A stretch of 64,000 bases of DNA. Origin: Botryllus schlosseri (taxonomy: Eukaryota). Shown here piece by piece: positions 1-64,000 of the stretch. Numbering within the stretch: position 1 is the first letter of the stretch; each line of letters opens with the position of its first letter. Both the position numbers and the translations under genes were made by a program. The stretch spans positions 24,926,001-24,990,000 of the forward strand of contig CM119372.1 in NCBI GenBank assembly GCA_051294905.1, read 5' to 3'. The notes under the pieces are model-generated. The model did no database searches. It was not told the DNA's origin and saw nothing but the letters and a program-made list of their open reading frames with translations.

Positions 1-314
1 GAAATTGACATTTAGTGTAGCAATACGATCGTAGGTTACATCCCTCGTCATCCAATCAGTTGAACCTGCATTTTGAAGTATTAGGAATTAGGAACAAAAC
101 TAGCAATGTTTTTTCATAAGTAAATAAAGAGCGGACTATCGGGGAGCATTCTAAACCTTGAACAAGGGGACAATGAATATTAAATTACATAAAAACCAAG
201 GCCAGTTTGATATAACACGCAGTCCGTATACAAGGCTTCTGCTAGCAACATTCCTATCCCATGACCAAGCATGATGCAAACGATAGCCTTTCAAATTTTC
301 CTATTCATCTTGAG

Positions 315-2361
315 GTACATGCATGATGCTGATTGGAAGCTGTCTTGCCCATGTCTTCTGCAGCGCATCACACAACGTGCGTGAAAGCTGTTGGTTCTGT
401 GATTATGCCAGTATCACGCTCAGTTCGCTTGGAAGTGCTATTGTTTACAATAACTATGTCTGTCCATACGAATGTATCGGCGTAAGGATCCGTGAGTATG
501 GAGTTACCGTGTATTGCCAGCTAGTACGGTTACATTTACCTAGATTTGATTCTGTCATCAACTATGCTCAATTGCTCAGCGAATTGTTCAAGAGTTATTA
601 ACGCTTTCTCGGGTCGCTTGGCCAATCCTAAAATTGTTACCTTAACCATATGGAGTGAGCATAAAATGATTAGATGTGATCACTGAGCACACACACTAAA
701 CAGTGATTCAGCAAATTGCAGTGTGAGATTCTCACAGGTGTCATCAGGTCTCATCTATCCCACACTCTAGAGAACTGATTAGAATCCTTGCACAATATTG
801 GTCAGTTCTAGATATCACACAATTCAACGTGTTCATTATTTCGCAGCAAATTTGATGCTAATACTGGGAGTTGCCGGGGTGGTCGGACATGCGGCTTGCT
901 GCTACTCACGGAGAATGACTTCGAAACTGAGATATCTTCTGAGAAGTTCCGTCTTTGTTGTTTTATACATGGGCTCGTCAGTACCATGTGGAATTAAGTA
1001 AGCAATCGAAGAGTTTGCAGTTTGTGAAGAAGTGGTTTATGGAGAAATACCTTAGACATGATAGGCCATTTCTTGAATAAACACCTCGTCGGATTGCAAA
1101 AATGGCCTCGTAAATATAATTTGCAGCAAGGACCCCAGTCGCTCCATATTTCCTTGGGCTGGTACCACATAGTCGGGGAAAGGAGAGTTGTGTTACAAAA
1201 CCTTCCGTAATGATGGATATAATTGTAATTTGAAAATGTCGAGTTGGTTCAAGAGCTTGTTGAATATCTGCTTTCTTCCCAGTAGTAGGCCTACCTCAAA
1301 CAAGATCAGCTAAATTTTACAGATGTCTCGATCTTTGACATCTATCACCAAAAACATATGCTCATGAGTTGGAACACTTGCCACTATCTTTCCTGCTCTC
1401 GCCCGCAATGTTGTGAGTCTATTATCTAAGTTCCATATACTCAATACCCTCTATGAGAGAGAGTATGGTGGCTTCTGTGTGTGAGTTGCATCAGCGGATC
1501 TGTGATCCATACAATGATTTGGCCATTGAAGTTTTATGCCAGATGTTCTTCCTGCCGCAGCCAGCGGAAATCGAACCCAAGACATCTGGTTTTCGCGACC
1601 AGGGGGGTAACTGATGAGCTAGGTTGGTTGTCGCTAAAATACCCAGTTTGATATATTTCATAGGAATCTTTGTAAAGAATATCTCTTCTTAACAGATATT
1701 TATCTATAGCCCTCTCAAACGATAGTTCAAGCAACGGCACACTTTTCACGGAAGACATTCGCTGTCATCTCGATGACAATCCTGGAGAAAATGCCACCAA
1801 TTTCCTATTAGTCACTGCATTTTGTGCCCTGACCGTCTTCTTCAATGTATCTAAGATTCCGGAGAGATGGTTTCCAGGTACTATTTATTATTGGCTTACT
1901 TCATTGACTTATTCTATGAGGGTTCCATTTTGGTTGACTTGAGTCACTTTCGAAAAAGATTTTGTTTGTGGTTTTCAGTTTTGGTAAATTTTGGGCACAT
2001 GTTTGCCAGTCTAGAGCCACCAACTCTGGTGTTGGCCATAAGAAATCGCCGTATTTATTGCGCTGAGCTTTTCATTCTGTTTTCTGTAGGTACGTTTGAT
2101 ATAGTCGGGCATTCTCACCAATGGCTACACGTCTGCATCGCCATTGCGTTCTACTTCCAGACATTTATCGTGGAAGATGTGATCAAAAACGTGGAGAAAT
2201 ATACATCAACCGGGTATGTTTTGCCAGGAATCATGCCATATAAGTGTCAAACTTACTCCGGCCTAGAAGGGACATCGTGCCAACGCTATAACTTTCTTGT
2301 TTTCCGAATTTTGTATGTTACTTTGTGTGGCGTCACTATTAGTGATAATGATTGTTGTTGA
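315..2361 (+). CDS. PAQR-family (membrane progestin/adipoQ receptor-like) gene, 3' exons; 5' part outside window
   Basis: Exons ~315-481 (GSCLAHVFCSASH...FCDYASI), ~810-997 (ends aa|gtaag), 1696-1877 (...FFNVSKIPERWFP|gt) and 2090-> (GTFDIVGHSHQWLH). These carry the SxxxH, D and PERW.PG.FDI.GHSHQ..H motifs of PAQRs. The junction between the first two exons and the exact 3' end are unresolved. Confidence 0.8.
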
Positions 2362-2511
2362 ACCTAGTTTTTTGAATGCTTGCATTAATGCTGACGGCAT
2401 CTCCTGATGAGTGCCAGCCGAAAAGCTTCGGGAATATATATGAATATATTATTCACATATGCATTATGAGGTTCTGTACCCCAGAGCATAGATTTGTTGT
2501 AGTGATTAAGT

Positions 2512-4124
2512 CAGTGGTTCTCAACCTTTATGCCATCGCGGACCACTTTCGGATCGTCGCGGACCCCCACAAAGTTTTAGTTTAAATTTAGCCCAATTAT
2601 CATACAATCGTCATCTGTCTTGCGCAAAAGATAACTGTAGCATCAGTAATAAACATCAACAAAATGATTCTTCTTGAAAATAAGATGATACTACTCATGT
2701 AAAATTGGGTTGATTTATATTATTTCAAAGCGAATTCTGCAACTGCATTTCTTGAAATAAGTGGTCGTGTCTTGGAAATCCGCGCCTTCGATTTGACATG
2801 AATGAATGCTGAGAATCCATTTCCACAAATATAGATGGTGGCGAATGTAATAATTTCGCGGAACGCTTTTGACGACACATTTGGGTATGATCACAACAAA
2901 TATGGCACCAAAATTGACAAACAAATTTTCTTAATGAACATACCGTAATTTTCCATGTATAATGCGCAAAATTTTACCAATTTTTTGCCCTAAAATAGGG
3001 GGTGCGTATTATACATGGGTACAGCAAGCCTTAAAAAAATCCCTCGATCAAAGCACGTCTGCAAAGCACGCGATCTCTTGCTGAGTTGGTTTGCAGTTGG
3101 TACGCGAGCAAAATCAGGTCGCTGATTGCTACAAGCGTGCGCGGCAATCCTTGTTGATTCATCGTGTCAACGACAGGCCTTAACAATTGCATACACAAGA
3201 GGCCACGTGCGCAAGATATAATTGCTTGCGTAATCAGTCACATCTCCAACAGGACTAGTGCGCCCCCGACATAACCGTTGGCCTGAGCAATCGCATCTGT
3301 AATTGTAATAGGCCTCGTGCGCAAGATGTCGTGTGTCGCTAGCCTGAACTATCGCGTCGCCGACCTCACAGGCTTTGGCTACTATCTACTCTTGTTAAGA
3401 GACAATGCCGTTAATTGTATTATGATTAGCGATCATTATGTCATGATTGTTTGACAGTGACATCGCAAAACAGAACAACATCGAATACTAAACCGCAACT
3501 ATTCATGTACTCATGTACTGCGAATGCAGGGTGCGTATTATACATGGGGCGCACTTTATTCGGTAAATTACGGTAGTTGAATGTTTTGTTGCGCCGGTAG
3601 CAGACAATATATATAAACATTAGGCCTTGGTTTTGGTTACTTTCACACTCTATTTAACGTCCACTTGCGAATGAATATAACTTTATTAGTTACACGAGCT
3701 TTCGGAGCGCCACTCCTTCATCAAGCCTGGTCATTTTACCTAGTAGCTTATCTTTAAGTTATTATGGAAAAATGGTTGTGCAGCACAGAAGAAAATCGAT
3801 TTTAGTAAACATTTCGACGTCACCATGATTGACCTTACTCATCCAACTTTTCTTTCCCACAATCCCCAGCAAAACATCTCAAAACAGCTAAATGTTTGTA
3901 TCACTGAGCTATTGGCAATTAAGCAATTAAAATGAGTCTGCACAGTAGGGTATTTCATCTCAGACGGGCATTCTGTTGATGTGAGCTCTGGAGTTTTACT
4001 AGTAATGAAGCGAAACTGCCTCGTGATTTGCCGAATTAAAAAAAATACAAATTGTATATCAAATATTTTGAGGCTTCGCGAGCCCCCTGAAAATGCTTCG
4101 CGGACCCCCGGTTGAGAACCGCCG
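2512..4124. mobile_element. hAT-type non-autonomous element with nested Tigger/pogo-like MITE (~2943-3574)
   Basis: Termini cagtggttctcaacc...ggttgagaaccgccg with 8-bp TSD gattaagt. Inner element has ta-ccgtaattt...aaattacgg-ta termini. Confidence 0.75.
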
Positions 4125-4235
4125 GATTAAGTACTGAAAGTAGGCTTCGCCTACTTATGTATTACGAAAAAGCCCTTTGTTACTGACCACCTCTGATGTA
4201 AGATCAAAACATGACTTGGTGACACGGACCGATGC

Positions 4236-5690
4236 CAGTGGCGTAGCAGCGTGTGTTGCTGCCCGTGGCTTTTGCTGAAATTGCCGCTCCCTTAAGTTAA
4301 CCGCAGCAAATTTCGACATAGTTTCATGTTCCAGCAATCTTTTTAATAAAAATAATTACGAATAATATGCTGCGTCTCAAGAATTTCTATACTGCTTGAG
4401 AAAGAAGCCTCACCTTCTCAACGTTTATCAGGCCAAAATTAATAAAGACAAGAAATGGTGAACGAATGTTTCAGGCAAAAAAATCAATAGCCGCCTGAAA
4501 ACTGAACTTTTTGAGCTTTCGCCGAAGCGATATCAGCGACAATATCCTCAAAATCAAGTTTTTGAACGTATAGTCTCTTTCTATAGGAAGAATGGATAGA
4601 GCTGATAGCCGATCATCATTCATGGTAGAACGTGAATAAGACTTTATTAGTTTCAGCTTTGAGAAGCCCCTCTCATGGCTCGCAATTGAAGCACCAATGG
4701 TCAGACAAAGTTTCAGACACGAGCATAAATATGGTGTCGAATCAAGTATAGGTGTGATTTAACTATAACCACTATAAAACATCAAACGCTGTTGCAGCAT
4801 GATCAAACGTGGTGTTACTGCTCCGCACCAGTCTCTTATCAATATCTATAATCTGATTATATTTTCATCTGAACAAGACAAACACAATGTACAATGCGCC
4901 AAGACACAATGTGATGTAATGAACAGATACGAGGATGTCGAACGACCAGTTGCGGTTGCAGTAGCGGTCTCTTGAACTGGCATCCACCTCGGCCTCACGA
5001 CACTAGCCCGATTTCACAGTTCCTTTTTCAATGTTAGTCTCTATTTCGCAGTCTTTTGGTCTTGCTCCATTCCTTGTGAGTGTGCTCTTTCATCGGGCGT
5101 TTTTTATCGCCGTAAAAACGGCGACGCGGGGGAAGAGCAGTCCAGAATAACCTCCGACCCAGAATCGACTAAGGCTGCCTGGGCGCTAGGCGCTTATCGT
5201 CACCACTACGCCACCTCGCCTGCTAACTCCAATTTAACAAGACTGATCTTAATCGAAAGCTTTTGTTGCCCTGATTCCGGAATTACAATTTAAAAGCTGA
5301 TCAGGGCAACGGAACCACCCCGAAATAGCCATCAAATTCAGAAAATCGGCATTGTTCCGAATAATCGCTCGATACTATTCCCATTACCATGGTCAATTGG
5401 TCATTGTGTTGCGGCTCTCCGATTGTTCGGAATAAACGGCCTTGACGGCTATTTCGGAGTGGTTCCATTACCATGCTCATATTTTAATTTGTGTTTCGGA
5501 ATCAGTGCGACAGTATAGCTTTCGATTGAGTCCAGTTTGATTAAATTTTAGCTCTCTGGTCGCTAGCTATAGGACTACCAATTACACTGCTTTTAGCCGC
5601 CTGTGTACACTGTGCACTGTGCAGCCTCATTTGACCGCCCCCTTGGGGCCTGGCGCAGGCCGTAACCGTTAAGTGGCTGCTACGCCACTG
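4236..5690. mobile_element. hAT-like MITE containing a tRNA-derived SINE (~4870-5220, - strand) and a palindromic MITE remnant (~5230-5550)
   Basis: TIR cagtggcgtagcagc...gctgctacgccactg with degenerate 8-bp TSD (accgatgc/gctgatgc). SINE head on the minus strand reads ggcgaggtggcgtagtggt (A-box-like). Confidence 0.6.
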
Positions 5691-6735
5691 GCTGATGCTT
5701 GCTGGTAATGAGGTCTCATGATATGTTTCTGGCATTTATATCGGTATGTTGATACTGATATTAGTATTAATGTGTTTAAGGGATGTCTCACTTGTGGACC
5801 TGCATCTATCGTTCTCGAACACCGCCGGCGTGATGACTGTGACTGGATTGCTTTGCTTCACCACTTGCGCACTTTTTTCGAGAAATTTCTAATTTTAAAT
5901 TTTGGAATATGTCTTACTGAGAATACGTACTCCCACAGGAATGAAGCACTTCACATGCTATGTACTCGTCATTTTATTGCTTCCGTACTAGACTAATTAT
6001 CTATTATTTTATGAATTACGAACTGTATAAGTAGACCAATTAATTGATCTTTCCTGCCTATGCATCGATTTTATGTTTGGAAACACTGGGTATGTAACTG
6101 TGTAATTGATACAGGCATGTAATGGAGCTGTTAAACTCAGACAAGTGTTCATGAATAAATTCAATGGATTCTTTATTCAGTTATCTCAGTGCTACGCTAT
6201 GCTTTATTATATGGTTCAGAATCACTAACTATAAGTAGTCAGAAGAATGGCCAAGAATCAGGGCTAGTCATGGGGCCCACTGCCATTGGTGCGAGAGTGC
6301 CCTGTTCAAGTTGGTCTTAGTGTTGTCTTTTATTCAGGGACCAAGTCTTTGCAGTAGCACAGACAGACAGTTTTATTGAACAAAATTGCAATGAAAATAT
6401 AATACGTGCTGCAGCGATACGATCCTTAGAGATTCCCGCGGATCATCCAGTCAGCTGCATTAATGGAGTACTAATTAAGCATTATTCAATTCGAGTCTCG
6501 CGTCATAAATAAATTTAAGAAAATGTAAGCAGGCCGAATAGTGGTTTGGAACATCAAATGAGTAATAGGCAAAATACTAAAGGACTAAATACGACCAAAA
6601 CAGGAGATAAATAGGGTGAACGGCAATTACAATGTAAAGCAACTAACTTCAATACGGTATAAGTAAACGAGATTTATATTCAAGACAAAATGCAGAAAAC
6701 GACAATTCCTTCCAGGCTAGTGGAATGGCATTCGA

Positions 6736-7939
6736 CAGGGTTGTAACCAAGTCAATGTCACTTTTATAGTTTTGACTCGAGTCATTTTCAATTCACCACC
6801 GAGTCAAGTCCCGAGTCCAAGTTATCGAGCAGAGGGTCGAGTCCGAGTCATGGTATTTAGGTATTATGACCCGAGTCCAAGTCACTATGTTGACTGCTCA
6901 GTTCCAGAGGGATCCGGCAGTCGACGAGCATGTCCACATTCAAGTCGAAATATAAGCAATTACTACTAAATAAATACAGTCCATCCTCAAGATTACCGGA
7001 CCACGACTGACCTATCGATTTCGCTTCCCATGACATGCCGCCCTATTTCTTGTCGCATTCTTTTTCTATACGATCTTCTTTACTTTCATTCAGTGTGCAT
7101 GCCTCCTCTTTACATCGCCTAGGCCAAGGTGGGTGTCAGATTCCATAGACTACTCCTTGTCGCTTCGACATCTTCCTGTCTTTTCATTGTATCGGCATTT
7201 TTGTGGTGTATTGAACTGATAAAATTGCTAATAAACCAATGATGATGAAGATTACCGGACCACGACTGACCTATCGATCTCGCTTCCCATATGCCGCCCT
7301 ATTTCTTGTCGCTTCCTTTTTCTACACTATCTTCTTTACTTTCATTCAGTGTGCATGCCTCCTCTTTACATCGCCTAGGCCAAGGTGGGTGTCTGATTCC
7401 ATAGACTACTCCTAGTCGCTTCGACATCTTCCTGTCTTTTCATTGTATCGCATTTTTTGTGGTGTATTGAACTGATAAAATTGCTAATAAACCAATGATG
7501 ATGATGATATATATATATCCCTATATATCCCCGCTCAGTTCCTAGATAGAGTCTTGTTAAACTTACTTTTCATAACTTTGTTTGGTGATATCGAATGGTT
7601 CACATTTATAATATACTAATTTTCCTCACTTTTAGTAGTTTCTGCATGGTCGCATTCTCAAGTACCAGTACCAATAGGCGAAATCCCAATAGGGTGGTTA
7701 ATTTACTATTCTTCAAAATTACAATGAAATGTCGGTCTTGGCCATTTGATTCTCGAGTCACATGAATTGGTTCGAGTCATGCGCACTCGAGTCCAAGTCG
7801 AGTCAATGCACAAATTACTCGAGTCCAAGTCGAGTCAATGCACAAATTACTCGAGTCGAGTCATTTCAGTATTTTGAAAAAATTGACTCCAGTCAAGTCG
7901 AGTCATCAGAAAATCGTAACTCGAGTCATTACAACACTG
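6736..7939. mobile_element. MITE family with subterminal GACTCGAGTC/CAAGTC repeats (other copies 50736-51696, 57943-58255, 62389-62835)
   Basis: cagggttgtaa...ttacaacactg-type termini. The other copies have ~8-bp TSDs: tggtatat/tggcatat, gtcagaac/gtcagaat, actgggcg/actgagcg. Confidence 0.75.
6989..7508 (+). repeat. Tandem duplication (~260 bp x2) of a non-LTR retrotransposon 3' tail ending AATAAA-(ATG)n
   Basis: aagattaccggaccacgactgacc... is repeated at ~6989 and ~7248. Related tails lie at ~23250-23350 and ~24740-24955. Confidence 0.7.
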
Positions 7940-8416
7940 CATTCGAAGTGTTGAAGGCGGAACCTAGCCTTACAACTCCGCATACAACAACGATCAAAAT
8001 AACGTGTCCACTCGACTTCGATCGATAACGAAATTACTGCCCTAATCATTAAGTGAAGACCTTGAAACTAGACATAGTATCACAAGATATATACCATACG
8101 AAATATTGTCACCCATCTCGCTATGCAACATCGTCAAAATCAGGGGCGGGCAACTTCTCCAGGCGGCGGCCGGATATAGGAAAATTACCCTAAGTACTGG
8201 CGGACCGGATTGCTGAATCGATACATTATTCGCCAATTTATCCACATGTACACGGAATTTATCGAATTTAATGAATGTATTTTAACGACAGCAATGTCAC
8301 TTCTAACCCATTTCTCGCCGATATTGACGAAGACAATGTAGATTTGAGAACAGCATTATTGCCGCACAGGCGCCGCCATGTCTGCTTCTCACTGATCAAC
8401 TAACATACGGTGCAAT

Positions 8417-8669
8417 CATAATACCAAACTTAAAATTCAACATTGAAGGCTATTTTTGGGGTTCCAGGGCGACGAGCCGAAAAAAATTTATATTTTCGCA
8501 ATCACTACCGTGGTAGCTTTCGATTGATACCAGTTTTATCAAATTTAATGCTCGGCAAGCCGGTCAAACATTACCGTCAAATTGACTTCAGCCAAATGGA
8601 AAGTGCGACGTAGACCAATTTCACTGAGCCGTAAGATTTGCTTATGTCCACACCATATAGGACACTATG
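8417..8669. mobile_element. Deleted copy of the P/Galileo-like MITE (right TIR retained)
   Basis: Ends ...ccatataggacactatg like element 53540-54951. 7-bp TSD gtgcaat at 8410-8416 and 8670-8676. Confidence 0.7.
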
Positions 8670-8676
8670 GTGCAAT

Positions 8677-10951
8677 CAGGGCCGTAACAGCGCTTCGTCA
8701 GTCCCCCCCCCTCCCTAACAAAAAAAAACGTTGGTCTTGCCCCCCCCCCCACATAGGGTGATAAACCGAACTTATGGGGGGGGCTTTCCCCCCAGACCCC
8801 CCTCAGGCTATACGCTGCTTACCGCTACTTATAATGTACCTTGGTTGTCCGTTTAGTGAGTCAGCTTTGCTTGCCTAATCGCGCAAAGCGCGAGAAATTT
8901 CTATAATTCATGACTGAATCGGTCAATATAATCGGTATTGCATATAGGGGAGATGTGGTACCGATGGATCACTGGGACCGAAAATACTTTGAAAATTCTC
9001 TATGATAATTCCATGATTACACTCCGTGAACTTGTCTACACTTGCATGCTGGCAAAATCTTTCCTCGCGTACAAAAAAATTCGACGTGCGCGAGCTATGG
9101 GGTCTCTCACGGATGATTTTTGTTTTGGGGGGTCGTAAACTAAATTTAGATCGACATATACGTTTTTCTTTGTAACCTTCAACACGAACAGAGCGGCAAT
9201 CATTTTTATTTTGAAGTGTTCGGCTTTTATCAGGCTATATAATGGCACCTAATATTTTGTTCAGTACTTTGCTTGAGTGGACTTTTTTCGATTCATGTAT
9301 AAAATTCGTAGGGTGGGGACCGATGATACAATAGCCAAATCAAGCAAAATAATCAAGCATACTAATCATGAAACAAATGAAACATGCCTACGTACAGAAT
9401 ATCTTTATGTAATAATTGCAAATGATGTTTTATCGTTATAACGAGGTATTTGGAAGTCACGCGGATGATTTTCGGGCAATATGTATGTACCCTCAAATTT
9501 ATAAGTCCGAGCCTAAATCGAAACGTGATTTTATGACAACATTTGAGTTAATATTTATTCTATTTTTTGACAGTTGCGACCGAACATTCTTCTTTGGCTT
9601 GCTGCAGCTTAGATTATAATACTGAGCAAGAAAAGTAGCCACATCTGAGTTTTTTAGGGTATATGTGTCATAGGTCCCGGGGTCGTGTGCCATTGGACCC
9701 ACCGGGTGGGGACCGATGACACGTTCGAGCAACAAATTTTGAACGTCCATAAATATTTTTTAAAAAGGCGGATATTCAGGTTTATGCGCGCGATAGGTAG
9801 AGCTTGTATCAAAGTGCTGAGCCAGCAAAAGGTCTGCTGTTTTCGGCAGAACATTTCGGGGCCAGCGATCATTTTCCAATTTTTGATCCATCGGTACCAC
9901 ATCTCCCCTATATTGCTATCAATTTTTATCCTCTCTCTGCTCACGTAATTTAATTTACAGGTAGAGCTGAGTAAGGTGTGTTAGAAAAGGTAGGACCCCT
10001 CAATAATAATTGAACATCTCCGGGTGTATACCCGTTGGCAGGAACGAAACAACACTTCGTCAGGACCCCAAAAAAACTTGAGTCTTAGGCTCCCATAGGG
10101 TGATAAACCGACTCCCATCACGTTTGTTCGCTTTTGCGACGAAGTTACAGTTGTACTGTTCAGTTAGCCAGCGCAAAGCGCAAATTTTTTTGATAATTCA
10201 TGATAAAATCGGTCAATAAGATCAGGAATTGCATAGATATAGTGCTATCAATTTCTTGTCTTCTCTACTCACGTAATCAGACTTACCGGTAGAGCTGAGT
10301 GAGGTGTCTTTGAAACTGTAGAGCCCGTAAATAATATTTAAACATCTTCTGGCGGGCTGACCCATTGGTATGACTTCGTTACATGATGTTATTTCGTGAC
10401 CTCCTGTCTGCTATATCACAAAATATAGAATCGCACAAACGTACTAATTTTTCCCTGCGGGATGGTTTGTCTTGTGAGGTTCAGATTACCAAGACAGGAA
10501 CATTCGGCGCCAGTTATTTAGGCGCCTATGGACAATTAAACCTATATGTATTTCGTATATATAACGAAGTTTTCGGTCACCATAAGGGCAGTCCTTTTCG
10601 GCCAAGGTTTCTCGCTGCCGATCGTTCTGGCACACTTCTTGGAGTCGCGTGTCACATTGCCTAAAACTTGATATGTCTTCGTGCGTTGTGGCGCGGTAAT
10701 GGCCAACGCCGATGTGCCCATTTCTATAAATCTTGCGAATGTTTCTTTGTGGGATGAGTATAGGCCTACCCAAGAATCATAATATTTGGCAACTGGAAAT
10801 CGCGCCTAGCGCGAAAAATTTTTGAAAAAGTTGCATCAATTTTCAAAAAATACTTTATAATTTCTGCTAATTCACCAAAAACTTTTGGGCCCCCCTCGAA
10901 CTCGCCCGCCCCCCCCATTGGGGGGTTTGGGGTGCGGCAGTTACGGTCCTG
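8677..10951. mobile_element. hAT-type non-autonomous element (family also at 45127-46399 and 49617-52199) with nested TA-flanked MITE 8947-9908
   Basis: Termini cagggccgtaac...gttacggtcctg with 8-bp TSD ggtgcaat; the copy at 45127 has TSD actacacc. Inner TIR ggggagatgtggtaccgatggatca sits in a TATA site. Confidence 0.8.
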
Positions 10952-11185
10952 GGTGCAATCCTTGATTAAGATTTCAAGGCGTTCGATAAGCCCGGTATCC
11001 CAAATTTACAAGATATCAATTCATTAGGGTAGAGTACATGGTAAATGCCGATAATGCAAGGCTTCTCGCTTAGGCGAACTTACGCGTAAGCTCTACTCGC
11101 ATGCTGCGCAAAAACGTATATAGTAACATACAGTCACTAAAATTTGACGTTTAAGCAAGTAGTGAGGAATCTCGGCAGACTGGGG

Positions 11186-11367
11186 CCGCGGGCGACATTA
11201 TCATGTAAGACGGGAAACTGTCCGCGGGCCACATTATCATGTAAGACAGAAAACTGTCCGCGGGCCACATTATCATGTAAGACCAATGATATATATCTCA
11301 TTGTGTAAGACGGGGAACTGTCCACGGGCCGGATCCCGGCCCGCGGACCGTATATTGCCCGCCCCTG
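11186..11367. repeat. 36-bp tandem repeat (~3 copies) in a MITE end
   Basis: ccgcgggccacattatcatgtaagac...aaactgt is repeated, followed by a hAT-like end ...ttgcccgcccctg. Confidence 0.65.
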
Positions 11368-11464
11368 GTCAAAATCAACACATACCAATAACAATGTGAA
11401 CTACAACTACAATGTGACGAATTTTCTCCAGTGTTGTCCATACTATCTTTAAGGAGTTAGCACA

Positions 11465-11510
11465 GTAGCACCATAGCAATTTACAACGTTGTAAATTGCT
11501 ATGGTAGCAC
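11465..11510. mobile_element. P/Galileo-like transposon excision footprint (others at 47903-47937, 55188-55265, 63197-63235)
   Basis: gtagcac-CATAGCAATTTACAAC|GTTGTAAATTGCTATG-gtagcac: perfect 16+16 palindrome between 7-bp direct repeats. Confidence 0.7.
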
Positions 11511-12258
11511 ACGCTGATGACACCTGCTGTCCGCTGGGTCCGCAGTTTAGTGCAAGCTGCAATCCATTGGTTTGCTGCACTGAGCTGGCCAACCAACAAT
11601 AACAAAAAAGAACAGGCAAAGCAGTTGGACCGAGTGGCTGCAAGTCGTCCTTTTCATCCGTAGCCGAGCCGAGTAGAAGTGCGAAACGTCGGTGCTGCAT
11701 TTGAAAGATTTATTTCTCATTTGCAAGGTACGAACTCCAACCATACTCGTTTCCGGGGTATGTGGACTGGTATAGACGAGTTTCAGGTATGCATTACCAT
11801 TCATCTCTACGCTTCTGTTTTTAATTTCCTCGGTGAAAGAGGGTGGTAGAATATATCTACCACCAACATAATGGCACACATCAGTGAACGAATCCCATCA
11901 TGAACCATGACGACCATAAGAAACATTAAATATTTGAATATAAATTCTAAGAAATATATGAATTATCATGTACAGAAACTAACAAACTTTGACATTTTGA
12001 TTTGAAATAAAACATTGGATTTTGTGTGTGGACTTCTTATTGCAACACATGATGATTTTGATTGGAAATCTTATGTAATTTGTTGTGTTGTAGGAACTCG
12101 TATCCTACTGAGTAGTTAACTAACTACGTAACTCTCATTTCCATATACTGAGAACGCCAAACAAGTACAGATAGGACAATGCAGGAAAGCGCATGATCAT
12201 GTTATTTCGGACCCTTCCCTGATTCATGTATTGTTTTATTCAGGCATTTGCTGCTACT

Positions 12259-14120
12259 ATGCAGCGTAATCCGGACGACAGAGATTTGCATATCAAAGTC
12301 AAAAGAGCATGTAACGGCATCAATGAGACAATTCACATGATCGCAAATGATCCTTCACTCGGCATGTACAGAGTTCAGCAACACGTTAAGAAGTCACTTC
12401 CGAAAGTAGTAAACTCTGATAATGAATTAAAAGCATCAAACTCCCAACTACAGGTATTTTATCCAAGCTTTTGTTTTGACTTGGTTGATATTGTAAGAAA
12501 CTATTTTGCTGGATCTGATCATTTTATCATATTGTAGTGTTTAGTTGTTATTGCTGCTGCAGTAACCCAATCATGGATTTTTAAACGCTTCTGTTATGAA
12601 ACATTACAATGTGCCACGACGTAGATTTCTGACATTACTACATTAGTGTGATTTTAGATTTTGCTGGGCACTGCGAGAGTATAACTGTTTTTCCCGGTCT
12701 AACAAGTTTCTATGTTCATTGTTCATTGATGCAGCTAGTTTGGAGCAGAATGTGGGGTGAAGTGAAACTCACCCATGTTGAGTTGTTCAAACCAATATAA
12801 AAGCTACTAGTGGGATAGGAAAAAATTTTCTGTAGAACTTAATATATCATGTGTGCGTTTTGTCATTCAAAGACTGCACCTTGAAGATCCGCTTTGAAAC
12901 CAAACGTCCTCATTATAGGTGCAATTTGACAACTTGTAAGCTGCTAAACTGAGCAACTGCCAATAATTCGTCTTTACAATAATCAGATGTGGAAGATAAT
13001 GTGGAAATCGTATTTATTGAAGATTGCATTGTTGATTTTGGAAGCGTTGTGTGTCCTTGCATTAGTTCAAATTGATTAACTTCAGAAAATCTGTGCTCAC
13101 CCCATCCTGTTTCAGAATCAATGTAACCAACATCATCCATAATTTTTGCCAAAGTAGTAATGAAGATTGGTTAAATATATAATTTTATTAATGCTTCTGA
13201 TGCTAGTTGGTGTGGATGGTAATCAAATTCATATTTGTAACAAACATCTTTGTACGTAGGTCATCTTCTTGACAGTCTCCATTTCTACAGTCACGTTGAA
13301 ATGAAATATAATTTTCTGTTTTGATTATTTTCGATCTTGTGCTTTCCAAGTATTCTATGTTTTCCAAGTACACTATGGCGCAGCCCACGAAAAAATTCAA
13401 ATTGTTCCCTGGAGCTTTCAAGCTTTTCACCCCTGAATCAGCACTGCGAAACATATGTTTGTAAATATTGGTCCTAGAATAATTTATAAAGTTACTGGAG
13501 GATTTTCTTAACCTTCATTTGACACAAGTACTTGACGTGAATCTATGTATATTTTATTTATGGGGTTTATAATAATGCAGCAATCCTGAAGTAATGTTTG
13601 AGACATGCAATCAAATTAACATCTGATCTTTTTTACTAGCACACACCGTTTTCAAATTCACTGTTAAACTCCTGCAATCATCTCATATGCTTACTGGCAA
13701 AGATTGTCAAAGTAGTAACTGTTGTCGGAATTAGTAGTTCTGCTCAAGTACAAGTAGTGACTTTCTATATATGTTGACATTATGGCAGGTAGCAGGCTGC
13801 TAGTGACGAATAAATTTACCTGAGACGACTATGTAGCATACTTATTCCGTCATTTTCTGTGTAGTGTAACTGAGTAAGCATCTGTTCCCTAGATGCTTTG
13901 ATGATGTGTCGCGATTGTCACAAGCTATTTGCAGACCCAATTAATTAATTTAGATATCCATTTTTAGGGCCTGGTATATGATGCAAGCTATGCAGATGAG
14001 GCAATCCAGAGTATAAGGGACAGTATTGACTGCTTCACGAATATGGAGAAACTATTGCGTGAAGCTACATCAAATGCAGCTGTGATAAAGATGAAAAAAT
14101 CGTCTCCGCATGTTTTGTAG
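12259..14120 (+). CDS. BORCS8: BLOC-1-related complex subunit 8 (MEF2BNB)
   Basis: Exons 12259-12453 (MQRNPDD...MIANDPSLGMYRVQQHVKKSLPKV...QLQ|gt) and 13968-14120 (ag|GLVYDASYADEAIQSI...FTNMEKLLREA...*). Matches the BORCS8 pattern ANEPSxxLYRLQEHVRRSLP...GAIYxVEYA. Confidence 0.88.
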
Positions 14121-15324
14121 TATAGGCTAATTCACATCTCGATGTACTGCGTGTGCAATACCTTGACCTTCCTCCTTTTCCGCCGTATATTACTGTTCAG
14201 ATTTTGAAGTAAAAATATAGTTATTGCAAATGTGCATCGCTTCCAGGCAGAACCTAGCTTTTATTGTATTAAATATTGAATGGTAAAAGCCGAACCGGAC
14301 GACGTAATCCTAACTAAATTTAACCGACAGTCGCTGAGCGATGGCTTGCTACCCATTCTTCTAGTGATAGTGGGCGAACTTGAATAGCAAGGTCAAATTT
14401 CCGTTATCATAATGACGATCCCGTATATCAGCTCAGGGTCCTGGCTGATTTCTGAAGGATGCTATGCGATTCACTAATTTATTGATATGTGACGCGGAAG
14501 ATCAAGCTTGGTGATATTGTGTGCGCTTGCGGTAGCTGGCCGTGCGCTTTTGATAGCTTTCTAGTCGGCAAGATACATGTTCGTGACTAGCTCAGAATAA
14601 ATGATCGCGTAATGTTACATGATCAAAAGATTTGGTGCGCTAACTACGCAAGATACGAGGAAGCTAAAAGTTGCCAAGCAACATATAGCAAGACGAGCGG
14701 CGTTGAGAAGTATATTCATATTTGAATGAACCAAAATATTTCAGGCTGACAATCGTCAGAAACTATGAGAATTTTATGAACAATCGTATCACCAAATATG
14801 CGGTGTTGTGTTTATATCCATAAAATTCTTGAATGAATAAATGAATCTATTCTGAGGTTGTTACGCCAACATCCAACACAAAAGGATACCAATCGCTGCC
14901 TCCGTCCGGACAATAATATATAAAACGTCAAAATTATTAATTGGCAAATCCACCGCCATCGTCAGTAGGCCGTGCCGACGAGTTGGAGGCTCATCGCTGG
15001 GCTGTCCTTCCGGCGTCCTTACGAAAATCAAACTGTTCAGTGTTCACCTTATCCGCGTCAGCGGTGTCTCACAAAAAGCCTAGAGGTGGGCCATCGGCAG
15101 TTACGGAAAAATAAGAAGAATATCGGCCTGGTGTAAATGACCATAGAAGTCGACAAAATACCATGAATACCCCAAAACAAACAAACAAACTGTTCGTTAC
15201 ATCGCATGGCGCCTTGTGCTTCACATTGTGCCTTGACCAAAAAAGGAATAGGTCCGTAGCCGTTGATAATAGGTGAGACGTGATAAAAATCTCTTAATCG
15301 CAGGACGCGGTAGTGTGTAGTAAC

Positions 15325-18300
15325 TTATGAGAGCGTACATCCCGCCTTTTTCTTCCCCTCAACCCGTTCTCCCCTGAGAAACTGATCGATCTGACGGGCC
15401 TCGAACAGGCCTTGGTATTTCACGTGCTGCGCAAATCTGGCGGCGACCGGGTCCGACATCATCGTGGCGATCGCGACTACGTGATCGTTTATGACGTAGA
15501 ACGCCGCGAACTTCTTCTGCTCCAGCGCTTCCTTCTCTTGCACGATATTGCCAGATTTGTCGACGCTTTTGATGACGACGGAATCGTACTTAGCAGAGTA
15601 GCCCGCGTAGCGAATGCTGATGCCGAATTGCACAGTCCAGAAAAACGGCACCGAGTCGATAGCACTCGGCGGCGCAGAGCCTGGAACATAAATAATTCTC
15701 GGATGCAGAGATTGATACACTGAACTATTTGGGTGTAATTGAACATCGCAAAAGCTTTATTATGTCCTTAGCAACCTACTGACTATAATATCATGTTTTT
15801 TTTAATGGTAGGCCTACTCGCGGAGGTGATTGTGGTGTTATATTTATGATATGCTTGAGCCCGACGATGGTTTCCCGTTATTATTTGGTATAGTACTCAT
15901 GAGCATGACATGCGGACTGCTGAGTGAATAAACTTCGATTACGACTTGTAAAGGCGCCTGTCTAGTAGTCAGTCTTGCACAGAAGTTCGGTGACAATGCT
16001 ATATGATGGCAGCGGTGGGATTCTAACCCACACAATCGAAATGACTGGTGCCTAAAAGTACATGCATAAGTAGCGATTTACTAGACACCTAAACCATTTC
16101 AAGTTGAAGTAAAAAATGAAGGTATGAAAATTACCACATGTAAAAGTAGTTTTTAAAAGTAGACGTGGTCGAGGGGTCGCGTATTTTAAACGGTTAATCG
16201 GAGGTTTCTGCCAAAATTGCTAAGTGCATCTTAGCCATGAATGCATATTGATTAACTATACAACAAGTAGGTGGGATAATTATAATTAAACATATATTCA
16301 GTTACCGTGATGGAGGGGACTTCTTCGCCCATGCAGTTGTTTGACAATGTCACTGGTAAAAGTTAGGCAAGAATATACCGAGTAGTTTTGCCCCAAAAAT
16401 TGAGTGGAAGCATGCTGTCTACAAACAGCCACTCGATTAAGTTATACCTAGGCAAAACCCAATTGAATAGTAGGAAAAAGTATATTAGTAATTCACTGCT
16501 GGCCACTTCTGGGACGGATTAGTTGGTCTGCTCTGTATCAGAATGCCAATCGACCCGTGGGAAATTCGGGACATACCCTTCTTCGCAGTACGAACGATAC
16601 TTTTTGCCGCCAACTGTCCGTGCTTGTGTGCCATTTGCCAATGTTGAATGTTTGTCGCGCGTCCCTCTGTAATTGGAACATGGCATTGGGAACTGCATAC
16701 TGCACATCCGCTACACTTGTGACGAAAACCTGTCATTTGCATCGGAAACGACGCGATGTCGCCGCCCGCGTACAAGCCCTCCACGTTTGTGCGCATTTCG
16801 CCGTCTACCAGGACGTAGCCGCGTTCGTCCATTTTCACGCCGCTGTCTCTCAGAATCTCGGTATTTGGGATGACGCCTGTGTGAGAGGGAAATGACCTTG
16901 GAAGGCGAATTCGCGTCGGCGCTACAAATTCAACTGATTCAACTAGGTCTTTCGAATCGTAGAGGGTCTTTTAAAAACCAAATCGGTTAAACAACGATCC
17001 GCTTCGGGTATATAGATAGATAGATAGATATAGTACGTTCGTCCCACGCATTTAGAAATTTTCAACACGATCAGCTGTGAACATAACATTGTCTATCAGG
17101 TGCCGCTGCGGCGTCTGTCACTAAAATACGAACAGAATGCCGCGTTGGTCACTTACAAGAGTTGCATTTCGCCAACAGTTGATGCCACTCGAAATATTGA
17201 GAGAAATCTAATTGAAACTCCCAATAGGACTGTGTGATTTAATTACGCGCATGAGACGTGCGCCGTCATCATAACGTTATGTAGGCCTGTGTAGGCCGCA
17301 GGAATATTAAATATTTTCAATACAGATGCTGGCCGCACACGCAAAACTGCGTCAGATACGGCGCGGGCACGTAAACGATTTGCAACCTACCGATACCCAA
17401 AACCACGATGTCCGCGTCAATTAATGTTCCGTCCGTCAATCGCATCTGATTAACTTTGTTGCTAGCGGCGTCGTAAACGAGCTCGGTTACTCCAACGCCG
17501 GTGTGGAAAGCTACGCCTTTCTCTTCGTGCATTTTCATGATTAAGGACCCGATTTGGGGACCTAACGAAGATTGAAATGGAACCTGGAATCAGTAGAATG
17601 CGTATTAATCGTCTTCGAAAGTGCCGATCGCGGGCGGACCGAATCAGTGAACCAACTTCGTTCAAAGTTCATTTTATATAAAATGGTATCCCGGCATTCG
17701 CCCAACTAAAGAATTGTGTGAACGTGAGGTTCACGTTTGCGTTCTGTGCGTGAACCTCTGGAATTTGGAGACTCGCGTTCGCAAACGAACCTTGGTAGGT
17801 TCTGCGCTGTGAACCTTTTTCACGTATATTACAGCATTTCACGTCCTTATAACATCTTTGAATGAAGTACTTTACATTCAACTTCGGACCACTCTCCACA
17901 TGGCGTCAGCAGTAAACAAGCATGCACCTTGCCAATTGCAAAAAGTTAATGTTTTGTTAGAAAAGTTTTCTCGAAATATATAGCTTTCCGTTTGTGAATA
18001 TTCAGTGACTCTCTGCAGTGAACTTGGTTCGCAATCACACACCAAGAACGAAATGCACTACATGTAGATTGTATAGTCAGCGATTTGCGCTTATTCAACC
18101 AATCAGTTTTTGACATCAATTAAATTGATATACAGAATGCATTGTTGTCTAATGTCAAAAATCTATATCTTGATTTGATATGTTTAATGTATCATCAAAC
18201 GAATTCCGTCCGATTGGGTGTTGGCTACTACGGTGTATTACTTGTTTATGAGGTAATATCTGTAGTAGAAACCGATTTTTCACTCTGATCAATATCATAG

Positions 18301-21300
18301 TAGCAATAGTCACCCGCCTTAGGAATAGGCCTACATTGTCCGGTCTAGCCTATGCCGTTATGGCGTAGGCTTATATTCTCTTGCAAGTCCACGTCGAAAT
18401 TGTGGGCAAAGCGAAGAAATATATTGATTTTATGGCGTAATTATAGCATTTGATTGTTCCAATTGATATATTTGGTAATGCTTATAAAGTCAGCCTGTTC
18501 GTCAGCATTGTAGTATAATGTGGCCTGAGTTGCAGGGATGTCACTGGGATATTTCGAAAAAACCCAGATTTGGACGCTAAATAAACCCAGATCCTACATT
18601 TCACTCGAATTTCTATGAGATAGCTCAGAAAATGGAGACTGACAGTCATTATTTTCAGTCATACAGTCATAGAGCTTAAGTTTTAGCCCTTAATATTGAA
18701 ACTACAGAAGTTCATACTATACATTTTCCTCGGTTAACAATGCGAATCCAACAAAAATATGTCGTTTTCCTTTTGAAACATTGCTACGAAAATAATTGCT
18801 GCGCGTAGCTCCGAAAGCTGACGTGTGATAAATAAAATTATTGCAAGTGTGAAAGCAACCAAGATCTTATTATATTTATTGATACACGGCAAATTTGTTG
18901 GAGTGATACTATAGCATTCAAGTCTTGAATCGTTTTAAATTGTATGAAACGGTTCCTATGAGTTGCCCTGTGAACATGACTTTCTGCGACCTGGAAGTTG
19001 GTATTCAATAATGCTCCATCGCATCATGGCAAGGCCTCTCAATTTAGTAGTGAAATAGTCTCTCAAGACTATGTCATTACAATACAACGAAATCCATTGA
19101 CAATGCAGCAATCAAGCAGTCAATCGACAACTGAAGCTAGTGCATTTTACTAATCTAATATAATTGATTTTCGAATATAAAATTAATCTGACAAGCATGA
19201 TGTTGAAAAAAAAACAGATTCAAGGAAAAAAAAAACGGAAACTACGGTGACGCTCGAAAAGAAAAATCTGGGTGGAAAAACCCAGGAGTGGCATGTCTGC
19301 TGAGTTGTAACTAAGTATGGGGCACATTCACATATTACCTAACGTAAATGCAGGGTTAGAATTTGCAATATGACGGCACAGCTTCGTCTTCACGTTCGTG
19401 TTCACAAAGAACCTTTCAAAAATGTTCGCGTTCACACGAACCCGAACCTTTCAGTGTTCGCACCATTCCTATACGCCCAATCTTGATAATTTTATCTGCG
19501 ACATTTCACCTAATTTTTTTGCTACATGCAGAACCTTAGATTATCGAATGTGAATATGTGATCATACAACATCAACACGCCATGGTTAGCGATGTGCATC
19601 ATAGTTGATTACCTTCGAGCGAGTCCCGCATACAACGGTGACCGACTCGCATTCCTTTTTCTTCGCTAGAAACGCCGCGATTTCCATCGCTATAAACGAA
19701 GATCCGATCAGCACAACTTTATGACCTGAACGAGAGGAGATCCATCGATCGAAGTTTAATACGACTAGAATACCCCCACGCTATAAGCGAAAAGAGTGTG
19801 TATTCGGGCCCGTCGTGCCGAACAGGGTGGTACACGTGTAGACCCTAACTCAGAATTATATCACCGTCATATAAATCCTATACGTTCCTATATGTATGAA
19901 TACCTTGCTATACGTTCCTACGTGCATGCGTGATTTGGATTAAAATCTTGAACTCGATTTATACCGCGTTGCAAGCTTGAGGTAGGTTTTGGTGTCGTGC
20001 GCCATGGGTGTATATTCACACCCGTATATCAAGGGTGATACACGGTGATACACACACTCTTTTCGCTAAGAGTGCATGCTCATTGGGGGTCCATCAATCA
20101 GAGATGGTACTTCTACTTTCCCGGACTACTCAACAAGGCTATGCCTATACTTGCACTGGTATTGATTTTTCGGCAGAATTTCTCACTTTTAACAATTATG
20201 ATTATCAAAACTATCACGTAGTTATGGGATGAGTTTGTATCACTTTTACGAGTGAAATTGTCATCATACGAACTACGTAACATAGGGCCTGCTGTGTCAC
20301 GGTAACGTATCACATTAATTTAGTGTCATGATGCGTTTTTCAATTCCGCTGCCGAGTAACCGCTAAAAGTATGCGAGCCCTAGACCAAGACATATACTTT
20401 TTGAAAGTATACTTACGCAAGCATTTTCAGACTTTCATTTTCTACTTACCCTTCAAGTAAGCTACTTGTACTTGTAATTGCGCAAAAATGTACGGCGGTA
20501 CTTCTACAGTGATATTGTTCGGTGGTGGTCAAAATCGTCTGAAATTTCTACTCAAGTACAAGTGCAAGCGATTTCCAAGTAAGTATACAAGCCTAGTACT
20601 CTCAAAACTTGAACACTAAATCAGGCTACACCCTCCAAAGTATCAGCAATTCGTTATTGCCCAATCTCTAGATCGCTGGTAACGTAATGACTACTTGGAC
20701 CACCTCCGCGCCCAACCACGCTATACCCTCTCCAACGCACCGCGACATGATTCCGCCATTTTGTTCGCATCGTCCACAGTGCGCAGCACGTGAATGTTTT
20801 CACAATCGTGTCCGTCCATCGGCTTCAGCGTGCGCGGCCGACCGCCAGTCGCTATGAACGCAAAGTCGTAGGAAAGCTGCGTCGTGCCGGCGTCGTCCTT
20901 CACCGCGATTTTCTTCGCCTCGTTGTCGATGGCTGTGGCCTCCTGGTGAATTGCAACATTCCTCATTGCGGGGCGCGGTTTTTGAGCGAGGTGGCCTATG
21001 GATATTTGAACAAGCCCCTTGGCCGACAGAACCTGGGAGTCGGGCTTGACAAAATCGAGTCCGTCAGTAATTGGGTTCCGAAAAATCATCTCTTGATGAT
21101 ACTCAACTCGAATCATTACACGTATCTACTCCATGCAGATTCGAACTCGAATCACTGTGACCAGCCCTATAGCTAGGATTAGCAGCAAATGAGTCTGCGC
21201 TCGAGATAACCGGACCCCGATCCGACATATTTATTCGCCTATTGACAGTTAAAACATACCAGTTCATCGCTTGCCTTTTCTGCGTTATCTTCTGTTGCTT

Positions 21301-24300
21301 GTAATTCAATGAGTAACGAGCACGGTTCTTATTTTCATGTTCTACGCTCAGGTGGTTTTCTGATTGTAAGACTATAGTCTACAGCAGTGATTCCCAACCG
21401 CGGCCCCCAGCTATCCTTGTTGCGGCCCCCACAAAAATATGGAGAAATCGATTTATGATATAAAATAAAATATATATTTTTTAATTAGGATTGCAGGAAA
21501 GTTGTGAGTAGAGTGCTAACGTTATGTCACTGGTGTTTCAATGCAATGTGCCCTAACTTTCTAGTTGAACGAGCAGTAGCTATAGATATAGGTATTGATA
21601 ACTAATCTATGGATAGATGTACAATTGTACAACACGGGACTCACGGTTGAATACGCCGAGATGCGTATACTGCTGAGCCGGCTAAAAGCAGCATAATCGG
21701 TAGTCCTATAGCTCGCGACCCAAGCGTCCGAATAAATTGATATGTAAGGTCTTTATTGAAAGCTAGTGCCGCTCTGATTCCGAAAATACGAATTCAAATC
21801 TGGCCAGGGCAATAAAACTACTCCGAAATAGCCGCCGAAGGTCGATGGTTCTGAACAATGGAAACGCGGCAACACAATGACCATAACAATGGCCAGTGGC
21901 GTCGAGCGATTGTTCGGAACTATGCAAATTTTCATATTTTAATGACTATTTTGGGTTCGTTTCATTGCCTTGGCCATATTTAAATTTGTATTTTCTGGAT
22001 CAGTGCGACTCTTGCTTTCGATTATGACAGTGGTTCCCAACCTTTTCCCACCCAACTATACCATTTCGAGATTTTATGCAGTGCTCGCGTACCACCTACA
22101 TGAGTTACGCGCGCCGAAGACGGTCAAAAATGTTTCCACCGTGTTGAGCTGCCGAAGGCGGCGAAACAGAAAATGAACTGCCCATTTTAAAGCGCAGTTT
22201 GGGATTTCTGTGATGGATCCATTTGGACTTTCTTGCAGTCAAATATATTAAAACAGAATTTGGTTAGGTAAGAATCCCAATGCTGTACGACTAGATCTCC
22301 TCCCCGTACGCCGTCATTGGTGGGATTACCGCTACCCACGACGACTTCAAAAAACTAAAAATCAAGCCCACCTGATTTAATAACAACCTTCGGTCGAGAA
22401 AAAAACATAATCTACTCGCGTACCACCAGGAAGACCTTCTCGCAGGCTACCACTAGTGGTACGCGTACCATAGGTTGGGAACCACTGGATAAAGACCGGA
22501 CATATTAGACATATTAAATATGGACGCTCGGATCGCCAGTTATAGGACAACCAATTATGCTGCTTTTACCGGGCTCAGCAGTAGGCCTCTCAGCGTTCAA
22601 ACCGTGTATCATGTGCTGCGCATCAATCTGTATGTTACAAATCTATGGTTAAGGCAAAACCCCGCAGCAGTTGTCCAGTTCTCCTCGATTTTACTCAATT
22701 TTGTGAACTTTTTATTGATCTAAAGCAGTCACAAATTCTATAAAGCTGCAATAGGTTAATCAGTCATTTGGTCAAGTTGGTAAGCGCTTTGATGCTTTAT
22801 AATAGGGTTACCATATTTAGGAAATCTGAAAAGAGGACACTTTTTCAAAATTTCAGACTTGAAAAACTGGTGAAAAATCCTAAAAAAATGGTAAATTTTC
22901 CCCACTTCGAGGTCGGTTGACTACAAAAAAGGTCAACTTTCTGGCTCAGCTATCGAAATACTCGCCGGAGCGTTACTTCAGTGGTGATTTACTCTATCTC
23001 AGTCGATTTTGCCCTATATTTAACCAGCAGTCTCGTAAAAGAGAACAAAATCTCAAAAAAGGACATTTGGGCGTCCTCCGAGGACACTTTAAAAAAAGTC
23101 AAAAAAGACGACAAACCCTCTTAAAGGAGGACGTATGGTAACCTTACTTTATAATTTTTGCTATACTTAATGAGTGTATTCGTGCGGCTCCCACCGTACT
23201 TTGAAATTCTAAATTTTGCCCTCACACCTAAAAAGGTTGGGAACCACTGGTCTACAAGGTCGTTTCGACATATTCCCATCTTTTCATTTTACCGCTATTT
23301 CGTGGTACTTTGGAATGATGAAAATATATTACTAACTATACTGAATTGAAAGAAAACTACAATGCGTTCGTGCCAATCAGCAGGGAACGTTCATGGAAAA
23401 TCTTTTAGTGAATAAATCAGCGATGTTTGCTGCGATATATGATGCATTTTTTATCAGCAATCAAGTATTGTCACAGATATACGCCACGGTGACTTGATCG
23501 CAAAAAGTTGAGGTTGAGAAGAGAGTGCCATTTTTTCAACCAACTGCCCGCCGTGCTGGTCGTTATACTCGTAAAGTCTACTACGAGAGAAAAATTAATG
23601 AAATGCGGTTTCAAAATAAGCTATTCATCTGTGCTCAACATCACTATTCCTCACTAAAGCTGAAACGGCTTCGACGATGGCAATTGGCAGCAGCATTCCA
23701 ACGAGGGAGAATCAGCTGATACGGGCAATGGCCCAGACACCGCTAAGGCCGAGACGCTTAGAAATGGGCTTATTACTTCCCTACGAAATCAAGATTTACG
23801 AGAGCTGTTTTTGTTGGAACTTTGCCCGTCGCCCATGTTAGAGAGCACAGCGTCGTACTGACTTAAAATATTTTAAAACGTGGTTGCTCAAAGTATGGCC
23901 TATTTTGTCTCGATATTGCATTCTTGCGGCCAGTGGCCTCTACGAAATTTGAAAAGTGGCCGTCGACCCGTTTTGAGTTGGCGAGCACTGCACTATGAGA
24001 ACATGAATTGACGTATTCGCAAATGCGGCGATGTCCGAATTTGCTCCAAACTACCCTAATGCTAGAAATCGGATACAATGCATAAACTCATGAGACACCT
24101 GTAGGTAGAATTCCAGTTTGCGATCAACTCTAAGTATTCCGTGTCTGCGTTTACCAATTGCATGATAACCCCTCGCAACGCAGGACCGCAAAATCATTTT
24201 GTAGCATTTTGCGTCTCTGGATGATCTATACTTCGAGCAGTACGACTATATTCAATATGCCTATTGCGTACTACACCTACCGTTCCAAGTAGAATTTTCA

Positions 24301-26392
24301 CGCGTATATCATCATAATACTGCATATTCGGTCGGAGCAGGATCGTATCCGGGTTTGAGTCCGGCAATTTACTCAATTTAGCGCGGTCGTAAGGCAGTCG
24401 GGACTCGGCACAAATGATTGTAATATTGCCGCTGAACCCGCTCTTGCGCAGTGTTTCCGCGCAGACGAGAGACGCCGGCCCGCCGCCAACAATCAAAACA
24501 GTCTGGCCGTCATCAACACATTGATCTGAAAGATATGGATGGGTAATCCATGAGCGGATCAGAGGTCAAAGTAGCAATTAAGTAGCAAAGTATACTTCAA
24601 GTGGTAATTAAAATGATTCGAAATAGTTGCAGAATGTAGATTTGGTCCCGTGGTCGCATAATTTTTCAGCAGTTAGCCTAATTGGAGGTGGCTACTCACG
24701 AAATTGCAAGATGAATCGTTAATCATTTTTAGTCAGCCTTCAGGATTACTGGACCATGCCACCTCATTTTGTCGCTTGCCTTTTTCATTCAGTGTACTGT
24801 ACTGTACCTCTTGTCTACTTCGCCTATAAGCCAAGGTGGGTGTCTGATCTCAAAGACCACTCCAAGTCGTTTCGACACCTTCCTATCTTTTCATGGTATC
24901 GCAGTTCTGTTCTGTTTTGAAATGATGAAAATATTAATAAAACTGATACTGATCCTGCGTTAGTTGCGAGATGCACCTTGTATAGTCTTAGAATATCTAA
25001 CAAACTGCTAATTAAAGGTATGCGCCTCCTCGACCAATCTACTTTTAGAAGTACTTTACAGCCCATTATTATTTTCTACTTTCACTAGAAGGAGTTTAGG
25101 CATGTCTTGGAAATCGTTCATTCTACTTGTACACTTGTACTTGAGGGAAAATTTACGTAAACACTTTGGTCATTTCCAATAAGTATAGGCCTACTGTCAC
25201 CCTTGAAGTATTATTTGACTGAAAGTCAATGGAGTCGGCGCGAGTAGCGCTTCTTGAATATCGAGTATACTTCGTTGTTCATTAGCTCGTTGTACCATGC
25301 AAATCCAACCAACTTCAACAATTACGTCTACATACCAACATTGCTGTTAAGATGTAATTTCCTTTTCGCACTTTTCAGTTCGACAATGTTTGCTTGAACT
25401 GATATGTCGCCACTTCCGGAGTCAACAGATACCTGAAAATAACAGCGAATATTTCTTGTTCAAACCTAATCTCAATTCCAGTCGCGCTTCGGGGCGATAG
25501 AGCAGATCGCGACCAAATCCCCACACATCAGAAAGAATGCATTTTTTAACATTCGTTTGCTACGTTTTTACGCGCAGGTATGACACGAATAACACGCAGA
25601 CAACAGTTGTAAGCAACTAAGCTCTATGAAACATGTATGATGTATCATATCTGTGTCTCATAATCCCGCACTCGCTCGTTGCACAATGCACATGCACAAG
25701 CACACCCAACCACTAAAGCATCCCACATGTCTCCGACGATGTTTTCCTTAGGACGAATCTTATCATGAATTCAAACCAATTTGCGTAATGCAAAGGCGAT
25801 TTTCATGATCAAAAGTCATATTGTAGCAATGAGTTTGGTACGGTTCTCGCTTAATGGCTATAGTTTTCGCGATAATATTTCCTTTGTTGCAAGAAATCCA
25901 ACAAATATTGGTGGCGTCGCGATTTAAAATTATACGATGTTTGCTATATAATCTGCTATATAATCATCGGTTAATTCTCCGATAACTTTCACACCTGGTA
26001 CGTTGGAATTGAGTCCACCCCTGGGTAATCTTCGATGTCTCCGGTCCTTGCATTAAAACAAGCACCGTGCCATGGACAGCGAATTACACCGTTGCTGATA
26101 GCTCCTCGCGCCAAAGGCGCGCCGTAATGAGAACATTTATGTCCGAGAGCAGTGATTTCGCCATCTTCGTGGCTAGAGACGAGTACGTTGTAATCATTGT
26201 AGAATGATATATTTCATAGGATTTGTATATTGGATGAAGTAAATTACAACGTTCAACTTGAGAACAGACATACCGGATCAGTAAACACTTTCCGTGATCG
26301 GCCACATCGACTTCTTTCACCAACGGTAAATGGCCTTGAAGTTCGCTGATGTTTCCGACAATTGCTTCAACATAATCAGTAGCAGGCTCCAT
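15325..26392 (-). CDS. AIFM3: Apoptosis-inducing factor 3-like (Rieske 2Fe-2S + pyridine nucleotide-disulfide oxidoreductase)
   Basis: Phase-consistent GT-AG exons 26392-26274, 26172-25995, 25432-25336, 24525-24281, 20942-20741, 19725-19613, 17583-17391, 16876-16730, 16666-16577, 15680-15325. Motifs: Rieske CSH...[53 protein letters not shown]. Confidence 0.93.
21384..23250. mobile_element. Nested hAT-type MITEs in an AIFM3 intron (inner copies ~22028-22487 and 22803-23146)
   Basis: cagt(g/a)(g/a)ttcccaacc...ggttgggaaccactg termini. The tagggttaccat...atggtaacctta element has 8-bp TSD ctttataa; the same family at 61998-62257 has TSD tgtaacaa. Confidence 0.7.
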
Positions 26393-27296
26393 CGTTTTAT
26401 GCTAAGAAAAATCAGACAGCGTATTTGGTAATACGATTGCATGCGTAATGAGTACATTCCGAATGGATGATGCTGTAGCTTTGTAAGCTGTCTGCATAAA
26501 CTGTAACCTGACTGCCAGTACCGCGTAAACAAGAATTGCGTAACTCCATCGACTCCATCCAAAAACGCTTATCACTAGTGCGTTCGCGCTGGGCATAACA
26601 GCGCTTTATTGCGATTTGCGAGTGACAACGCCTGTGGTAGACGCGGCGTCCTTCAGCTCGATTTCAAAGTGATTTTGAGAGCAAACTAAACTTGTGCATT
26701 ATCATGATGATAGGACCACGATTTCGGTGCATACTGGTGAGGGCGTTTTTGTAATGACGTAATTTTTGAATTCGTGATTTTGATGCTTTTTTTTCGCGTT
26801 TTGTAATTGGCGTTAACGTTTGTAGGCTGTAGACTTGTGTGTTCAAACCATGATCACCAAACAGTACCGGTATCTAAATAAATGTTTATACGTTCAACTG
26901 TTGTATCTAAGTTACAATGTCTCTATGTGAATGATTTAGTAAGTACCATAGCCCAAGGTGCAGTATTAGGAAGGCCAACAAGCCCAACATACATCATAGA
27001 CATTTGCTGCAATGGCCTTGTAATTCATATCATTTAATGATTTTGATTGTATTGTACCTTTATATCCTTACGGTACTGCTTTTGACGAAAATACGCCTAT
27101 TTTCAGATGTATAGCATATAATTTGTTAGCGATACATGAAGCTAAGATTGCTCTTGAAACCTAGTTTCCACAGAAACTTTGTTGAAATAAATAAGATACG
27201 CGTGTGCTGGGATTCAATGCTATTGACCTTCTTTTTAACTACGGTATACCAGATGTAGGGTTTTTATCCATGTATTGACCATTTGACTATTCCAAA

Positions 27297-29378
27297 ATGG
27301 CAGCCAAAGGTATGAAAGGGCTACTGGCATGGTGCAAAAAGAACACCGAAGGTTATAGAGATGTAAATGTTACGAACATGTCCTCTTCATGGAAAGATGG
27401 ATTAGCCTTCTGTGCTTTGCTGCATAAATTTCACCCCGAACTGATAGACTTCGACTCGCTCTCCAAAGAAAATGTGCTATACAATAATCAGTTGGCATTT
27501 GGAATTGCAGAGGACCTTGGCATTGCCGCATTCCTTGATGCAGAAGACATGGTAAATATGAAAACGCCAGACAAATTAAGTGTTATGACTTATTTGTCTC
27601 AGTATTATAACTGCTTCAAAGATAGCAAGCCTGGGGAACATGATGCCAACCAAACTGTTGTCAACCCAGTGAATAACCCAAAAACTCTCGATTCCCCAAA
27701 GAAGGCAAACGATGTAAGTCTTTGCACGATTTGTGGCAAAAAAGTACACCTCGTCCAGAGATATTTCGAAGATGGAAAGCTCTACCATAGGACTTGTCAT
27801 CGCACTAGCTCTCTAGATAATATCAGGGGCAAAAATTATTTCATTAAACAGACAAAGGATAGAACAAACGACTCTCAAAGTGTAACTCTACCTAAGGTGA
27901 AGGGGGGAAATGAAGCTGCACCAACGTCCACACCTGGTGATCAAAATGAAATGTCCGTAACTACAAGCAGTGGCGATGCTGGGATTGATAGAGTTGACAC
28001 AAGGCATGAGGACTCTGATAAAGACGATCAAGCATCCTCCAATGGTACAAATGACAATACTTTTAAACCTCTTCCCAAACCGCGAGTCAGAACACTGCCG
28101 CCGAATACCAATGCTGCTACAGATACTGTTATGCAGTCAAGTTCTAATGGTGCTTCAAAGCCCGTTTCTGATGACGATCACAATGATGATCTCAACCCGT
28201 TCGGTTCAGATTCTGATAGTCAAGAAACTTTATTATCAACATCATCTGAAGATGACACAAATCCTTTTGCCTCTACGACAGAATCGAAGAGTGGAAGTCA
28301 GAAGACAGGGCAACAGCAGTCAGAGTCGGAAAACGAAGGCAATCCTTTTGGTGATGATGACATCGATGAAGTGGCGGATGAAGGTTTTGGAAATCCATTT
28401 GGAGACTGTGACAAAGAGGAAAAAATTGAAACTTCTCAGCTGAAGCCGAAACAACCGGAACGCTTCAACCCATTTGCCAAAGACATCAGCGAAGAGCCTG
28501 TTGTCGAAAGCAAGAAAATTCCTAAGAAAGCCCCTCCGCGACCTGTAAATACACCTGCAGTCAAAGCACCCCCAAAGAGTCGTAAGAAGGCACCTGCACC
28601 ACCTCCGCCAACATGGAAGCTTGATTCCACTCAGAAAATGGTTGAAATGAACAGGGCCAATGAAAGAAACGAGAAATTCCCACAGAAGAAAACAGTGGAA
28701 CAAAAACCAATGTCGCCACGCAAGCCATCAACGAAAATGGATCGATTTAAGTTGCGAAGATTGTCGACTCCGAAAACACGAGCGGCACCGGGTTACGGAC
28801 ATCCATTGGTAAAACGAAAAGTACATATCGCAATGACCGAAGACGAAATAACAACAGAATTGAAACTGATTGATATCAAATTGACTGACTACGAGACCAA
28901 GGGTGTGAAGCTGGAAGAAATGCTAAGATTTGCCATGAATAAAGATGTGGAATGGACAAACGAGGAGGATGAGCTTCTTAACGAGTGGTTTGATCTTGTC
29001 AATAAAAAGAATATTCTGCTAAGAGACGAGTCCGATCTCGTGTTTCAACTTCAACAGCAAAGATTAGAGCAAGAACACGCCGACATCGAATTTGAGCTGA
29101 GAAAACTTCTGAACAAACCAGACTCTGCGAAAACCGAAGAGGATAAAAAGAAAGAGGAGGAATTACTGCTGAAGCTCGTGGAGGTTGTGGAGAGAAGAAA
29201 TGTAATCATAAACTCCATAGAAGAGGAACGACTGAAAGAAGCGGAGGAGGATTCAATGTACGAACAAATGAAATGGATGAAGGAGAATCCAGGTAAAAAG
29301 AAGAAAAAGAACAAAGTAAAGAAAATGTTCAGCAAGAAGGACAAAAAGAAGGAAAAGAAAGTCAAAGACAATCAATGA
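27297..29378 (+). CDS. MICALL: MICAL-like protein (CH domain, partial LIM, NPF motifs, Pro-rich region, C-terminal bMERB coiled coil); intronless CDS
   Basis: 693-aa ORF: LLAWCK..TEGYRDVNVTNMSSSWKDGLAFCALLH (CH), CTICGKKVHLVQRY..DGKLYHRTC (LIM start), five NPF motifs, WFDLVNKKNILLR...LEQEHADIEFELR (bMERB). Confidence 0.9.
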   Translation: MAAKGMKGLLAWCKKNTEGYRDVNVTNMSSSWKDGLAFCALLHKFHPELIDFDSLSKENVLYNNQLAFGIAEDLGIAAFLDAEDMVNMKTPDKLSVMTYLSQYYNCFKDSKPGEHDANQTVVNPVNNPKTLDSPKKANDVSLCTICGKKVHLVQRYFEDGKLYHRTCHRTSSLDNIRGKNYFIKQTKDRTNDSQSVTLPKVKGGNEAAPTSTPGDQNEMSVTTSSGDAGIDRVDTRHEDSDKDDQASSNGTNDNTFKPLPKPRVRTLPPNTNAATDTVMQSSSNGASKPVSDDDHNDDLNPFGSDSDSQETLLSTSSEDDTNPFASTTESKSGSQKTGQQQSESENEGNPFGDDDIDEVADEGFGNPFGDCDKEEKIETSQLKPKQPERFNPFAKDISEEPVVESKKIPKKAPPRPVNTPAVKAPPKSRKKAPAPPPPTWKLDSTQKMVEMNRANERNEKFPQKKTVEQKPMSPRKPSTKMDRFKLRRLSTPKTRAAPGYGHPLVKRKVHIAMTEDEITTELKLIDIKLTDYETKGVKLEEMLRFAMNKDVEWTNEEDELLNEWFDLVNKKNILLRDESDLVFQLQQQRLEQEHADIEFELRKLLNKPDSAKTEEDKKKEEELLLKLVEVVERRNVIINSIEEERLKEAEEDSMYEQMKWMKENPGKKKKKNKVKKMFSKKDKKKEKKVKDNQ

Positions 29379-30567
29379 TCCATATATCTACGTCAAGCAT
29401 GCAGCTGCACTTCGATACCTATTAACACAGTTTAGTATTGAGAAAAGTTGTCATTATAGATGGGGTAAAAAACCGTAGCATTATCGTAAGACAGTTCCTG
29501 TAATGTGCTGGTTCATATTGCAGTGCAACTGTCAACACAAAAATATTCATTGCACTTGATATACTTCGAATTTCCAAGCCTGGGCCTGTAGGACGTTGTT
29601 AATTAGTAGGCTATATATTGTATAGCATACTAATGGTGACCTGAACTAATCATTTGTGGGTAATACAGCCCGTACGAGATATGTAGTAACAACATGCTCC
29701 AATTAGCTAACTTGCAATTAATGTTATTTATTGATTTTGCAACGTCTTGTGTGATTTTGAATGTTGGTGTTTCAGAAATCTTGATGTACAATTTTCTGCC
29801 ATGCAATAGCCATCTCTACACCCTGTCTGCTTTTAACTGGAATTGTTTGTTCTACATATTTTATATCCAGGATTTGGACATGGATATCAGTGAAGAATAA
29901 TTATAGAGCAAGGAAATCAAAGAGCCTACACACCACAGCAAAAGTAGTAATCCAGTGCAATTTCATGAATGAGCAGTCATTATTTGAAGATTTCAATTGT
30001 GTTGCGATATATCTTTGCCGTCATGCTTACCTATATAACAATGCATTCTTTTGTTGCTGATACATCACTTTTAAATGCTTATACTAATATAATCCATTGC
30101 GAATATATGCCACATTTGAATTGGATTTACACCTATTGGAGATAGGATGTAGGTACCTGATGCAACCTACATAATTTGATGATTTAGAGCCAATAGTATA
30201 GATCTGATTACATCGAAGCAGCAAGGCATCTTTCACAGGATTTATTACATCGAAGCAGCAAGGCAGACATCAAATGTAATATACTGGTGAGGATCAGGTC
30301 AGAACACCTCTATAGATGGCAGTGTACTGCGGCAAAGTATTTGTGATCAAATAAGTAGCAAATACTTCTTCACATATCAATGACCCCATCTGTTGTTCTT
30401 GCCAGCATGTTTTGAACTGGTCAGCTGTCATATGCCTTGAACGGCTGGGCATTATCAGCATTCTTTTTTTATAACGAAGAGTTTACGAAAGTGAAAATTT
30501 TTACAATTCCACATTGTCGCATTCCATATCCGGATGATCTAATCTGACTCCAACCACGGGTCGCGCA

Positions 30568-31377
30568 TTAGACAAGAAAGGCATCATCGTCTTCAAGCTT
30601 GTCGTCCTTTGCTTCCTGGAATGAATCATCAGCATCTTCGAGCCAAGGGCTGTCGATGGGTATATTTCCCAGCGCTTTCACAGTATCTTCATTCATGGAC
30701 ATGAGATTTAGTCCTTGCATGGTCATCTGTTCAAGGACTTCTTCACTTGTTGGTACTTGATGCAGTTCATCGTCATATTCTGGACCAAGCAACCATAGTT
30801 TTTCTAGATTGTATATCAACCTTGTTTTCTCTAGCATAATATGAATGACCATATTGCCGAAGTCTATGGAATGCCAGTCATCGGAATGCTTTTTACCTTC
30901 AATGTTCACAAATGGATGAAAGTGTTTCCTTTTCTTCTTGTACAATTTGTTGAGGATTTCACTTATACTGAAAAGATGTCTGGGCGAATTGGCAGTCGCA
31001 ATGATAAAATAGTCAACGTAACACATTTCCTCAGGTACTTGGATGGCAACCACATCGACACCGCCTTCTTCCCTTATTAGATCAACAACTTCATCCAATT
31101 GAAGAACAGCTAATTCAGATGTTACACGACCTTTGGATTGTGCCCGCAAAGCAGGCCAAGTTGATGTAACATCATCGCTATGTTGTTTAGAAGCGCTAAT
31201 ATGATATTGACGAGGTTTTCTGCTTTGGGGTAGTGTGGTTTTAGGGCCCGAGGGGGTGCGTTGGGGTTTCACACGCAATTCATTGCATAAGAGACAGGAC
31301 TCAAGACTCAATCCTGATAAATATCGGGACTTTCTTAGAATGTGATTGAAAATTATTGATGACTTATTAATGATCAT
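30568..31377 (-). CDS. MALSU1: Mitochondrial assembly of ribosomal large subunit 1 (RsfS/Iojap family); intronless
   Basis: DVVAIQVPEEMCYVDYFIIATANSPRHL...DDWHSIDFGNMVIHIMLEKTRLIYNLEKLW is an RsfS domain. Basic, acid-poor N-terminus resembles a mitochondrial presequence. First ATG is at 31377; the track's 31389 start is a TTG. Confidence 0.9.
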   Translation of the reverse strand: MIINKSSIIFNHILRKSRYLSGLSLESCLLCNELRVKPQRTPSGPKTTLPQSRKPRQYHISASKQHSDDVTSTWPALRAQSKGRVTSELAVLQLDEVVDLIREEGGVDVVAIQVPEEMCYVDYFIIATANSPRHLFSISEILNKLYKKKRKHFHPFVNIEGKKHSDDWHSIDFGNMVIHIMLEKTRLIYNLEKLWLLGPEYDDELHQVPTSEEVLEQMTMQGLNLMSMNEDTVKALGNIPIDSPWLEDADDSFQEAKDDKLEDDDAFLV

Positions 31378-31378
31378 G

Positions 31379-31654
31379 CTATTCACCAAATTGCTCGATC
31401 GTTTGAACTATCAAAATTATATTTTCGAAAAACGCAGTAACTGAGGTTCGTAAAATACGAGCTTCTTTCGCAGTCCAGTTAACTCGGAGAAGGTTTCCGG
31501 AGACTTCCAGCTTCTTCGTTACGATGTTTTTTCTTGGTTCCGCGTCCACGCTCAGTGTTCTTTTCGCAATATTCGCATGGTTCGGGCAAGGAAATTTCAC
31601 TTCAACAGAAAACTTTAGGTCAAGCGCACCTGTCATATTTCTCTGCTGCTCCAT
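31379..31654 (-). CDS. LAGE3: EKC/KEOPS complex subunit Pcc1/LAGE3; intronless, 91 aa
   Basis: VKFP.PNHANIAKRTLSVDAEP...VTKKLEVSGNLLRVNWTAKEARILRTSVTAFFENIILIVQTIEQFG fits the Pcc1 family pattern (FP...A.IA...L..D.EP...LR.S...F...L.LV..T...FG). Confidence 0.88.
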   Translation of the reverse strand: MEQQRNMTGALDLKFSVEVKFPCPNHANIAKRTLSVDAEPRKNIVTKKLEVSGNLLRVNWTAKEARILRTSVTAFFENIILIVQTIEQFGE

Positions 31655-32319
31655 ACTCCCTCCACGAGATGATGATGGTGAGAAATGTTTTCTCTATCCG
31701 GTCGGTTCCTCGCCACTGCTCAATAAACTGTATTACAGATGATGAAATATATATTGATATATCGAGGCTGCATAATAAAAAGCAAATGAAATTGATGGTA
31801 TCAGTGAGTGTATTATATTTTCACTATTGAGATTTCCACGAAAAATATCAATTTTTATATGTAAATGATTGCTTGGGTCGTTCTGCATCATTGACGATTG
31901 CACGTGTGTCAAGCTTCTATTAGAACATTATCAATGACAGGAGTGCGGTATGTTACAAATCCCCCGTCTGAAGCTCGTTTCGGTTCGTTTAAATATCCTT
32001 CCACAAGCCTAGTAAGCAAACTATTATGCTATTAGAATTACGTTTACGTTCCATCAGAGAATGGCTACTCTGACTGTAATAGATACTCTATGACTGTGAT
32101 GTACTGTAACCTAACGACGCTAACGTGCTTTGTAGATATTATATAAACTTTTGATCGAAAGCATCAATTGAATTGCATATATTTTTTTAACATTGAGCTT
32201 TTCTATTAAAAGTCGGCTTATATTTTGTGATAATTTGTCGATACTGCCAAGAACAAAGTAAAAGCGGATCAGTGGGATCATTATCACATCAACAAACAAC
32301 GTTTTGAAAGCAAGGGATC
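31655..32319. promoter_or_regulatory. Probable bidirectional promoter between LAGE3 (-) and PES1 (+)
   Basis: 665 bp separate the divergent ATGs; the region is AT-rich and free of large repeats. Inferred from gene geometry. Confidence 0.55.
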
Positions 32320-35300
32320 ATGGGTCGCATGAAGAAAAAGGTATGGTTTTGATATTCTACTATAGGCCAGGCTGACAAACGTGCGCAATGTGTGTGTGAG
32401 TGTTGTGCAATTCACTGACCTCAAACCTGAGTGTATTTACCGACAAGATAGCGTAATGGTTAAACATCCGGCTTCTTGATCGGTATGGTCGGGGCTTCGA
32501 TCCCCGGCCGGGTCAGACCAAAGACCTGATTAGTAACACTGGTATCCATGACTTCCCTGCTTGGCGCTCATGCATTACTGGGATAGCATGGAGGGGTGGT
32601 GCAAGACTTGAAAAGCCATAGAAGGCTATATCTGCACCCCAGAGTGGAATGATTACCAGTTAACTCGGCACTTGGTGAATTCGGCCGGACGAACTCGGCA
32701 CTTGGTGAATTCGGCACTTGGTGAATTCGGCCATCAGGAAATTTTGTAATAATAATGCATTAAATATATATCTCAGATAAAGAAGAATCACGTGCCGTGG
32801 TCGATCGCGTAGCGGTACCGGTCACCATGATTGGTTACTGGAATGTTTGCCGGTGAACTCGGCACTAATCTTGGGATATCCTAACCCCAACTTTGACCCT
32901 AACCCACCTCCAATCCCCCTTTCCCCCAACCTAATATCCTCCTTACCTAACATCCCCCAACCCTAATCTTGGGATACCCTAACCCGCCACCACATATCCG
33001 TGAATTGCCTTATAATAGATTCAAAAAAGCCCTACTTGATCACCGATTGTCGCTACACTAACACTGTTGCCCTACCTCGCCCAGACATTGCTTCATTGAT
33101 CATTTGCTACCATTGTTGAATTTTTTTTCTATTTTCCTTTCCTAACTAAACATCTTTTTACAGCCATACTGTTCAGAGTCAAGTGTACCTGTTTGATGCT
33201 GGTGTGATCAGACTAGATGACCTTCACGGTCTTATCGATCATTCCTATCTAATACCGAATACTGTGCACGCATATTTTCTGTACCACCATCACTGCCGTT
33301 TGTTATGTATTTTGGTTCGATGAAAATAAAGACTCTCTCTCTCTCTCCAATCACCTTTTCCCCCAACCTAATATCCCCCCTTCCATAATCTTGGGATACC
33401 CTAACCCACTTTCAATCACCCTTTCCCCCAACCTAATATCCCCCCTTCCCTAACATCCCCCAACCCGAATCTTGGGATACCCTAACCCACCTCCAATCCC
33501 CCAACCTAATATCCCCCCTTCCCTAACATCCCCAACCCTAATCTTGGGATACCCTAACCCACCTCCAATCTCCCTTCCCCAAACCCTAATATCGCCCTTT
33601 CCCCCAACCCTAATATCCCCCTTTCCCCAATCCTAATATCCCTCTTTCCCCCAACCTAACATCCCCCTTCCAAACCCTAATATCCCACTTTCCCCAACCC
33701 TAATGCCCCCACCCCAACACTAACATCCGTCTCTCCAAAGGCACAAAAAAACACAATTTATTTTGACGTTTGTAAATTTTTGTTCGTGGGAAACGTTTAT
33801 TGGTGATCCTTTAAAACTTCGTTATTACATAAAACACAGATATCCATCTTCTCAAAAGTCGTCCGTCCGTCCCACGCCAAGTCAAATCAACACTGAGCCG
33901 ACCACGCGTGGTCGATGCGCGAACGTCGCGTTATCTCCCGCGCTTGCGCAATCCGTGATCATGTGATCGCCGTGACTGCGTGATCTACGCATGCCCTGAC
34001 CTCCTTACAAGATTGCCAATCACTTGATAATAACATTATTAGTTTAATAATTCATATTAATAGCTGTTAATACACTTTATTACAAAATTTCCCGATGGCC
34101 GAGTTCACCAATGTTCGAATTTACCAAGTGCCGAGTTCGTCCGGCCGAATTCACCAAGTGCCGAGTTCACCGGCAACCGAGTGGAATTGGTGGCAACGTC
34201 ATGCAGAACTTTCTGTTCCATTACACAATTATTCTATGCAGAAAAGTTCTCATCACGCAGGATGTATTTCAAAAAATGAACCGAGATTCCAGATATAGGT
34301 CTGCACCTTCCTTGTCCAGCGGCATATGCACATCATGCACTCATGGTATGCATATGCACAGATCGTGTTTAACATTATTTGACTTGTGAATAAAACTAAA
34401 TAAAAAATAGTATAAAATTTGTATAAAAATGCCCCAGACCGGAGGAAGGCCCTACGATTTGAGAGAGGGGAATACGATGGTCTGTGAATTCGGCGAGCCG
34501 CATAAAATAAAAAATAGAAATGAAAAAGTGCTTGGAGTATTTGGTTATATTAAGGTAGGCATCGTGTCCTGCTGCCTTTAAAAAACCAGTGCTTCAATCA
34601 CTGTTTGTACCGGGAAGAGTATGGCTTCGGCCTTCATATTCCCAAACGAGCACTCTCCGACGGGGTTGTTTACCGGGGGAAGAGTTTCAAATGTGGCAAG
34701 CCGAAAGTCTTGCCAGCTCAAAACAAGAGGCTGTGGACGAGCAGTTGGAGGTTTTGGCCGCAGACAGGCCTTCCGCCAAGCTATCCGCAAGTCTCGCCTT
34801 GATGCACTGAGGGGAGTCGAGTGAGAGTCGTCATACCCAACAGTCTCAGGCACTACAGCACGACCCGGCCAAGTGATGACTGACTGGCTGAAATGGTTGC
34901 GAGAGTGAATGTGCAACCGGGTCCGAAGTGCTTGGGCTGTTCCACCACGTCCTAGGCAGAGGTTTTCTCCGGGTACTCAGGTTCCTCATGCACGAAAATG
35001 GATGACTGGTAATAATAGGAACTAATAAAAGCCATTAACAAACAAGGCACTTGGTCCTTCGATCAAACTGCCTGTACCTGGGGAGGTAGGCTGCGATCCC
35101 TCCAGACCAGGGCACCATTGGGTTAACCAAGGTTGCCGAAAAAAGAAAAAAAAGTGCTCGCACTGCCAGTTGCTAAAAATAAGCATCTGATCTCTTGTCA
35201 CTGACTTAGTATAGCCATTTGAATTCCGTAATCTAACCTCTCACGCCGCTGAGTTGGCTCTGTCGCGCGAGAGAAGTTCCCACCATGCAGGATTTATTCA

Positions 35301-38300
35301 AAAAAAAGGACCGAGATTGCATAGTGGCGGGCTGGGATGGGTGTCCAAAATCATGGATATATATTCACATGTGGGACTTAACACAATAACACATTTTTTT
35401 TTGCACTTCTGACAATTCCATGAGTCCGTGCAAATGTTGCTTGCATGGATGGACATGATTACCATGAAAACTAGCCGGTCTGGTTATTAAGTCTATCTTG
35501 AAATTGTGTTGTTTCATCTTCATGTTGGCCCAATGCAAATTACATTTAACCCTCAAATTCACTTTTTACAGTATGAAGCAGGGGCCGCGACCCAGTATGT
35601 CACAAGAAAGTACGCCTGCAAGAGGCTTCAACTCAGTCTGGCCAATTTTCGCAGAATATGCATTTTAAAAGGGATTTATCCACATGCGCCTGCTAACAAA
35701 AAAAGGGTATGGTTGCCGAATGATCCAACCTAAAAGTATTCAATCGCAATGTTTCATTTCGGCCATTTCAGGTTAACAAAGGCAGTACTTCAAACAGGAC
35801 ATTCTACTTCTTAAAAGATATTCAATTTCTCACTCATGAACCGGTTATCTCTAAGTTTCGTGAAAACAAGGTGAGTTAATTTCTATGAGATTGCTAGTTG
35901 GACACTTGGTTGCTTATCACAGAGCTACTTGATATGAAGGTAGTAGTTTCCATTATTGTACATCCTGTATAAAAACCCGTCAGCAGTTTTGAATGATTTT
36001 TGAGATATAGTGTAGTGGCAAGGGTAAGTCCCTGATTAGTGTTGGTATGACATCGGCTAATTGTGTTTATTTTCATGATTTGATGGTTGTCACGGTTTCA
36101 TTCTGATGCATGCTCGTGCTCATAATTATTTTGGGCAGCTTGGGCAATCATGTACACTGTACAGTGTACAGCCTATTTTTCGTCAAATATATTTTGTAAC
36201 GTTACAAATACTGCGGGCAAGTCGGACATGTGATACATTAGTAATTGTTTGATATTCAATGCTTGACCAGCTGTGAAAAATGATTTAGACATACATCAAG
36301 AAGCTGAAAAAGGCTGTTGGAAGAGGGGAGGATAAAAAGGTGGACAAAATTAGGAAAAACAAGCCATCGTACAGGATTGATCATATTGTTCGTGAGAGGT
36401 AAGTCTGTCAGACAATATCAAGGAGAAATTGGCTTAGCTTTCGATTATTGAAGTGTTATGCCCGCTCATGGCGAAGTATAACCCAGCCTGTTGAACTGGT
36501 TAATATTTTGTTATCTGTGCTGTGGACAGCAGTCGTGTTGCAAAATGCAGTTCATAAACTCAACATAAAGTAAGCTAACGGTATATCGAAATCGACTACT
36601 GTTAGTGAGATTAAAATTTCATTCTGTAACCAATGCACTAGTTCTGGAACTTCATTTGTATTTAGATATTTCCCCCTCAGTTTTTTACTGTTCTCACAAT
36701 ATCAACGGTCACGCTTGAACATGGAAACTGATTTTGTTTAGGTATCCTACTTTCGCCGGGGCAGTGCAAGACTTGGACGACGCTTTGTGCATGTGCTTTC
36801 TATTCGCCAACCTGCCGAAATCACATAGCATTCACGCAGAGACCGTGGCCCTGTGTAGAAGATTAACTGGTAAGTTTATCCTGCTTTTTCGGATACGGCT
36901 CAATCAGCGTCGTTTTTTTTTCGGTCATATTGTTTACAAATGAAGGCTCTATGCTTCTTTTACAGTCGAATTTATGCTTTATGTAATCGAGGCGAAAGCC
37001 CTCCGAAAAGTTTTCATTTCGATCAAGGGGATATATTATCAGGCAGAGGTCATGGGGCACACAATAACGTGGGTCACGCCTCACAGCTTGTCTCATCACG
37101 TGAGTTGCGTCGCTTTAAAATGTCCGTGAGTCGGTAGTTAATTAAACGATTGATTTTTTCAGCATCCGGAAGATGTCGACTTCAAAGTGATGTCTACCTT
37201 CACCGAGTTTTACCGAAATATGCTCGGATTCGTTCTTTTCAAGCTGTTCAATGATCTCAATTTGCATTATCCTCCTCGTGTGTCGATCACCGGCGGCGCT
37301 GAGGACCGCCAGGATATTGTTGCGTCGAAAACGGGCAGGAAAAGGAAACGCAGAGACGACGAAGGAAGAGATCGTGAGCCCCAGTTCTGCATGATTTACG
37401 AGACGCATAGAGAAGTGAGTTGTTATTCGATGATGATCATTTTTCAGTTTGCGGTGTGCGGAAACGAATTATACTATTGTGATTTCAGAATGATTGCATT
37501 TTCTATTTTATTTTAAATCACGGCATCAGAATCTTTATCGCACTTGGTTCCATGGATTGCAGCATTTTGTTGTGGAAATTTCATGGCGCATTCTTGAGTC
37601 GCTATGAAGTCTGCTTACTCGATTAGATATCCAGAATAAGAGTTCTATTCCAGTTAGCTTCATTATAGGCAGGCATATATCATAGTGTCATTCGTTCAGA
37701 ATTGGATTGTTTAGTGTAAATTCGGCGATGCTATTGTCCGATATTTTCCAACCTTTTCGACTCATCTCCCCCCCCCCCCACTGATCCAAAAAGAGTACAT
37801 GGCTGAAATATGTTTACCTAGTTCTGATCACTTGTGAATTGACTAAAAAAAGCCATGTCACGGAGATTTCATGTCTAGGTTTGTCTGCCATGAAATCACC
37901 TATGATTTTTGTTTGTTTTCTGGGATGATTAAATCTATGTGCTCCATTTTAGAGGAAAATTATCCGTGTGATTAATCAGTTAGTGCGACCTTGCATAGGT
38001 ATCTTTCGATTTCGGGGTGCTGCAGAATGTTGAATCGGTGAATCACCCCTGGCAATTTCGTGGACATATTTGCCAATTGTTTTGACAATGACGCAATAGT
38101 GCATGTTTTCTAGCCCACAATTTGTTTCCATATTGATTTACTTCTTCATATTCAATTTGTGTTTTTGTCGATTATAGCGCATTGCCAGTCTCAATGTGCC
38201 ATTGGCAAGAGCATCGATCGAAGAAGACGCTGTTGTCGACAATGAAGATGACGTCGAGCTCTTGTCTGGTGACAATGAAGCTGTAGCCAAACAGAAGTTG

Positions 38301-41300
38301 ATGGACGAGGAACTGAAGAAATTTCAGGAACTGTTCAAGGATTGCAAATTCTACCTCTGTCGAGAGGTGCCTCGCGAGCCGTTGGTTTTTGTGATCAGGT
38401 TAGTGTTGTTCTGATGTATGATGCACGGGAAAGTGCGTTTTTGGTAGAACTTCAGTCATTTTTTTTTCTTTCATATCTTGATATTATATACCAGAGAAAA
38501 ATTGAGTGAAATTGGAAGGTTGAGGAATCAAGTCGATCGACTCTCTCCTTAAATAGTTCTGTTTTTCGGGATTTACGGGCTAAAACATATTAATACAATA
38601 TGTGACTTGTTGCCATTCATTTACTTGTCCTTGTGCTATATATAATACAGCCATTTACCTTTCTATAGCCTACTTAGAAATGGATCAGTCAGAAGTAATT
38701 ATCTGCTATTCGGGCACTGCGTTTGAGAGGCCTTCTTGGTCTCATCATACTACATCTATTCTGTGCTATTAAGTTATCTACGGCTGTGTCATTCTATGGT
38801 GAAATTCCATCACTCTACTCTTTTCTTCCTTTATTCAGATCGTTTGGCGGGTGTGTGTCATGGGATGAAATGTTGGGAATAGGATCTACGTTTTCAGAGG
38901 ATGACGAATCGATAACGCATCAAATAGTTGACAGACCTAGCCCCAACATGAAATCGATAACCAGGTAAATTGCCAACTCTTACGTGATCTTGATTGTTTA
39001 GTGTTTCCTTCGATATCTATTTTGCAGACGTTACTTGCAACCGCAGTGGGTTTTTGATTGCGTCAATGCAAGAATGATTCTGCCAGTTACCGGATATTTA
39101 CCAGGCGACGTGTTGCCGCCTCATTTGTCTCCGTTTGTGGACCCCAAGGATGGTTATATTCCACCTGAACAAGAAAGGCTGTTGGCGATGCAAAGGGGTG
39201 AAGATCCAGGTATTCCAGGATTTACTGGAAATTTAAGGCTTGAACAATATTAACGGTGACTTTAGAGCAGGGACGGGCAACTTCACCGGCCGGCGGGCCG
39301 GATATCGCAAAATAGTACTTGGCGGGCCGGATTACAAAATCGATACATTAATCGAGCATTTATCAAACTATATACAAAGAATAAATCGTATTTAATGTAA
39401 ACTTCAAGTTTAAAGCATAGAAACCAGTATTTACTATTTAGTGACTATATTAACCTAATGGAGGCGTACTTCAATAGCTGTTAAAGTCAATCAGACATCT
39501 GTGGTCGATCAAAGTTTTCAAAAAAAATTTTCAACTCGGGCTGAATGTCAGATGCAGAAACCCATAGTAAAGACCAGGCGCGTAGCCAGCCGAAAAATAT
39601 GGGAGGGGTTTGAAATGAAGGGGGCGGGGTTTCGATTTTTATAGCATCAATTCATTAGCGTCAAGTAATGCGTAAATGACGATTATACAATCGCCTCGCG
39701 TTGACAAACTTACGCGTATGATAAGCTTGCCAACGTGTCCGGAAGTGCTGTTAATTAGCGAGTCCCTGATCTCTCGCGAACAATTGAATACGCGAGCTTT
39801 CTCATCGCGTATTACGCGCATATCAACGCATATTGCGTAACCTCGGCGACGATTTGCACAAGTCAAAATGTCCGAGTTGTTATGGAATCTGTTCTATAAT
39901 GGCACCGATTTCAGGTGGTTCAATTTCAAACCTTTCTCATCTTTTATAACTCAAGCATTGACACACATCTTCCGACGGTTATGTTCAAGTATTAGCGAAA
40001 ATCAATCAAGTATGTACGGCAGTACGCACATACATGTTTGAGGTCGATTGCGGACATTCGATGTCATTCAGTTTAGCGATGTCACTCTTTAATCACAATC
40101 GCAAATCCGCATACAATCCATCGAGAGATAGGAGCTAAGCATGCTAGGCCTGAGACGCGATCGTTAGGCTAGCGATGATATCTTTCGTATCAGGCATATT
40201 GCGGATGCGATTGTTGTGTAAGCCAACGATGATATGGTGCGGGACAGGCAAAGCAGATGCGATCGTGCAGGCGATGGTATAGTTCGCACCGGGCCTATTG
40301 CAGATGCGCTTCTTCAAGCCAGTAGAACTAGGCTTGTTAGAGGCGTGATAAATCAGGCTAGCAACGATTGCCGAGCGCGCGCCAATCGATGACTTAATTT
40401 CGCAATCATCTCAGCGAGATCGATTCTCGTTAGTTTTTGCCGTGCTGGATGCAATCGTTGCTAGCCCGATTTATCACTTCTCTAACAAGCCTAGTTCTAC
40501 TGGCTTGAAGAACCGCATCTGCAATAGGCCCGGCCGCGCGCAAGCCTGGCCTGGCTGTGTTAAAGGATTTTAGCAAAAATATGTTGGCGTAGATTGAAAA
40601 ATGCCGTTTGAATACAGTGTTCTTCAGATAACCTGTTGCTATTTCTTTGCTCTTTGTTGATATTAAGCCGTCAAATTGTAGATCAAAGTTGCGTTGCCAT
40701 GTATCGGTGAATGCGTGAGAATTAGCATGGGCAATTGTTGAAGCATAGACCGAATAGAGTTCTAGATTTGATGAGATCGCGGACCACGCGACAATTATGA
40801 ATTACGCGTCGCCAGTGAGGTGAATACTGCAATACATCCGATATTATTAATATTGATTACGCGCGTTCGGAAAAGCGACGCGACGAGTTGTAGCTACACT
40901 GTGACTGTGATTGCATTATACGATATAACGACCTTGTCTCCCTTGCACGCACGTGAAAAAAGCCCTCTCTCGTCTACTGTGCACACAAGAGAAGATGCGA
41001 GAAAAAAGCCATCATATGTATCGGTCATATCATTGCGCAAGAGCGTGCTACAAATTAGCTAGTGCTACCGACCGACGAAATATTGAAATGCATCGAGAGG
41101 GGTTTCGCGTTTCAAAAGTCGGGGGTTCCGACCCCCGAAACCCCCCCTCTGGCTACGCGCCTGGTAAAGACTGCACTTCAACACCAGTTATATTGAACGC
41201 AGCCTTGTCTGAACAAGTTTCATGGCAATCTTTCTCAGGCTGGCAATGTTGGATTCATTCTGTGACGCATAAAATTTGTCAATACTTTCAGATTATAATT

Positions 41301-43471
41301 TCACTCTCTGCGGGCCGTATGTTGTCCGCCCCTGCTTTAGAGACTTGCTATTGTATGGTATTACCACAGATTGTTTGTAAGATCATTTGAGTCGGAGCTC
41401 TGTCTCGTTGCTCAGCCTACATTGAACGGCAAAGTCGGTAGTTTCCACTGTAATGGCACCAAGCGAGTGGTTCAATGCTGCGGTCACAATTCTGTAGTAT
41501 GAATCTCCATTTACGTCACAACACTACTAAGATATCATTTGTTTCCTATTTTCTGAATGGGTCTCTTGACAGGCATCAACAATGAGGATTCCTCCTACTC
41601 TGAAGAGGAGAACAGTGATGACGAGAATGTGGTTTTGCCTGACAACGAAGATGACGGTGATGGTGACGATGTAGAAAATGGAGAGGAAGAGACACAAGAT
41701 GCCAAAAAGGTATGAACATCGGGATAGATATTATTGATCTTGTAAGAATGAAGTGGAATGTAAAGGCAGATTACTTCTGTGTAGTTGTATGTGCCAATGC
41801 TGCTGTTGAAAATTTTTCCATTCCCAATCCTGTGCAGGACTAATTTCTAGCCACAGGGTTCGTTTTAGCGTAGTTTAGAAGGAAATGTCGTTTCTTAACC
41901 ACTATTATCTTTACCTCCCTTAAATCCAGAAATCTGTCATGTCGGTCACCGTCAAAAAAGGAAAAAGATACCATGACTGGAAATCAGAACCGGACCAGGT
42001 TGATGTTTGTGATGTGTCGAAGTTACCTTCAGTTCTAAAACAGATTTGTTTTGTCAGATTGCAGCAGAGGAGAAACGGCTGGCCGTGATGACGATGCCAA
42101 AAAAGAAAATGTATCTTTATAAGAAAATAAAATATGGCGAACGCAGGAAAAATCGGCAGGTAAATGTGTAAACAAATTTTTTAGTGACCTTGTGAGTATT
42201 TTTCCTAGAGATGATTTTACCCAATACTACTTTTACAGAGTAGTCTAATAGTTTTTGCTTACTTGCACTACTTACTAAGCGGTTACGATTGTAGACAAAT
42301 TGCACATGTCTACTCAACAGTTGCCAGTCCATTTGGCAAAACTAGACCTAGGACATTACTATTTTTCTTACATGGAAATCGTCACTTTTAGTAACAACAA
42401 TGACTGCTTAGACCAGTGGTTCTCAACCCTCGGTCCGTGGTAAGTTTCCTGCCGGTTTCAATTCTTGTTTGTTGTTGTTATTCATGGTGTTTCAACTACA
42501 TTGGTCATTTTACACCAGGCCGATACTCTATATTTTTTTACTCCGTATTTACCGACTCGTAGTGTGGCCCACTTCTAAGCTTTTTATAAGACAACACTTG
42601 GGCGTGAATTCTGAAGTAGGACTCGAAACCGCAACCTAACGGTGTTGCAGCTGAGGATCATACCACTACGCTATCTCGCCACCATTCATATCTGTTCTGT
42701 GGGGCTCGTATTGCAAAGGGCCCTACTATATTAAAATCTAAAAATGAATGGGATCTTTGTCCATTAATTGTAGAATAAGACATCAAATTTAAAGTTGATT
42801 TGGCAGTTAGGAAAGAATTTACTGCGTAGTGCCATATAGAGAATACATGTTCTACTTTGGGCATATGTCACAATGGTACCAGTGTCGTAAGAAACAGTTT
42901 AAAAGTAGCCTACAACTCAATTTGGACAAGTTATATGTGAATGCTACCGATGCTTTTAGACAAACTTCGTAAAATTCTGGCAGTGCAATTAAGCGTCAAT
43001 TGACAGTATAATTGAGGCTAGAGCACACAGTAATGTCACATTTCCTTTTACGATACTGAGCAATCACGTTCGTGGAATTAACTTCGCGTGCAGAAACTTC
43101 AGTAGAACCGCATATAAATATCTGTTGTATCAAAAAGCAGGATTAAATGAAGTTTTCAATATTACTTTTGATTTGCATACTATTATCGCAATTATATTAA
43201 GGGATAATATAGATTTCACCGGCTGCAACATTTGTTTTGAAGTTTGACCAGTGGTTTGTCCGGTGTCCACGTGGTCAAAGAGGTTGTGGACCACAAACTT
43301 AGACCACCTTTGATCTTTCGGTCCTTGACTTGGCATTCTTGGCAGTCCTGCTTTATGTTCATCATTTATGATATTCTGTTTCAGATTCAAGAATTGACTG
43401 AAAAGAGACGTGTCATCGACAAGGCTGAGGGGAAGAAGAAGAGGAATGCCAAGAGGCATAAGACGTCTTAA
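32320..43471 (+). CDS. PES1: Pescadillo homolog (PeBoW complex, 60S biogenesis; BRCT domain)
   Basis: Exons 32320-32340, 35572-35706, 35772-35870, 36289-36398, 36742-36869, 36966-37099, 37163-37414, 38178-38398, 38839-38964, 39028-39209, 41573-41709, 41930-41998, 42058-42159, 43385-43471. Motifs: [67 protein letters not shown]. Confidence 0.95.
32440..32650 (+). mobile_element. tRNA-derived SINE (MetaSINE-like central motif), interrupted by a MULE-like element
   Basis: A/B-box-like head tagcgtaatggtt...ggcttcgatcccc, then ccaaagac...cttccctgcttggcgctca. Sequence continues after 34187. Confidence 0.55.
32651..34178. mobile_element. MULE/foldback-like non-autonomous element with ~100-bp repetitive TIRs and an internal CCCTAA-rich minisatellite
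   Basis: TIRs are built of aactcggcacttggtgaattcggc repeats. 9-bp TSD gagtggaat at 32642-32650 and 34179-34187. Confidence 0.8.
33095..33346 (+). mobile_element. LINE-like 3' tail ending AAATAAAGA-(CT)n (second copy 55093-55417)
   Basis: Two near-identical ~250-bp copies with a polyA-signal-like motif and a microsatellite tail. Confidence 0.7.
39268..41334. mobile_element. hAT-type MITE with nested hAT-type element 39575-41163 (PES1 intron 10)
   Basis: Outer 8-bp TSD ctttagag. Inner caggcgcgtagccag...ctggctacgcgcctg with TSD gtaaagac. Confidence 0.8.
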
Positions 43472-46400
43472 GACAGTTTTCTTGGGAATAAATTGCTTTG
43501 ACTAATCATTCTTGTGCTGCATAATAGGTAATACTTCTATCGCGTAGCTGTCGGAGCAAAAATTCATGAAATCGCTGATAGTTGTAAAATTACCAGGGAT
43601 GGTGTGAACGTCTGGATAACGTCTACAGCAGGGGTGTCAAACTATAGATAATTTACTTACGGATAGATACGCAATGCCCGTCGTCACGGTTGCTTGATCA
43701 GAGACAATCTGAGCGCAACTTGATTGCTAATCCCATAGCTGTCGACCCGAGCGCTCCAATTGAATAAAGTTGATCTTATTTGAAAGCTACTGTGGCTCCG
43801 ATTCCGAAAATATACATCAAAATCTGATCAAGGCAATGGAACCCCCTCGAAATACACCTCCAATCTGAAAATCGTCGTGTTGAGTCAAAAACTGTGCTAA
43901 CTAGGGTTAGTTCGGATATCAATAATTTTCACTATCCGGATATTTGGAATTTAGTTAACCGGATAATGAATGCTAAGTGAGATAATCGATTTCACGAGAT
44001 CTGCATGAAAAATGGATCGCAAAATCATTACGCAGTGTTATTGTAGATTTATACGTACGGGCGAATACGAGAAAAATCACGCAAATTTAATGTTCCCTAC
44101 TTCTGCAACTCCCTCCTTATAAATTACACTGCATCAATAGTGGCATCCTGTAGCCGGGACTGGAGTTTTGTAACAATGAGTCCACACGTATTAAATGCCC
44201 TTTCTGCTTCCACAAAATGGGCTGAATATAGTAAGCAGCGCTTCCTTTTTGCCCATTCTTCTGTTTAGGTGTCCAGTACTGGAAGGACGAGTAGTTGATA
44301 CTGGAATTGAGGCCAACATGATAGTTCGCTCTAATTCCTCCATGGGAAATTCACATGATCAGGCCCGTAGCCAGCCGAAAAAATAAGGGGGGGGGGGTGT
44401 TTTAAATAAAACGAGGGGGTTTCGATTTTTTTTCGAATTTAGTATAAGTGGAAATTAATTACGCTTGCACGCACGAACATGTTTGCGAAATGCGAACATT
44501 CGATGTCATTAAGATTCGCGATGTCACTCATTATAATCACAATCGCTGATCGTAATAGTCTTACCGGCATATTGTCTCCAAGTCACCAAGAGATAGGAGC
44601 CAACGCATGCCAGGCCCGAGACTCGATGGTTACGCCAGCGATGATATGATATCGTTCGTACCATGCCTATTGCAGATGCGATTGTGTAGGCCAGCGATAA
44701 TATCGTGAGCATCAAGCCAATGCAGGTGTGATTATGTAGGCCAGTGATGGTATAAAGTCCTTAGATCCTATTGCAGATGGGATTTTGCCAGCGGAACTAT
44801 AGGCTTGTTGAAGACTCGAAAAATCAGGCCAGCAACGATAGCCGAGGTCGCGGCAATCAGTGACCTAATTTGGCGATCTTCACAGCGGGAGATCGCGTCG
44901 CGTTACACACTGCATTGACGTATCTCGCTAATTGGCCGAGCGCAACACTGATAATACGAGTTATTGTAGCTTCCTAAAAGTGTAAAACGCACTATTACCG
45001 ATACTATTTTATCCGGTTAACCGGCAGATTTATATCCGGATATCGGATAATAAAAAACCTTCGGTTAACCGGTTAACCGTTATCCGGATAATCCAACCCT
45101 AGTGGTAACCATCGGTCTACTACACCCAGCACCGTAACTGCCGCACCCCAAACCCCCCAAATGGGGGGGGCCCGAGCTCAAAGGGGGCCCAAAATTATTT
45201 CGTGAATTAGCATAAATAATAAAGTATTTTTTGAAAATTTATGCCAATTTTTCAAAATTTTTTCGCGCTGCGCGCGAATTCAAGAAGCCATTTATCTTTA
45301 TTATTGGGTATTAGGCCATTACCGCGCTACGACGCACCAAGACCTACAATCAAGTTTTAGGCAATATAACATGCGACTCCAAGAAGTGTGCCAGAACGAT
45401 CGGCAGCGAGAAAACCTTGGCCGAAAAGGTCTATGCCCTTATGCTGACCGAAGACTGCGTTCTATATATAAAATACACATAGGTTTAATTGTACATAGGC
45501 GCCTAAATGACTGACGCCGAATGTTCCTGTCTTTGCAATCTGAACCTCACAAGACAAATACCATCCCGCTGGGAAAAAATTTATGCCAGTGAAGAAATAC
45601 CAATTTGAAATCGTGTGCGTCTCTTAGTTTAGAAGCCTACGTTTGGGCGATTCTATATGCTTTGATATAGCAGACTGGAAGTTACGAAATAACATCATGT
45701 AACGAAGTCATATCAACCGGTCCGCCCGCCAGAAGATGTTTAATTATTATTTGCGGGCCATCCCGTTTTCAAGACACTTCACTCAGCTCTACCGGTAAAT
45801 CTAATTACGTGAGTAGAGAGGAAAACAAATTGATAGCATAATATATATGCAATCGCCGATCTGATTGATCTGATTTTCGCGCTTCGCGCTGGCTCACAAT
45901 ACAGTACAGATGATTTCGTGACAAACGCGAACAACGTGATGGGGGGGGGGTCGTTTAATCACCCTATGGGAGCCTAAGACCCACGTTTTTGGGGGCCTGA
46001 CGAGGTGCTGTTTCGTTCCTGCCAACGGGTATACGCTTGAAGATGTTTAATTATTAATGGAGTGGTCCTACCTTTTCAAACACACCTCACTTAGCTTTAC
46101 CGGCAAATGTGATTACGTGAGCAGAGAGAAGATAAAAATTGATAACAATATAGGCAATTCCCGATCATACGGACCGATTCAATCATGAATTGTAGAAATT
46201 TTTCCGCGCTTCGCGCGCTTAGGCAACAAAATCTGATTCAGTCCACAAACTCCCAATGAATATTATAAATAGCGTTAAACAGTGTATCGCCGGAGGGGGG
46301 TCTGGGGGCGAAGCCCCCCAGAAGTTAGGTCTATAACCCTATGGGGGGCCCAAGACCAAAGTTTTGGGGGGGGCCTGACGAAGTGCTGTTACGGCCCTGA

Positions 46401-48426
46401 CTACACCAGAGGTTCTTAACCCTGCCTCCAGCGCCTCGTAAGGGGCACTGGCGATATTGAAGGGGACGGAAACGCTCAGGGGTCGCTGAAGAAAAATGGC
46501 TTCGCAGTAGATGATGTGGTAGTAGGACATATATTGAGTATTCAGAGCAAATTAACATTCCACAAAACATGTCAAATCCCGAAATGTTTGGTCGCGCTAC
46601 GCGATGATGTTGGGTGTTTCCATAAATGTAGTGGGTTATTATCAGTGGTGGCTTTTGGGGTGGGCGAGGTGGGCGGTCGCCCGCCCCCCCCCCCCCCCCC
46701 ACTGGTCGAAGGGGCCCCCTTTTTGGTTTTAGCGCTTTTTTCAAGGGTTTGTAGCGGGAAGACGCGGAAATCCTTGTACCAATCAAGAAAATGATTGCGT
46801 TCAGATGAGTAAAAAGTCCCATATCACGAGAATCATCAAGTCTTTGCAAGTTTGCTTGTCTTTCAAGTTGGTGGGCGAAAGGGGGGTCTGGGCGGCGAAG
46901 CCCCCCAGAAGCTGCGATTATATATACTTATAGCCCCCCCGGAAGTCTCGCCCAGGGCCCCCCTAATCGTAGGGCCACCACTGGTTATTATTATTCATGT
47001 AAAACGAATTGCGCGTACTTTTAGATCGCTAATATGTTCCGCGACCCAGATCAAAATTTGACGAGCTGATTACTAAAAGAAGTCAGCACCTTTGCCCAGA
47101 CTTACTCACGGGCTATTTTGGAAGCTGATTACGTTCAACATATTCGTGAACCCCAGAATAAAGGCCAACGACCCCCCCCCCCCCTATTTGGAACCTTTGG
47201 AAATCTGTGAATAAAGCATTTAAGAGGCCTTAACGATCTCTAGGAATATACCGTACCGTTCTCCTATAATTGCGATTACAATTGGGCTTATTCCAGTAAA
47301 GAAGAAGAATAATAAGAAAGAAAAATATCGTGCATCAGCATAAATATTCCCCCCAAAATATTGTTTTTATGCTGATTTACGAAAAATTCCGGACGTATGG
47401 CAACCCTAACCTACGACGTACCGATCAAGAAGCTGAAGTTTCCCCATTACGCTATCTTGTGGTCTTGTCGGTATAGTCCTTCGTTACGGAGATTCATCTG
47501 ATAATATGAACATTTCACGACGTGCAGTTTAAATCGTAGAAGTGCCAAAACTTTTACCAGGTATTTTGAATAAGCGGTCGTCGGTAGAGGTTTTTGCACA
47601 CCCCGGTGTAAAACATTGCGTCGCCTTGCTGACGCAACCAGCTATGAGAAGAGTACGACATATCAAGCCAGGTCGATGTGAACAATACTAACTATGGAGT
47701 GATTATCCTTAATGTAATTCTAGAGCAGGGTTCTTCAACCGGGTGTATCGTACACCCCAGGGTGTATCATGATTTTTGAAGGGAGTACCACTCAGATGTA
47801 CTGTACAGGGGTGTACCAGATCCGCATTTAATGAGCCGATGACAAGTTATCACAAGAAATACGCCACTTTACGCTTCAAAACAGGTTGACCGGATGTGCA
47901 ACGTCGTACTATAGAGTAGCCTACTCTATAGTCGTACAATGTTCATATATTAACTGTATGCAGCTGTAAGTTACATTCCTTTTCTGGCGCATAAGTCAAT
48001 GTTTCTCCTCATGAATTAACCTTTTGGTAATGAGCTTATTGGTTCCTTTTGAAGTAGAACGACGTGGAGTTAACATGTGTTCAGCTCGCAATATATGTCT
48101 ATGATGATCCTCAAGAAAACCACCACGGTAGCGCAGACATTTGAATTGGTCCTTCTTGCGGCACGTTTATATATAGCGCAGTGTACAATTGCATGGGCGT
48201 AGCCAGGCGGTCTCGAGGGTCGAGTTTGAGAACCACTGAGTTAGGTGGTCGTCTGATAACCTCAACCCGTGATTAGTATTTAGAATTTCCTGTACGTTGC
48301 AGCCTCATTATCATTTCCAATCGGCTGCAGCCTTACTAGAGTTCAATTAACCCAGGGGTGCCTAACCTGCGGACTACGGCCGCATGTGGCCGCGTAAGAC
48401 CTTGTATCATTCGGCCGTCTACACAC

Positions 48427-51400
48427 CGAGGCTTTGGAGCCGGAGCTGGAGCCCGGAGCCCCGGAGCCGTGCATTTTGCTGGAGCCGGAGCTCTACATGA
48501 AATTCAGCCGGATCCGGAGCTGGAGCTAGTTATTTGAGGGGTAAGGATATTTCGAGCGTGAATAGGGGATGGCAGAAGAGTAGCCCAAAACGCCGTTACA
48601 CTCAGCGAACAATTGTCGCGGTGCGAGCTACTCTACTCAATGCGATGTCCGGACCCCGTGGTATTTTATGTTGGAGAGAAATTACTGATTTGATACGCGA
48701 TTTCCAATTTGTAATCATCTGTTTCGTAAATTCAATCTTGATGTCTGCTTGATACTCTAGCATTCCCGGATTATCGCGCACTGTGACTTGTAAATGTGCA
48801 ATGTGCGTACTGCATAGTTTAATTCGTTACGGGCAATGGGCATGGCCCAATGTGCATGGCACAGTGTTTAATTCGATTATTCGATTTGTTTCAACGGGAA
48901 GATATTATATTCCCATAAACTTGGTCGACACCGGATGGACTGGTAACGAGTGCACCAATATCGAACATCAAATCATTGGCCATTTGGTACAAATCGAATT
49001 TCTATTGATCAGAGATGTCCGCCCATATTGCTCTTACTACAGTTACAGTTGAATAATAATCGCTTATTTAAAGATTGAATTGAGCTGTATGGCTTAATGT
49101 TAACGAGTGCAGTGCCAGTGATAAAACGCCGCATCAGAATGTCATACGGTGCACAGCAATGACATTGAGTAAAGTGCGTTCTAGTGCGACTATATGATGT
49201 AATCGACAAGTATTCATTGCGACGTCACAAGCCGACACGGCGGCACCTATGCCTTCGTTGCTGCATCCGATGTCACTCTCTTGATTACTCTAGATCAGTG
49301 GTTCTCAACCGCCGGTCCGCGACGACATTCCTGCCGGTCCGCCAGGTATATTACAATTTTATACTATAATTTCAAAATTGAATGTTGAAGGCTTGTCTAA
49401 TGTCCATTGATAAAATAAATAAAACATCAAATTTTAAACTGATTCATAACTTCGTGAGGTAACATTAGGGCTAGGAAAATGTTCGATTTGACTTAAAGGT
49501 CAAGACGTGTCATTTGACGACATGCGAGCGGCAAGTACTGAACAGACACGAGCTGACTCATCGCTAAACAGCGCAGTTTTTGCGTGATCATTCGTTTTCC
49601 ATTCATTCAATTCGTGCAGGACCGTAACTGGGGCACCCCAAACCGCCCAATTGGAGAGGAGCCGAGCTTGAAAAGGGCCCCAAATTATTTTGCAAATGAG
49701 CATAAATCATAGCATATTTTTTTGAAACTTTCCCCAACATTTTTCAATTTCTTTTCGCGCATTACGCGATTTAGTGTCTCTAAATGTCTTGCTTATTAAG
49801 TGCCCGTATCCGAGAAATACGCATGATTCATAGAAATAGGCATTTCGGCGCCAGCCATCACCACGCCACGACGTACCAACACATAACGAAGTCTAAGTTA
49901 ACATGGGACTCCGAAAGGGGTGCCAAAAATTTGGCCGCGAGAAAACCGATTCAGTCATGACTGATCAATAATTTTCGCTATTGGCGCGATTAAGCTATGC
50001 ATAAACTTTCTGCTTATACTGAGTAGAGTGAATGTGCTCACAAGTACAGGTGAAAACATCCACTCAACTGTAAGTTCTGGGGGCGAAGCCCCCGGAAGGT
50101 TGGCTTATCGCCCTGTGGGGGCCCAAGACCGACGTTTTTGGGGTGGGCTGACGAAGTGCTTTTTCGGTACGGATTTGCGGAAGGCCGGTGTAGCTGCTGT
50201 AAGGTGTTTTCTTGCGGCACGCATTGTATATGTAGTTGCCAGAGTATAGCCTGAGTCTGGTGGCAGCGGGCAATGAGCAAGGTAGCACGACAAGGTGATT
50301 GGTTCGACGGGGGCCGTAACAGCACTTCGCCAGCCCCACTAAAACGTTGGTCTTGGGCCCCCTATATGATGAGAAACCGAACTTCCCCAGAACCCTCCTC
50401 AGGCTGTTCGCTTTTTCCACGAAATCAGTCGTACTGTTTAGTGAGCCAGCGCAAAAATTTTCGATAATTCATGATCAAATCTGTCAATAAAATCGGGAAT
50501 TGCATATATATTGCTATCAATTTCTTGTCCTCTCTGCTCATGTAATCAGATTTGCCGGTAGAGCTGAGTGAGGTGTCCTGGAAACTGATGTAGGGCATGT
50601 TGGTATGACTCCGTAACATGATGTTATTTCGTGATCTCCTCTCTGCTATATCAAAACATATAGAATCGCCCAAACGTAGGCCACTAAGCTGAAAGACGCA
50701 CACGATTTCAGATTGGTATTTCTTCACTGGTATATCAGTGTTGGGATCAAGTCACTACCTTCGAGTCACGAGTCATTTCGAGTCATTGCATATTTGGACT
50801 CGAGTCAAGTCAAGTCAATCGATTTTCGAAGGTGACTCGAGTCAAGTCAAGTCACTCGATTTTTGGAAGTGACTCGAGTCAAGTCAAGTCACGAGTCAAG
50901 TCACATTTCAAGTCAAGTTGCCTTTTCGAAGTATGAGGCATGCCTACGCCATTGCATTTTGCTAGCAGTCCGAAACACAGATTCACTGGTCATTGATTTT
51001 GAACCGATGAACGAATATGAAGTTGAATATACACTTAAGACGGCGCCGTATCGCTTACATAAAACGTAGAAATGCTAAACTACGCAAGTATAATTGCATA
51101 GCCTCAGTTTATAGTTTCCAGCCAAAATAGAGAATAGAGAAACGAATTATTGATAAGAAGCAATTTACTACCCATTTACAAATGGATATGATACAATTCG
51201 AGCCTGCGCCAATGGTCGAGGACTATATAAACTATCTTCGAATTTAATTTCAATAAAACAAGACGTTTGGTTCAGGTACGGAGAACAGTAATAGACATTT
51301 TTCTATTAAAATACTTTACTATACTAGTTTACGACAGCGTAAGCTGTAAGCTTCGATCACTTCGTAAGCGGTCAATTTATTTGTGAGAGAACAATGGAGG

Positions 51401-53295
51401 CTCATCAGTAAAACGCACGATCATTGAATAATTGGTCGATCTCACGGGTTACACAAGCGTTTCGCGAGCAATTCGATTGCAAGATACAGTGATTTTTATC
51501 GACATCGATTACTTGATGACTTGAAATTGACTCGTGAATTTTGCTTCGAGTCACGAGTCAATCCACATTTCTGATACGCCGAGTCAAGTCAAGTCAAGTC
51601 ATTTTCACAAAGTGACTCGAGTCAAGTCAAGTCATACGAAAAAGGTGACTCGAGTCTGACTCGAGTCAAGTCATGACTCGAGTCATCCCAACACTGTGGC
51701 ATATAAGTTTTACCTGCGGGAGAGTATTTGTCTTGTGAGGTTCAGATTGCCAAGACAGGAACATTCGTATCCATTCATTTAGGCGCCTATGGACAATTAA
51801 ACCTATATGTATTTTGTATATATAACGAAGTTTTGGGTGAGCATAAGGGTAGTCGTTTTCGGCCAAGGTTTTCTCGCTGCCGATAGTTCTGGCACACTTC
51901 TTGTTGTCGCATGTTACATGCCCTAAAACTTTAAATGTCTTGGTGCATCGTGGCGCGGTAATGGCCAACGCCGATATGCTCATTTTTATAAATCTTGTGT
52001 ATTTTTTCTTGGGGGAAGAGTACCCAAAAAGAAAGATATCTGGCAACTTGAAATCGCGTGGTGCGCGAAAAATTTATGAAAAAGTTGCATAAATTTTAAA
52101 AAACTCTATAATTTATGCTAATTCACGAAATAATTTTGCGCCTCTTTCGAGCTCTCCCCGCCTCAATTGAGGGTTTGGGGAGCGGCAGTTACGGTCCTGG
52201 GTTCGACTCCGATACGCTTCTTCTCTCGATATTGTCAAAGATAAGAATATTATTCGAGTTGGCGTGGTCGATAAACCACGGCATTCGGCGCGAAAGACTG
52301 TAAACGACTCTCGGCGGTAGCACTTTACCTGGAAAAGGCAATCTTACTTCGACTCATCAGACTCACTACCATAAAATCACATGAATGTTATCATGAATAT
52401 AATTAAATACGATCAAAACCCTTTAAATGTCACTCTCTTGCACCATATAATTGCAAAAACCGGTTGCATAATTTACATTTTGGCTTCATTTCAATTTTGA
52501 AAGTTCACCGGTCCGCGAGACATTTTTTAAAATTTGACCGGTCCGCGAGGTGAAAAAGGTTGAGAACCACTGCTCTAGATAACTAACCTACGGGTAAATT
52601 AGTAATCTATATAGACCAGGGGTGGCCAACCTTTTCCGCTAATATACGACAATCATTTTATCCCTACATTTCATCGTCGACGATCTTTCTGCGAGCGCAA
52701 ACGCGAAAAGACTTTCTCTCGTAATTACGAATATAGTTGGACTCAATCGGCAAAATAAGGCGTTTTTTCATTATCAGGAGGGGGTAGGCTACAAAGCAAG
52801 AAATCGTGTGACAATTAAACACGTGAAGCGCGAAGAAAAATTTTACTACTCTTTTAGTTTATTGTAATGTACGACGATTTACTAAAAATGTGACTGGACC
52901 CTGGATCTGCCGTGCGTCGGAACTGCTATTTTAGTCATCAACATCCCGAGTGTCGCTGCCAGACTAATCATATTTTTGGTTGGCCTTGCAAGTTCACAAT
53001 CTGAGCAATTCAATTTCGATAATATCACAGGATTTCGATAATATAATGGGAAATTAGCTCGTGCATGGGCTACTCAAAACCTTCTCGCGGGCCACAGATG
53101 GCCCGCAGGCCGCGGGTTGCCCACCCCTGATATAGACAGACACCTTCGATCGTTTTCAGAGCCGGAGCCGGAGCTGGAGCCGGAGCAGTGGTAATAATGC
53201 GGCTCCGGAGCTGGAGCTGGAGCTACTGTATGATAGAAGAAAGCTCCGGAGCCGGAGCTGGAGCAATGCAAATTTACGGCTGCTCCAAAGCCCTG
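48427..53295. mobile_element. Nested stack of hAT-type MITEs
   Basis: Outer GGAGCC-repeat element (TSD ctacacac/ctacccac) > 49296-52572 (TSD ctctagat) > 49617-52199 > 50736-51696 (TSD tggtatat/tggcatat). A sibling lies at 52617-53129 (TSD atatagac). Confidence 0.8.
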
Positions 53296-53539
53296 CTACC
53301 CACAGTCAAATTAGCGTGTGTTGGCGGCCATCAAGATGCAATTTGAATTTACGAATTTGTTCCCAAATCTTTCAGGGATTGCAATCCCATTATCTTCGCG
53401 CTTTGCGCGAACCGGAAGATATGCATATCATCATTAATTTTGAACCCAAATTTTTCGAAGATACCCTCCATCAGTTCTAAAGGTTAATCTGATCACGTGT
53501 ACTGAGAATAGATGAAAAATTGACACTAGTATGTGAAAC

Positions 53540-54951
53540 CATAGTGTCCTATATGGTGTCGACACAGCAAATCTCACGGTTCAATGAAATTGTATCACGT
53601 CACAATTTCCATTTGGCTACAGGCAATTTGACGGTCATTTTTGACCGGCTTGCCGAGCAATAAATTTGATGAATCGGGTATCAATCGAAAGCTAACTCTG
53701 CACTGATTACGAAAAAAAAAAATTATTCCAGTCATGGCCCTGGAACCCCCGCAATCAGCCCCAAATTACTCATTGTTGAGTAGATTGGCAGTGTGACGCA
53801 ACAATGCTGTCTGGTGAAACGAGAGAGAAACTCAAGAGCAAGGATGCGGTCGAGCGGCGAGAGTGAGATCAGCTGACGTCGCGGCAATAGCTATGTGCAA
53901 TTATAGATAACTATCCTAGCTATACTTAGACGGAAGGACCTCCATAAGTTGAAGGATATTGCAGAGAAATTCGTAGGTCCCAAATACATTCTGTGGACCT
54001 AGTTCTACCTTTACAAATCAAGGAAAGGCAGGTAATGTGTGCTCGCTTTTAGCGAAGCGCCTATAGAAAGTATCAACAGCGCCACGCATCTCTGGAGCCA
54101 TACGCAACAACCGGGCTAAGGTAATCGATATCATAATAATCTGACATATCCCATGTAGACTACTTAGACGTAGCCTACATATCTCTTTCAGCTGAAGGAT
54201 ATTGCGCGAAAATTGGTAGGGACCAAATACATTCTGTGGACCCAGTTCTACCCTTACAAATCAAGGAAAGGCTGGTAACGTGTGCTCGCTTTTAGCGAAG
54301 CGCCTATAGAAAGTATCAACAGCGCCACGCGTCTCTGGAGCCCTACGCAACTAGCGGGCTGAGGCAATCGATATCATAATAATGTGACATATCCAATGTA
54401 GACAATTTAGACGTAGGCTAAATATCTCTATCAGTTGAAGGATAATGCGCGAAAATTGGTAGGGCCCTAATACATTCTGAGGACCCAGTTCTACCCTTAA
54501 AAGTCAAGGAAAGGCTGATAAGGCGTGCTCGCTTGTACCGAAGCAAATAGAAAAAGTATCAACAGCGCAGCGTTTCTCTGCGACGCGATTGCACATAGCT
54601 ATTGCCGCGACGTCAGCTGATCCCACTCTCGCCGCTCGGCCGCATCCTTGCTCTTGAGTTTCTCTCTCGTTTCACCAGACAGCATTGTTGCGTCACACTG
54701 CCAATCTACTCAACAATGAATAATTTGGGGCTGATTGTGGGAGTTCCAGGGCCATGAGTGGAATTAAATTTATATTTTCGTAATCAGTGCAGAGTCAGCT
54801 TTCGATTGATACCCGATTCATCAAATTTATTGCTCGACAAGCCGGTCAAAGATAACCGTCAAATTGCCTGTAGCCAAATGGAAATTGTGACGTGATACAA
54901 TTTCATTCAACCGTGAGATTTGCTTGTGTCGACACCATATAGGACACTATG
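53540..54951. mobile_element. P-superfamily (Galileo-like) non-autonomous element with ~360-bp TIRs and an internal 243-bp tandem repeat
   Basis: Termini CATAGTGTCCTATATGG...CCATATAGGACACTATG. 7-bp TSD gtgaaac at 53533-53539 and 54952-54958. Internal repeat registers at 53951, 54194, 54437. Confidence 0.8.
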
Positions 54952-55566
54952 GTGAAACTACCAACATCATCGGCGAAATTCATTCAAGGGGCTCAGCAAA
55001 ATTTTCGCGTTCCGCGTGACTAGAAGACTATTCCCAGTAACATTTCCTGACATGTAGCGGCTACTCGTCATTTTGGGGCATATAATATATTTATTGATCA
55101 TTTGCTATCATCATTTAATTTTTCTTCCATTTTCCTTTTTTAACTAAACATTTTTCACAGCCAGACTGTTCAGTGTCAAGTGTACCTGTTTGATTATAGA
55201 CAATGTATATATATCATTGATTATAGATTACTAACCTACCGTAGGTTAGTAATCTCTAGTTTGATGCTGGAGTGATCAGACTAGATGACCTTCACGGTTT
55301 TATCGATCATTCCTATCTAATACCGAATACTGTGCATGCATATTTTCTGTACCACCATCACAGCCGTTTGTTATGTATTTTGGTTGGATGAAAATAAAGA
55401 CTCTCTCTCTCTCTCTCACAAAAACTTGCCCTACTATTCAATGAAAATTTTGCTAGTCGAGTTGACTAGCTCAGCTGTGAGTCACGTGTTTCGCATGCAT
55501 CTCATTCACAACAAAAGGCGGCGGTGAGGTGATTGGCAATTTCGCATATGAGCGGGCGCTGCTGGA

Positions 55567-56955
55567 ATGAATATAGATATTAGCCAAGAAAAAGTTATAA
55601 GATACCATTTGAAGAGTTTACTTCGAATGGTAACGCAGTATCAAGATTTCTTAGACTCCTTCATTATAGAATTTTTCATTGAAGATCACTGGAAAAAAGT
55701 GCCCGAAGGATGGAGAAAGATATTCGAAAATATGGAACCAAGCGAATTCAGTGACCAGATCTTTGAGGAACATCCCCAGAACGGCTATACCGATGTTCTG
55801 CCACTTTCCCTGCTTGCGTTCAAAACATGTTGTTCATCTTTTGGAGTATCCAGACATTACAATACTGCCATTGATATTGGAGAATTTAATTTAATTCCTT
55901 GCCAAAGTAAAATGATCGATCACATTTTCAGAAAACATGTTAAACCAAAAAAGCAGCATGAAATTAGAAAATTGGGTGAAGTGATAAGGAAAGAAATGAA
56001 TTTTTCAGAAATAACGAGGGTTGTGGATGTTGGTGCTGGTCATGGGCATCTATCACGTCTGCTAGCTGTTGGTTATGATATACCAGTATCTTCATTTGAA
56101 CTGAATGCTGACAGTGTGATACGAGCAAAAGAAATGGATGATGAGTGTATCAAGTGCATCTATAAAAAGAACCCACATGGTCCCAAAGTAGTGCCGTCTC
56201 ATACAGCCAAGTTTATCGAGCCATTTTTAACGTCCCGTGAGTTTCTGGATTTGTTCGGAGACCTTGTACCGGCAGAAAAAATTTTACTAACTGGTCTTCA
56301 TGCATGTGGGGATTTAAGTGCAACTATGTTACATACATTTGTGAATTGCAAAGAAGTACAATCTCTTGTTTCAATATCTTGTTGCTATATGAAGTTATCA
56401 ACTTGTGGCGATTTCACCGAGAAAAGTTGTTTCTATGGATATCCAATGAGTTCATATGTTCGATCCATCCCATGCTATCACTTGAGTTACAAAAGCAGAG
56501 CAACTGCTTGTCATGCGAATGAAAACTTCGCAAAAAACCTCCGTACAAATGGCGATCAATTGCGGGTGCACTGTTGCCGTTCTGTTTTAGAATCATTAAT
56601 TAGAAAATCGCGCCCCGAAATGGTAAGACCTGGTGTCCAAATTTCTCAAAAAATACAGTTATTTGACTTTGAAAAATATGTCAAAATCGCATTTGAAAAG
56701 ATTGGTATGTCAGATCATTTGTCTGATGACGTCAACGGCGAAGAGGTGAAGTCTATGTTGTCACAGTGGAAGAAAGTGATCATGTATTATTCGCTTAGTT
56801 TATTACTAGCACCTTTGGTAGAAACCGTGATTTTACTCGATAGAGGAATTTATTTATTAGAGAATGGGTTTCCATCTCGCGTGGAGTGTATTTTTGATCC
56901 GTCACTCTCTCCAAGGTGTTTTGCGTTGATTGCGAATAAAAATTCTGACAAGTAG
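55567..56955 (+). CDS. METTL25B: Methyltransferase-like 25B (RRNAD1); intronless, 462 aa
   Basis: FRKHVKPKKQHEIRKLG, VVDVGAGHGHLSR (SAM motif I), LTGLHACGDLS, SCCYMKL, GYPMS, LAPLVETVILLDR, IFDPSLSPR. Confidence 0.92.
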   Translation: MNIDISQEKVIRYHLKSLLRMVTQYQDFLDSFIIEFFIEDHWKKVPEGWRKIFENMEPSEFSDQIFEEHPQNGYTDVLPLSLLAFKTCCSSFGVSRHYNTAIDIGEFNLIPCQSKMIDHIFRKHVKPKKQHEIRKLGEVIRKEMNFSEITRVVDVGAGHGHLSRLLAVGYDIPVSSFELNADSVIRAKEMDDECIKCIYKKNPHGPKVVPSHTAKFIEPFLTSREFLDLFGDLVPAEKILLTGLHACGDLSATMLHTFVNCKEVQSLVSISCCYMKLSTCGDFTEKSCFYGYPMSSYVRSIPCYHLSYKSRATACHANENFAKNLRTNGDQLRVHCCRSVLESLIRKSRPEMVRPGVQISQKIQLFDFEKYVKIAFEKIGMSDHLSDDVNGEEVKSMLSQWKKVIMYYSLSLLLAPLVETVILLDRGIYLLENGFPSRVECIFDPSLSPRCFALIANKNSDK

Positions 56956-57444
56956 TTTGAAGTGCATCAGTGATCTCTTATCTGACCCTATTGATTAAAT
57001 GCTGATATATGTTTTTGTCTCTGAACTAGTCAAGGGCTGGTGTGACCCGAGTTATGTTGAAAGCAGTGAATCATGTGTTACTGCCTTACTGGACACGATA
57101 CCATTTATTGACCATAATAGTCTGAGCTGCAATAATTCGTCAATGTTGAACATTTGCGGTCTGTCCACAGAGCAAAATGGTTGCAGACCCCAGAAGAGAT
57201 ATCCATTGACATCATTTCAATTCTCTACCAGTGCCACATTCAAATTGCAGTTGCCTATAGACCTGTGAATCATCTAGGCCTACTTGCTCTATTATTTGGA
57301 TAGCGAACGTGATACATAATGTGAAATTTTTGTATTGAATATTTATACTGCACTGTTTACATACATGCTACCAGTCGAGTGCTGGCTTGAATCCATTCAA
57401 CCAGGTATTTTTAAATTCAGGCTTGCTAGTTATCACACTTATTG

Positions 57445-60400
57445 ATGGCTGGAGCTGAACAGAACAGACTGCAAAGTATGCATCTAAGGTGACGTTCAAA
57501 GACTCGCATTATGCTTATGAAACCTAATGTTTAGGTCTTTTGCGATTTGCTGTTGATGCAGGCTCTCATGGGGAAGATCCCAACAGACCTGTGACACAGG
57601 TCAGCACGGAAAACCGAGCTTGGCTCAATCAAGCAATTCAAGAGTATTCTGCTCATACAGTTGACCCGGTATGTTCACCAGTATGACCTCTTCTATCAGT
57701 GGTTACTGATTACCACGGACGTGTTCAGAAGTAGTCAGTAAATTTCTAATCAACTAGAAGCGGAGGTGGCCAGTAACTACTTTTTCTAGTTATACTAGGG
57801 CACAACGATGACCTTTGATTACATTTTTAGCCTTGGTATTGGTAATTCAGCGGTAAATTTGGAGATTTCGGAATGTAATTAGAACTATAATCTGACTAGA
57901 GAGGCCCGAGAGGGCTATGAAAATCTTGAAATAAGTCAGAACTAGGGTTATAACCAAGTTATAAGTCAATTTTACTTTTATAGTTTCGAGTCAAGTCGAG
58001 TCATTTTCACTTCACCACCGAGTCAAGTCAGGGAGCAATGGGTCGAGTCGGCGTTGAGACTCACGTCAAAGTCATAGAGTTCCTAATTGAGATCAAGACG
58101 GGTTCTCGCTTCTGTGAGATGATTTATTTGGTCATGTGCAGTGACTCGGGTACAAATCGAGTCACTGCTCAAATTGACTCCATATGAGTCATTTTCCATT
58201 TTTGAGAAAATGACTTGAGTCAAGTCGAATTGTGACTCGAGTCATTACAACCCTGGTCAGAATATTGACACAGTGATTTCTATAATATTAAGGAGAACAC
58301 CGCCTTGTTGCATGGTAGAATACACAATCAGGGACAATAGGAATAAACAAAGCAAGCCAATGAATATCTATATGCTTCGTAAATACTGTACCGTGTGTGT
58401 GCAGGCTACCAGTATTTGTTTACTATTAACATTTTTTAATGCAGGTGCAATGCTTAAAAGCGCACTTGACTACAATTCATCGGTTCCTCCATCCAGTGGA
58501 AGAGGCAGACAAAAATATTGAGCAATCAGATGTTAACCATGCTCTCACTGAAGTACACGAGTTTTGCGAAGACTTTGATCTTGCAAGAGATCTCCATCAG
58601 ATCGGCGGTTTTGATATCATGAAGCAATGTTTGGATCATGCCAATACTGAAATTCGGTGAGATATGAACCGTTTCTACTTTTTAAACCAAGTCAAACCAC
58701 CGTACAAATTTTCTCCATGAATAAACTGGCGTCATTTTCGATGGCAAAAAGTTCGATCATTGTGTAAATAAACATAGGCTACCATTGGGTTACCATATGT
58801 CGTCCTTTTTTAGGAAATCGAAAATGTACACCTTTTGTCAATTCGTCGTCCTTTACATCTTTGACGGCTAGGCTAATGGACAGGGTCAGCCGAAAAATCT
58901 CCATAACTGACGCGAAAAACATAGCTTTGACAGGCACAACAGAAAACAAAAATGGCATAAATGACGCGAAATCTGTTGCATGGATGTTCGAGCGGGTCTT
59001 TCGGAAGTCGGACTGGAAAAATGACCATTTTTTAGTCAGTATTTACAGTATTTACATAAAAGTGGGTTATCCGGGAGTCAAGTTGAAAAAACAACCTTTT
59101 TTAGTCAGCAAGGGGGGATTTCCTGTAAAAATATTCGAATCAGCAGTTCTCTACTCTACTACGATTTGTCTCTCCTGCCAATGAAACGACCGCTGATTTC
59201 CACCTCAAATTTTTGACACTAGTAACTTCGTTCTCTTGACATTGTCCCGGACATGGTTTTTTATGCAATCATGTTTGTAATGAATAAACAGCCGATGGAG
59301 GGATGGATGAGGTTAAATGACCACTTGACCAGTCTAGCAATAAATGTAGTTGACTTTCAAGGATAAGCTCAAGCTGGGCAATGCCACTTTGAATGAATTG
59401 CATGTTTTAAAATTGGCACCATGAATTATAATTATTTACTATCTTCATCATTATGCAATTGCATTACTATAATGCTTTTACAAATGATGCAGTGACATTT
59501 TACATTTTGTATTCCTTTATGATCTGCAGAGCCAAAGCGTGCGGTGTGATTGGCGGCGCATGTCAAAACCACGAATATTGTCAAAATGCTCTAATTGAAA
59601 TGAATGTGTTGTCATGTCTTATTGACCTAATGAACAGATCCATTGAACGCAGTAGTGATGGTAAGTGCAACTATATTTCGTTTGAGTGTGTGCAACGGCC
59701 TACTCGCAATTTTTGCGGTTTAGATGATACCGAGAAACTCAAGATTTTCTTTGCACTATCGTGCCTTGTGCGTGGGAATGAAAGGGCTTTGTCTTGTTTC
59801 GAGGAACAAGACGGATTCTCCACAATCGTCAGAGTGTTGCAACTCAACAAGCGCCGGCTATCGGTGAAAACCATGTTCTTCATCAGATCCTTGTGTCAAG
59901 AAGACGCGAAATATGCCAAGTATGTGCTGGCCTAATTTCTGACTAAAATTAGATTTTCAATATACGCATTCATTTCTGCAGATCCTCCCTGACATCAGAA
60001 CAAGTCTTGTGTTCTCTAGTAGGAACATGCCGTAAGCCATGCTGTTCTCGTCTGTTTCAGGGTGTTTCATGGACGAGGAGCAGAGATTCAAATCATGGGA
60101 TTGCTGAAAGAATATATCGACGAGTTGTGCAGCGATGGAGAAGCGGAATACGATGTTGAAATAGAAGTTATTCTGGAGTGTTTGGAACGTCTCATGGCTA
60201 ATTCCGAGGAAGCTAAAACTGAATGCTGCAATCCGAGGTATATTATGTGATCTCAACCATTGCGACTCATAAATTAGGATAATTAAAGAGTTACGGTCAA
60301 CGACCAGAGATAGTAGTAGAAGTAGTAAGTGTAAGTGACTTGGTGAAGTACATGTCAAAACTAAGTTTAGTTAAAATTATGGTTGGGATCAATAAGTAGG

Positions 60401-60635
60401 TTTGGTTGGTTGTAGGATGCAACACAAAATAGCAGTACAATTTCCTACTAATATAAATTCAGTTACCACAGTACCTGGTGGTATAGTAGTTTGTTTTTTT
60501 CTCAGCTATCATCTGGGATCGTTACTCTATCGTTTAAAAAACCGGTGTACAACTGACGAAACCGCAGAATGCGTGCGTTATTGCGACAAGATTCTCAGTC
60601 TATGCTTTGACGATGTGGATGCTGACGACCGATGA
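57445..60635 (+). CDS. HSPBP1: Hsp70-binding protein 1 (armadillo-repeat nucleotide exchange factor, Fes1 family)
   Basis: Exons 57445-57475 (tentative start), 57562-57668, 58445-58656, 59530-59660, 59724-59919, 60061-60237, 60506-60635. Motifs: ENRAWLNQA, FCEDFDLARDLHQIGG, IGGACQN, FALSCLVRG...F...DGFS, YCDKILSLCF...DDR*. Confidence 0.87.
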
Positions 60636-60887
60636 CACCGGATGTAGAGTGGAACTTTACTCTGTGCAGCTCCATGAGCAAGAATTCACCATATCGAGGC
60701 TGACTGCATGAACTGGAACGCAATGAAATTTTGTTTGGTCATCATCGTGTTAACATACCAGTTTGCAATGATTCGCTGATTTGAAATACAGTACGAATGA
60801 AAAAGAAAAAAATTTGCAGTCGCTAGTTTGGTGAAACAAAAAAAAAACACAATGGCATGATAAGGCTGTAGGGAAAAAATAACTTGC

Positions 60888-61914
60888 TCAAGAAGGGTAT
60901 TCTTCCGTTACCCATTCTTCTGTATGCTGATGCACCGTAACCTCATTCGCAAGGGTCGGTACATCCTCCGCACTGACTGTAAATCAACAAGAGTGAATTA
61001 TAAGTTTGTGTGCTAGCGGACCTGCGGTACCGCAGTTACCTGTTAAGATTTGGTGCCCCTCTCTTATGAGTGGGATTTCCGTCGAAGTTTCGACCTCTAT
61101 GATGTCGCCGTTGATGGCGTTCTGCGTCACTCGGAATTGCACGGCTGTAGAAAAGAGCAGATAGTTGGAGGTTATATGATTTCAAAGTATGGAGTAGACT
61201 CGCTCCCAAGGCTATTTATGATTGAAATTCCGTAATTTCTGGTGCCGGGAAGTTTCAAGTACAGCCTGCACTGTGTTGTGAGGTTTGCCAACAAACCCAA
61301 TATCAAAAGGCGGCGTGATTCAACTAGGACTTATAATGTGCACTGTGCAGCTTTAGATTAAAGTTACCAGTTGCCTGAATATTCATAAGTACCACCAACC
61401 TTTTCAGAGTACCTGGGTAGATTTTGTCTTGTGTTACTTCGTCAAGTGACTTGTTTTTTTACATTTGCAAAACGATTTCGAAAGTAGAATATAGGTTTGG
61501 GATTGGTTTGTGTTACATTAGCAATCAACTTGTCCAAATAGACCATGTATGAGTTTTCTTTACTTGAGTAGCGATTCCGGCTACTTTAACCACCTGCGGT
61601 CAATTCTGTCGGGGCATTCCTCATGCAGGATACGTACACCTCGGCACTAACCCTCACCTGGTTGGAAAGTATGCATCCCAGGCAGTGTCTGAACCGGGCT
61701 TTCCGCTCCCTGATTTCCATTCGCTGCTGTAACCCGGCTGAATGTCGACATGGGTGGAACTGAGGCTGATCTCGATACGTCCGGTATCGGGCCCGGAGTA
61801 TGATCTGAAAATGTCCAAAACACGGTACAGTGGATGTCCCTCGGAGTTGTTGCGAATATCAGCAATAAGCATACCTGTTAACGTATCGACTGTGACTGCA
61901 TTTCCGGAAATCGT
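60888..61914 (-). CDS. 3' exons of an unidentified gene (5' part unresolved or outside window)
   Basis: Four phase-consistent GT-AG exons 61914-61875, 61804-61658, 61144-61040, 60976-60888. They encode TISGNAVTVDTLT-DHTPGPIPDV...HTFQP-AVQFRVTQNAINGDIIEVETSTEIPLIREGHQILT-VSAEDVPTLANEVTVHQHTEEWVTEEYPS*. Confidence 0.65.
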
Positions 61915-64000
61915 CTGAAAATAGTGCAAAAGCTTTGTGTGAAGTCATGGAATAATGTTTGAGCGCTGTGTAATTGTGTATCACAGAGGTGTAACAATAG
62001 GGTTACCATATTTTGGTAATCTGAAAAGAGGACACTCTTTCCAATTTTTAGACTTACAACGCTGGAGTAAAATCCTGAAAAAATGCCAAATTTTTCCTGG
62101 CATTGTGGTCGGTTGACTAAAAAATGAAAAAAAAAGGTCATTTTTCTGGCTCAAGTACCAATAACCATGTCGGACCGTTACTTGGCTGCTGAATTCCTGT
62201 AACTCATTCCAATTTCCATGTGCATTTAAATAAAAAAGAGGACATATGGTAACCCTATGTAACAAAGTACTTCTCCTTTTTCAGAGTAGTCCAGTAGGTT
62301 TTGCCTAATTGCACTACTTCTACGCAATAGCTATTCTTACTCAACAGCTACAACTATGGTGAGTGAAATTGAACATAACAACTGGGCGCAGGGTTTTAAC
62401 CAAGTCACAAGGTTCCGAGTCACAACTCAATCTGACTTTTACAGTTTTGACTTGAGTCAAGTCGAGTCATTTTCAATTCACCACCGAGTCCAGTCCAAGT
62501 CAGTGAGAAGAGGGTCGAGTTCAAGTCATTGTGTGCAGTGCACTGTTCAGTTTTGTGTTCAATCCAGTGCAAAGCACTTTTTTCAACTCTGCTCGAGTGA
62601 TATAGAATGGCTCACCTTCATAGTATAGTAATTATCACCAGTCCTGACAGTTTCTGGCCCTATTTTCCAAGTATCAGGACTGACAGACGAAATACCAATA
62701 ATGTGGTAACTTCGAAGTCCTCGTCTCGAGTCACATGACTTGGGTACATGACTCAAGTAGAGTCATTTTACACATTTGGAAAAATGACTCAAGTCGAGTC
62801 ACCAAAAAATCATGACTCGCGTCATTACAACCATGACTGAGCGACTGCTACTGAGCACTGACCAGAGTACTTTTTGAACCTAGATTTTTAAAATTTCACT
62901 CAAAGCAGTTTTGATGTACCACGGCAGTGCTTTTCAACCTGTGTGACGGTTTGCACGTGTGCGAATGAAAATCCGGATCAAGTGCGAATGAAAATCGTGA
63001 TTATTAATTGTTAACTTTTCTGACGTGGAATAATTCAAATAAACCTAATAGGAAATTTAAGATCAGTGTAGCTAACTTTTGTAGTTGCGGCGCAATTGTA
63101 AAAACTTAATACGACACGCTCTCACAAGCCGTAGTGACTTAATATTTCCGCACTCTAATTATTACGTAACCAAAGGCCTGGTTTGAAGCTGGTCTAGTGG
63201 CAGTATAGAGATCTCTACAATCTCTATAGTGGCAGACATGCAGTATATCAGCCTGTCTGAGCCTGCGGATGCTGGATGGCCAAACCTTTCTAGATGGATT
63301 GGATATGCTCCGTTGTCTTCACGGAATAGTCCCGTTCTTGCAATCTTAGTAGACAGTAGTACAACAACTGCGATACGCAGAGGAATTTAATTCGCCCTGA
63401 TTTGAAATCGCGTGCGTCAAACATGTTTTGTAGAGCTGTGTTGGATAGAATTGTGGTGTTCGCGTTCTGTATGTCATACATGCCCGTAAAATCGTAGCAT
63501 ACAACTGTAATATTAAAAATAAATTCCTTTTCATGGGTGGGGCTCGGGTCGCGAGATGTCACAAAAACTCAGATTTTGGGGGTTGTCTAAAAGCTGCTTT
63601 ACCGTTATTAAACTGTCATGAATTCTCAAGCTAGATTGAGCTAAAGAGTAGAACACACAGTATCGTGAGTGTATTTGCTCTTCTTATAAACTTGCGAGAC
63701 AGAAGTTGGAGCAACGTATCATCAGGTAGCGAGCTCTAATGTACCTACTCTCCTTGATCGTTTCGTACTTTATGTTCTAAAGAAATAAAGAAAAAGCCTC
63801 AACACAATCATGTGGGTTTTTCATCCTATCGACAAACTGGAGCCTCGTGTCAGCTCTCAAATACGATTTCTGCCAGCAAGCAATTTTCACTCGCGAAAAA
63901 TACGCTTTATTTTGGATAGGAGTGCAGAACAGATTTCAAGACCTGGCCATCCAAGCACTAGTAGACGTTTTTGTACAAATACCCATCAACATTGATTGGC

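Follow-up and report, generated by a model that had tools for sequence, protein, structure and literature searches.

Palindromic micro-hairpins between 7-bp target duplications in Botryllus schlosseri are probable repair scars of excised P-type transposons

Micro-hairpins and longer elements at the locus

The window analysed here is a 64,000-nt stretch of the Botryllus schlosseri genome (assembly GCA_051294905.1, contig CM119372.1, positions 24,926,001 to 24,990,000). It contains five micro-hairpins, numbered 1 to 5, longer elements of two families, A and B, and an empty site:

8410-8676, no strand: one-armed copy of family B (8417-8669) between GTGCAAT copies
11465-11510, no strand: hairpin 1, GTAGCAC copies (11465-11471 and 11504-11510) with a 32-nt perfect palindrome (11472-11503) between them
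21593-22647, no strand: old family A element of about 1.05 kb, both ends of which align with the hairpin arm
33191-33197, plus strand: empty site in a paralog of the host repeat of hairpin 3, a single GTTTGAT with no insert
43643-43888, plus strand: long-element end of family A after GTCAAAC, opening with the hairpin arm and then continuing
47903-47937, no strand: hairpin 2, GTCGTAC copies, 21-nt core with arms 10+1+10
52574-52611, no strand: hairpin 5, family A, a 38-nt hairpin absent from an earlier note on this DNA
53533-54958 with its duplications, no strand: non-autonomous foldback element of family B (53540-54951), GTGAAAC duplication
53902-53924, plus strand: family A-like end of 17-18 nt plus 5 nt of an opposite end, placed precisely at the point where the foldback's left arm ends
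55188-55265, no strand: hairpin 3, family A, GTTTGAT copies flanking a compound 64-nt core
63197-63235, no strand: hairpin 4, GTGGCAG copies, 25-nt core with arms 9+7+9

The earlier note had reported hairpins 1 to 4 with their 7-bp duplications, and all four are present. The regular expression it proposed gives three matches in the window and none in 100 block-wise dinucleotide shuffles, so that its expected excess over shuffled sequence holds. An expression of this form skips the hairpin at 55188, where the core is compound: 55195-55221 (27 nt) is a short arm plus filler, and 55222-55258 is a 37-nt hairpin with one mismatch at its right end. Scanned blind to the target motif (5-bp arms and a 7-bp duplication, 10-80 nt), the window has 14 matches, where shuffles average 0.56. 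Apart from the three hairpins, the 11 remaining matches have arms of 5-6 nt (one has 10) and lie mostly within an AGTCA-type tandem repeat, and only the three hairpins are left in the window when 9-bp perfect arms are required. The 9-bp-arm scan had no match in a control set of viral and metagenome loci (495,083 bases, not animal DNA). In viral contigs, used as a control only, a loose form of the pattern hit 120 loci, none with a 7-bp duplication. A relaxed scan of the window, with up to two mismatches over duplication and termini, yielded no additional hairpins of this kind.

Hairpin 5 was struck at each end by a hAT-type miniature element (8-bp duplications 49288/52573 and 52609/53130) and shows no recognisable 7-bp duplication, even with both insertions removed; the other four of the five hairpins retain both target copies. 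That two hAT-type elements inserted at hairpin 5 is the one visible effect of a hairpin here. Folded as RNA, the hairpins are stable (z from -2.6 to -7.8), which is expected of any palindrome and is no sign of function. Rfam gave no match at the gathering score, and no evidence was found for the regulatory role that the earlier note had envisaged. The hairpins look inert as sequence features.

Target duplications and the empty site

The six target duplications listed in the earlier note all read GT-n3-A-n (6/6), at hairpins and long elements alike, and they include the GTGAAAC duplication of the long element at 53540-54951 and the GTGCAAT duplication at 8410-8676. They are exactly 7 bp at the six sites. 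Three of the six end in C, giving the full GTnnnAC, and none is an exact GTANTAC. For the four sites that come from target-blind scans, the chance of GT-n3-A-n is about 1e-6, for a motif defined after the fact.

Hairpin 3 sits in a multi-copy host repeat, and the flanks of the empty site in the paralog at 33191 are 88% alike to those of hairpin 3 over 106 bp and 97% alike over 157 bp. Since this paralog carries a single target copy and no insert, the hairpins are insertions with 7-bp target duplications. The earlier note had looked to empty and filled sites for support; the empty paralog provides it for hairpin 3, and no site with both a long element and a hairpin was found. A joint that skips 71 nt (64+7) at hairpin 3 appears in four of four sequencing runs, in one contig each. 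Paralogs, among them 33191, are a possible source of this joint, which we therefore do not treat as an allele polymorphism. The sequencing data cover a stretch with hairpins 3 and 4, with usable rows for hairpin 3, and are dominated by repeats; among those listed, 14 joints (of 974) and 24 loose ends (of 5,053), none places a long element at a hairpin site. At the centre of hairpin 3 the depth reaches 5,093 in X1, where single-copy bins have about 8-19, and 38,108 in X7, where they have about 90; this depth is no measure of copy number, and the hairpin is plainly repeated. Spread of the host repeat could be the source of the multi-copy depth.

The micro-hairpins are real structures, and chance is refuted by the shuffles, the control loci and the empty paralog. 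That chance or an assembly artefact produced them is extremely improbable also in view of the sequencing data, in which the centre of hairpin 3 is covered in all four runs.

Longer elements with related ends

The earlier note expected longer elements that share their termini with the hairpins. Such elements exist for family A, in which the hairpin arms equal the first bases of the longer elements at 43643, 21593 and 22647; the hairpins at 11465, 47903 and 63197 have no parent in the window, and the stubs are identifiable as element ends for family A only. A search for the opposite (right) end of the element at 43643 did not find it. A hAT-type miniature element (about 22029-22490) is nested in the element at 21593-22647, whose flanks are alike at only 4/7 positions. 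The two flanks of the piece at 53902-53924 differ, and this piece is possibly a hybrid scar joining two different breaks. The word CACGGTT lies 35-50 nt inside five of the six long ends, with a variant in the sixth, and none of the hairpins carries it.

In family B, the foldback element at 53540-54951 has inverted arms of about 362 bp that are 95.6% alike and internal 243-bp tandem units. The copy at 8417-8669 comprises about 250 nt of one end and about 4 nt of the other, a one-armed form that may reflect aborted gap repair followed by end joining. The ends of family A are long and related to those of family B. Viral contigs gave no match to the family A hairpin, and neither viral contigs nor GTDB genomes gave one to the family B end. 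The family A motif has 12 matches in JGI metagenomes; neither the second arm nor the parent continuation follows in any of them, and they were judged to be chance.

The copies in the window are non-autonomous only. No P transposase or THAP domain was found by Pfam in 148 of the 159 window open frames of at least 72 aa or by a motif scan, and the element ends are therefore not tied to an enzyme.

Arm length and cut geometry

P transposase is recognised by its staggered cut of 17 nt, a figure that the available parts of the literature examined give for the Drosophila enzyme only. The earlier note proposed a corresponding ceiling on arm length. This part of its proposal is not supported in family A, since the arms track the parent to base 18-20 (two hairpins against three diverged parent ends); if the bases past 17 were random filler, the chance of such agreement would be 0.003 on a lenient estimate. 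The stubs of hairpins 1, 2 and 4 are compatible with at most 17 nt, and two 17-, 18-, 19- or 20-nt tails joined at self-complementary tips would fit the palindrome of hairpin 1. In all five hairpins the stubs are at most 20 nt.

Terminal inverted repeats of the P superfamily generally start with 5'-CA, that is, with a 3'-terminal G. In Drosophila P this G contacts the GTP cofactor, and the C-terminal domain of the transposase holds the single-stranded end. The 5'-CA start is found in family B, hairpin 1 and the 22647 end, and TATAG is found instead in hairpins 2 to 5, 43643 and 21593, so that four of the five hairpins start with T (3' end A). The family A tail is probably about 20 nt long, or 17 nt with a few bases of repair synthesis; short repair synthesis can lengthen P excision tails (PMC2895639, in part). 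A more general conjecture, which we regard as rather doubtful, is that the 7-bp-target P-type transposases of Botryllus schlosseri cut about 20 nt in, not 17, and accept T-starting ends. If this ~20-nt cut were true, the way each family cuts could be read from its natural scars, with no need for biochemistry.

The stub lengths also bear on a transposase-independent collapse, in which the long inverted arms fold together into a hairpin or cruciform that slippage or nuclease processing then removes, leaving the outer tips and both target copies, as in the nearly precise excision of Tn10. Such a collapse would likewise keep both duplications, has no tie to 17 nt, and could draw on the closely matching arms of family B and the long, related ends of family A. 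We nevertheless consider it improbable. In the arms of 53540-54951, which serve as a proxy because family B is not the parent of the hairpins, stubs that are both at most 20 nt would arise from only 6 of 591 4-nt direct-repeat pairs and from none of 255 pairs of 5-8 nt. Slippage also leaves templated filler unexplained.

The arms longer than 17 nt and the negative transposase scans of the window would also suit a non-P transposase that likewise cuts deep inside its ends and leaves scars by the same mechanism. The palindromes left by hAT excision come from the flanks and not from the element ends, which argues against a hAT enzyme. In favour of an enzyme of another superfamily, IS3EU and GingerRoot have TA..TA termini (PMC10045372, in part), and Repbase lists hAT families with 7-bp duplications (PMC4455052, in part). 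However, the duplications are 6 bp in IS3EU and GingerRoot, 9-10 bp in AcademH and 3-4 bp in AcademX (PMC10045372, in part), against exactly 7 bp here, and such a source seems quite improbable.

Junctions and repair signatures

The junction overlap is 1 nt in one family A hairpin and 0 in the other. The centres vary as well, being 37 and 38 nt in the window, and a centre shorter by 1 nt is carried by contigs of X1 (8+7) and of X7 (8+6). These varying lengths are as expected of independent repair events. In hairpin 3, an 11-nt word across the left junction (55190) recurs at 55217 as a direct repeat (2 of 2,000 shuffles). The 7-nt filler of hairpin 4 (63197) largely repeats the arm in fold-back orientation, with a 12-nt fold-back palindrome as local template; this hairpin lies in multi-copy DNA, downstream of a hAT-like end at about 62926. 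Locally templated filler is a signature of synthesis-dependent end joining (PMC2943611, in part).

The hairpins might instead be minimal mobile units, that is, 20-40-bp miniature elements moved in trans with a new 7-bp duplication each time, and the repetition of hairpin 3 seen in the depth and the presence of one centre variant in several contigs are in favour of this. We consider it unlikely, because no two of the five cores are equally long (21, 25, 32, 37 and 38 nt), two contain templated filler, and the subterminal word that marks the long ends is missing from the hairpins. The 31-bp repeat of Drosophila P does not suffice, as internal sites for transposase binding are also required (PMC7776569, in part), and P repair too can give one dominant product through a favoured microhomology (PMC2895639, in part).

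Excision scars as the best explanation

We conclude that the hairpins are probably repair scars of excised P-type cut-and-paste transposons. The reading as P-superfamily scars, put forward in the earlier note, gains from the real 7-bp insertions, the scar anatomy and the target type, and does not gain from its 17-nt ceiling. Membership in the P superfamily, in which target duplications are 7 or 8 bp, is suggested by the target length and motif, the long inverted ends and the type of scar.

In the proposed course of events, cut-and-paste DNA transposons with YATAG...CTATR ends would enter GT-n3-A-n sites and duplicate 7 bp, a step for which insertion and duplication are observed here. By analogy with the biochemistry of Drosophila P, a P-type transposase would later excise the element by a long staggered cut, and the outermost element bases would stay on each flank as a single-stranded 3' tail. 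Since the two tails would be identical and not complementary, the cell would join them by end joining. The junctions suggest three ways of joining: pairing of 1-2 self-complementary nt at the tips, a blunt join, or fill-in from a local template. The outcome would be a short palindrome between both target copies, without the subterminal sequence of the long elements, and this product is probably an immobile by-product without function.

Repeat annotation probably overlooks such scars. Should the scars be of P type, a census of them would tally past excisions, reveal whether all members of the superfamily cut with one stagger, and show how breaks of this kind are repaired in an animal germline.

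Comparison with known systems

Nearly precise excision of Tn10 is a bacterial, transposase-independent process that is fixed by internal repeats and keeps both target copies. The Tn10 remnant resembles the hairpins in its short palindrome of element tips between target copies; unlike in Tn10, the Botryllus junctions vary, and two have filler.

Within the P superfamily, 1360/Hoppel has short terminal repeats. It is similar in its 7-bp duplication, found in 274 of 279 natural insertions, and its palindromic target motif (PMC3276498 and PMC3698922, in part). Galileo, a foldback-like member with a 7-bp palindromic target GTANTAC, shares long terminal inverted repeats and non-autonomous copies with rearranged arms; the targets here follow GT-n3-A-n only. 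The available parts of the Galileo papers (PMC4168063, PMC2775673) contain no excision footprints that we could find. Nothing direct on natural P-type scars or ascidian P elements was found in the literature, mainly the main texts of non-subscription articles.

The closest counterparts are the excision junctions of P in Drosophila melanogaster, which contain both target copies, stubs of both terminal repeats and a short palindrome (PMC2895639, in part). There, too, the ends are joined by 1-3-nt microhomology, bluntly or with templated inserts, giving products of about 30-32 bp and shorter; among short-microhomology joins in Rad51-mutant flies, the commonest palindromes are of 30 bp (14 isolates) and 32 bp (5 isolates) (PMC2895639, Table 1, in part). 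The mechanism is already known, and here it would have left natural scars in a new host. Whereas the Drosophila junctions have an 8-bp duplication and 17-nt tails and come from laboratory crosses (PMC2895639, in part), those of Botryllus have a 7-bp duplication, family A arms that reach 20 nt and T-starting ends, and are natural germline scars.

Genomic setting

The animal DNA of the window is rich in genes, with numerous nested miniature transposons between them, and it was analyzed from its sequence, one comparison with public sequencing runs, and papers. Its Pfam domains and genes comprise CH and bMERB (MICAL-like), Methyltransf_32, RsfS, Pescadillo_N, BORCS8, Pcc1, and a Rieske/oxidoreductase gene. 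The MICAL-like protein (699 aa, 27279-29378) and the methyltransferase (467 aa, 55552-56955) have uninterrupted reading frames, and the adjoining genes have many exons. A remnant of a hAT transposase C-terminal dimerisation domain lies at 4474-4758 (Pfam E 1.1e-6).

Micro-hairpins between 7-bp duplications

The four micro-hairpin structures claimed in the earlier note were found as described. Its proposed sequence pattern matches positions 11465, 47903, and 63197 of the window and nothing in 100 shuffles, and its GT-n3-A-n target fits all six duplications, with C as the terminal base of the duplication in three. A target-blind scan (7-bp duplication with 9-bp perfect arms) returned the same three sites and had no match across viral and metagenome loci totalling 495,083 bases. 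The probable excision scars, none of which matches Rfam, are the following.

11465-11510, scar 1, duplication GTAGCAC
47903-47937, scar 2, duplication GTCGTAC
55188-55265, scar 3, duplication GTTTGAT, compound: short arm with filler (55195-55221) and 37-nt hairpin (55222-55258)
63197-63235, scar 4, duplication GTGGCAG
52574-52611, scar 5, hairpin with no recognisable 7-bp duplication

A weak hairpin with 14-bp arms at 29602-29634 has no flanking duplication.

Scar 3 is an insertion. Its host repeat has a second copy in the window, with a single GTTTGAT at 33191 and no insert, and contigs of all four public runs carry a joint from 55187 to 55259 that skips 71 nt, corresponding to the core and one target copy. 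Since these contigs are possibly paralogs, they demonstrate the empty state but do not establish polymorphism between alleles. The evidence that scars 1, 2, and 4 are insertions consists solely of their duplications. The element enclosing the empty paralog (32653-34176) has ~110-bp inverted ends and CCCTAA-rich tandem units inside.

The scar 3 hairpin is clearly repeated and variable at its centre. Depth there was 5,093 versus about 8-19 in single-copy bins in run X1 and 38,108 versus about 90 in run X7, figures that do not equal copy number and to which spread of the host repeat could contribute. Among the 12 of 73 indels listed, a variant whose centre lacks one base is present in 8+7 contigs of X1 and 8+6 of X7. 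Such depth is compatible with hairpins that are themselves mobile mini-palindromes, but this explanation is unlikely, as it leaves their five different lengths and the filler unaccounted for.

Parent elements

The earlier note expected the arms to be termini of longer elements, which proved true of family A; for scars 1, 2, and 4, no parent was found in the window. The hairpin at 55222 is related to scar 5, which is split by two hAT-type insertions, and the arm of these family A hairpins also forms the start of longer non-coding elements. The longer elements of families A and B are the following.

43643, family A element
21593-22647, family A element, arm at both ends
53540-54951, family B foldback
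8417-8669, family B one-armed copy (~250 nt of one end, ~4 nt of the other), perfect 7-bp duplications at 8410-8676

Family A ends align with both family B elements (profile E-values 1.6e-10 to 1.3e-7). CACGGTT lies 35-50 nt inside five of the six long ends, with a variant in the sixth, and in none of the hairpins; we guess that it is a transposase binding site. The one-armed copy resembles a product of aborted gap repair and end joining, reported as the commonest outcome in wild-type flies (PMC2895639).

At 53902-53924, a family A-like end and a 5-nt opposite end lie exactly where the foldback left arm stops. The flanks are target-like and differ from each other; this site may be a scar in which breaks at two places were joined, and it may record the origin of the foldback interior. 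That interior (53947-54580) consists of ~2.6 copies of a 243-bp tandem unit, 81-88% alike; one copy contains an 18-nt stretch like the family A arm (54413-54430).

Within 49288-53137, one hAT-type miniature element lies in each end of scar 5. Since TAGA-containing scar ends are similar to the 8-bp targets of these two elements, scars may attract later insertions.

Tail length and comparison with P excision

The proposed 17-nt arm ceiling was not borne out in family A: both of its hairpins match parent ends to base 18 in one arm and base 20 in the other, and no further. The shorter variant is compatible with 19+19 and a 2-nt overlap, its missing base being inferred from row position. Because this agreement has a chance of 0.003 by a lenient count, assuming 17-nt tails and random filler beyond, the family A ceiling looks like 20. 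The sample comprises two hairpins and three parent ends that have diverged, and 17-nt tails lengthened slightly by repair synthesis, by a few bases, would look the same; this is therefore a lead and not a result.

Collapse of long arms without transposase would likewise retain both duplications. It is nevertheless improbable: among the direct-repeat pairs of the long-armed element that the window offers, just 6 of 591 at 4 nt, and none of 255 longer ones, would yield two stubs that do not exceed 20 nt.

Drosophila P transposase cuts with a 17-nt stagger (PMC7776569), and the donor site is left with two 17-nt 3' tails that are not complementary (bioRxiv 10.1101/2022.05.24.493293; PMC10983969). 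In the 68 junctions from Rad51 mutants described in PMC2895639, both target copies and stubs of both ends are retained, some with templated inserts, except in the many that instead lost nearly all element sequence; the commonest palindromes from short-microhomology joins are 30 bp (14 isolates) and 32 bp (5 isolates). The window scars share this layout. Scar 1 corresponds to a 32-nt product and is compatible with tails of 17 to 20 nt. In scars 3 and 4 the filler is locally templated: in scar 3 the left junction recurs as an 11-nt direct repeat (2 of 2000 shuffles), and scar 4 has a 12-nt fold-back palindrome. Such patterns are those of loop-out and snap-back end joining (PMC2943611).

Neither a P transposase nor a THAP domain turned up in 148 of the 159 open frames of the window, and the remaining 11 overlap host genes. 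Scars from another superfamily with similar ends are quite improbable: hAT families with 7-bp duplications exist (PMC4455052), but the duplication lengths given for superfamilies with similar ends differ from 7 bp (PMC10045372).

The excision-scar mechanism itself is already known. The largely open-access literature searched yielded no paper that treats natural P-type scars as a class across a genome, and none on P elements of ascidians. The interest of the scars rests on the chance that they record a different cut geometry. The process that left them works like P excision, and P membership is probable. Four of the five hairpins start with T, whereas the Drosophila P end has a 3' G in contact with GTP (PMC7776569). 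Anopheles P elements and their miniature derivatives have 8-bp duplications (PMC1562414), and the 7-bp duplication and GT..AC-type target found here are like those of Galileo and 1360 (PMC4168063, PMC2775673, PMC3276498, PMC3698922, PMC5199201).

What the first reader, a model, noticed from the sequence alone, without database searches (positions are those of the whole stretch)
30568..31654. Candidate animal bicistron: LAGE3/PCC1 stop is one nucleotide from the MALSU1 start (TAG-C-ATG)
Seen: on the minus strand the Pcc1/LAGE3 ORF ends ...GGT GAA TAG (31381-31379), followed by one C (31378) and then ATG ATC ATT AAT AAG (31377) opening MALSU1. Both ORFs are intact and intronless, with no room for a 3'UTR, polyA site or promoter between them. 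The MALSU1 N-terminus from this ATG looks like a mitochondrial presequence, and the next in-frame Met is inside the RsfS domain, so this ATG is probably the real start. Known: both proteins serve translation (KEOPS t6A tRNA modification; mitoribosome large-subunit assembly). MALSU1's mammalian partner L0R8F8/AltMiD51 is itself encoded as an upstream ORF on the bicistronic MIEF1 mRNA. Inference: either one mRNA yields both proteins by termination-reinitiation or leaky scanning, or the AG of the LAGE3 stop codon doubles as a (trans-)splice acceptor (...gaatAG|cATG) that releases a MALSU1 mRNA.
Basis: partly seen in the sequence, partly recalled or inferred. Interest (0 to 1): 0.85.

Follow-up and report, generated by a model that had tools for sequence, protein, structure and literature searches.

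The report
Sea-squirt LAGE3–MALSU1 two-gene messenger RNA
In a sea-squirt genome, two unrelated housekeeping genes (a tRNA-modification subunit and a mitochondrial-ribosome assembly factor) sit one base apart and are carried on one mature messenger RNA; how the second protein is made from it is still open.

Summary
On the minus strand a 91-aa Pcc1/LAGE3 ORF (31654-31379, stop TAG) is followed by one C (31378) and the ATG (31377) of a 269-aa RsfS/MALSU1 ORF (to 30568). Both match Pfam over the full domain and are single copy in this 495-Mb genome, which is an ascidian-type tunicate (nearest named homologue Styela clava).

RNA data support a real bicistron:
- Two transcriptome contigs from two studies (30213-31691 and 30261-31620) span both ORFs and stop at the transcript's edges.
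- Raw RNA-seq depth does not dip at the junction.
- 3'-tag single-cell reads pile up only behind MALSU1, next to the only AATAAA. None lie on LAGE3, so LAGE3 has no poly(A) site of its own.

This departs from Ciona-type operons, where the upstream mRNA is polyadenylated at the acceptor AG and dicistronic RNA is rare.

The two genes appear to share a contig in at least two relatives.

How MALSU1 is translated is unresolved. My estimates are termination-reinitiation 0.45 and a minor spliced-leader trans-spliced mRNA using the AG of TAG 0.35. The read table that would show spliced-leader ends was crowded out by a neighbouring repeat.

Verdict: new variant of a known kind, moderate interest.

The parts
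30213..31691 (-). Mature bicistronic transcript (about 1.48 kb, no intron)
   Evidence: table 8: X2 record 10 is a whole 1479-nt contig lying on 30213-31691 with 0 mismatches. X1 record 2 is a whole 1360-nt contig on 30261-31620 with 0 mismatches. Depth is about 0 in 31718-32019 in X24, X22 and X2.
31655..31691 (-). 5' UTR (37 nt). The 5' end at 31691 lies directly after an AG (31693-31692). Whether it is a transcription start or a spliced-leader acceptor is unknown.
   Evidence: X1 record 3 (depth 3.47) reads 31653-31900, which could be an outron or upstream start at about 4% of the main depth.
31379..31654 (-). Cistron 1: Pcc1/LAGE3 (KEOPS subunit), 91 aa, stop TAG 31381-31379. Its AUG has A at -3 and G at +4.
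   Evidence: 60-94% identity to 4 relatives, C-terminus at the same place.
31378..31378 (-). One-base spacer (C) between the stop and the start
31379..31380 (-). AG of the TAG stop, a candidate (trans-)splice acceptor. The pyrimidine tract is weak (39% C/T at -25..-3).
   Evidence: Use as an acceptor was not observed and could not be tested from the output.
31655..31656 (-). GT two bases before the LAGE3 ATG (context GGA|GTATGG), a candidate cis-splice donor. Paired with the TAG acceptor it would remove exactly the LAGE3 ORF (31656-31379).
   Evidence: sequence only. No such joint is table 5, of which 15 rows are not shown.
30568..31377 (-). Cistron 2: RsfS/MALSU1 (mitoribosome large-subunit assembly factor), 269 aa, with an N-terminal basic extension and a tunicate-type C-terminal tail
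30213..30567 (-). Shared 3' UTR
   Evidence: the X22 3'-tag depth is 92.5 and 203.7 in bins 30208-30358 and 30359-30509, and 0 in the three bins 31265-31717.
30241..30246 (-). The only canonical AATAAA between 30100 and 31950 on this strand, 28-33 nt before the contig end at 30213

Best explanation
LAGE3 and MALSU1 form one intronless transcription unit in an ascidian-type tunicate. It yields one stable, polyadenylated mRNA of about 1.48 kb (31691 to about 30213) that carries both reading frames one base apart. LAGE3 has no 3'UTR and no poly(A) site of its own, so this bicistronic mRNA is the LAGE3 mRNA. Scanning ribosomes start at its first AUG, which is in strong context. These points rest on RNA data or follow directly from them. 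My inference for MALSU1 is that a fraction of the ribosomes (or their 40S subunits) that terminate at UAG stay on the mRNA and reinitiate at the AUG one base downstream. This would be coupled termination-reinitiation after a 91-codon ORF. It would give a lower, fixed ratio of MALSU1 to LAGE3. A minor spliced-leader form may exist alongside. I put the bicistronic mature mRNA at about 0.9 and the reinitiation step at about 0.45.
For: Transcript:
- table 8 shows whole contigs on 30213-31691 (X2) and 30261-31620 (X1), from two studies, with 0 mismatches, ending where depth falls to 0. This is the behaviour of RNA, not DNA.
- X24 raw RNA-seq depth (both orientations summed) is 24.4 in 31416-31566, 20.0 in the junction bin 31265-31415 and 18.6 in 31114-31264. 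There is no dip and no step up.
- 24 of 24 X24 reads covering 31388, 10 bases from the junction, carry the same allele away from their ends (table 3).
- X22 3'-tag reads give 92.5 and 203.7 at 30208-30509 and 0 in the three bins over LAGE3.
- The only AATAAA is at 30246-30241.
- No splice joint is listed inside the unit.

Both genes are real and unique.

Reinitiation:
- The stop and start are 1 nt apart. [quoted passage not shown]
- Cellular examples exist (PMC3923131, abstract).
- The upstream mRNA expected from a Ciona-type resolved operon, polyadenylated at the G of the acceptor AG (PMC1488885 section 14), is not seen.
- Pcc1 is also an upstream cistron in Drosophila CG14550 (PMC2276209 table passage).

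Conservation: the LAGE3 homologues P0065 and P0066 and the MALSU1 homologues P0002 and P0004 each sit on a single contig, with matching lengths 4388 and 2264.
Against: - No translation data of any kind were available.
- A 91-codon ORF is long for reinitiation. The viral cases need a TURBS element. The motif TGGGA (recalled, not from a call) is absent from LAGE3, and the junction region has no unusual fold (z 0.17).
- The organism belongs to a group where downstream cistrons are normally served by spliced-leader trans-splicing (PMC1488885). An earlier unchecked note on this genome reports the leader joined at acceptors placed right at ATGs (e1-7786388).
- The stop is TAG, which supplies an AG exactly at the boundary.
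- X24 depth rises to 29-46 in the 3' two-thirds of MALSU1, so a shorter MALSU1-only RNA of up to roughly a third to a half of the total cannot be excluded.
- In one relative, three contigs of 1283, 1283 and 1290 nt encode full-length MALSU1 (P0003, P0068, P0069) with no LAGE3 hit on a contig of those lengths. This hints at a monocistronic form.
- The tool warns that a contig across two genes does not by itself show a single transcript.
Confidence: 0.45

Rival explanations
1. Outron-encoded gene, or an operon resolved only for the downstream gene. The same primary transcript has two fates. Left unspliced it is the LAGE3 mRNA. In a minority of molecules the spliced leader is trans-spliced to the AG of the TAG stop (31380-31379 | 31378). 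This gives a capped monocistronic MALSU1 mRNA whose AUG lies one base after the leader, and the LAGE3 part is discarded like an outron. MALSU1 protein would come mainly from this minor form.
For: The genome is from a tunicate. [quoted passage not shown] The 5'-most operon genes are single-exon in 60% of operons (PMC2760879 passage). [quoted passage not shown] The TAG stop puts a YAG acceptor exactly at the boundary. A weak acceptor would explain why most RNA stays unspliced. Earlier notes on this genome report a 24-nt leader and its joining at acceptors placed at ATGs (e1-7786388, e1-7803915; not checked here). Contigs of about 1285 nt with MALSU1 alone occur in a relative.
Against: There is no step up in X24 depth after 31378 (24.4, 20.0, 18.6 per bin; per-site depth 24 at 31388, 9 at 31249, 16 at 31219). 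No pile of molecule starts at 31378 appears in table 6. The pyrimidine tract is poor (39%). The polyadenylated upstream product that accompanies trans-splicing in Ciona is absent (0 depth on LAGE3 in X22). A 1-nt spacer is not needed for this mechanism.
Confidence: 0.35
2. Leaky scanning. Some 40S subunits pass the LAGE3 AUG and the two other upstream AUGs, then start at the MALSU1 AUG on the bicistronic mRNA.
For: Only three AUGs precede the MALSU1 AUG in 314 nt, and the last 200 nt before it have none. Leaky scanning is the usual route in some algal and animal bicistrons (my own knowledge, not from a call).
Against: All three upstream AUGs have A at -3, and the first also has G at +4. The AUG count in the ORF is not lower than in codon shuffles (2 observed against a mean of 2.84, P 0.41). 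Leaky scanning does not explain the 1-nt spacing.
Confidence: 0.07
3. Alternative cis-splicing. The GT at 31656-31655 (GGA|GTATGG) is spliced to the AG of TAG. This removes exactly the LAGE3 ORF as a 278-nt intron and leaves a monocistronic MALSU1 mRNA with the same 5' end.
For: GT and AG bracket the ORF to the base. The donor has A at +3 and G at +5.
Against: No joint from 31378 to 31657 is listed table 5, although 15 rows are not shown. The donor is weak at -1, +4 and +6 and the acceptor is weak. A GT near an ATG and a TAG stop can easily co-occur by chance (my rough estimate is a few percent).
Confidence: 0.05
4. Independent MALSU1 promoter inside or upstream of the LAGE3 ORF. The long RNA would serve LAGE3 only, and a nested shorter mRNA would serve MALSU1.
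For: Depth is higher in the 3' part of MALSU1.
Against: No start pile appears in table 6. Per-site depth just downstream of the junction is lower, not higher, than in LAGE3. A start within the last 200 nt of LAGE3 would be needed to avoid upstream AUGs.
Confidence: 0.04

Closest known systems
Ciona intestinalis SL-resolved operons without intercistronic DNA (Satou et al. 2006, PMC1488885; Satou et al. 2008, PMC2760879)
   Same: The host is a tunicate. Two same-strand genes have essentially no DNA between them. The 5' gene is single-exon, as in 60% of Ciona operons. Both are transcribed as one RNA. An AG sits exactly at the boundary.
   Different: In Ciona the upstream gene keeps a 3'UTR and its mRNA is polyadenylated at the G of the acceptor AG (41 of 55 cDNAs). 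Dicistronic RNAs there are rare precursors. Here the boundary is the stop codon itself, no polyadenylated LAGE3-only RNA is seen (0 depth in 3'-tag data), and the dicistronic RNA is the main or only LAGE3-bearing species. Trans-splicing of the downstream gene could not be tested.
Drosophila dicistronic mRNAs, in particular CG14550 (Pcc1-like upstream ORF plus PIG-P main ORF; PMC2276209 table passage)
   Same: A small Pcc1-family protein is encoded as the first cistron of a mature two-protein mRNA in an animal.
   Different: The downstream partner differs (PIG-P rather than MALSU1), the lineage differs, and there is no spliced-leader system. I did not see the stop-start spacing for CG14550.
Coupled termination-reinitiation after long ORFs: calicivirus VP1/VP2, influenza B M1/BM2 (UAAUG), and some human mRNAs (PMC10275272 passages; PMC3923131 abstract)
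   Same: The stop and start are out of frame and within a few bases. The second product is a full functional protein. A fixed sub-stoichiometric ratio is expected.
   Different: The viral cases need a TURBS element pairing with 18S rRNA. No TGGGA motif and no significant structure was found here. Dependence of MALSU1 synthesis on LAGE3 termination is untested.
Human MIEF1 mRNA (altMiD51/L0R8F8 upstream ORF plus MiD51; PMC11837024 passages)
   Same: A mitoribosome-assembly protein is made from a two-protein mRNA, and altMiD51 is MALSU1's partner.
   Different: The genes and their order differ. In humans MALSU1 itself is monocistronic (my own knowledge). There is no evolutionary link to this locus.

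Membership tests
Pcc1/LAGE3 (KEOPS subunit, PF09341) | Full-length match to the Pcc1 domain above the curated cut-off | tested here: met
   78.4 bits against a cut-off of 20.9, profile 1-75/75; 40 invariant columns among 5 tunicate-type sequences.
RsfS/MALSU1 (PF02410) | Full-length match to the RsfS domain above the curated cut-off, with named MALSU1 proteins as closest homologues | tested here: met
   86.5 bits against a cut-off of 21.6, profile 2-98/98; named hits are vertebrate 'mitochondrial assembly of ribosomal large subunit protein 1' and Styela clava 'K12H4.2-like'.
RsfS/MALSU1 (PF02410) | Mitochondrial targeting presequence | tested here: inconclusive
   The first 70 residues have 12 K/R, 4 D/E and 14 S/T. 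An N-terminal extension is present in 7 of 8 relatives but is poorly conserved. No targeting predictor was available.
Ciona-type SL-resolved operon | Same-strand neighbours with no intercistronic DNA, co-transcribed | tested here: met
   The spacer is 1 nt. One RNA spans both.
Ciona-type SL-resolved operon | Upstream mRNA polyadenylated at or next to the acceptor AG | tested here: not met
   X22 3'-tag depth is 0 in 31265-31717 against 92-204 behind MALSU1. There is no AATAAA near the junction. This rests on one single-cell run, about 3 in 100 of it read.
Ciona-type SL-resolved operon | Downstream cistron carries the spliced leader at the boundary | tested here: inconclusive
   The loose-end table shows 24 rows of 830, all from the repeat at 32439-33347. 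Nothing can be said for 31378.
Ciona-type SL-resolved operon | Dicistronic RNA is a rare precursor | tested here: not met
   X24 depth over LAGE3 (24.4) is 50-130% of the depth over the MALSU1 bins (18.6-46.2). The contigs run through the junction in two studies.
Termination-reinitiation bicistron (long upstream ORF) | Mature mRNA holds both ORFs, with stop and start within about 20 nt | tested here: met
   Criterion from PMC10275272.
Termination-reinitiation bicistron (long upstream ORF) | Translation of ORF2 depends on termination of ORF1 at that place | not testable with these tools
   Needs reporters or ribosome profiling.
Termination-reinitiation bicistron (long upstream ORF) | TURBS-like element upstream (viral subclass only) | tested here: not met
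   There is no TGGGA in 31691-31378 (motif recalled from memory). Fold z-score is 0.17.

The most novel reading that the evidence does not exclude
A chordate keeps two essential, unrelated translation-related genes as a translationally coupled pair. LAGE3 has given up its own 3'UTR and poly(A) site. MALSU1 is made only by ribosomes that have just finished LAGE3 and restart one base later, after a 91-codon ORF and without a viral-type TURBS. The arrangement is conserved across ascidian genera. That would be a natural cellular case of bacterial-style translational coupling in an animal that also has spliced-leader operons. It would suggest that some 'operons' with single-exon first genes in ascidians are never resolved.
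Probability: 0.35. Interest if true: 0.75.

Novelty: new variant of a known kind. Interest (0 to 1): 0.5.

Why it matters
Tunicate operons are thought to be resolved into monocistronic mRNAs. Why their first genes are so often single-exon is unexplained (PMC2760879). Here the first gene cannot be released as a normal mRNA, because its stop codon is the boundary, and the RNA data show that the unresolved form is the stable product.

If MALSU1 is read from that RNA, it is a clean cellular model of reinitiation after a long ORF in a chordate. If it is read from a trans-spliced minor form, the locus shows a protein gene living inside another gene's outron, with splicing efficiency setting the ratio of a cytosolic tRNA-modification subunit to a mitoribosome assembly factor. 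Either way a single base change (TAG to TAA) separates the two models.

There is also an annotation consequence. Pipelines that keep one ORF per mRNA will miss LAGE3 in such genomes. All 4 LAGE3 hits came from unannotated assemblies, and none came from annotated tunicate proteomes.

Tried and rejected
- **No RNA holder listed.** The look-up of sequencing runs listed no holder on record as RNA. X1-X14 are only guessed to be RNA. I treat X1 and X2 as RNA because their contigs stop at transcript edges and the intergenic bins are empty. That is my inference.
- **Spliced leader or template-switch ends at 31378 and 31691, and a 31657|31378 joint.** Not readable. One search shows 24 of 830 loose-end rows and leaves 15 joints unshown, all crowded out by the repeat at 32440-33380. 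The stretch I chose was too wide and the cap is one call.
- **DNA of relatives.** Not obtainable. Spacer and stop-codon conservation therefore stay untested. Co-residence rests on equal contig lengths only.
- **Locus cut-outs.** These failed (not completed).
- **Shorter LAGE3 fragments** (30-49 aa): none found.
- **AUG depletion** in LAGE3: not significant.
- **TURBS motif and local RNA structure:** none.
- **Rfam** on 30000-33600: 0 matches. **tRNA scan** on 31700-35500: 0 genes.
- **Earlier notes near this place or like this sequence:** none.
- **Literature.** LAGE3+MALSU1 gave 1 unrelated paper. MALSU1+bicistronic gave 9 papers. I read passages of one, PMC11837024, which ties MALSU1 to altMiD51; the other 8, on mitochondrial translation, mitoribosome assembly or OXPHOS disease by title and abstract start, I did not open. 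LAGE3+bicistronic gave 3 papers, none on gene organisation by title or abstract. bicistronic+tunicate+reinitiation gave 3, none on such a locus. I found no report of this gene pair in these searches.
- **Retrocopy or pseudogene reading:** rejected, because both genes are single copy and conserved.
Full report
**1. What is in the sequence**

Read on the minus strand, a 91-codon ORF runs from ATG 31654 to a TAG stop at 31381-31379. One C follows (31378), and then ATG 31377 opens a 269-codon ORF ending in TAA at 30570-30568.

- ORF1 matches Pfam Pcc1 over the whole profile (E 5.5e-22, 1-75/75).
- ORF2 matches RsfS over the whole profile (E 1.5e-24, 2-98/98, residues 96-195).
- The next in-frame Met of ORF2 is residue 118 (31026), inside the domain.
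- Seven of eight relatives have an N-terminal extension of similar length beginning at an aligned Met, so 31377 is the likely start.
- The first 70 residues hold 12 K/R and 4 D/E. This fits a mitochondrial presequence but does not prove one.

**2. Whose genome, and are these the working copies**

The window lies in contig C2 of a 495.5-Mb, 219-contig assembly.

- The nearest named MALSU1 homologue is from the ascidian Styela clava (55% identity). Eight tunicate-type sequences share a C-terminal tail ending DDDAFLV (or DEDAFLV in one), and vertebrate MALSU1s match only the core.
- Earlier notes of this scan also call the genome a sea squirt's.
- Each protein has one significant place in the whole genome. 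The only other LAGE3 'match' has E 0.66 and an internal stop.
- LAGE3 is 60-94% identical to four relatives with 40 invariant columns, and its C-terminus ends where theirs do.

Both are therefore the functional genes, not retrocopies.

**3. Neighbourhood**

- A single-ORF CH + bMERB (MICAL-like) gene on the plus strand (27297-29378) converges on MALSU1.
- Pescadillo exons start at about 35491 on the plus strand and diverge from LAGE3.
- Rieske and Pyr_redox_2 exons lie at 24197-26213 on the minus strand.
- No coding match was found between 31654 and 35491 among stop-to-stop ORFs of 55 aa or more. I scanned 103 of the 121 ORFs in 22000-42000. The 18 left out overlap the three known ORFs.

The pair is therefore a two-gene unit, not part of a longer train.

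**4. RNA evidence (my only lay of reads)**

I used four runs of the same organism: X24 (bulk RNA-seq raw reads, about 6 in 100 read), X22 (single-cell 3'-tag raw reads, about 3 in 100 read), and X1 and X2 (Logan contigs from two other studies, RNA only by guess).

(a) *Contigs.* X2 record 10 is a whole 1479-nt contig lying on 30213-31691 with no mismatch. X1 record 2 is a whole 1360-nt contig on 30261-31620. Both cover LAGE3 (X1 lacks its first 34 nt, ending next to a variant at 31621), the junction, and all of MALSU1. They end where depth ends: bins 31718-32019 are 0 in X24 and X2, at most 0.56 in X22 and at most 3.5 in X1. The neighbouring gene's contig stops at 30049 or 30118. A DNA library would not behave like this, so I take X1 and X2 to be transcriptomes.

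(b) *X24 depth* (both orientations summed), running 5' to 3' along the transcript:

| Bin | Depth |
|---|---|
| 31567-31717 | 6.0 |
| 31416-31566 (LAGE3) | 24.4 |
| 31265-31415 (junction) | 20.0 |
| 31114-31264 | 18.6 |
| 30963-31113 | 30.8 |
| 30812-30962 | 29.2 |
| 30661-30811 | 35.4 |
| 30510-30660 | 46.2 |
| 30359-30509 | 24.9 |
| 30208-30358 | 13.5 |

There is no dip and no step at 31378. Per-site depths from table 3 are 24 at 31388, 9 at 31249, 16 at 31219, 20 at 31171 and 24 at 31154.

(c) *X22 3'-tag reads* give 92.5 and 203.7 in 30208-30509 and 17.1 in 30510-30660. Further up, the four bins 30661-31264 hold 0.13 to 5.6. The three bins 31265-31717 hold exactly 0. The only AATAAA on this strand between 30100 and 31950 is at 30246-30241.

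(d) No cis-splice joint is listed inside the unit, and table 6 lists no pile of starts or ends at the junction.

Together these show that LAGE3-bearing RNA has no 3' end other than the one behind MALSU1. The mature LAGE3 mRNA is the bicistronic RNA. I put this at about 0.9. The remaining doubt is that short reads and contigs do not show single molecules end to end.

**5. What could not be read**

The stretch I laid included a very highly expressed repeat at 32440-33380, with depth in the thousands. Its rows filled the loose-end table (24 shown of 830), and 15 joints were not shown. The output therefore says nothing about spliced-leader letters at 31378 or 31691, or about a 31657|31378 joint. 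This is the main gap in the report.

**6. Comparison with ascidian operons**

In Ciona, operons "entirely lack intercistronic sequences", the downstream cistron is trans-spliced at the boundary, and poly(A) is added to the upstream mRNA at the G of the acceptor AG in 41 of 55 cDNAs. Dicistronic cDNAs are rare next to hundreds of monocistronic ones (PMC1488885; passages, section 14 read whole). Sixty percent of operons have a single-exon 5'-most gene (PMC2760879, passage). About 19% of Ciona genes and 27% of Oikopleura genes are in operons (PMC4122922, passages).

The locus shares three features with this pattern: juxtaposition, a single-exon first gene, and an AG exactly at the boundary. It fails two tested features. 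No polyadenylated upstream mRNA is seen, and the dicistronic RNA is abundant rather than rare. I therefore do not file it as a standard SL-resolved operon, although it may work partly like one.

**7. How MALSU1 may be made**

*Termination-reinitiation (0.45).* The 1-nt spacer is what coupling needs (PMC10275272, passages). Cellular cases are known (PMC3923131, abstract), and yeast can be induced to do it (PMC11952965, abstract). Against it:
- the upstream ORF is 91 codons long;
- there is no TGGGA motif (motif recalled from memory);
- there is no special fold (z 0.17).

*Spliced-leader trans-splicing at TAG|C (0.35).* This is the normal route in tunicates. Competition between spliced and unspliced fates from one promoter is described in Ciona (PMC11155486, passages). 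The TAG stop supplies the AG. Three contigs of 1283-1290 nt in a relative encode MALSU1 with no LAGE3 hit. Against it:
- the acceptor is weak (39% pyrimidines);
- depth does not step up after 31378;
- there is no upstream poly(A) product.

*Leaky scanning (0.07).* Three AUGs with A at -3 stand in the way, and AUGs are not depleted.

*Cis-splicing of the LAGE3 ORF as a GT...AG intron, 31656-31379 (0.05).* The bounds fit to the base, but no joint is listed.

*Internal promoter (0.04).* No start pile is seen.

**8. Conservation**

LAGE3 homologues P0065 and P0066 and MALSU1 homologues P0002 and P0004 are each known from exactly one contig, with lengths 4388/4388 and 2264/2264. The pair therefore very probably shares a contig in two further taxa whose MALSU1 is 54-63% identical to this one. 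Conversely, LAGE3 homologues P0064 (94% identical, contig 2222) and P0067 (contig 7193) have no MALSU1 partner in the list. I could not see any relative's DNA, so conservation of the spacer and the stop codon is unknown.

**9. Known parallels**

In Drosophila the CG14550 transcript has a Pcc1-like upstream ORF and a PIG-P main ORF (PMC2276209, table passage), so Pcc1 as a first cistron has arisen before with a different partner. MALSU1's partner altMiD51 is an upstream ORF of MIEF1 in humans (PMC11837024, passages). I found no paper linking LAGE3/Pcc1 with MALSU1 in one transcript.

**10. Verdict**

The finding is real and the bicistronic RNA is supported. It is a variant of known kinds, namely ascidian operons without intercistronic DNA and animal dicistronic mRNAs. 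The unusual point is that the upstream gene has no 3'UTR or poly(A) site and the unresolved RNA is the stable product. The mechanism for the second protein is open, and one stop-preserving base change would decide it. Interest 0.5.

Noticed in passing
window 32440-32640: A short element with enormous RNA depth (X24 about 2400-2600 per orientation; X1 word depth above 31000). Template-switch-oligo letters abut 32444, which marks a capped 5' end. Loose ends contain a tRNA T-arm-like string. ARAGORN finds no tRNA and Rfam finds nothing, so it is probably a tRNA-derived SINE family transcribed from many copies.
   Followed up: partly
window 32900-33380: A second block of repeats with very high contig depth (up to about 22000 in X1). 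It has many 'goes back' and 'skips' joints and C/T-rich inserted letters, so it is a variable tandem or satellite-like repeat that is expressed.
   Followed up: no
window 27297-29378 (+) and 30049-30213: An intronless 693-aa CH + bMERB (MICAL/EHBP-like) gene converges on MALSU1. The two transcripts' 3' ends lie only about 95-165 bases apart (contigs end at 30049 or 30118 against 30213).
   Followed up: partly
window 30515-30544: In run X24, 12 reads show a 'goes back 30' joint, which is a 30-base tandem duplication allele in the MALSU1 3'UTR just behind the stop codon. X22 shows 7 molecule ends at 30544.
   Followed up: no
window 30568-30760 (MALSU1 residues about 205-269): Tunicate-type MALSU1 proteins carry a conserved C-terminal tail absent from the vertebrate hits: GL.LMSM..DT..AL ... 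PW ... D.DAFLV, with the invariant columns listed. Its function is unknown.
   Followed up: no
window 31653-31900: A low-depth X1 contig (3.47 against 85.7, 7 mismatches) reads from upstream into the 5'UTR. The main transcript's 5' end (31691) sits right after an AG. The LAGE3 end of the mRNA may itself be made by trans-splicing of an outron.
   Followed up: no
proteins P0003, P0068, P0069 (relatives; contigs 1283, 1283, 1290 nt): Three near-identical-length contigs from a related taxon encode full-length MALSU1, but no LAGE3 was found on contigs of these lengths. This may be a monocistronic MALSU1 mRNA in that taxon.
   Followed up: partly
window 24197-26213 (-) and 35491-37513 (+): Exons of an AIFM3-like gene (Rieske + Pyr_redox_2) and of Pescadillo flank the locus. 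About 3.8 kb between LAGE3 and Pescadillo has no recognised coding sequence apart from the repeats.
   Followed up: no
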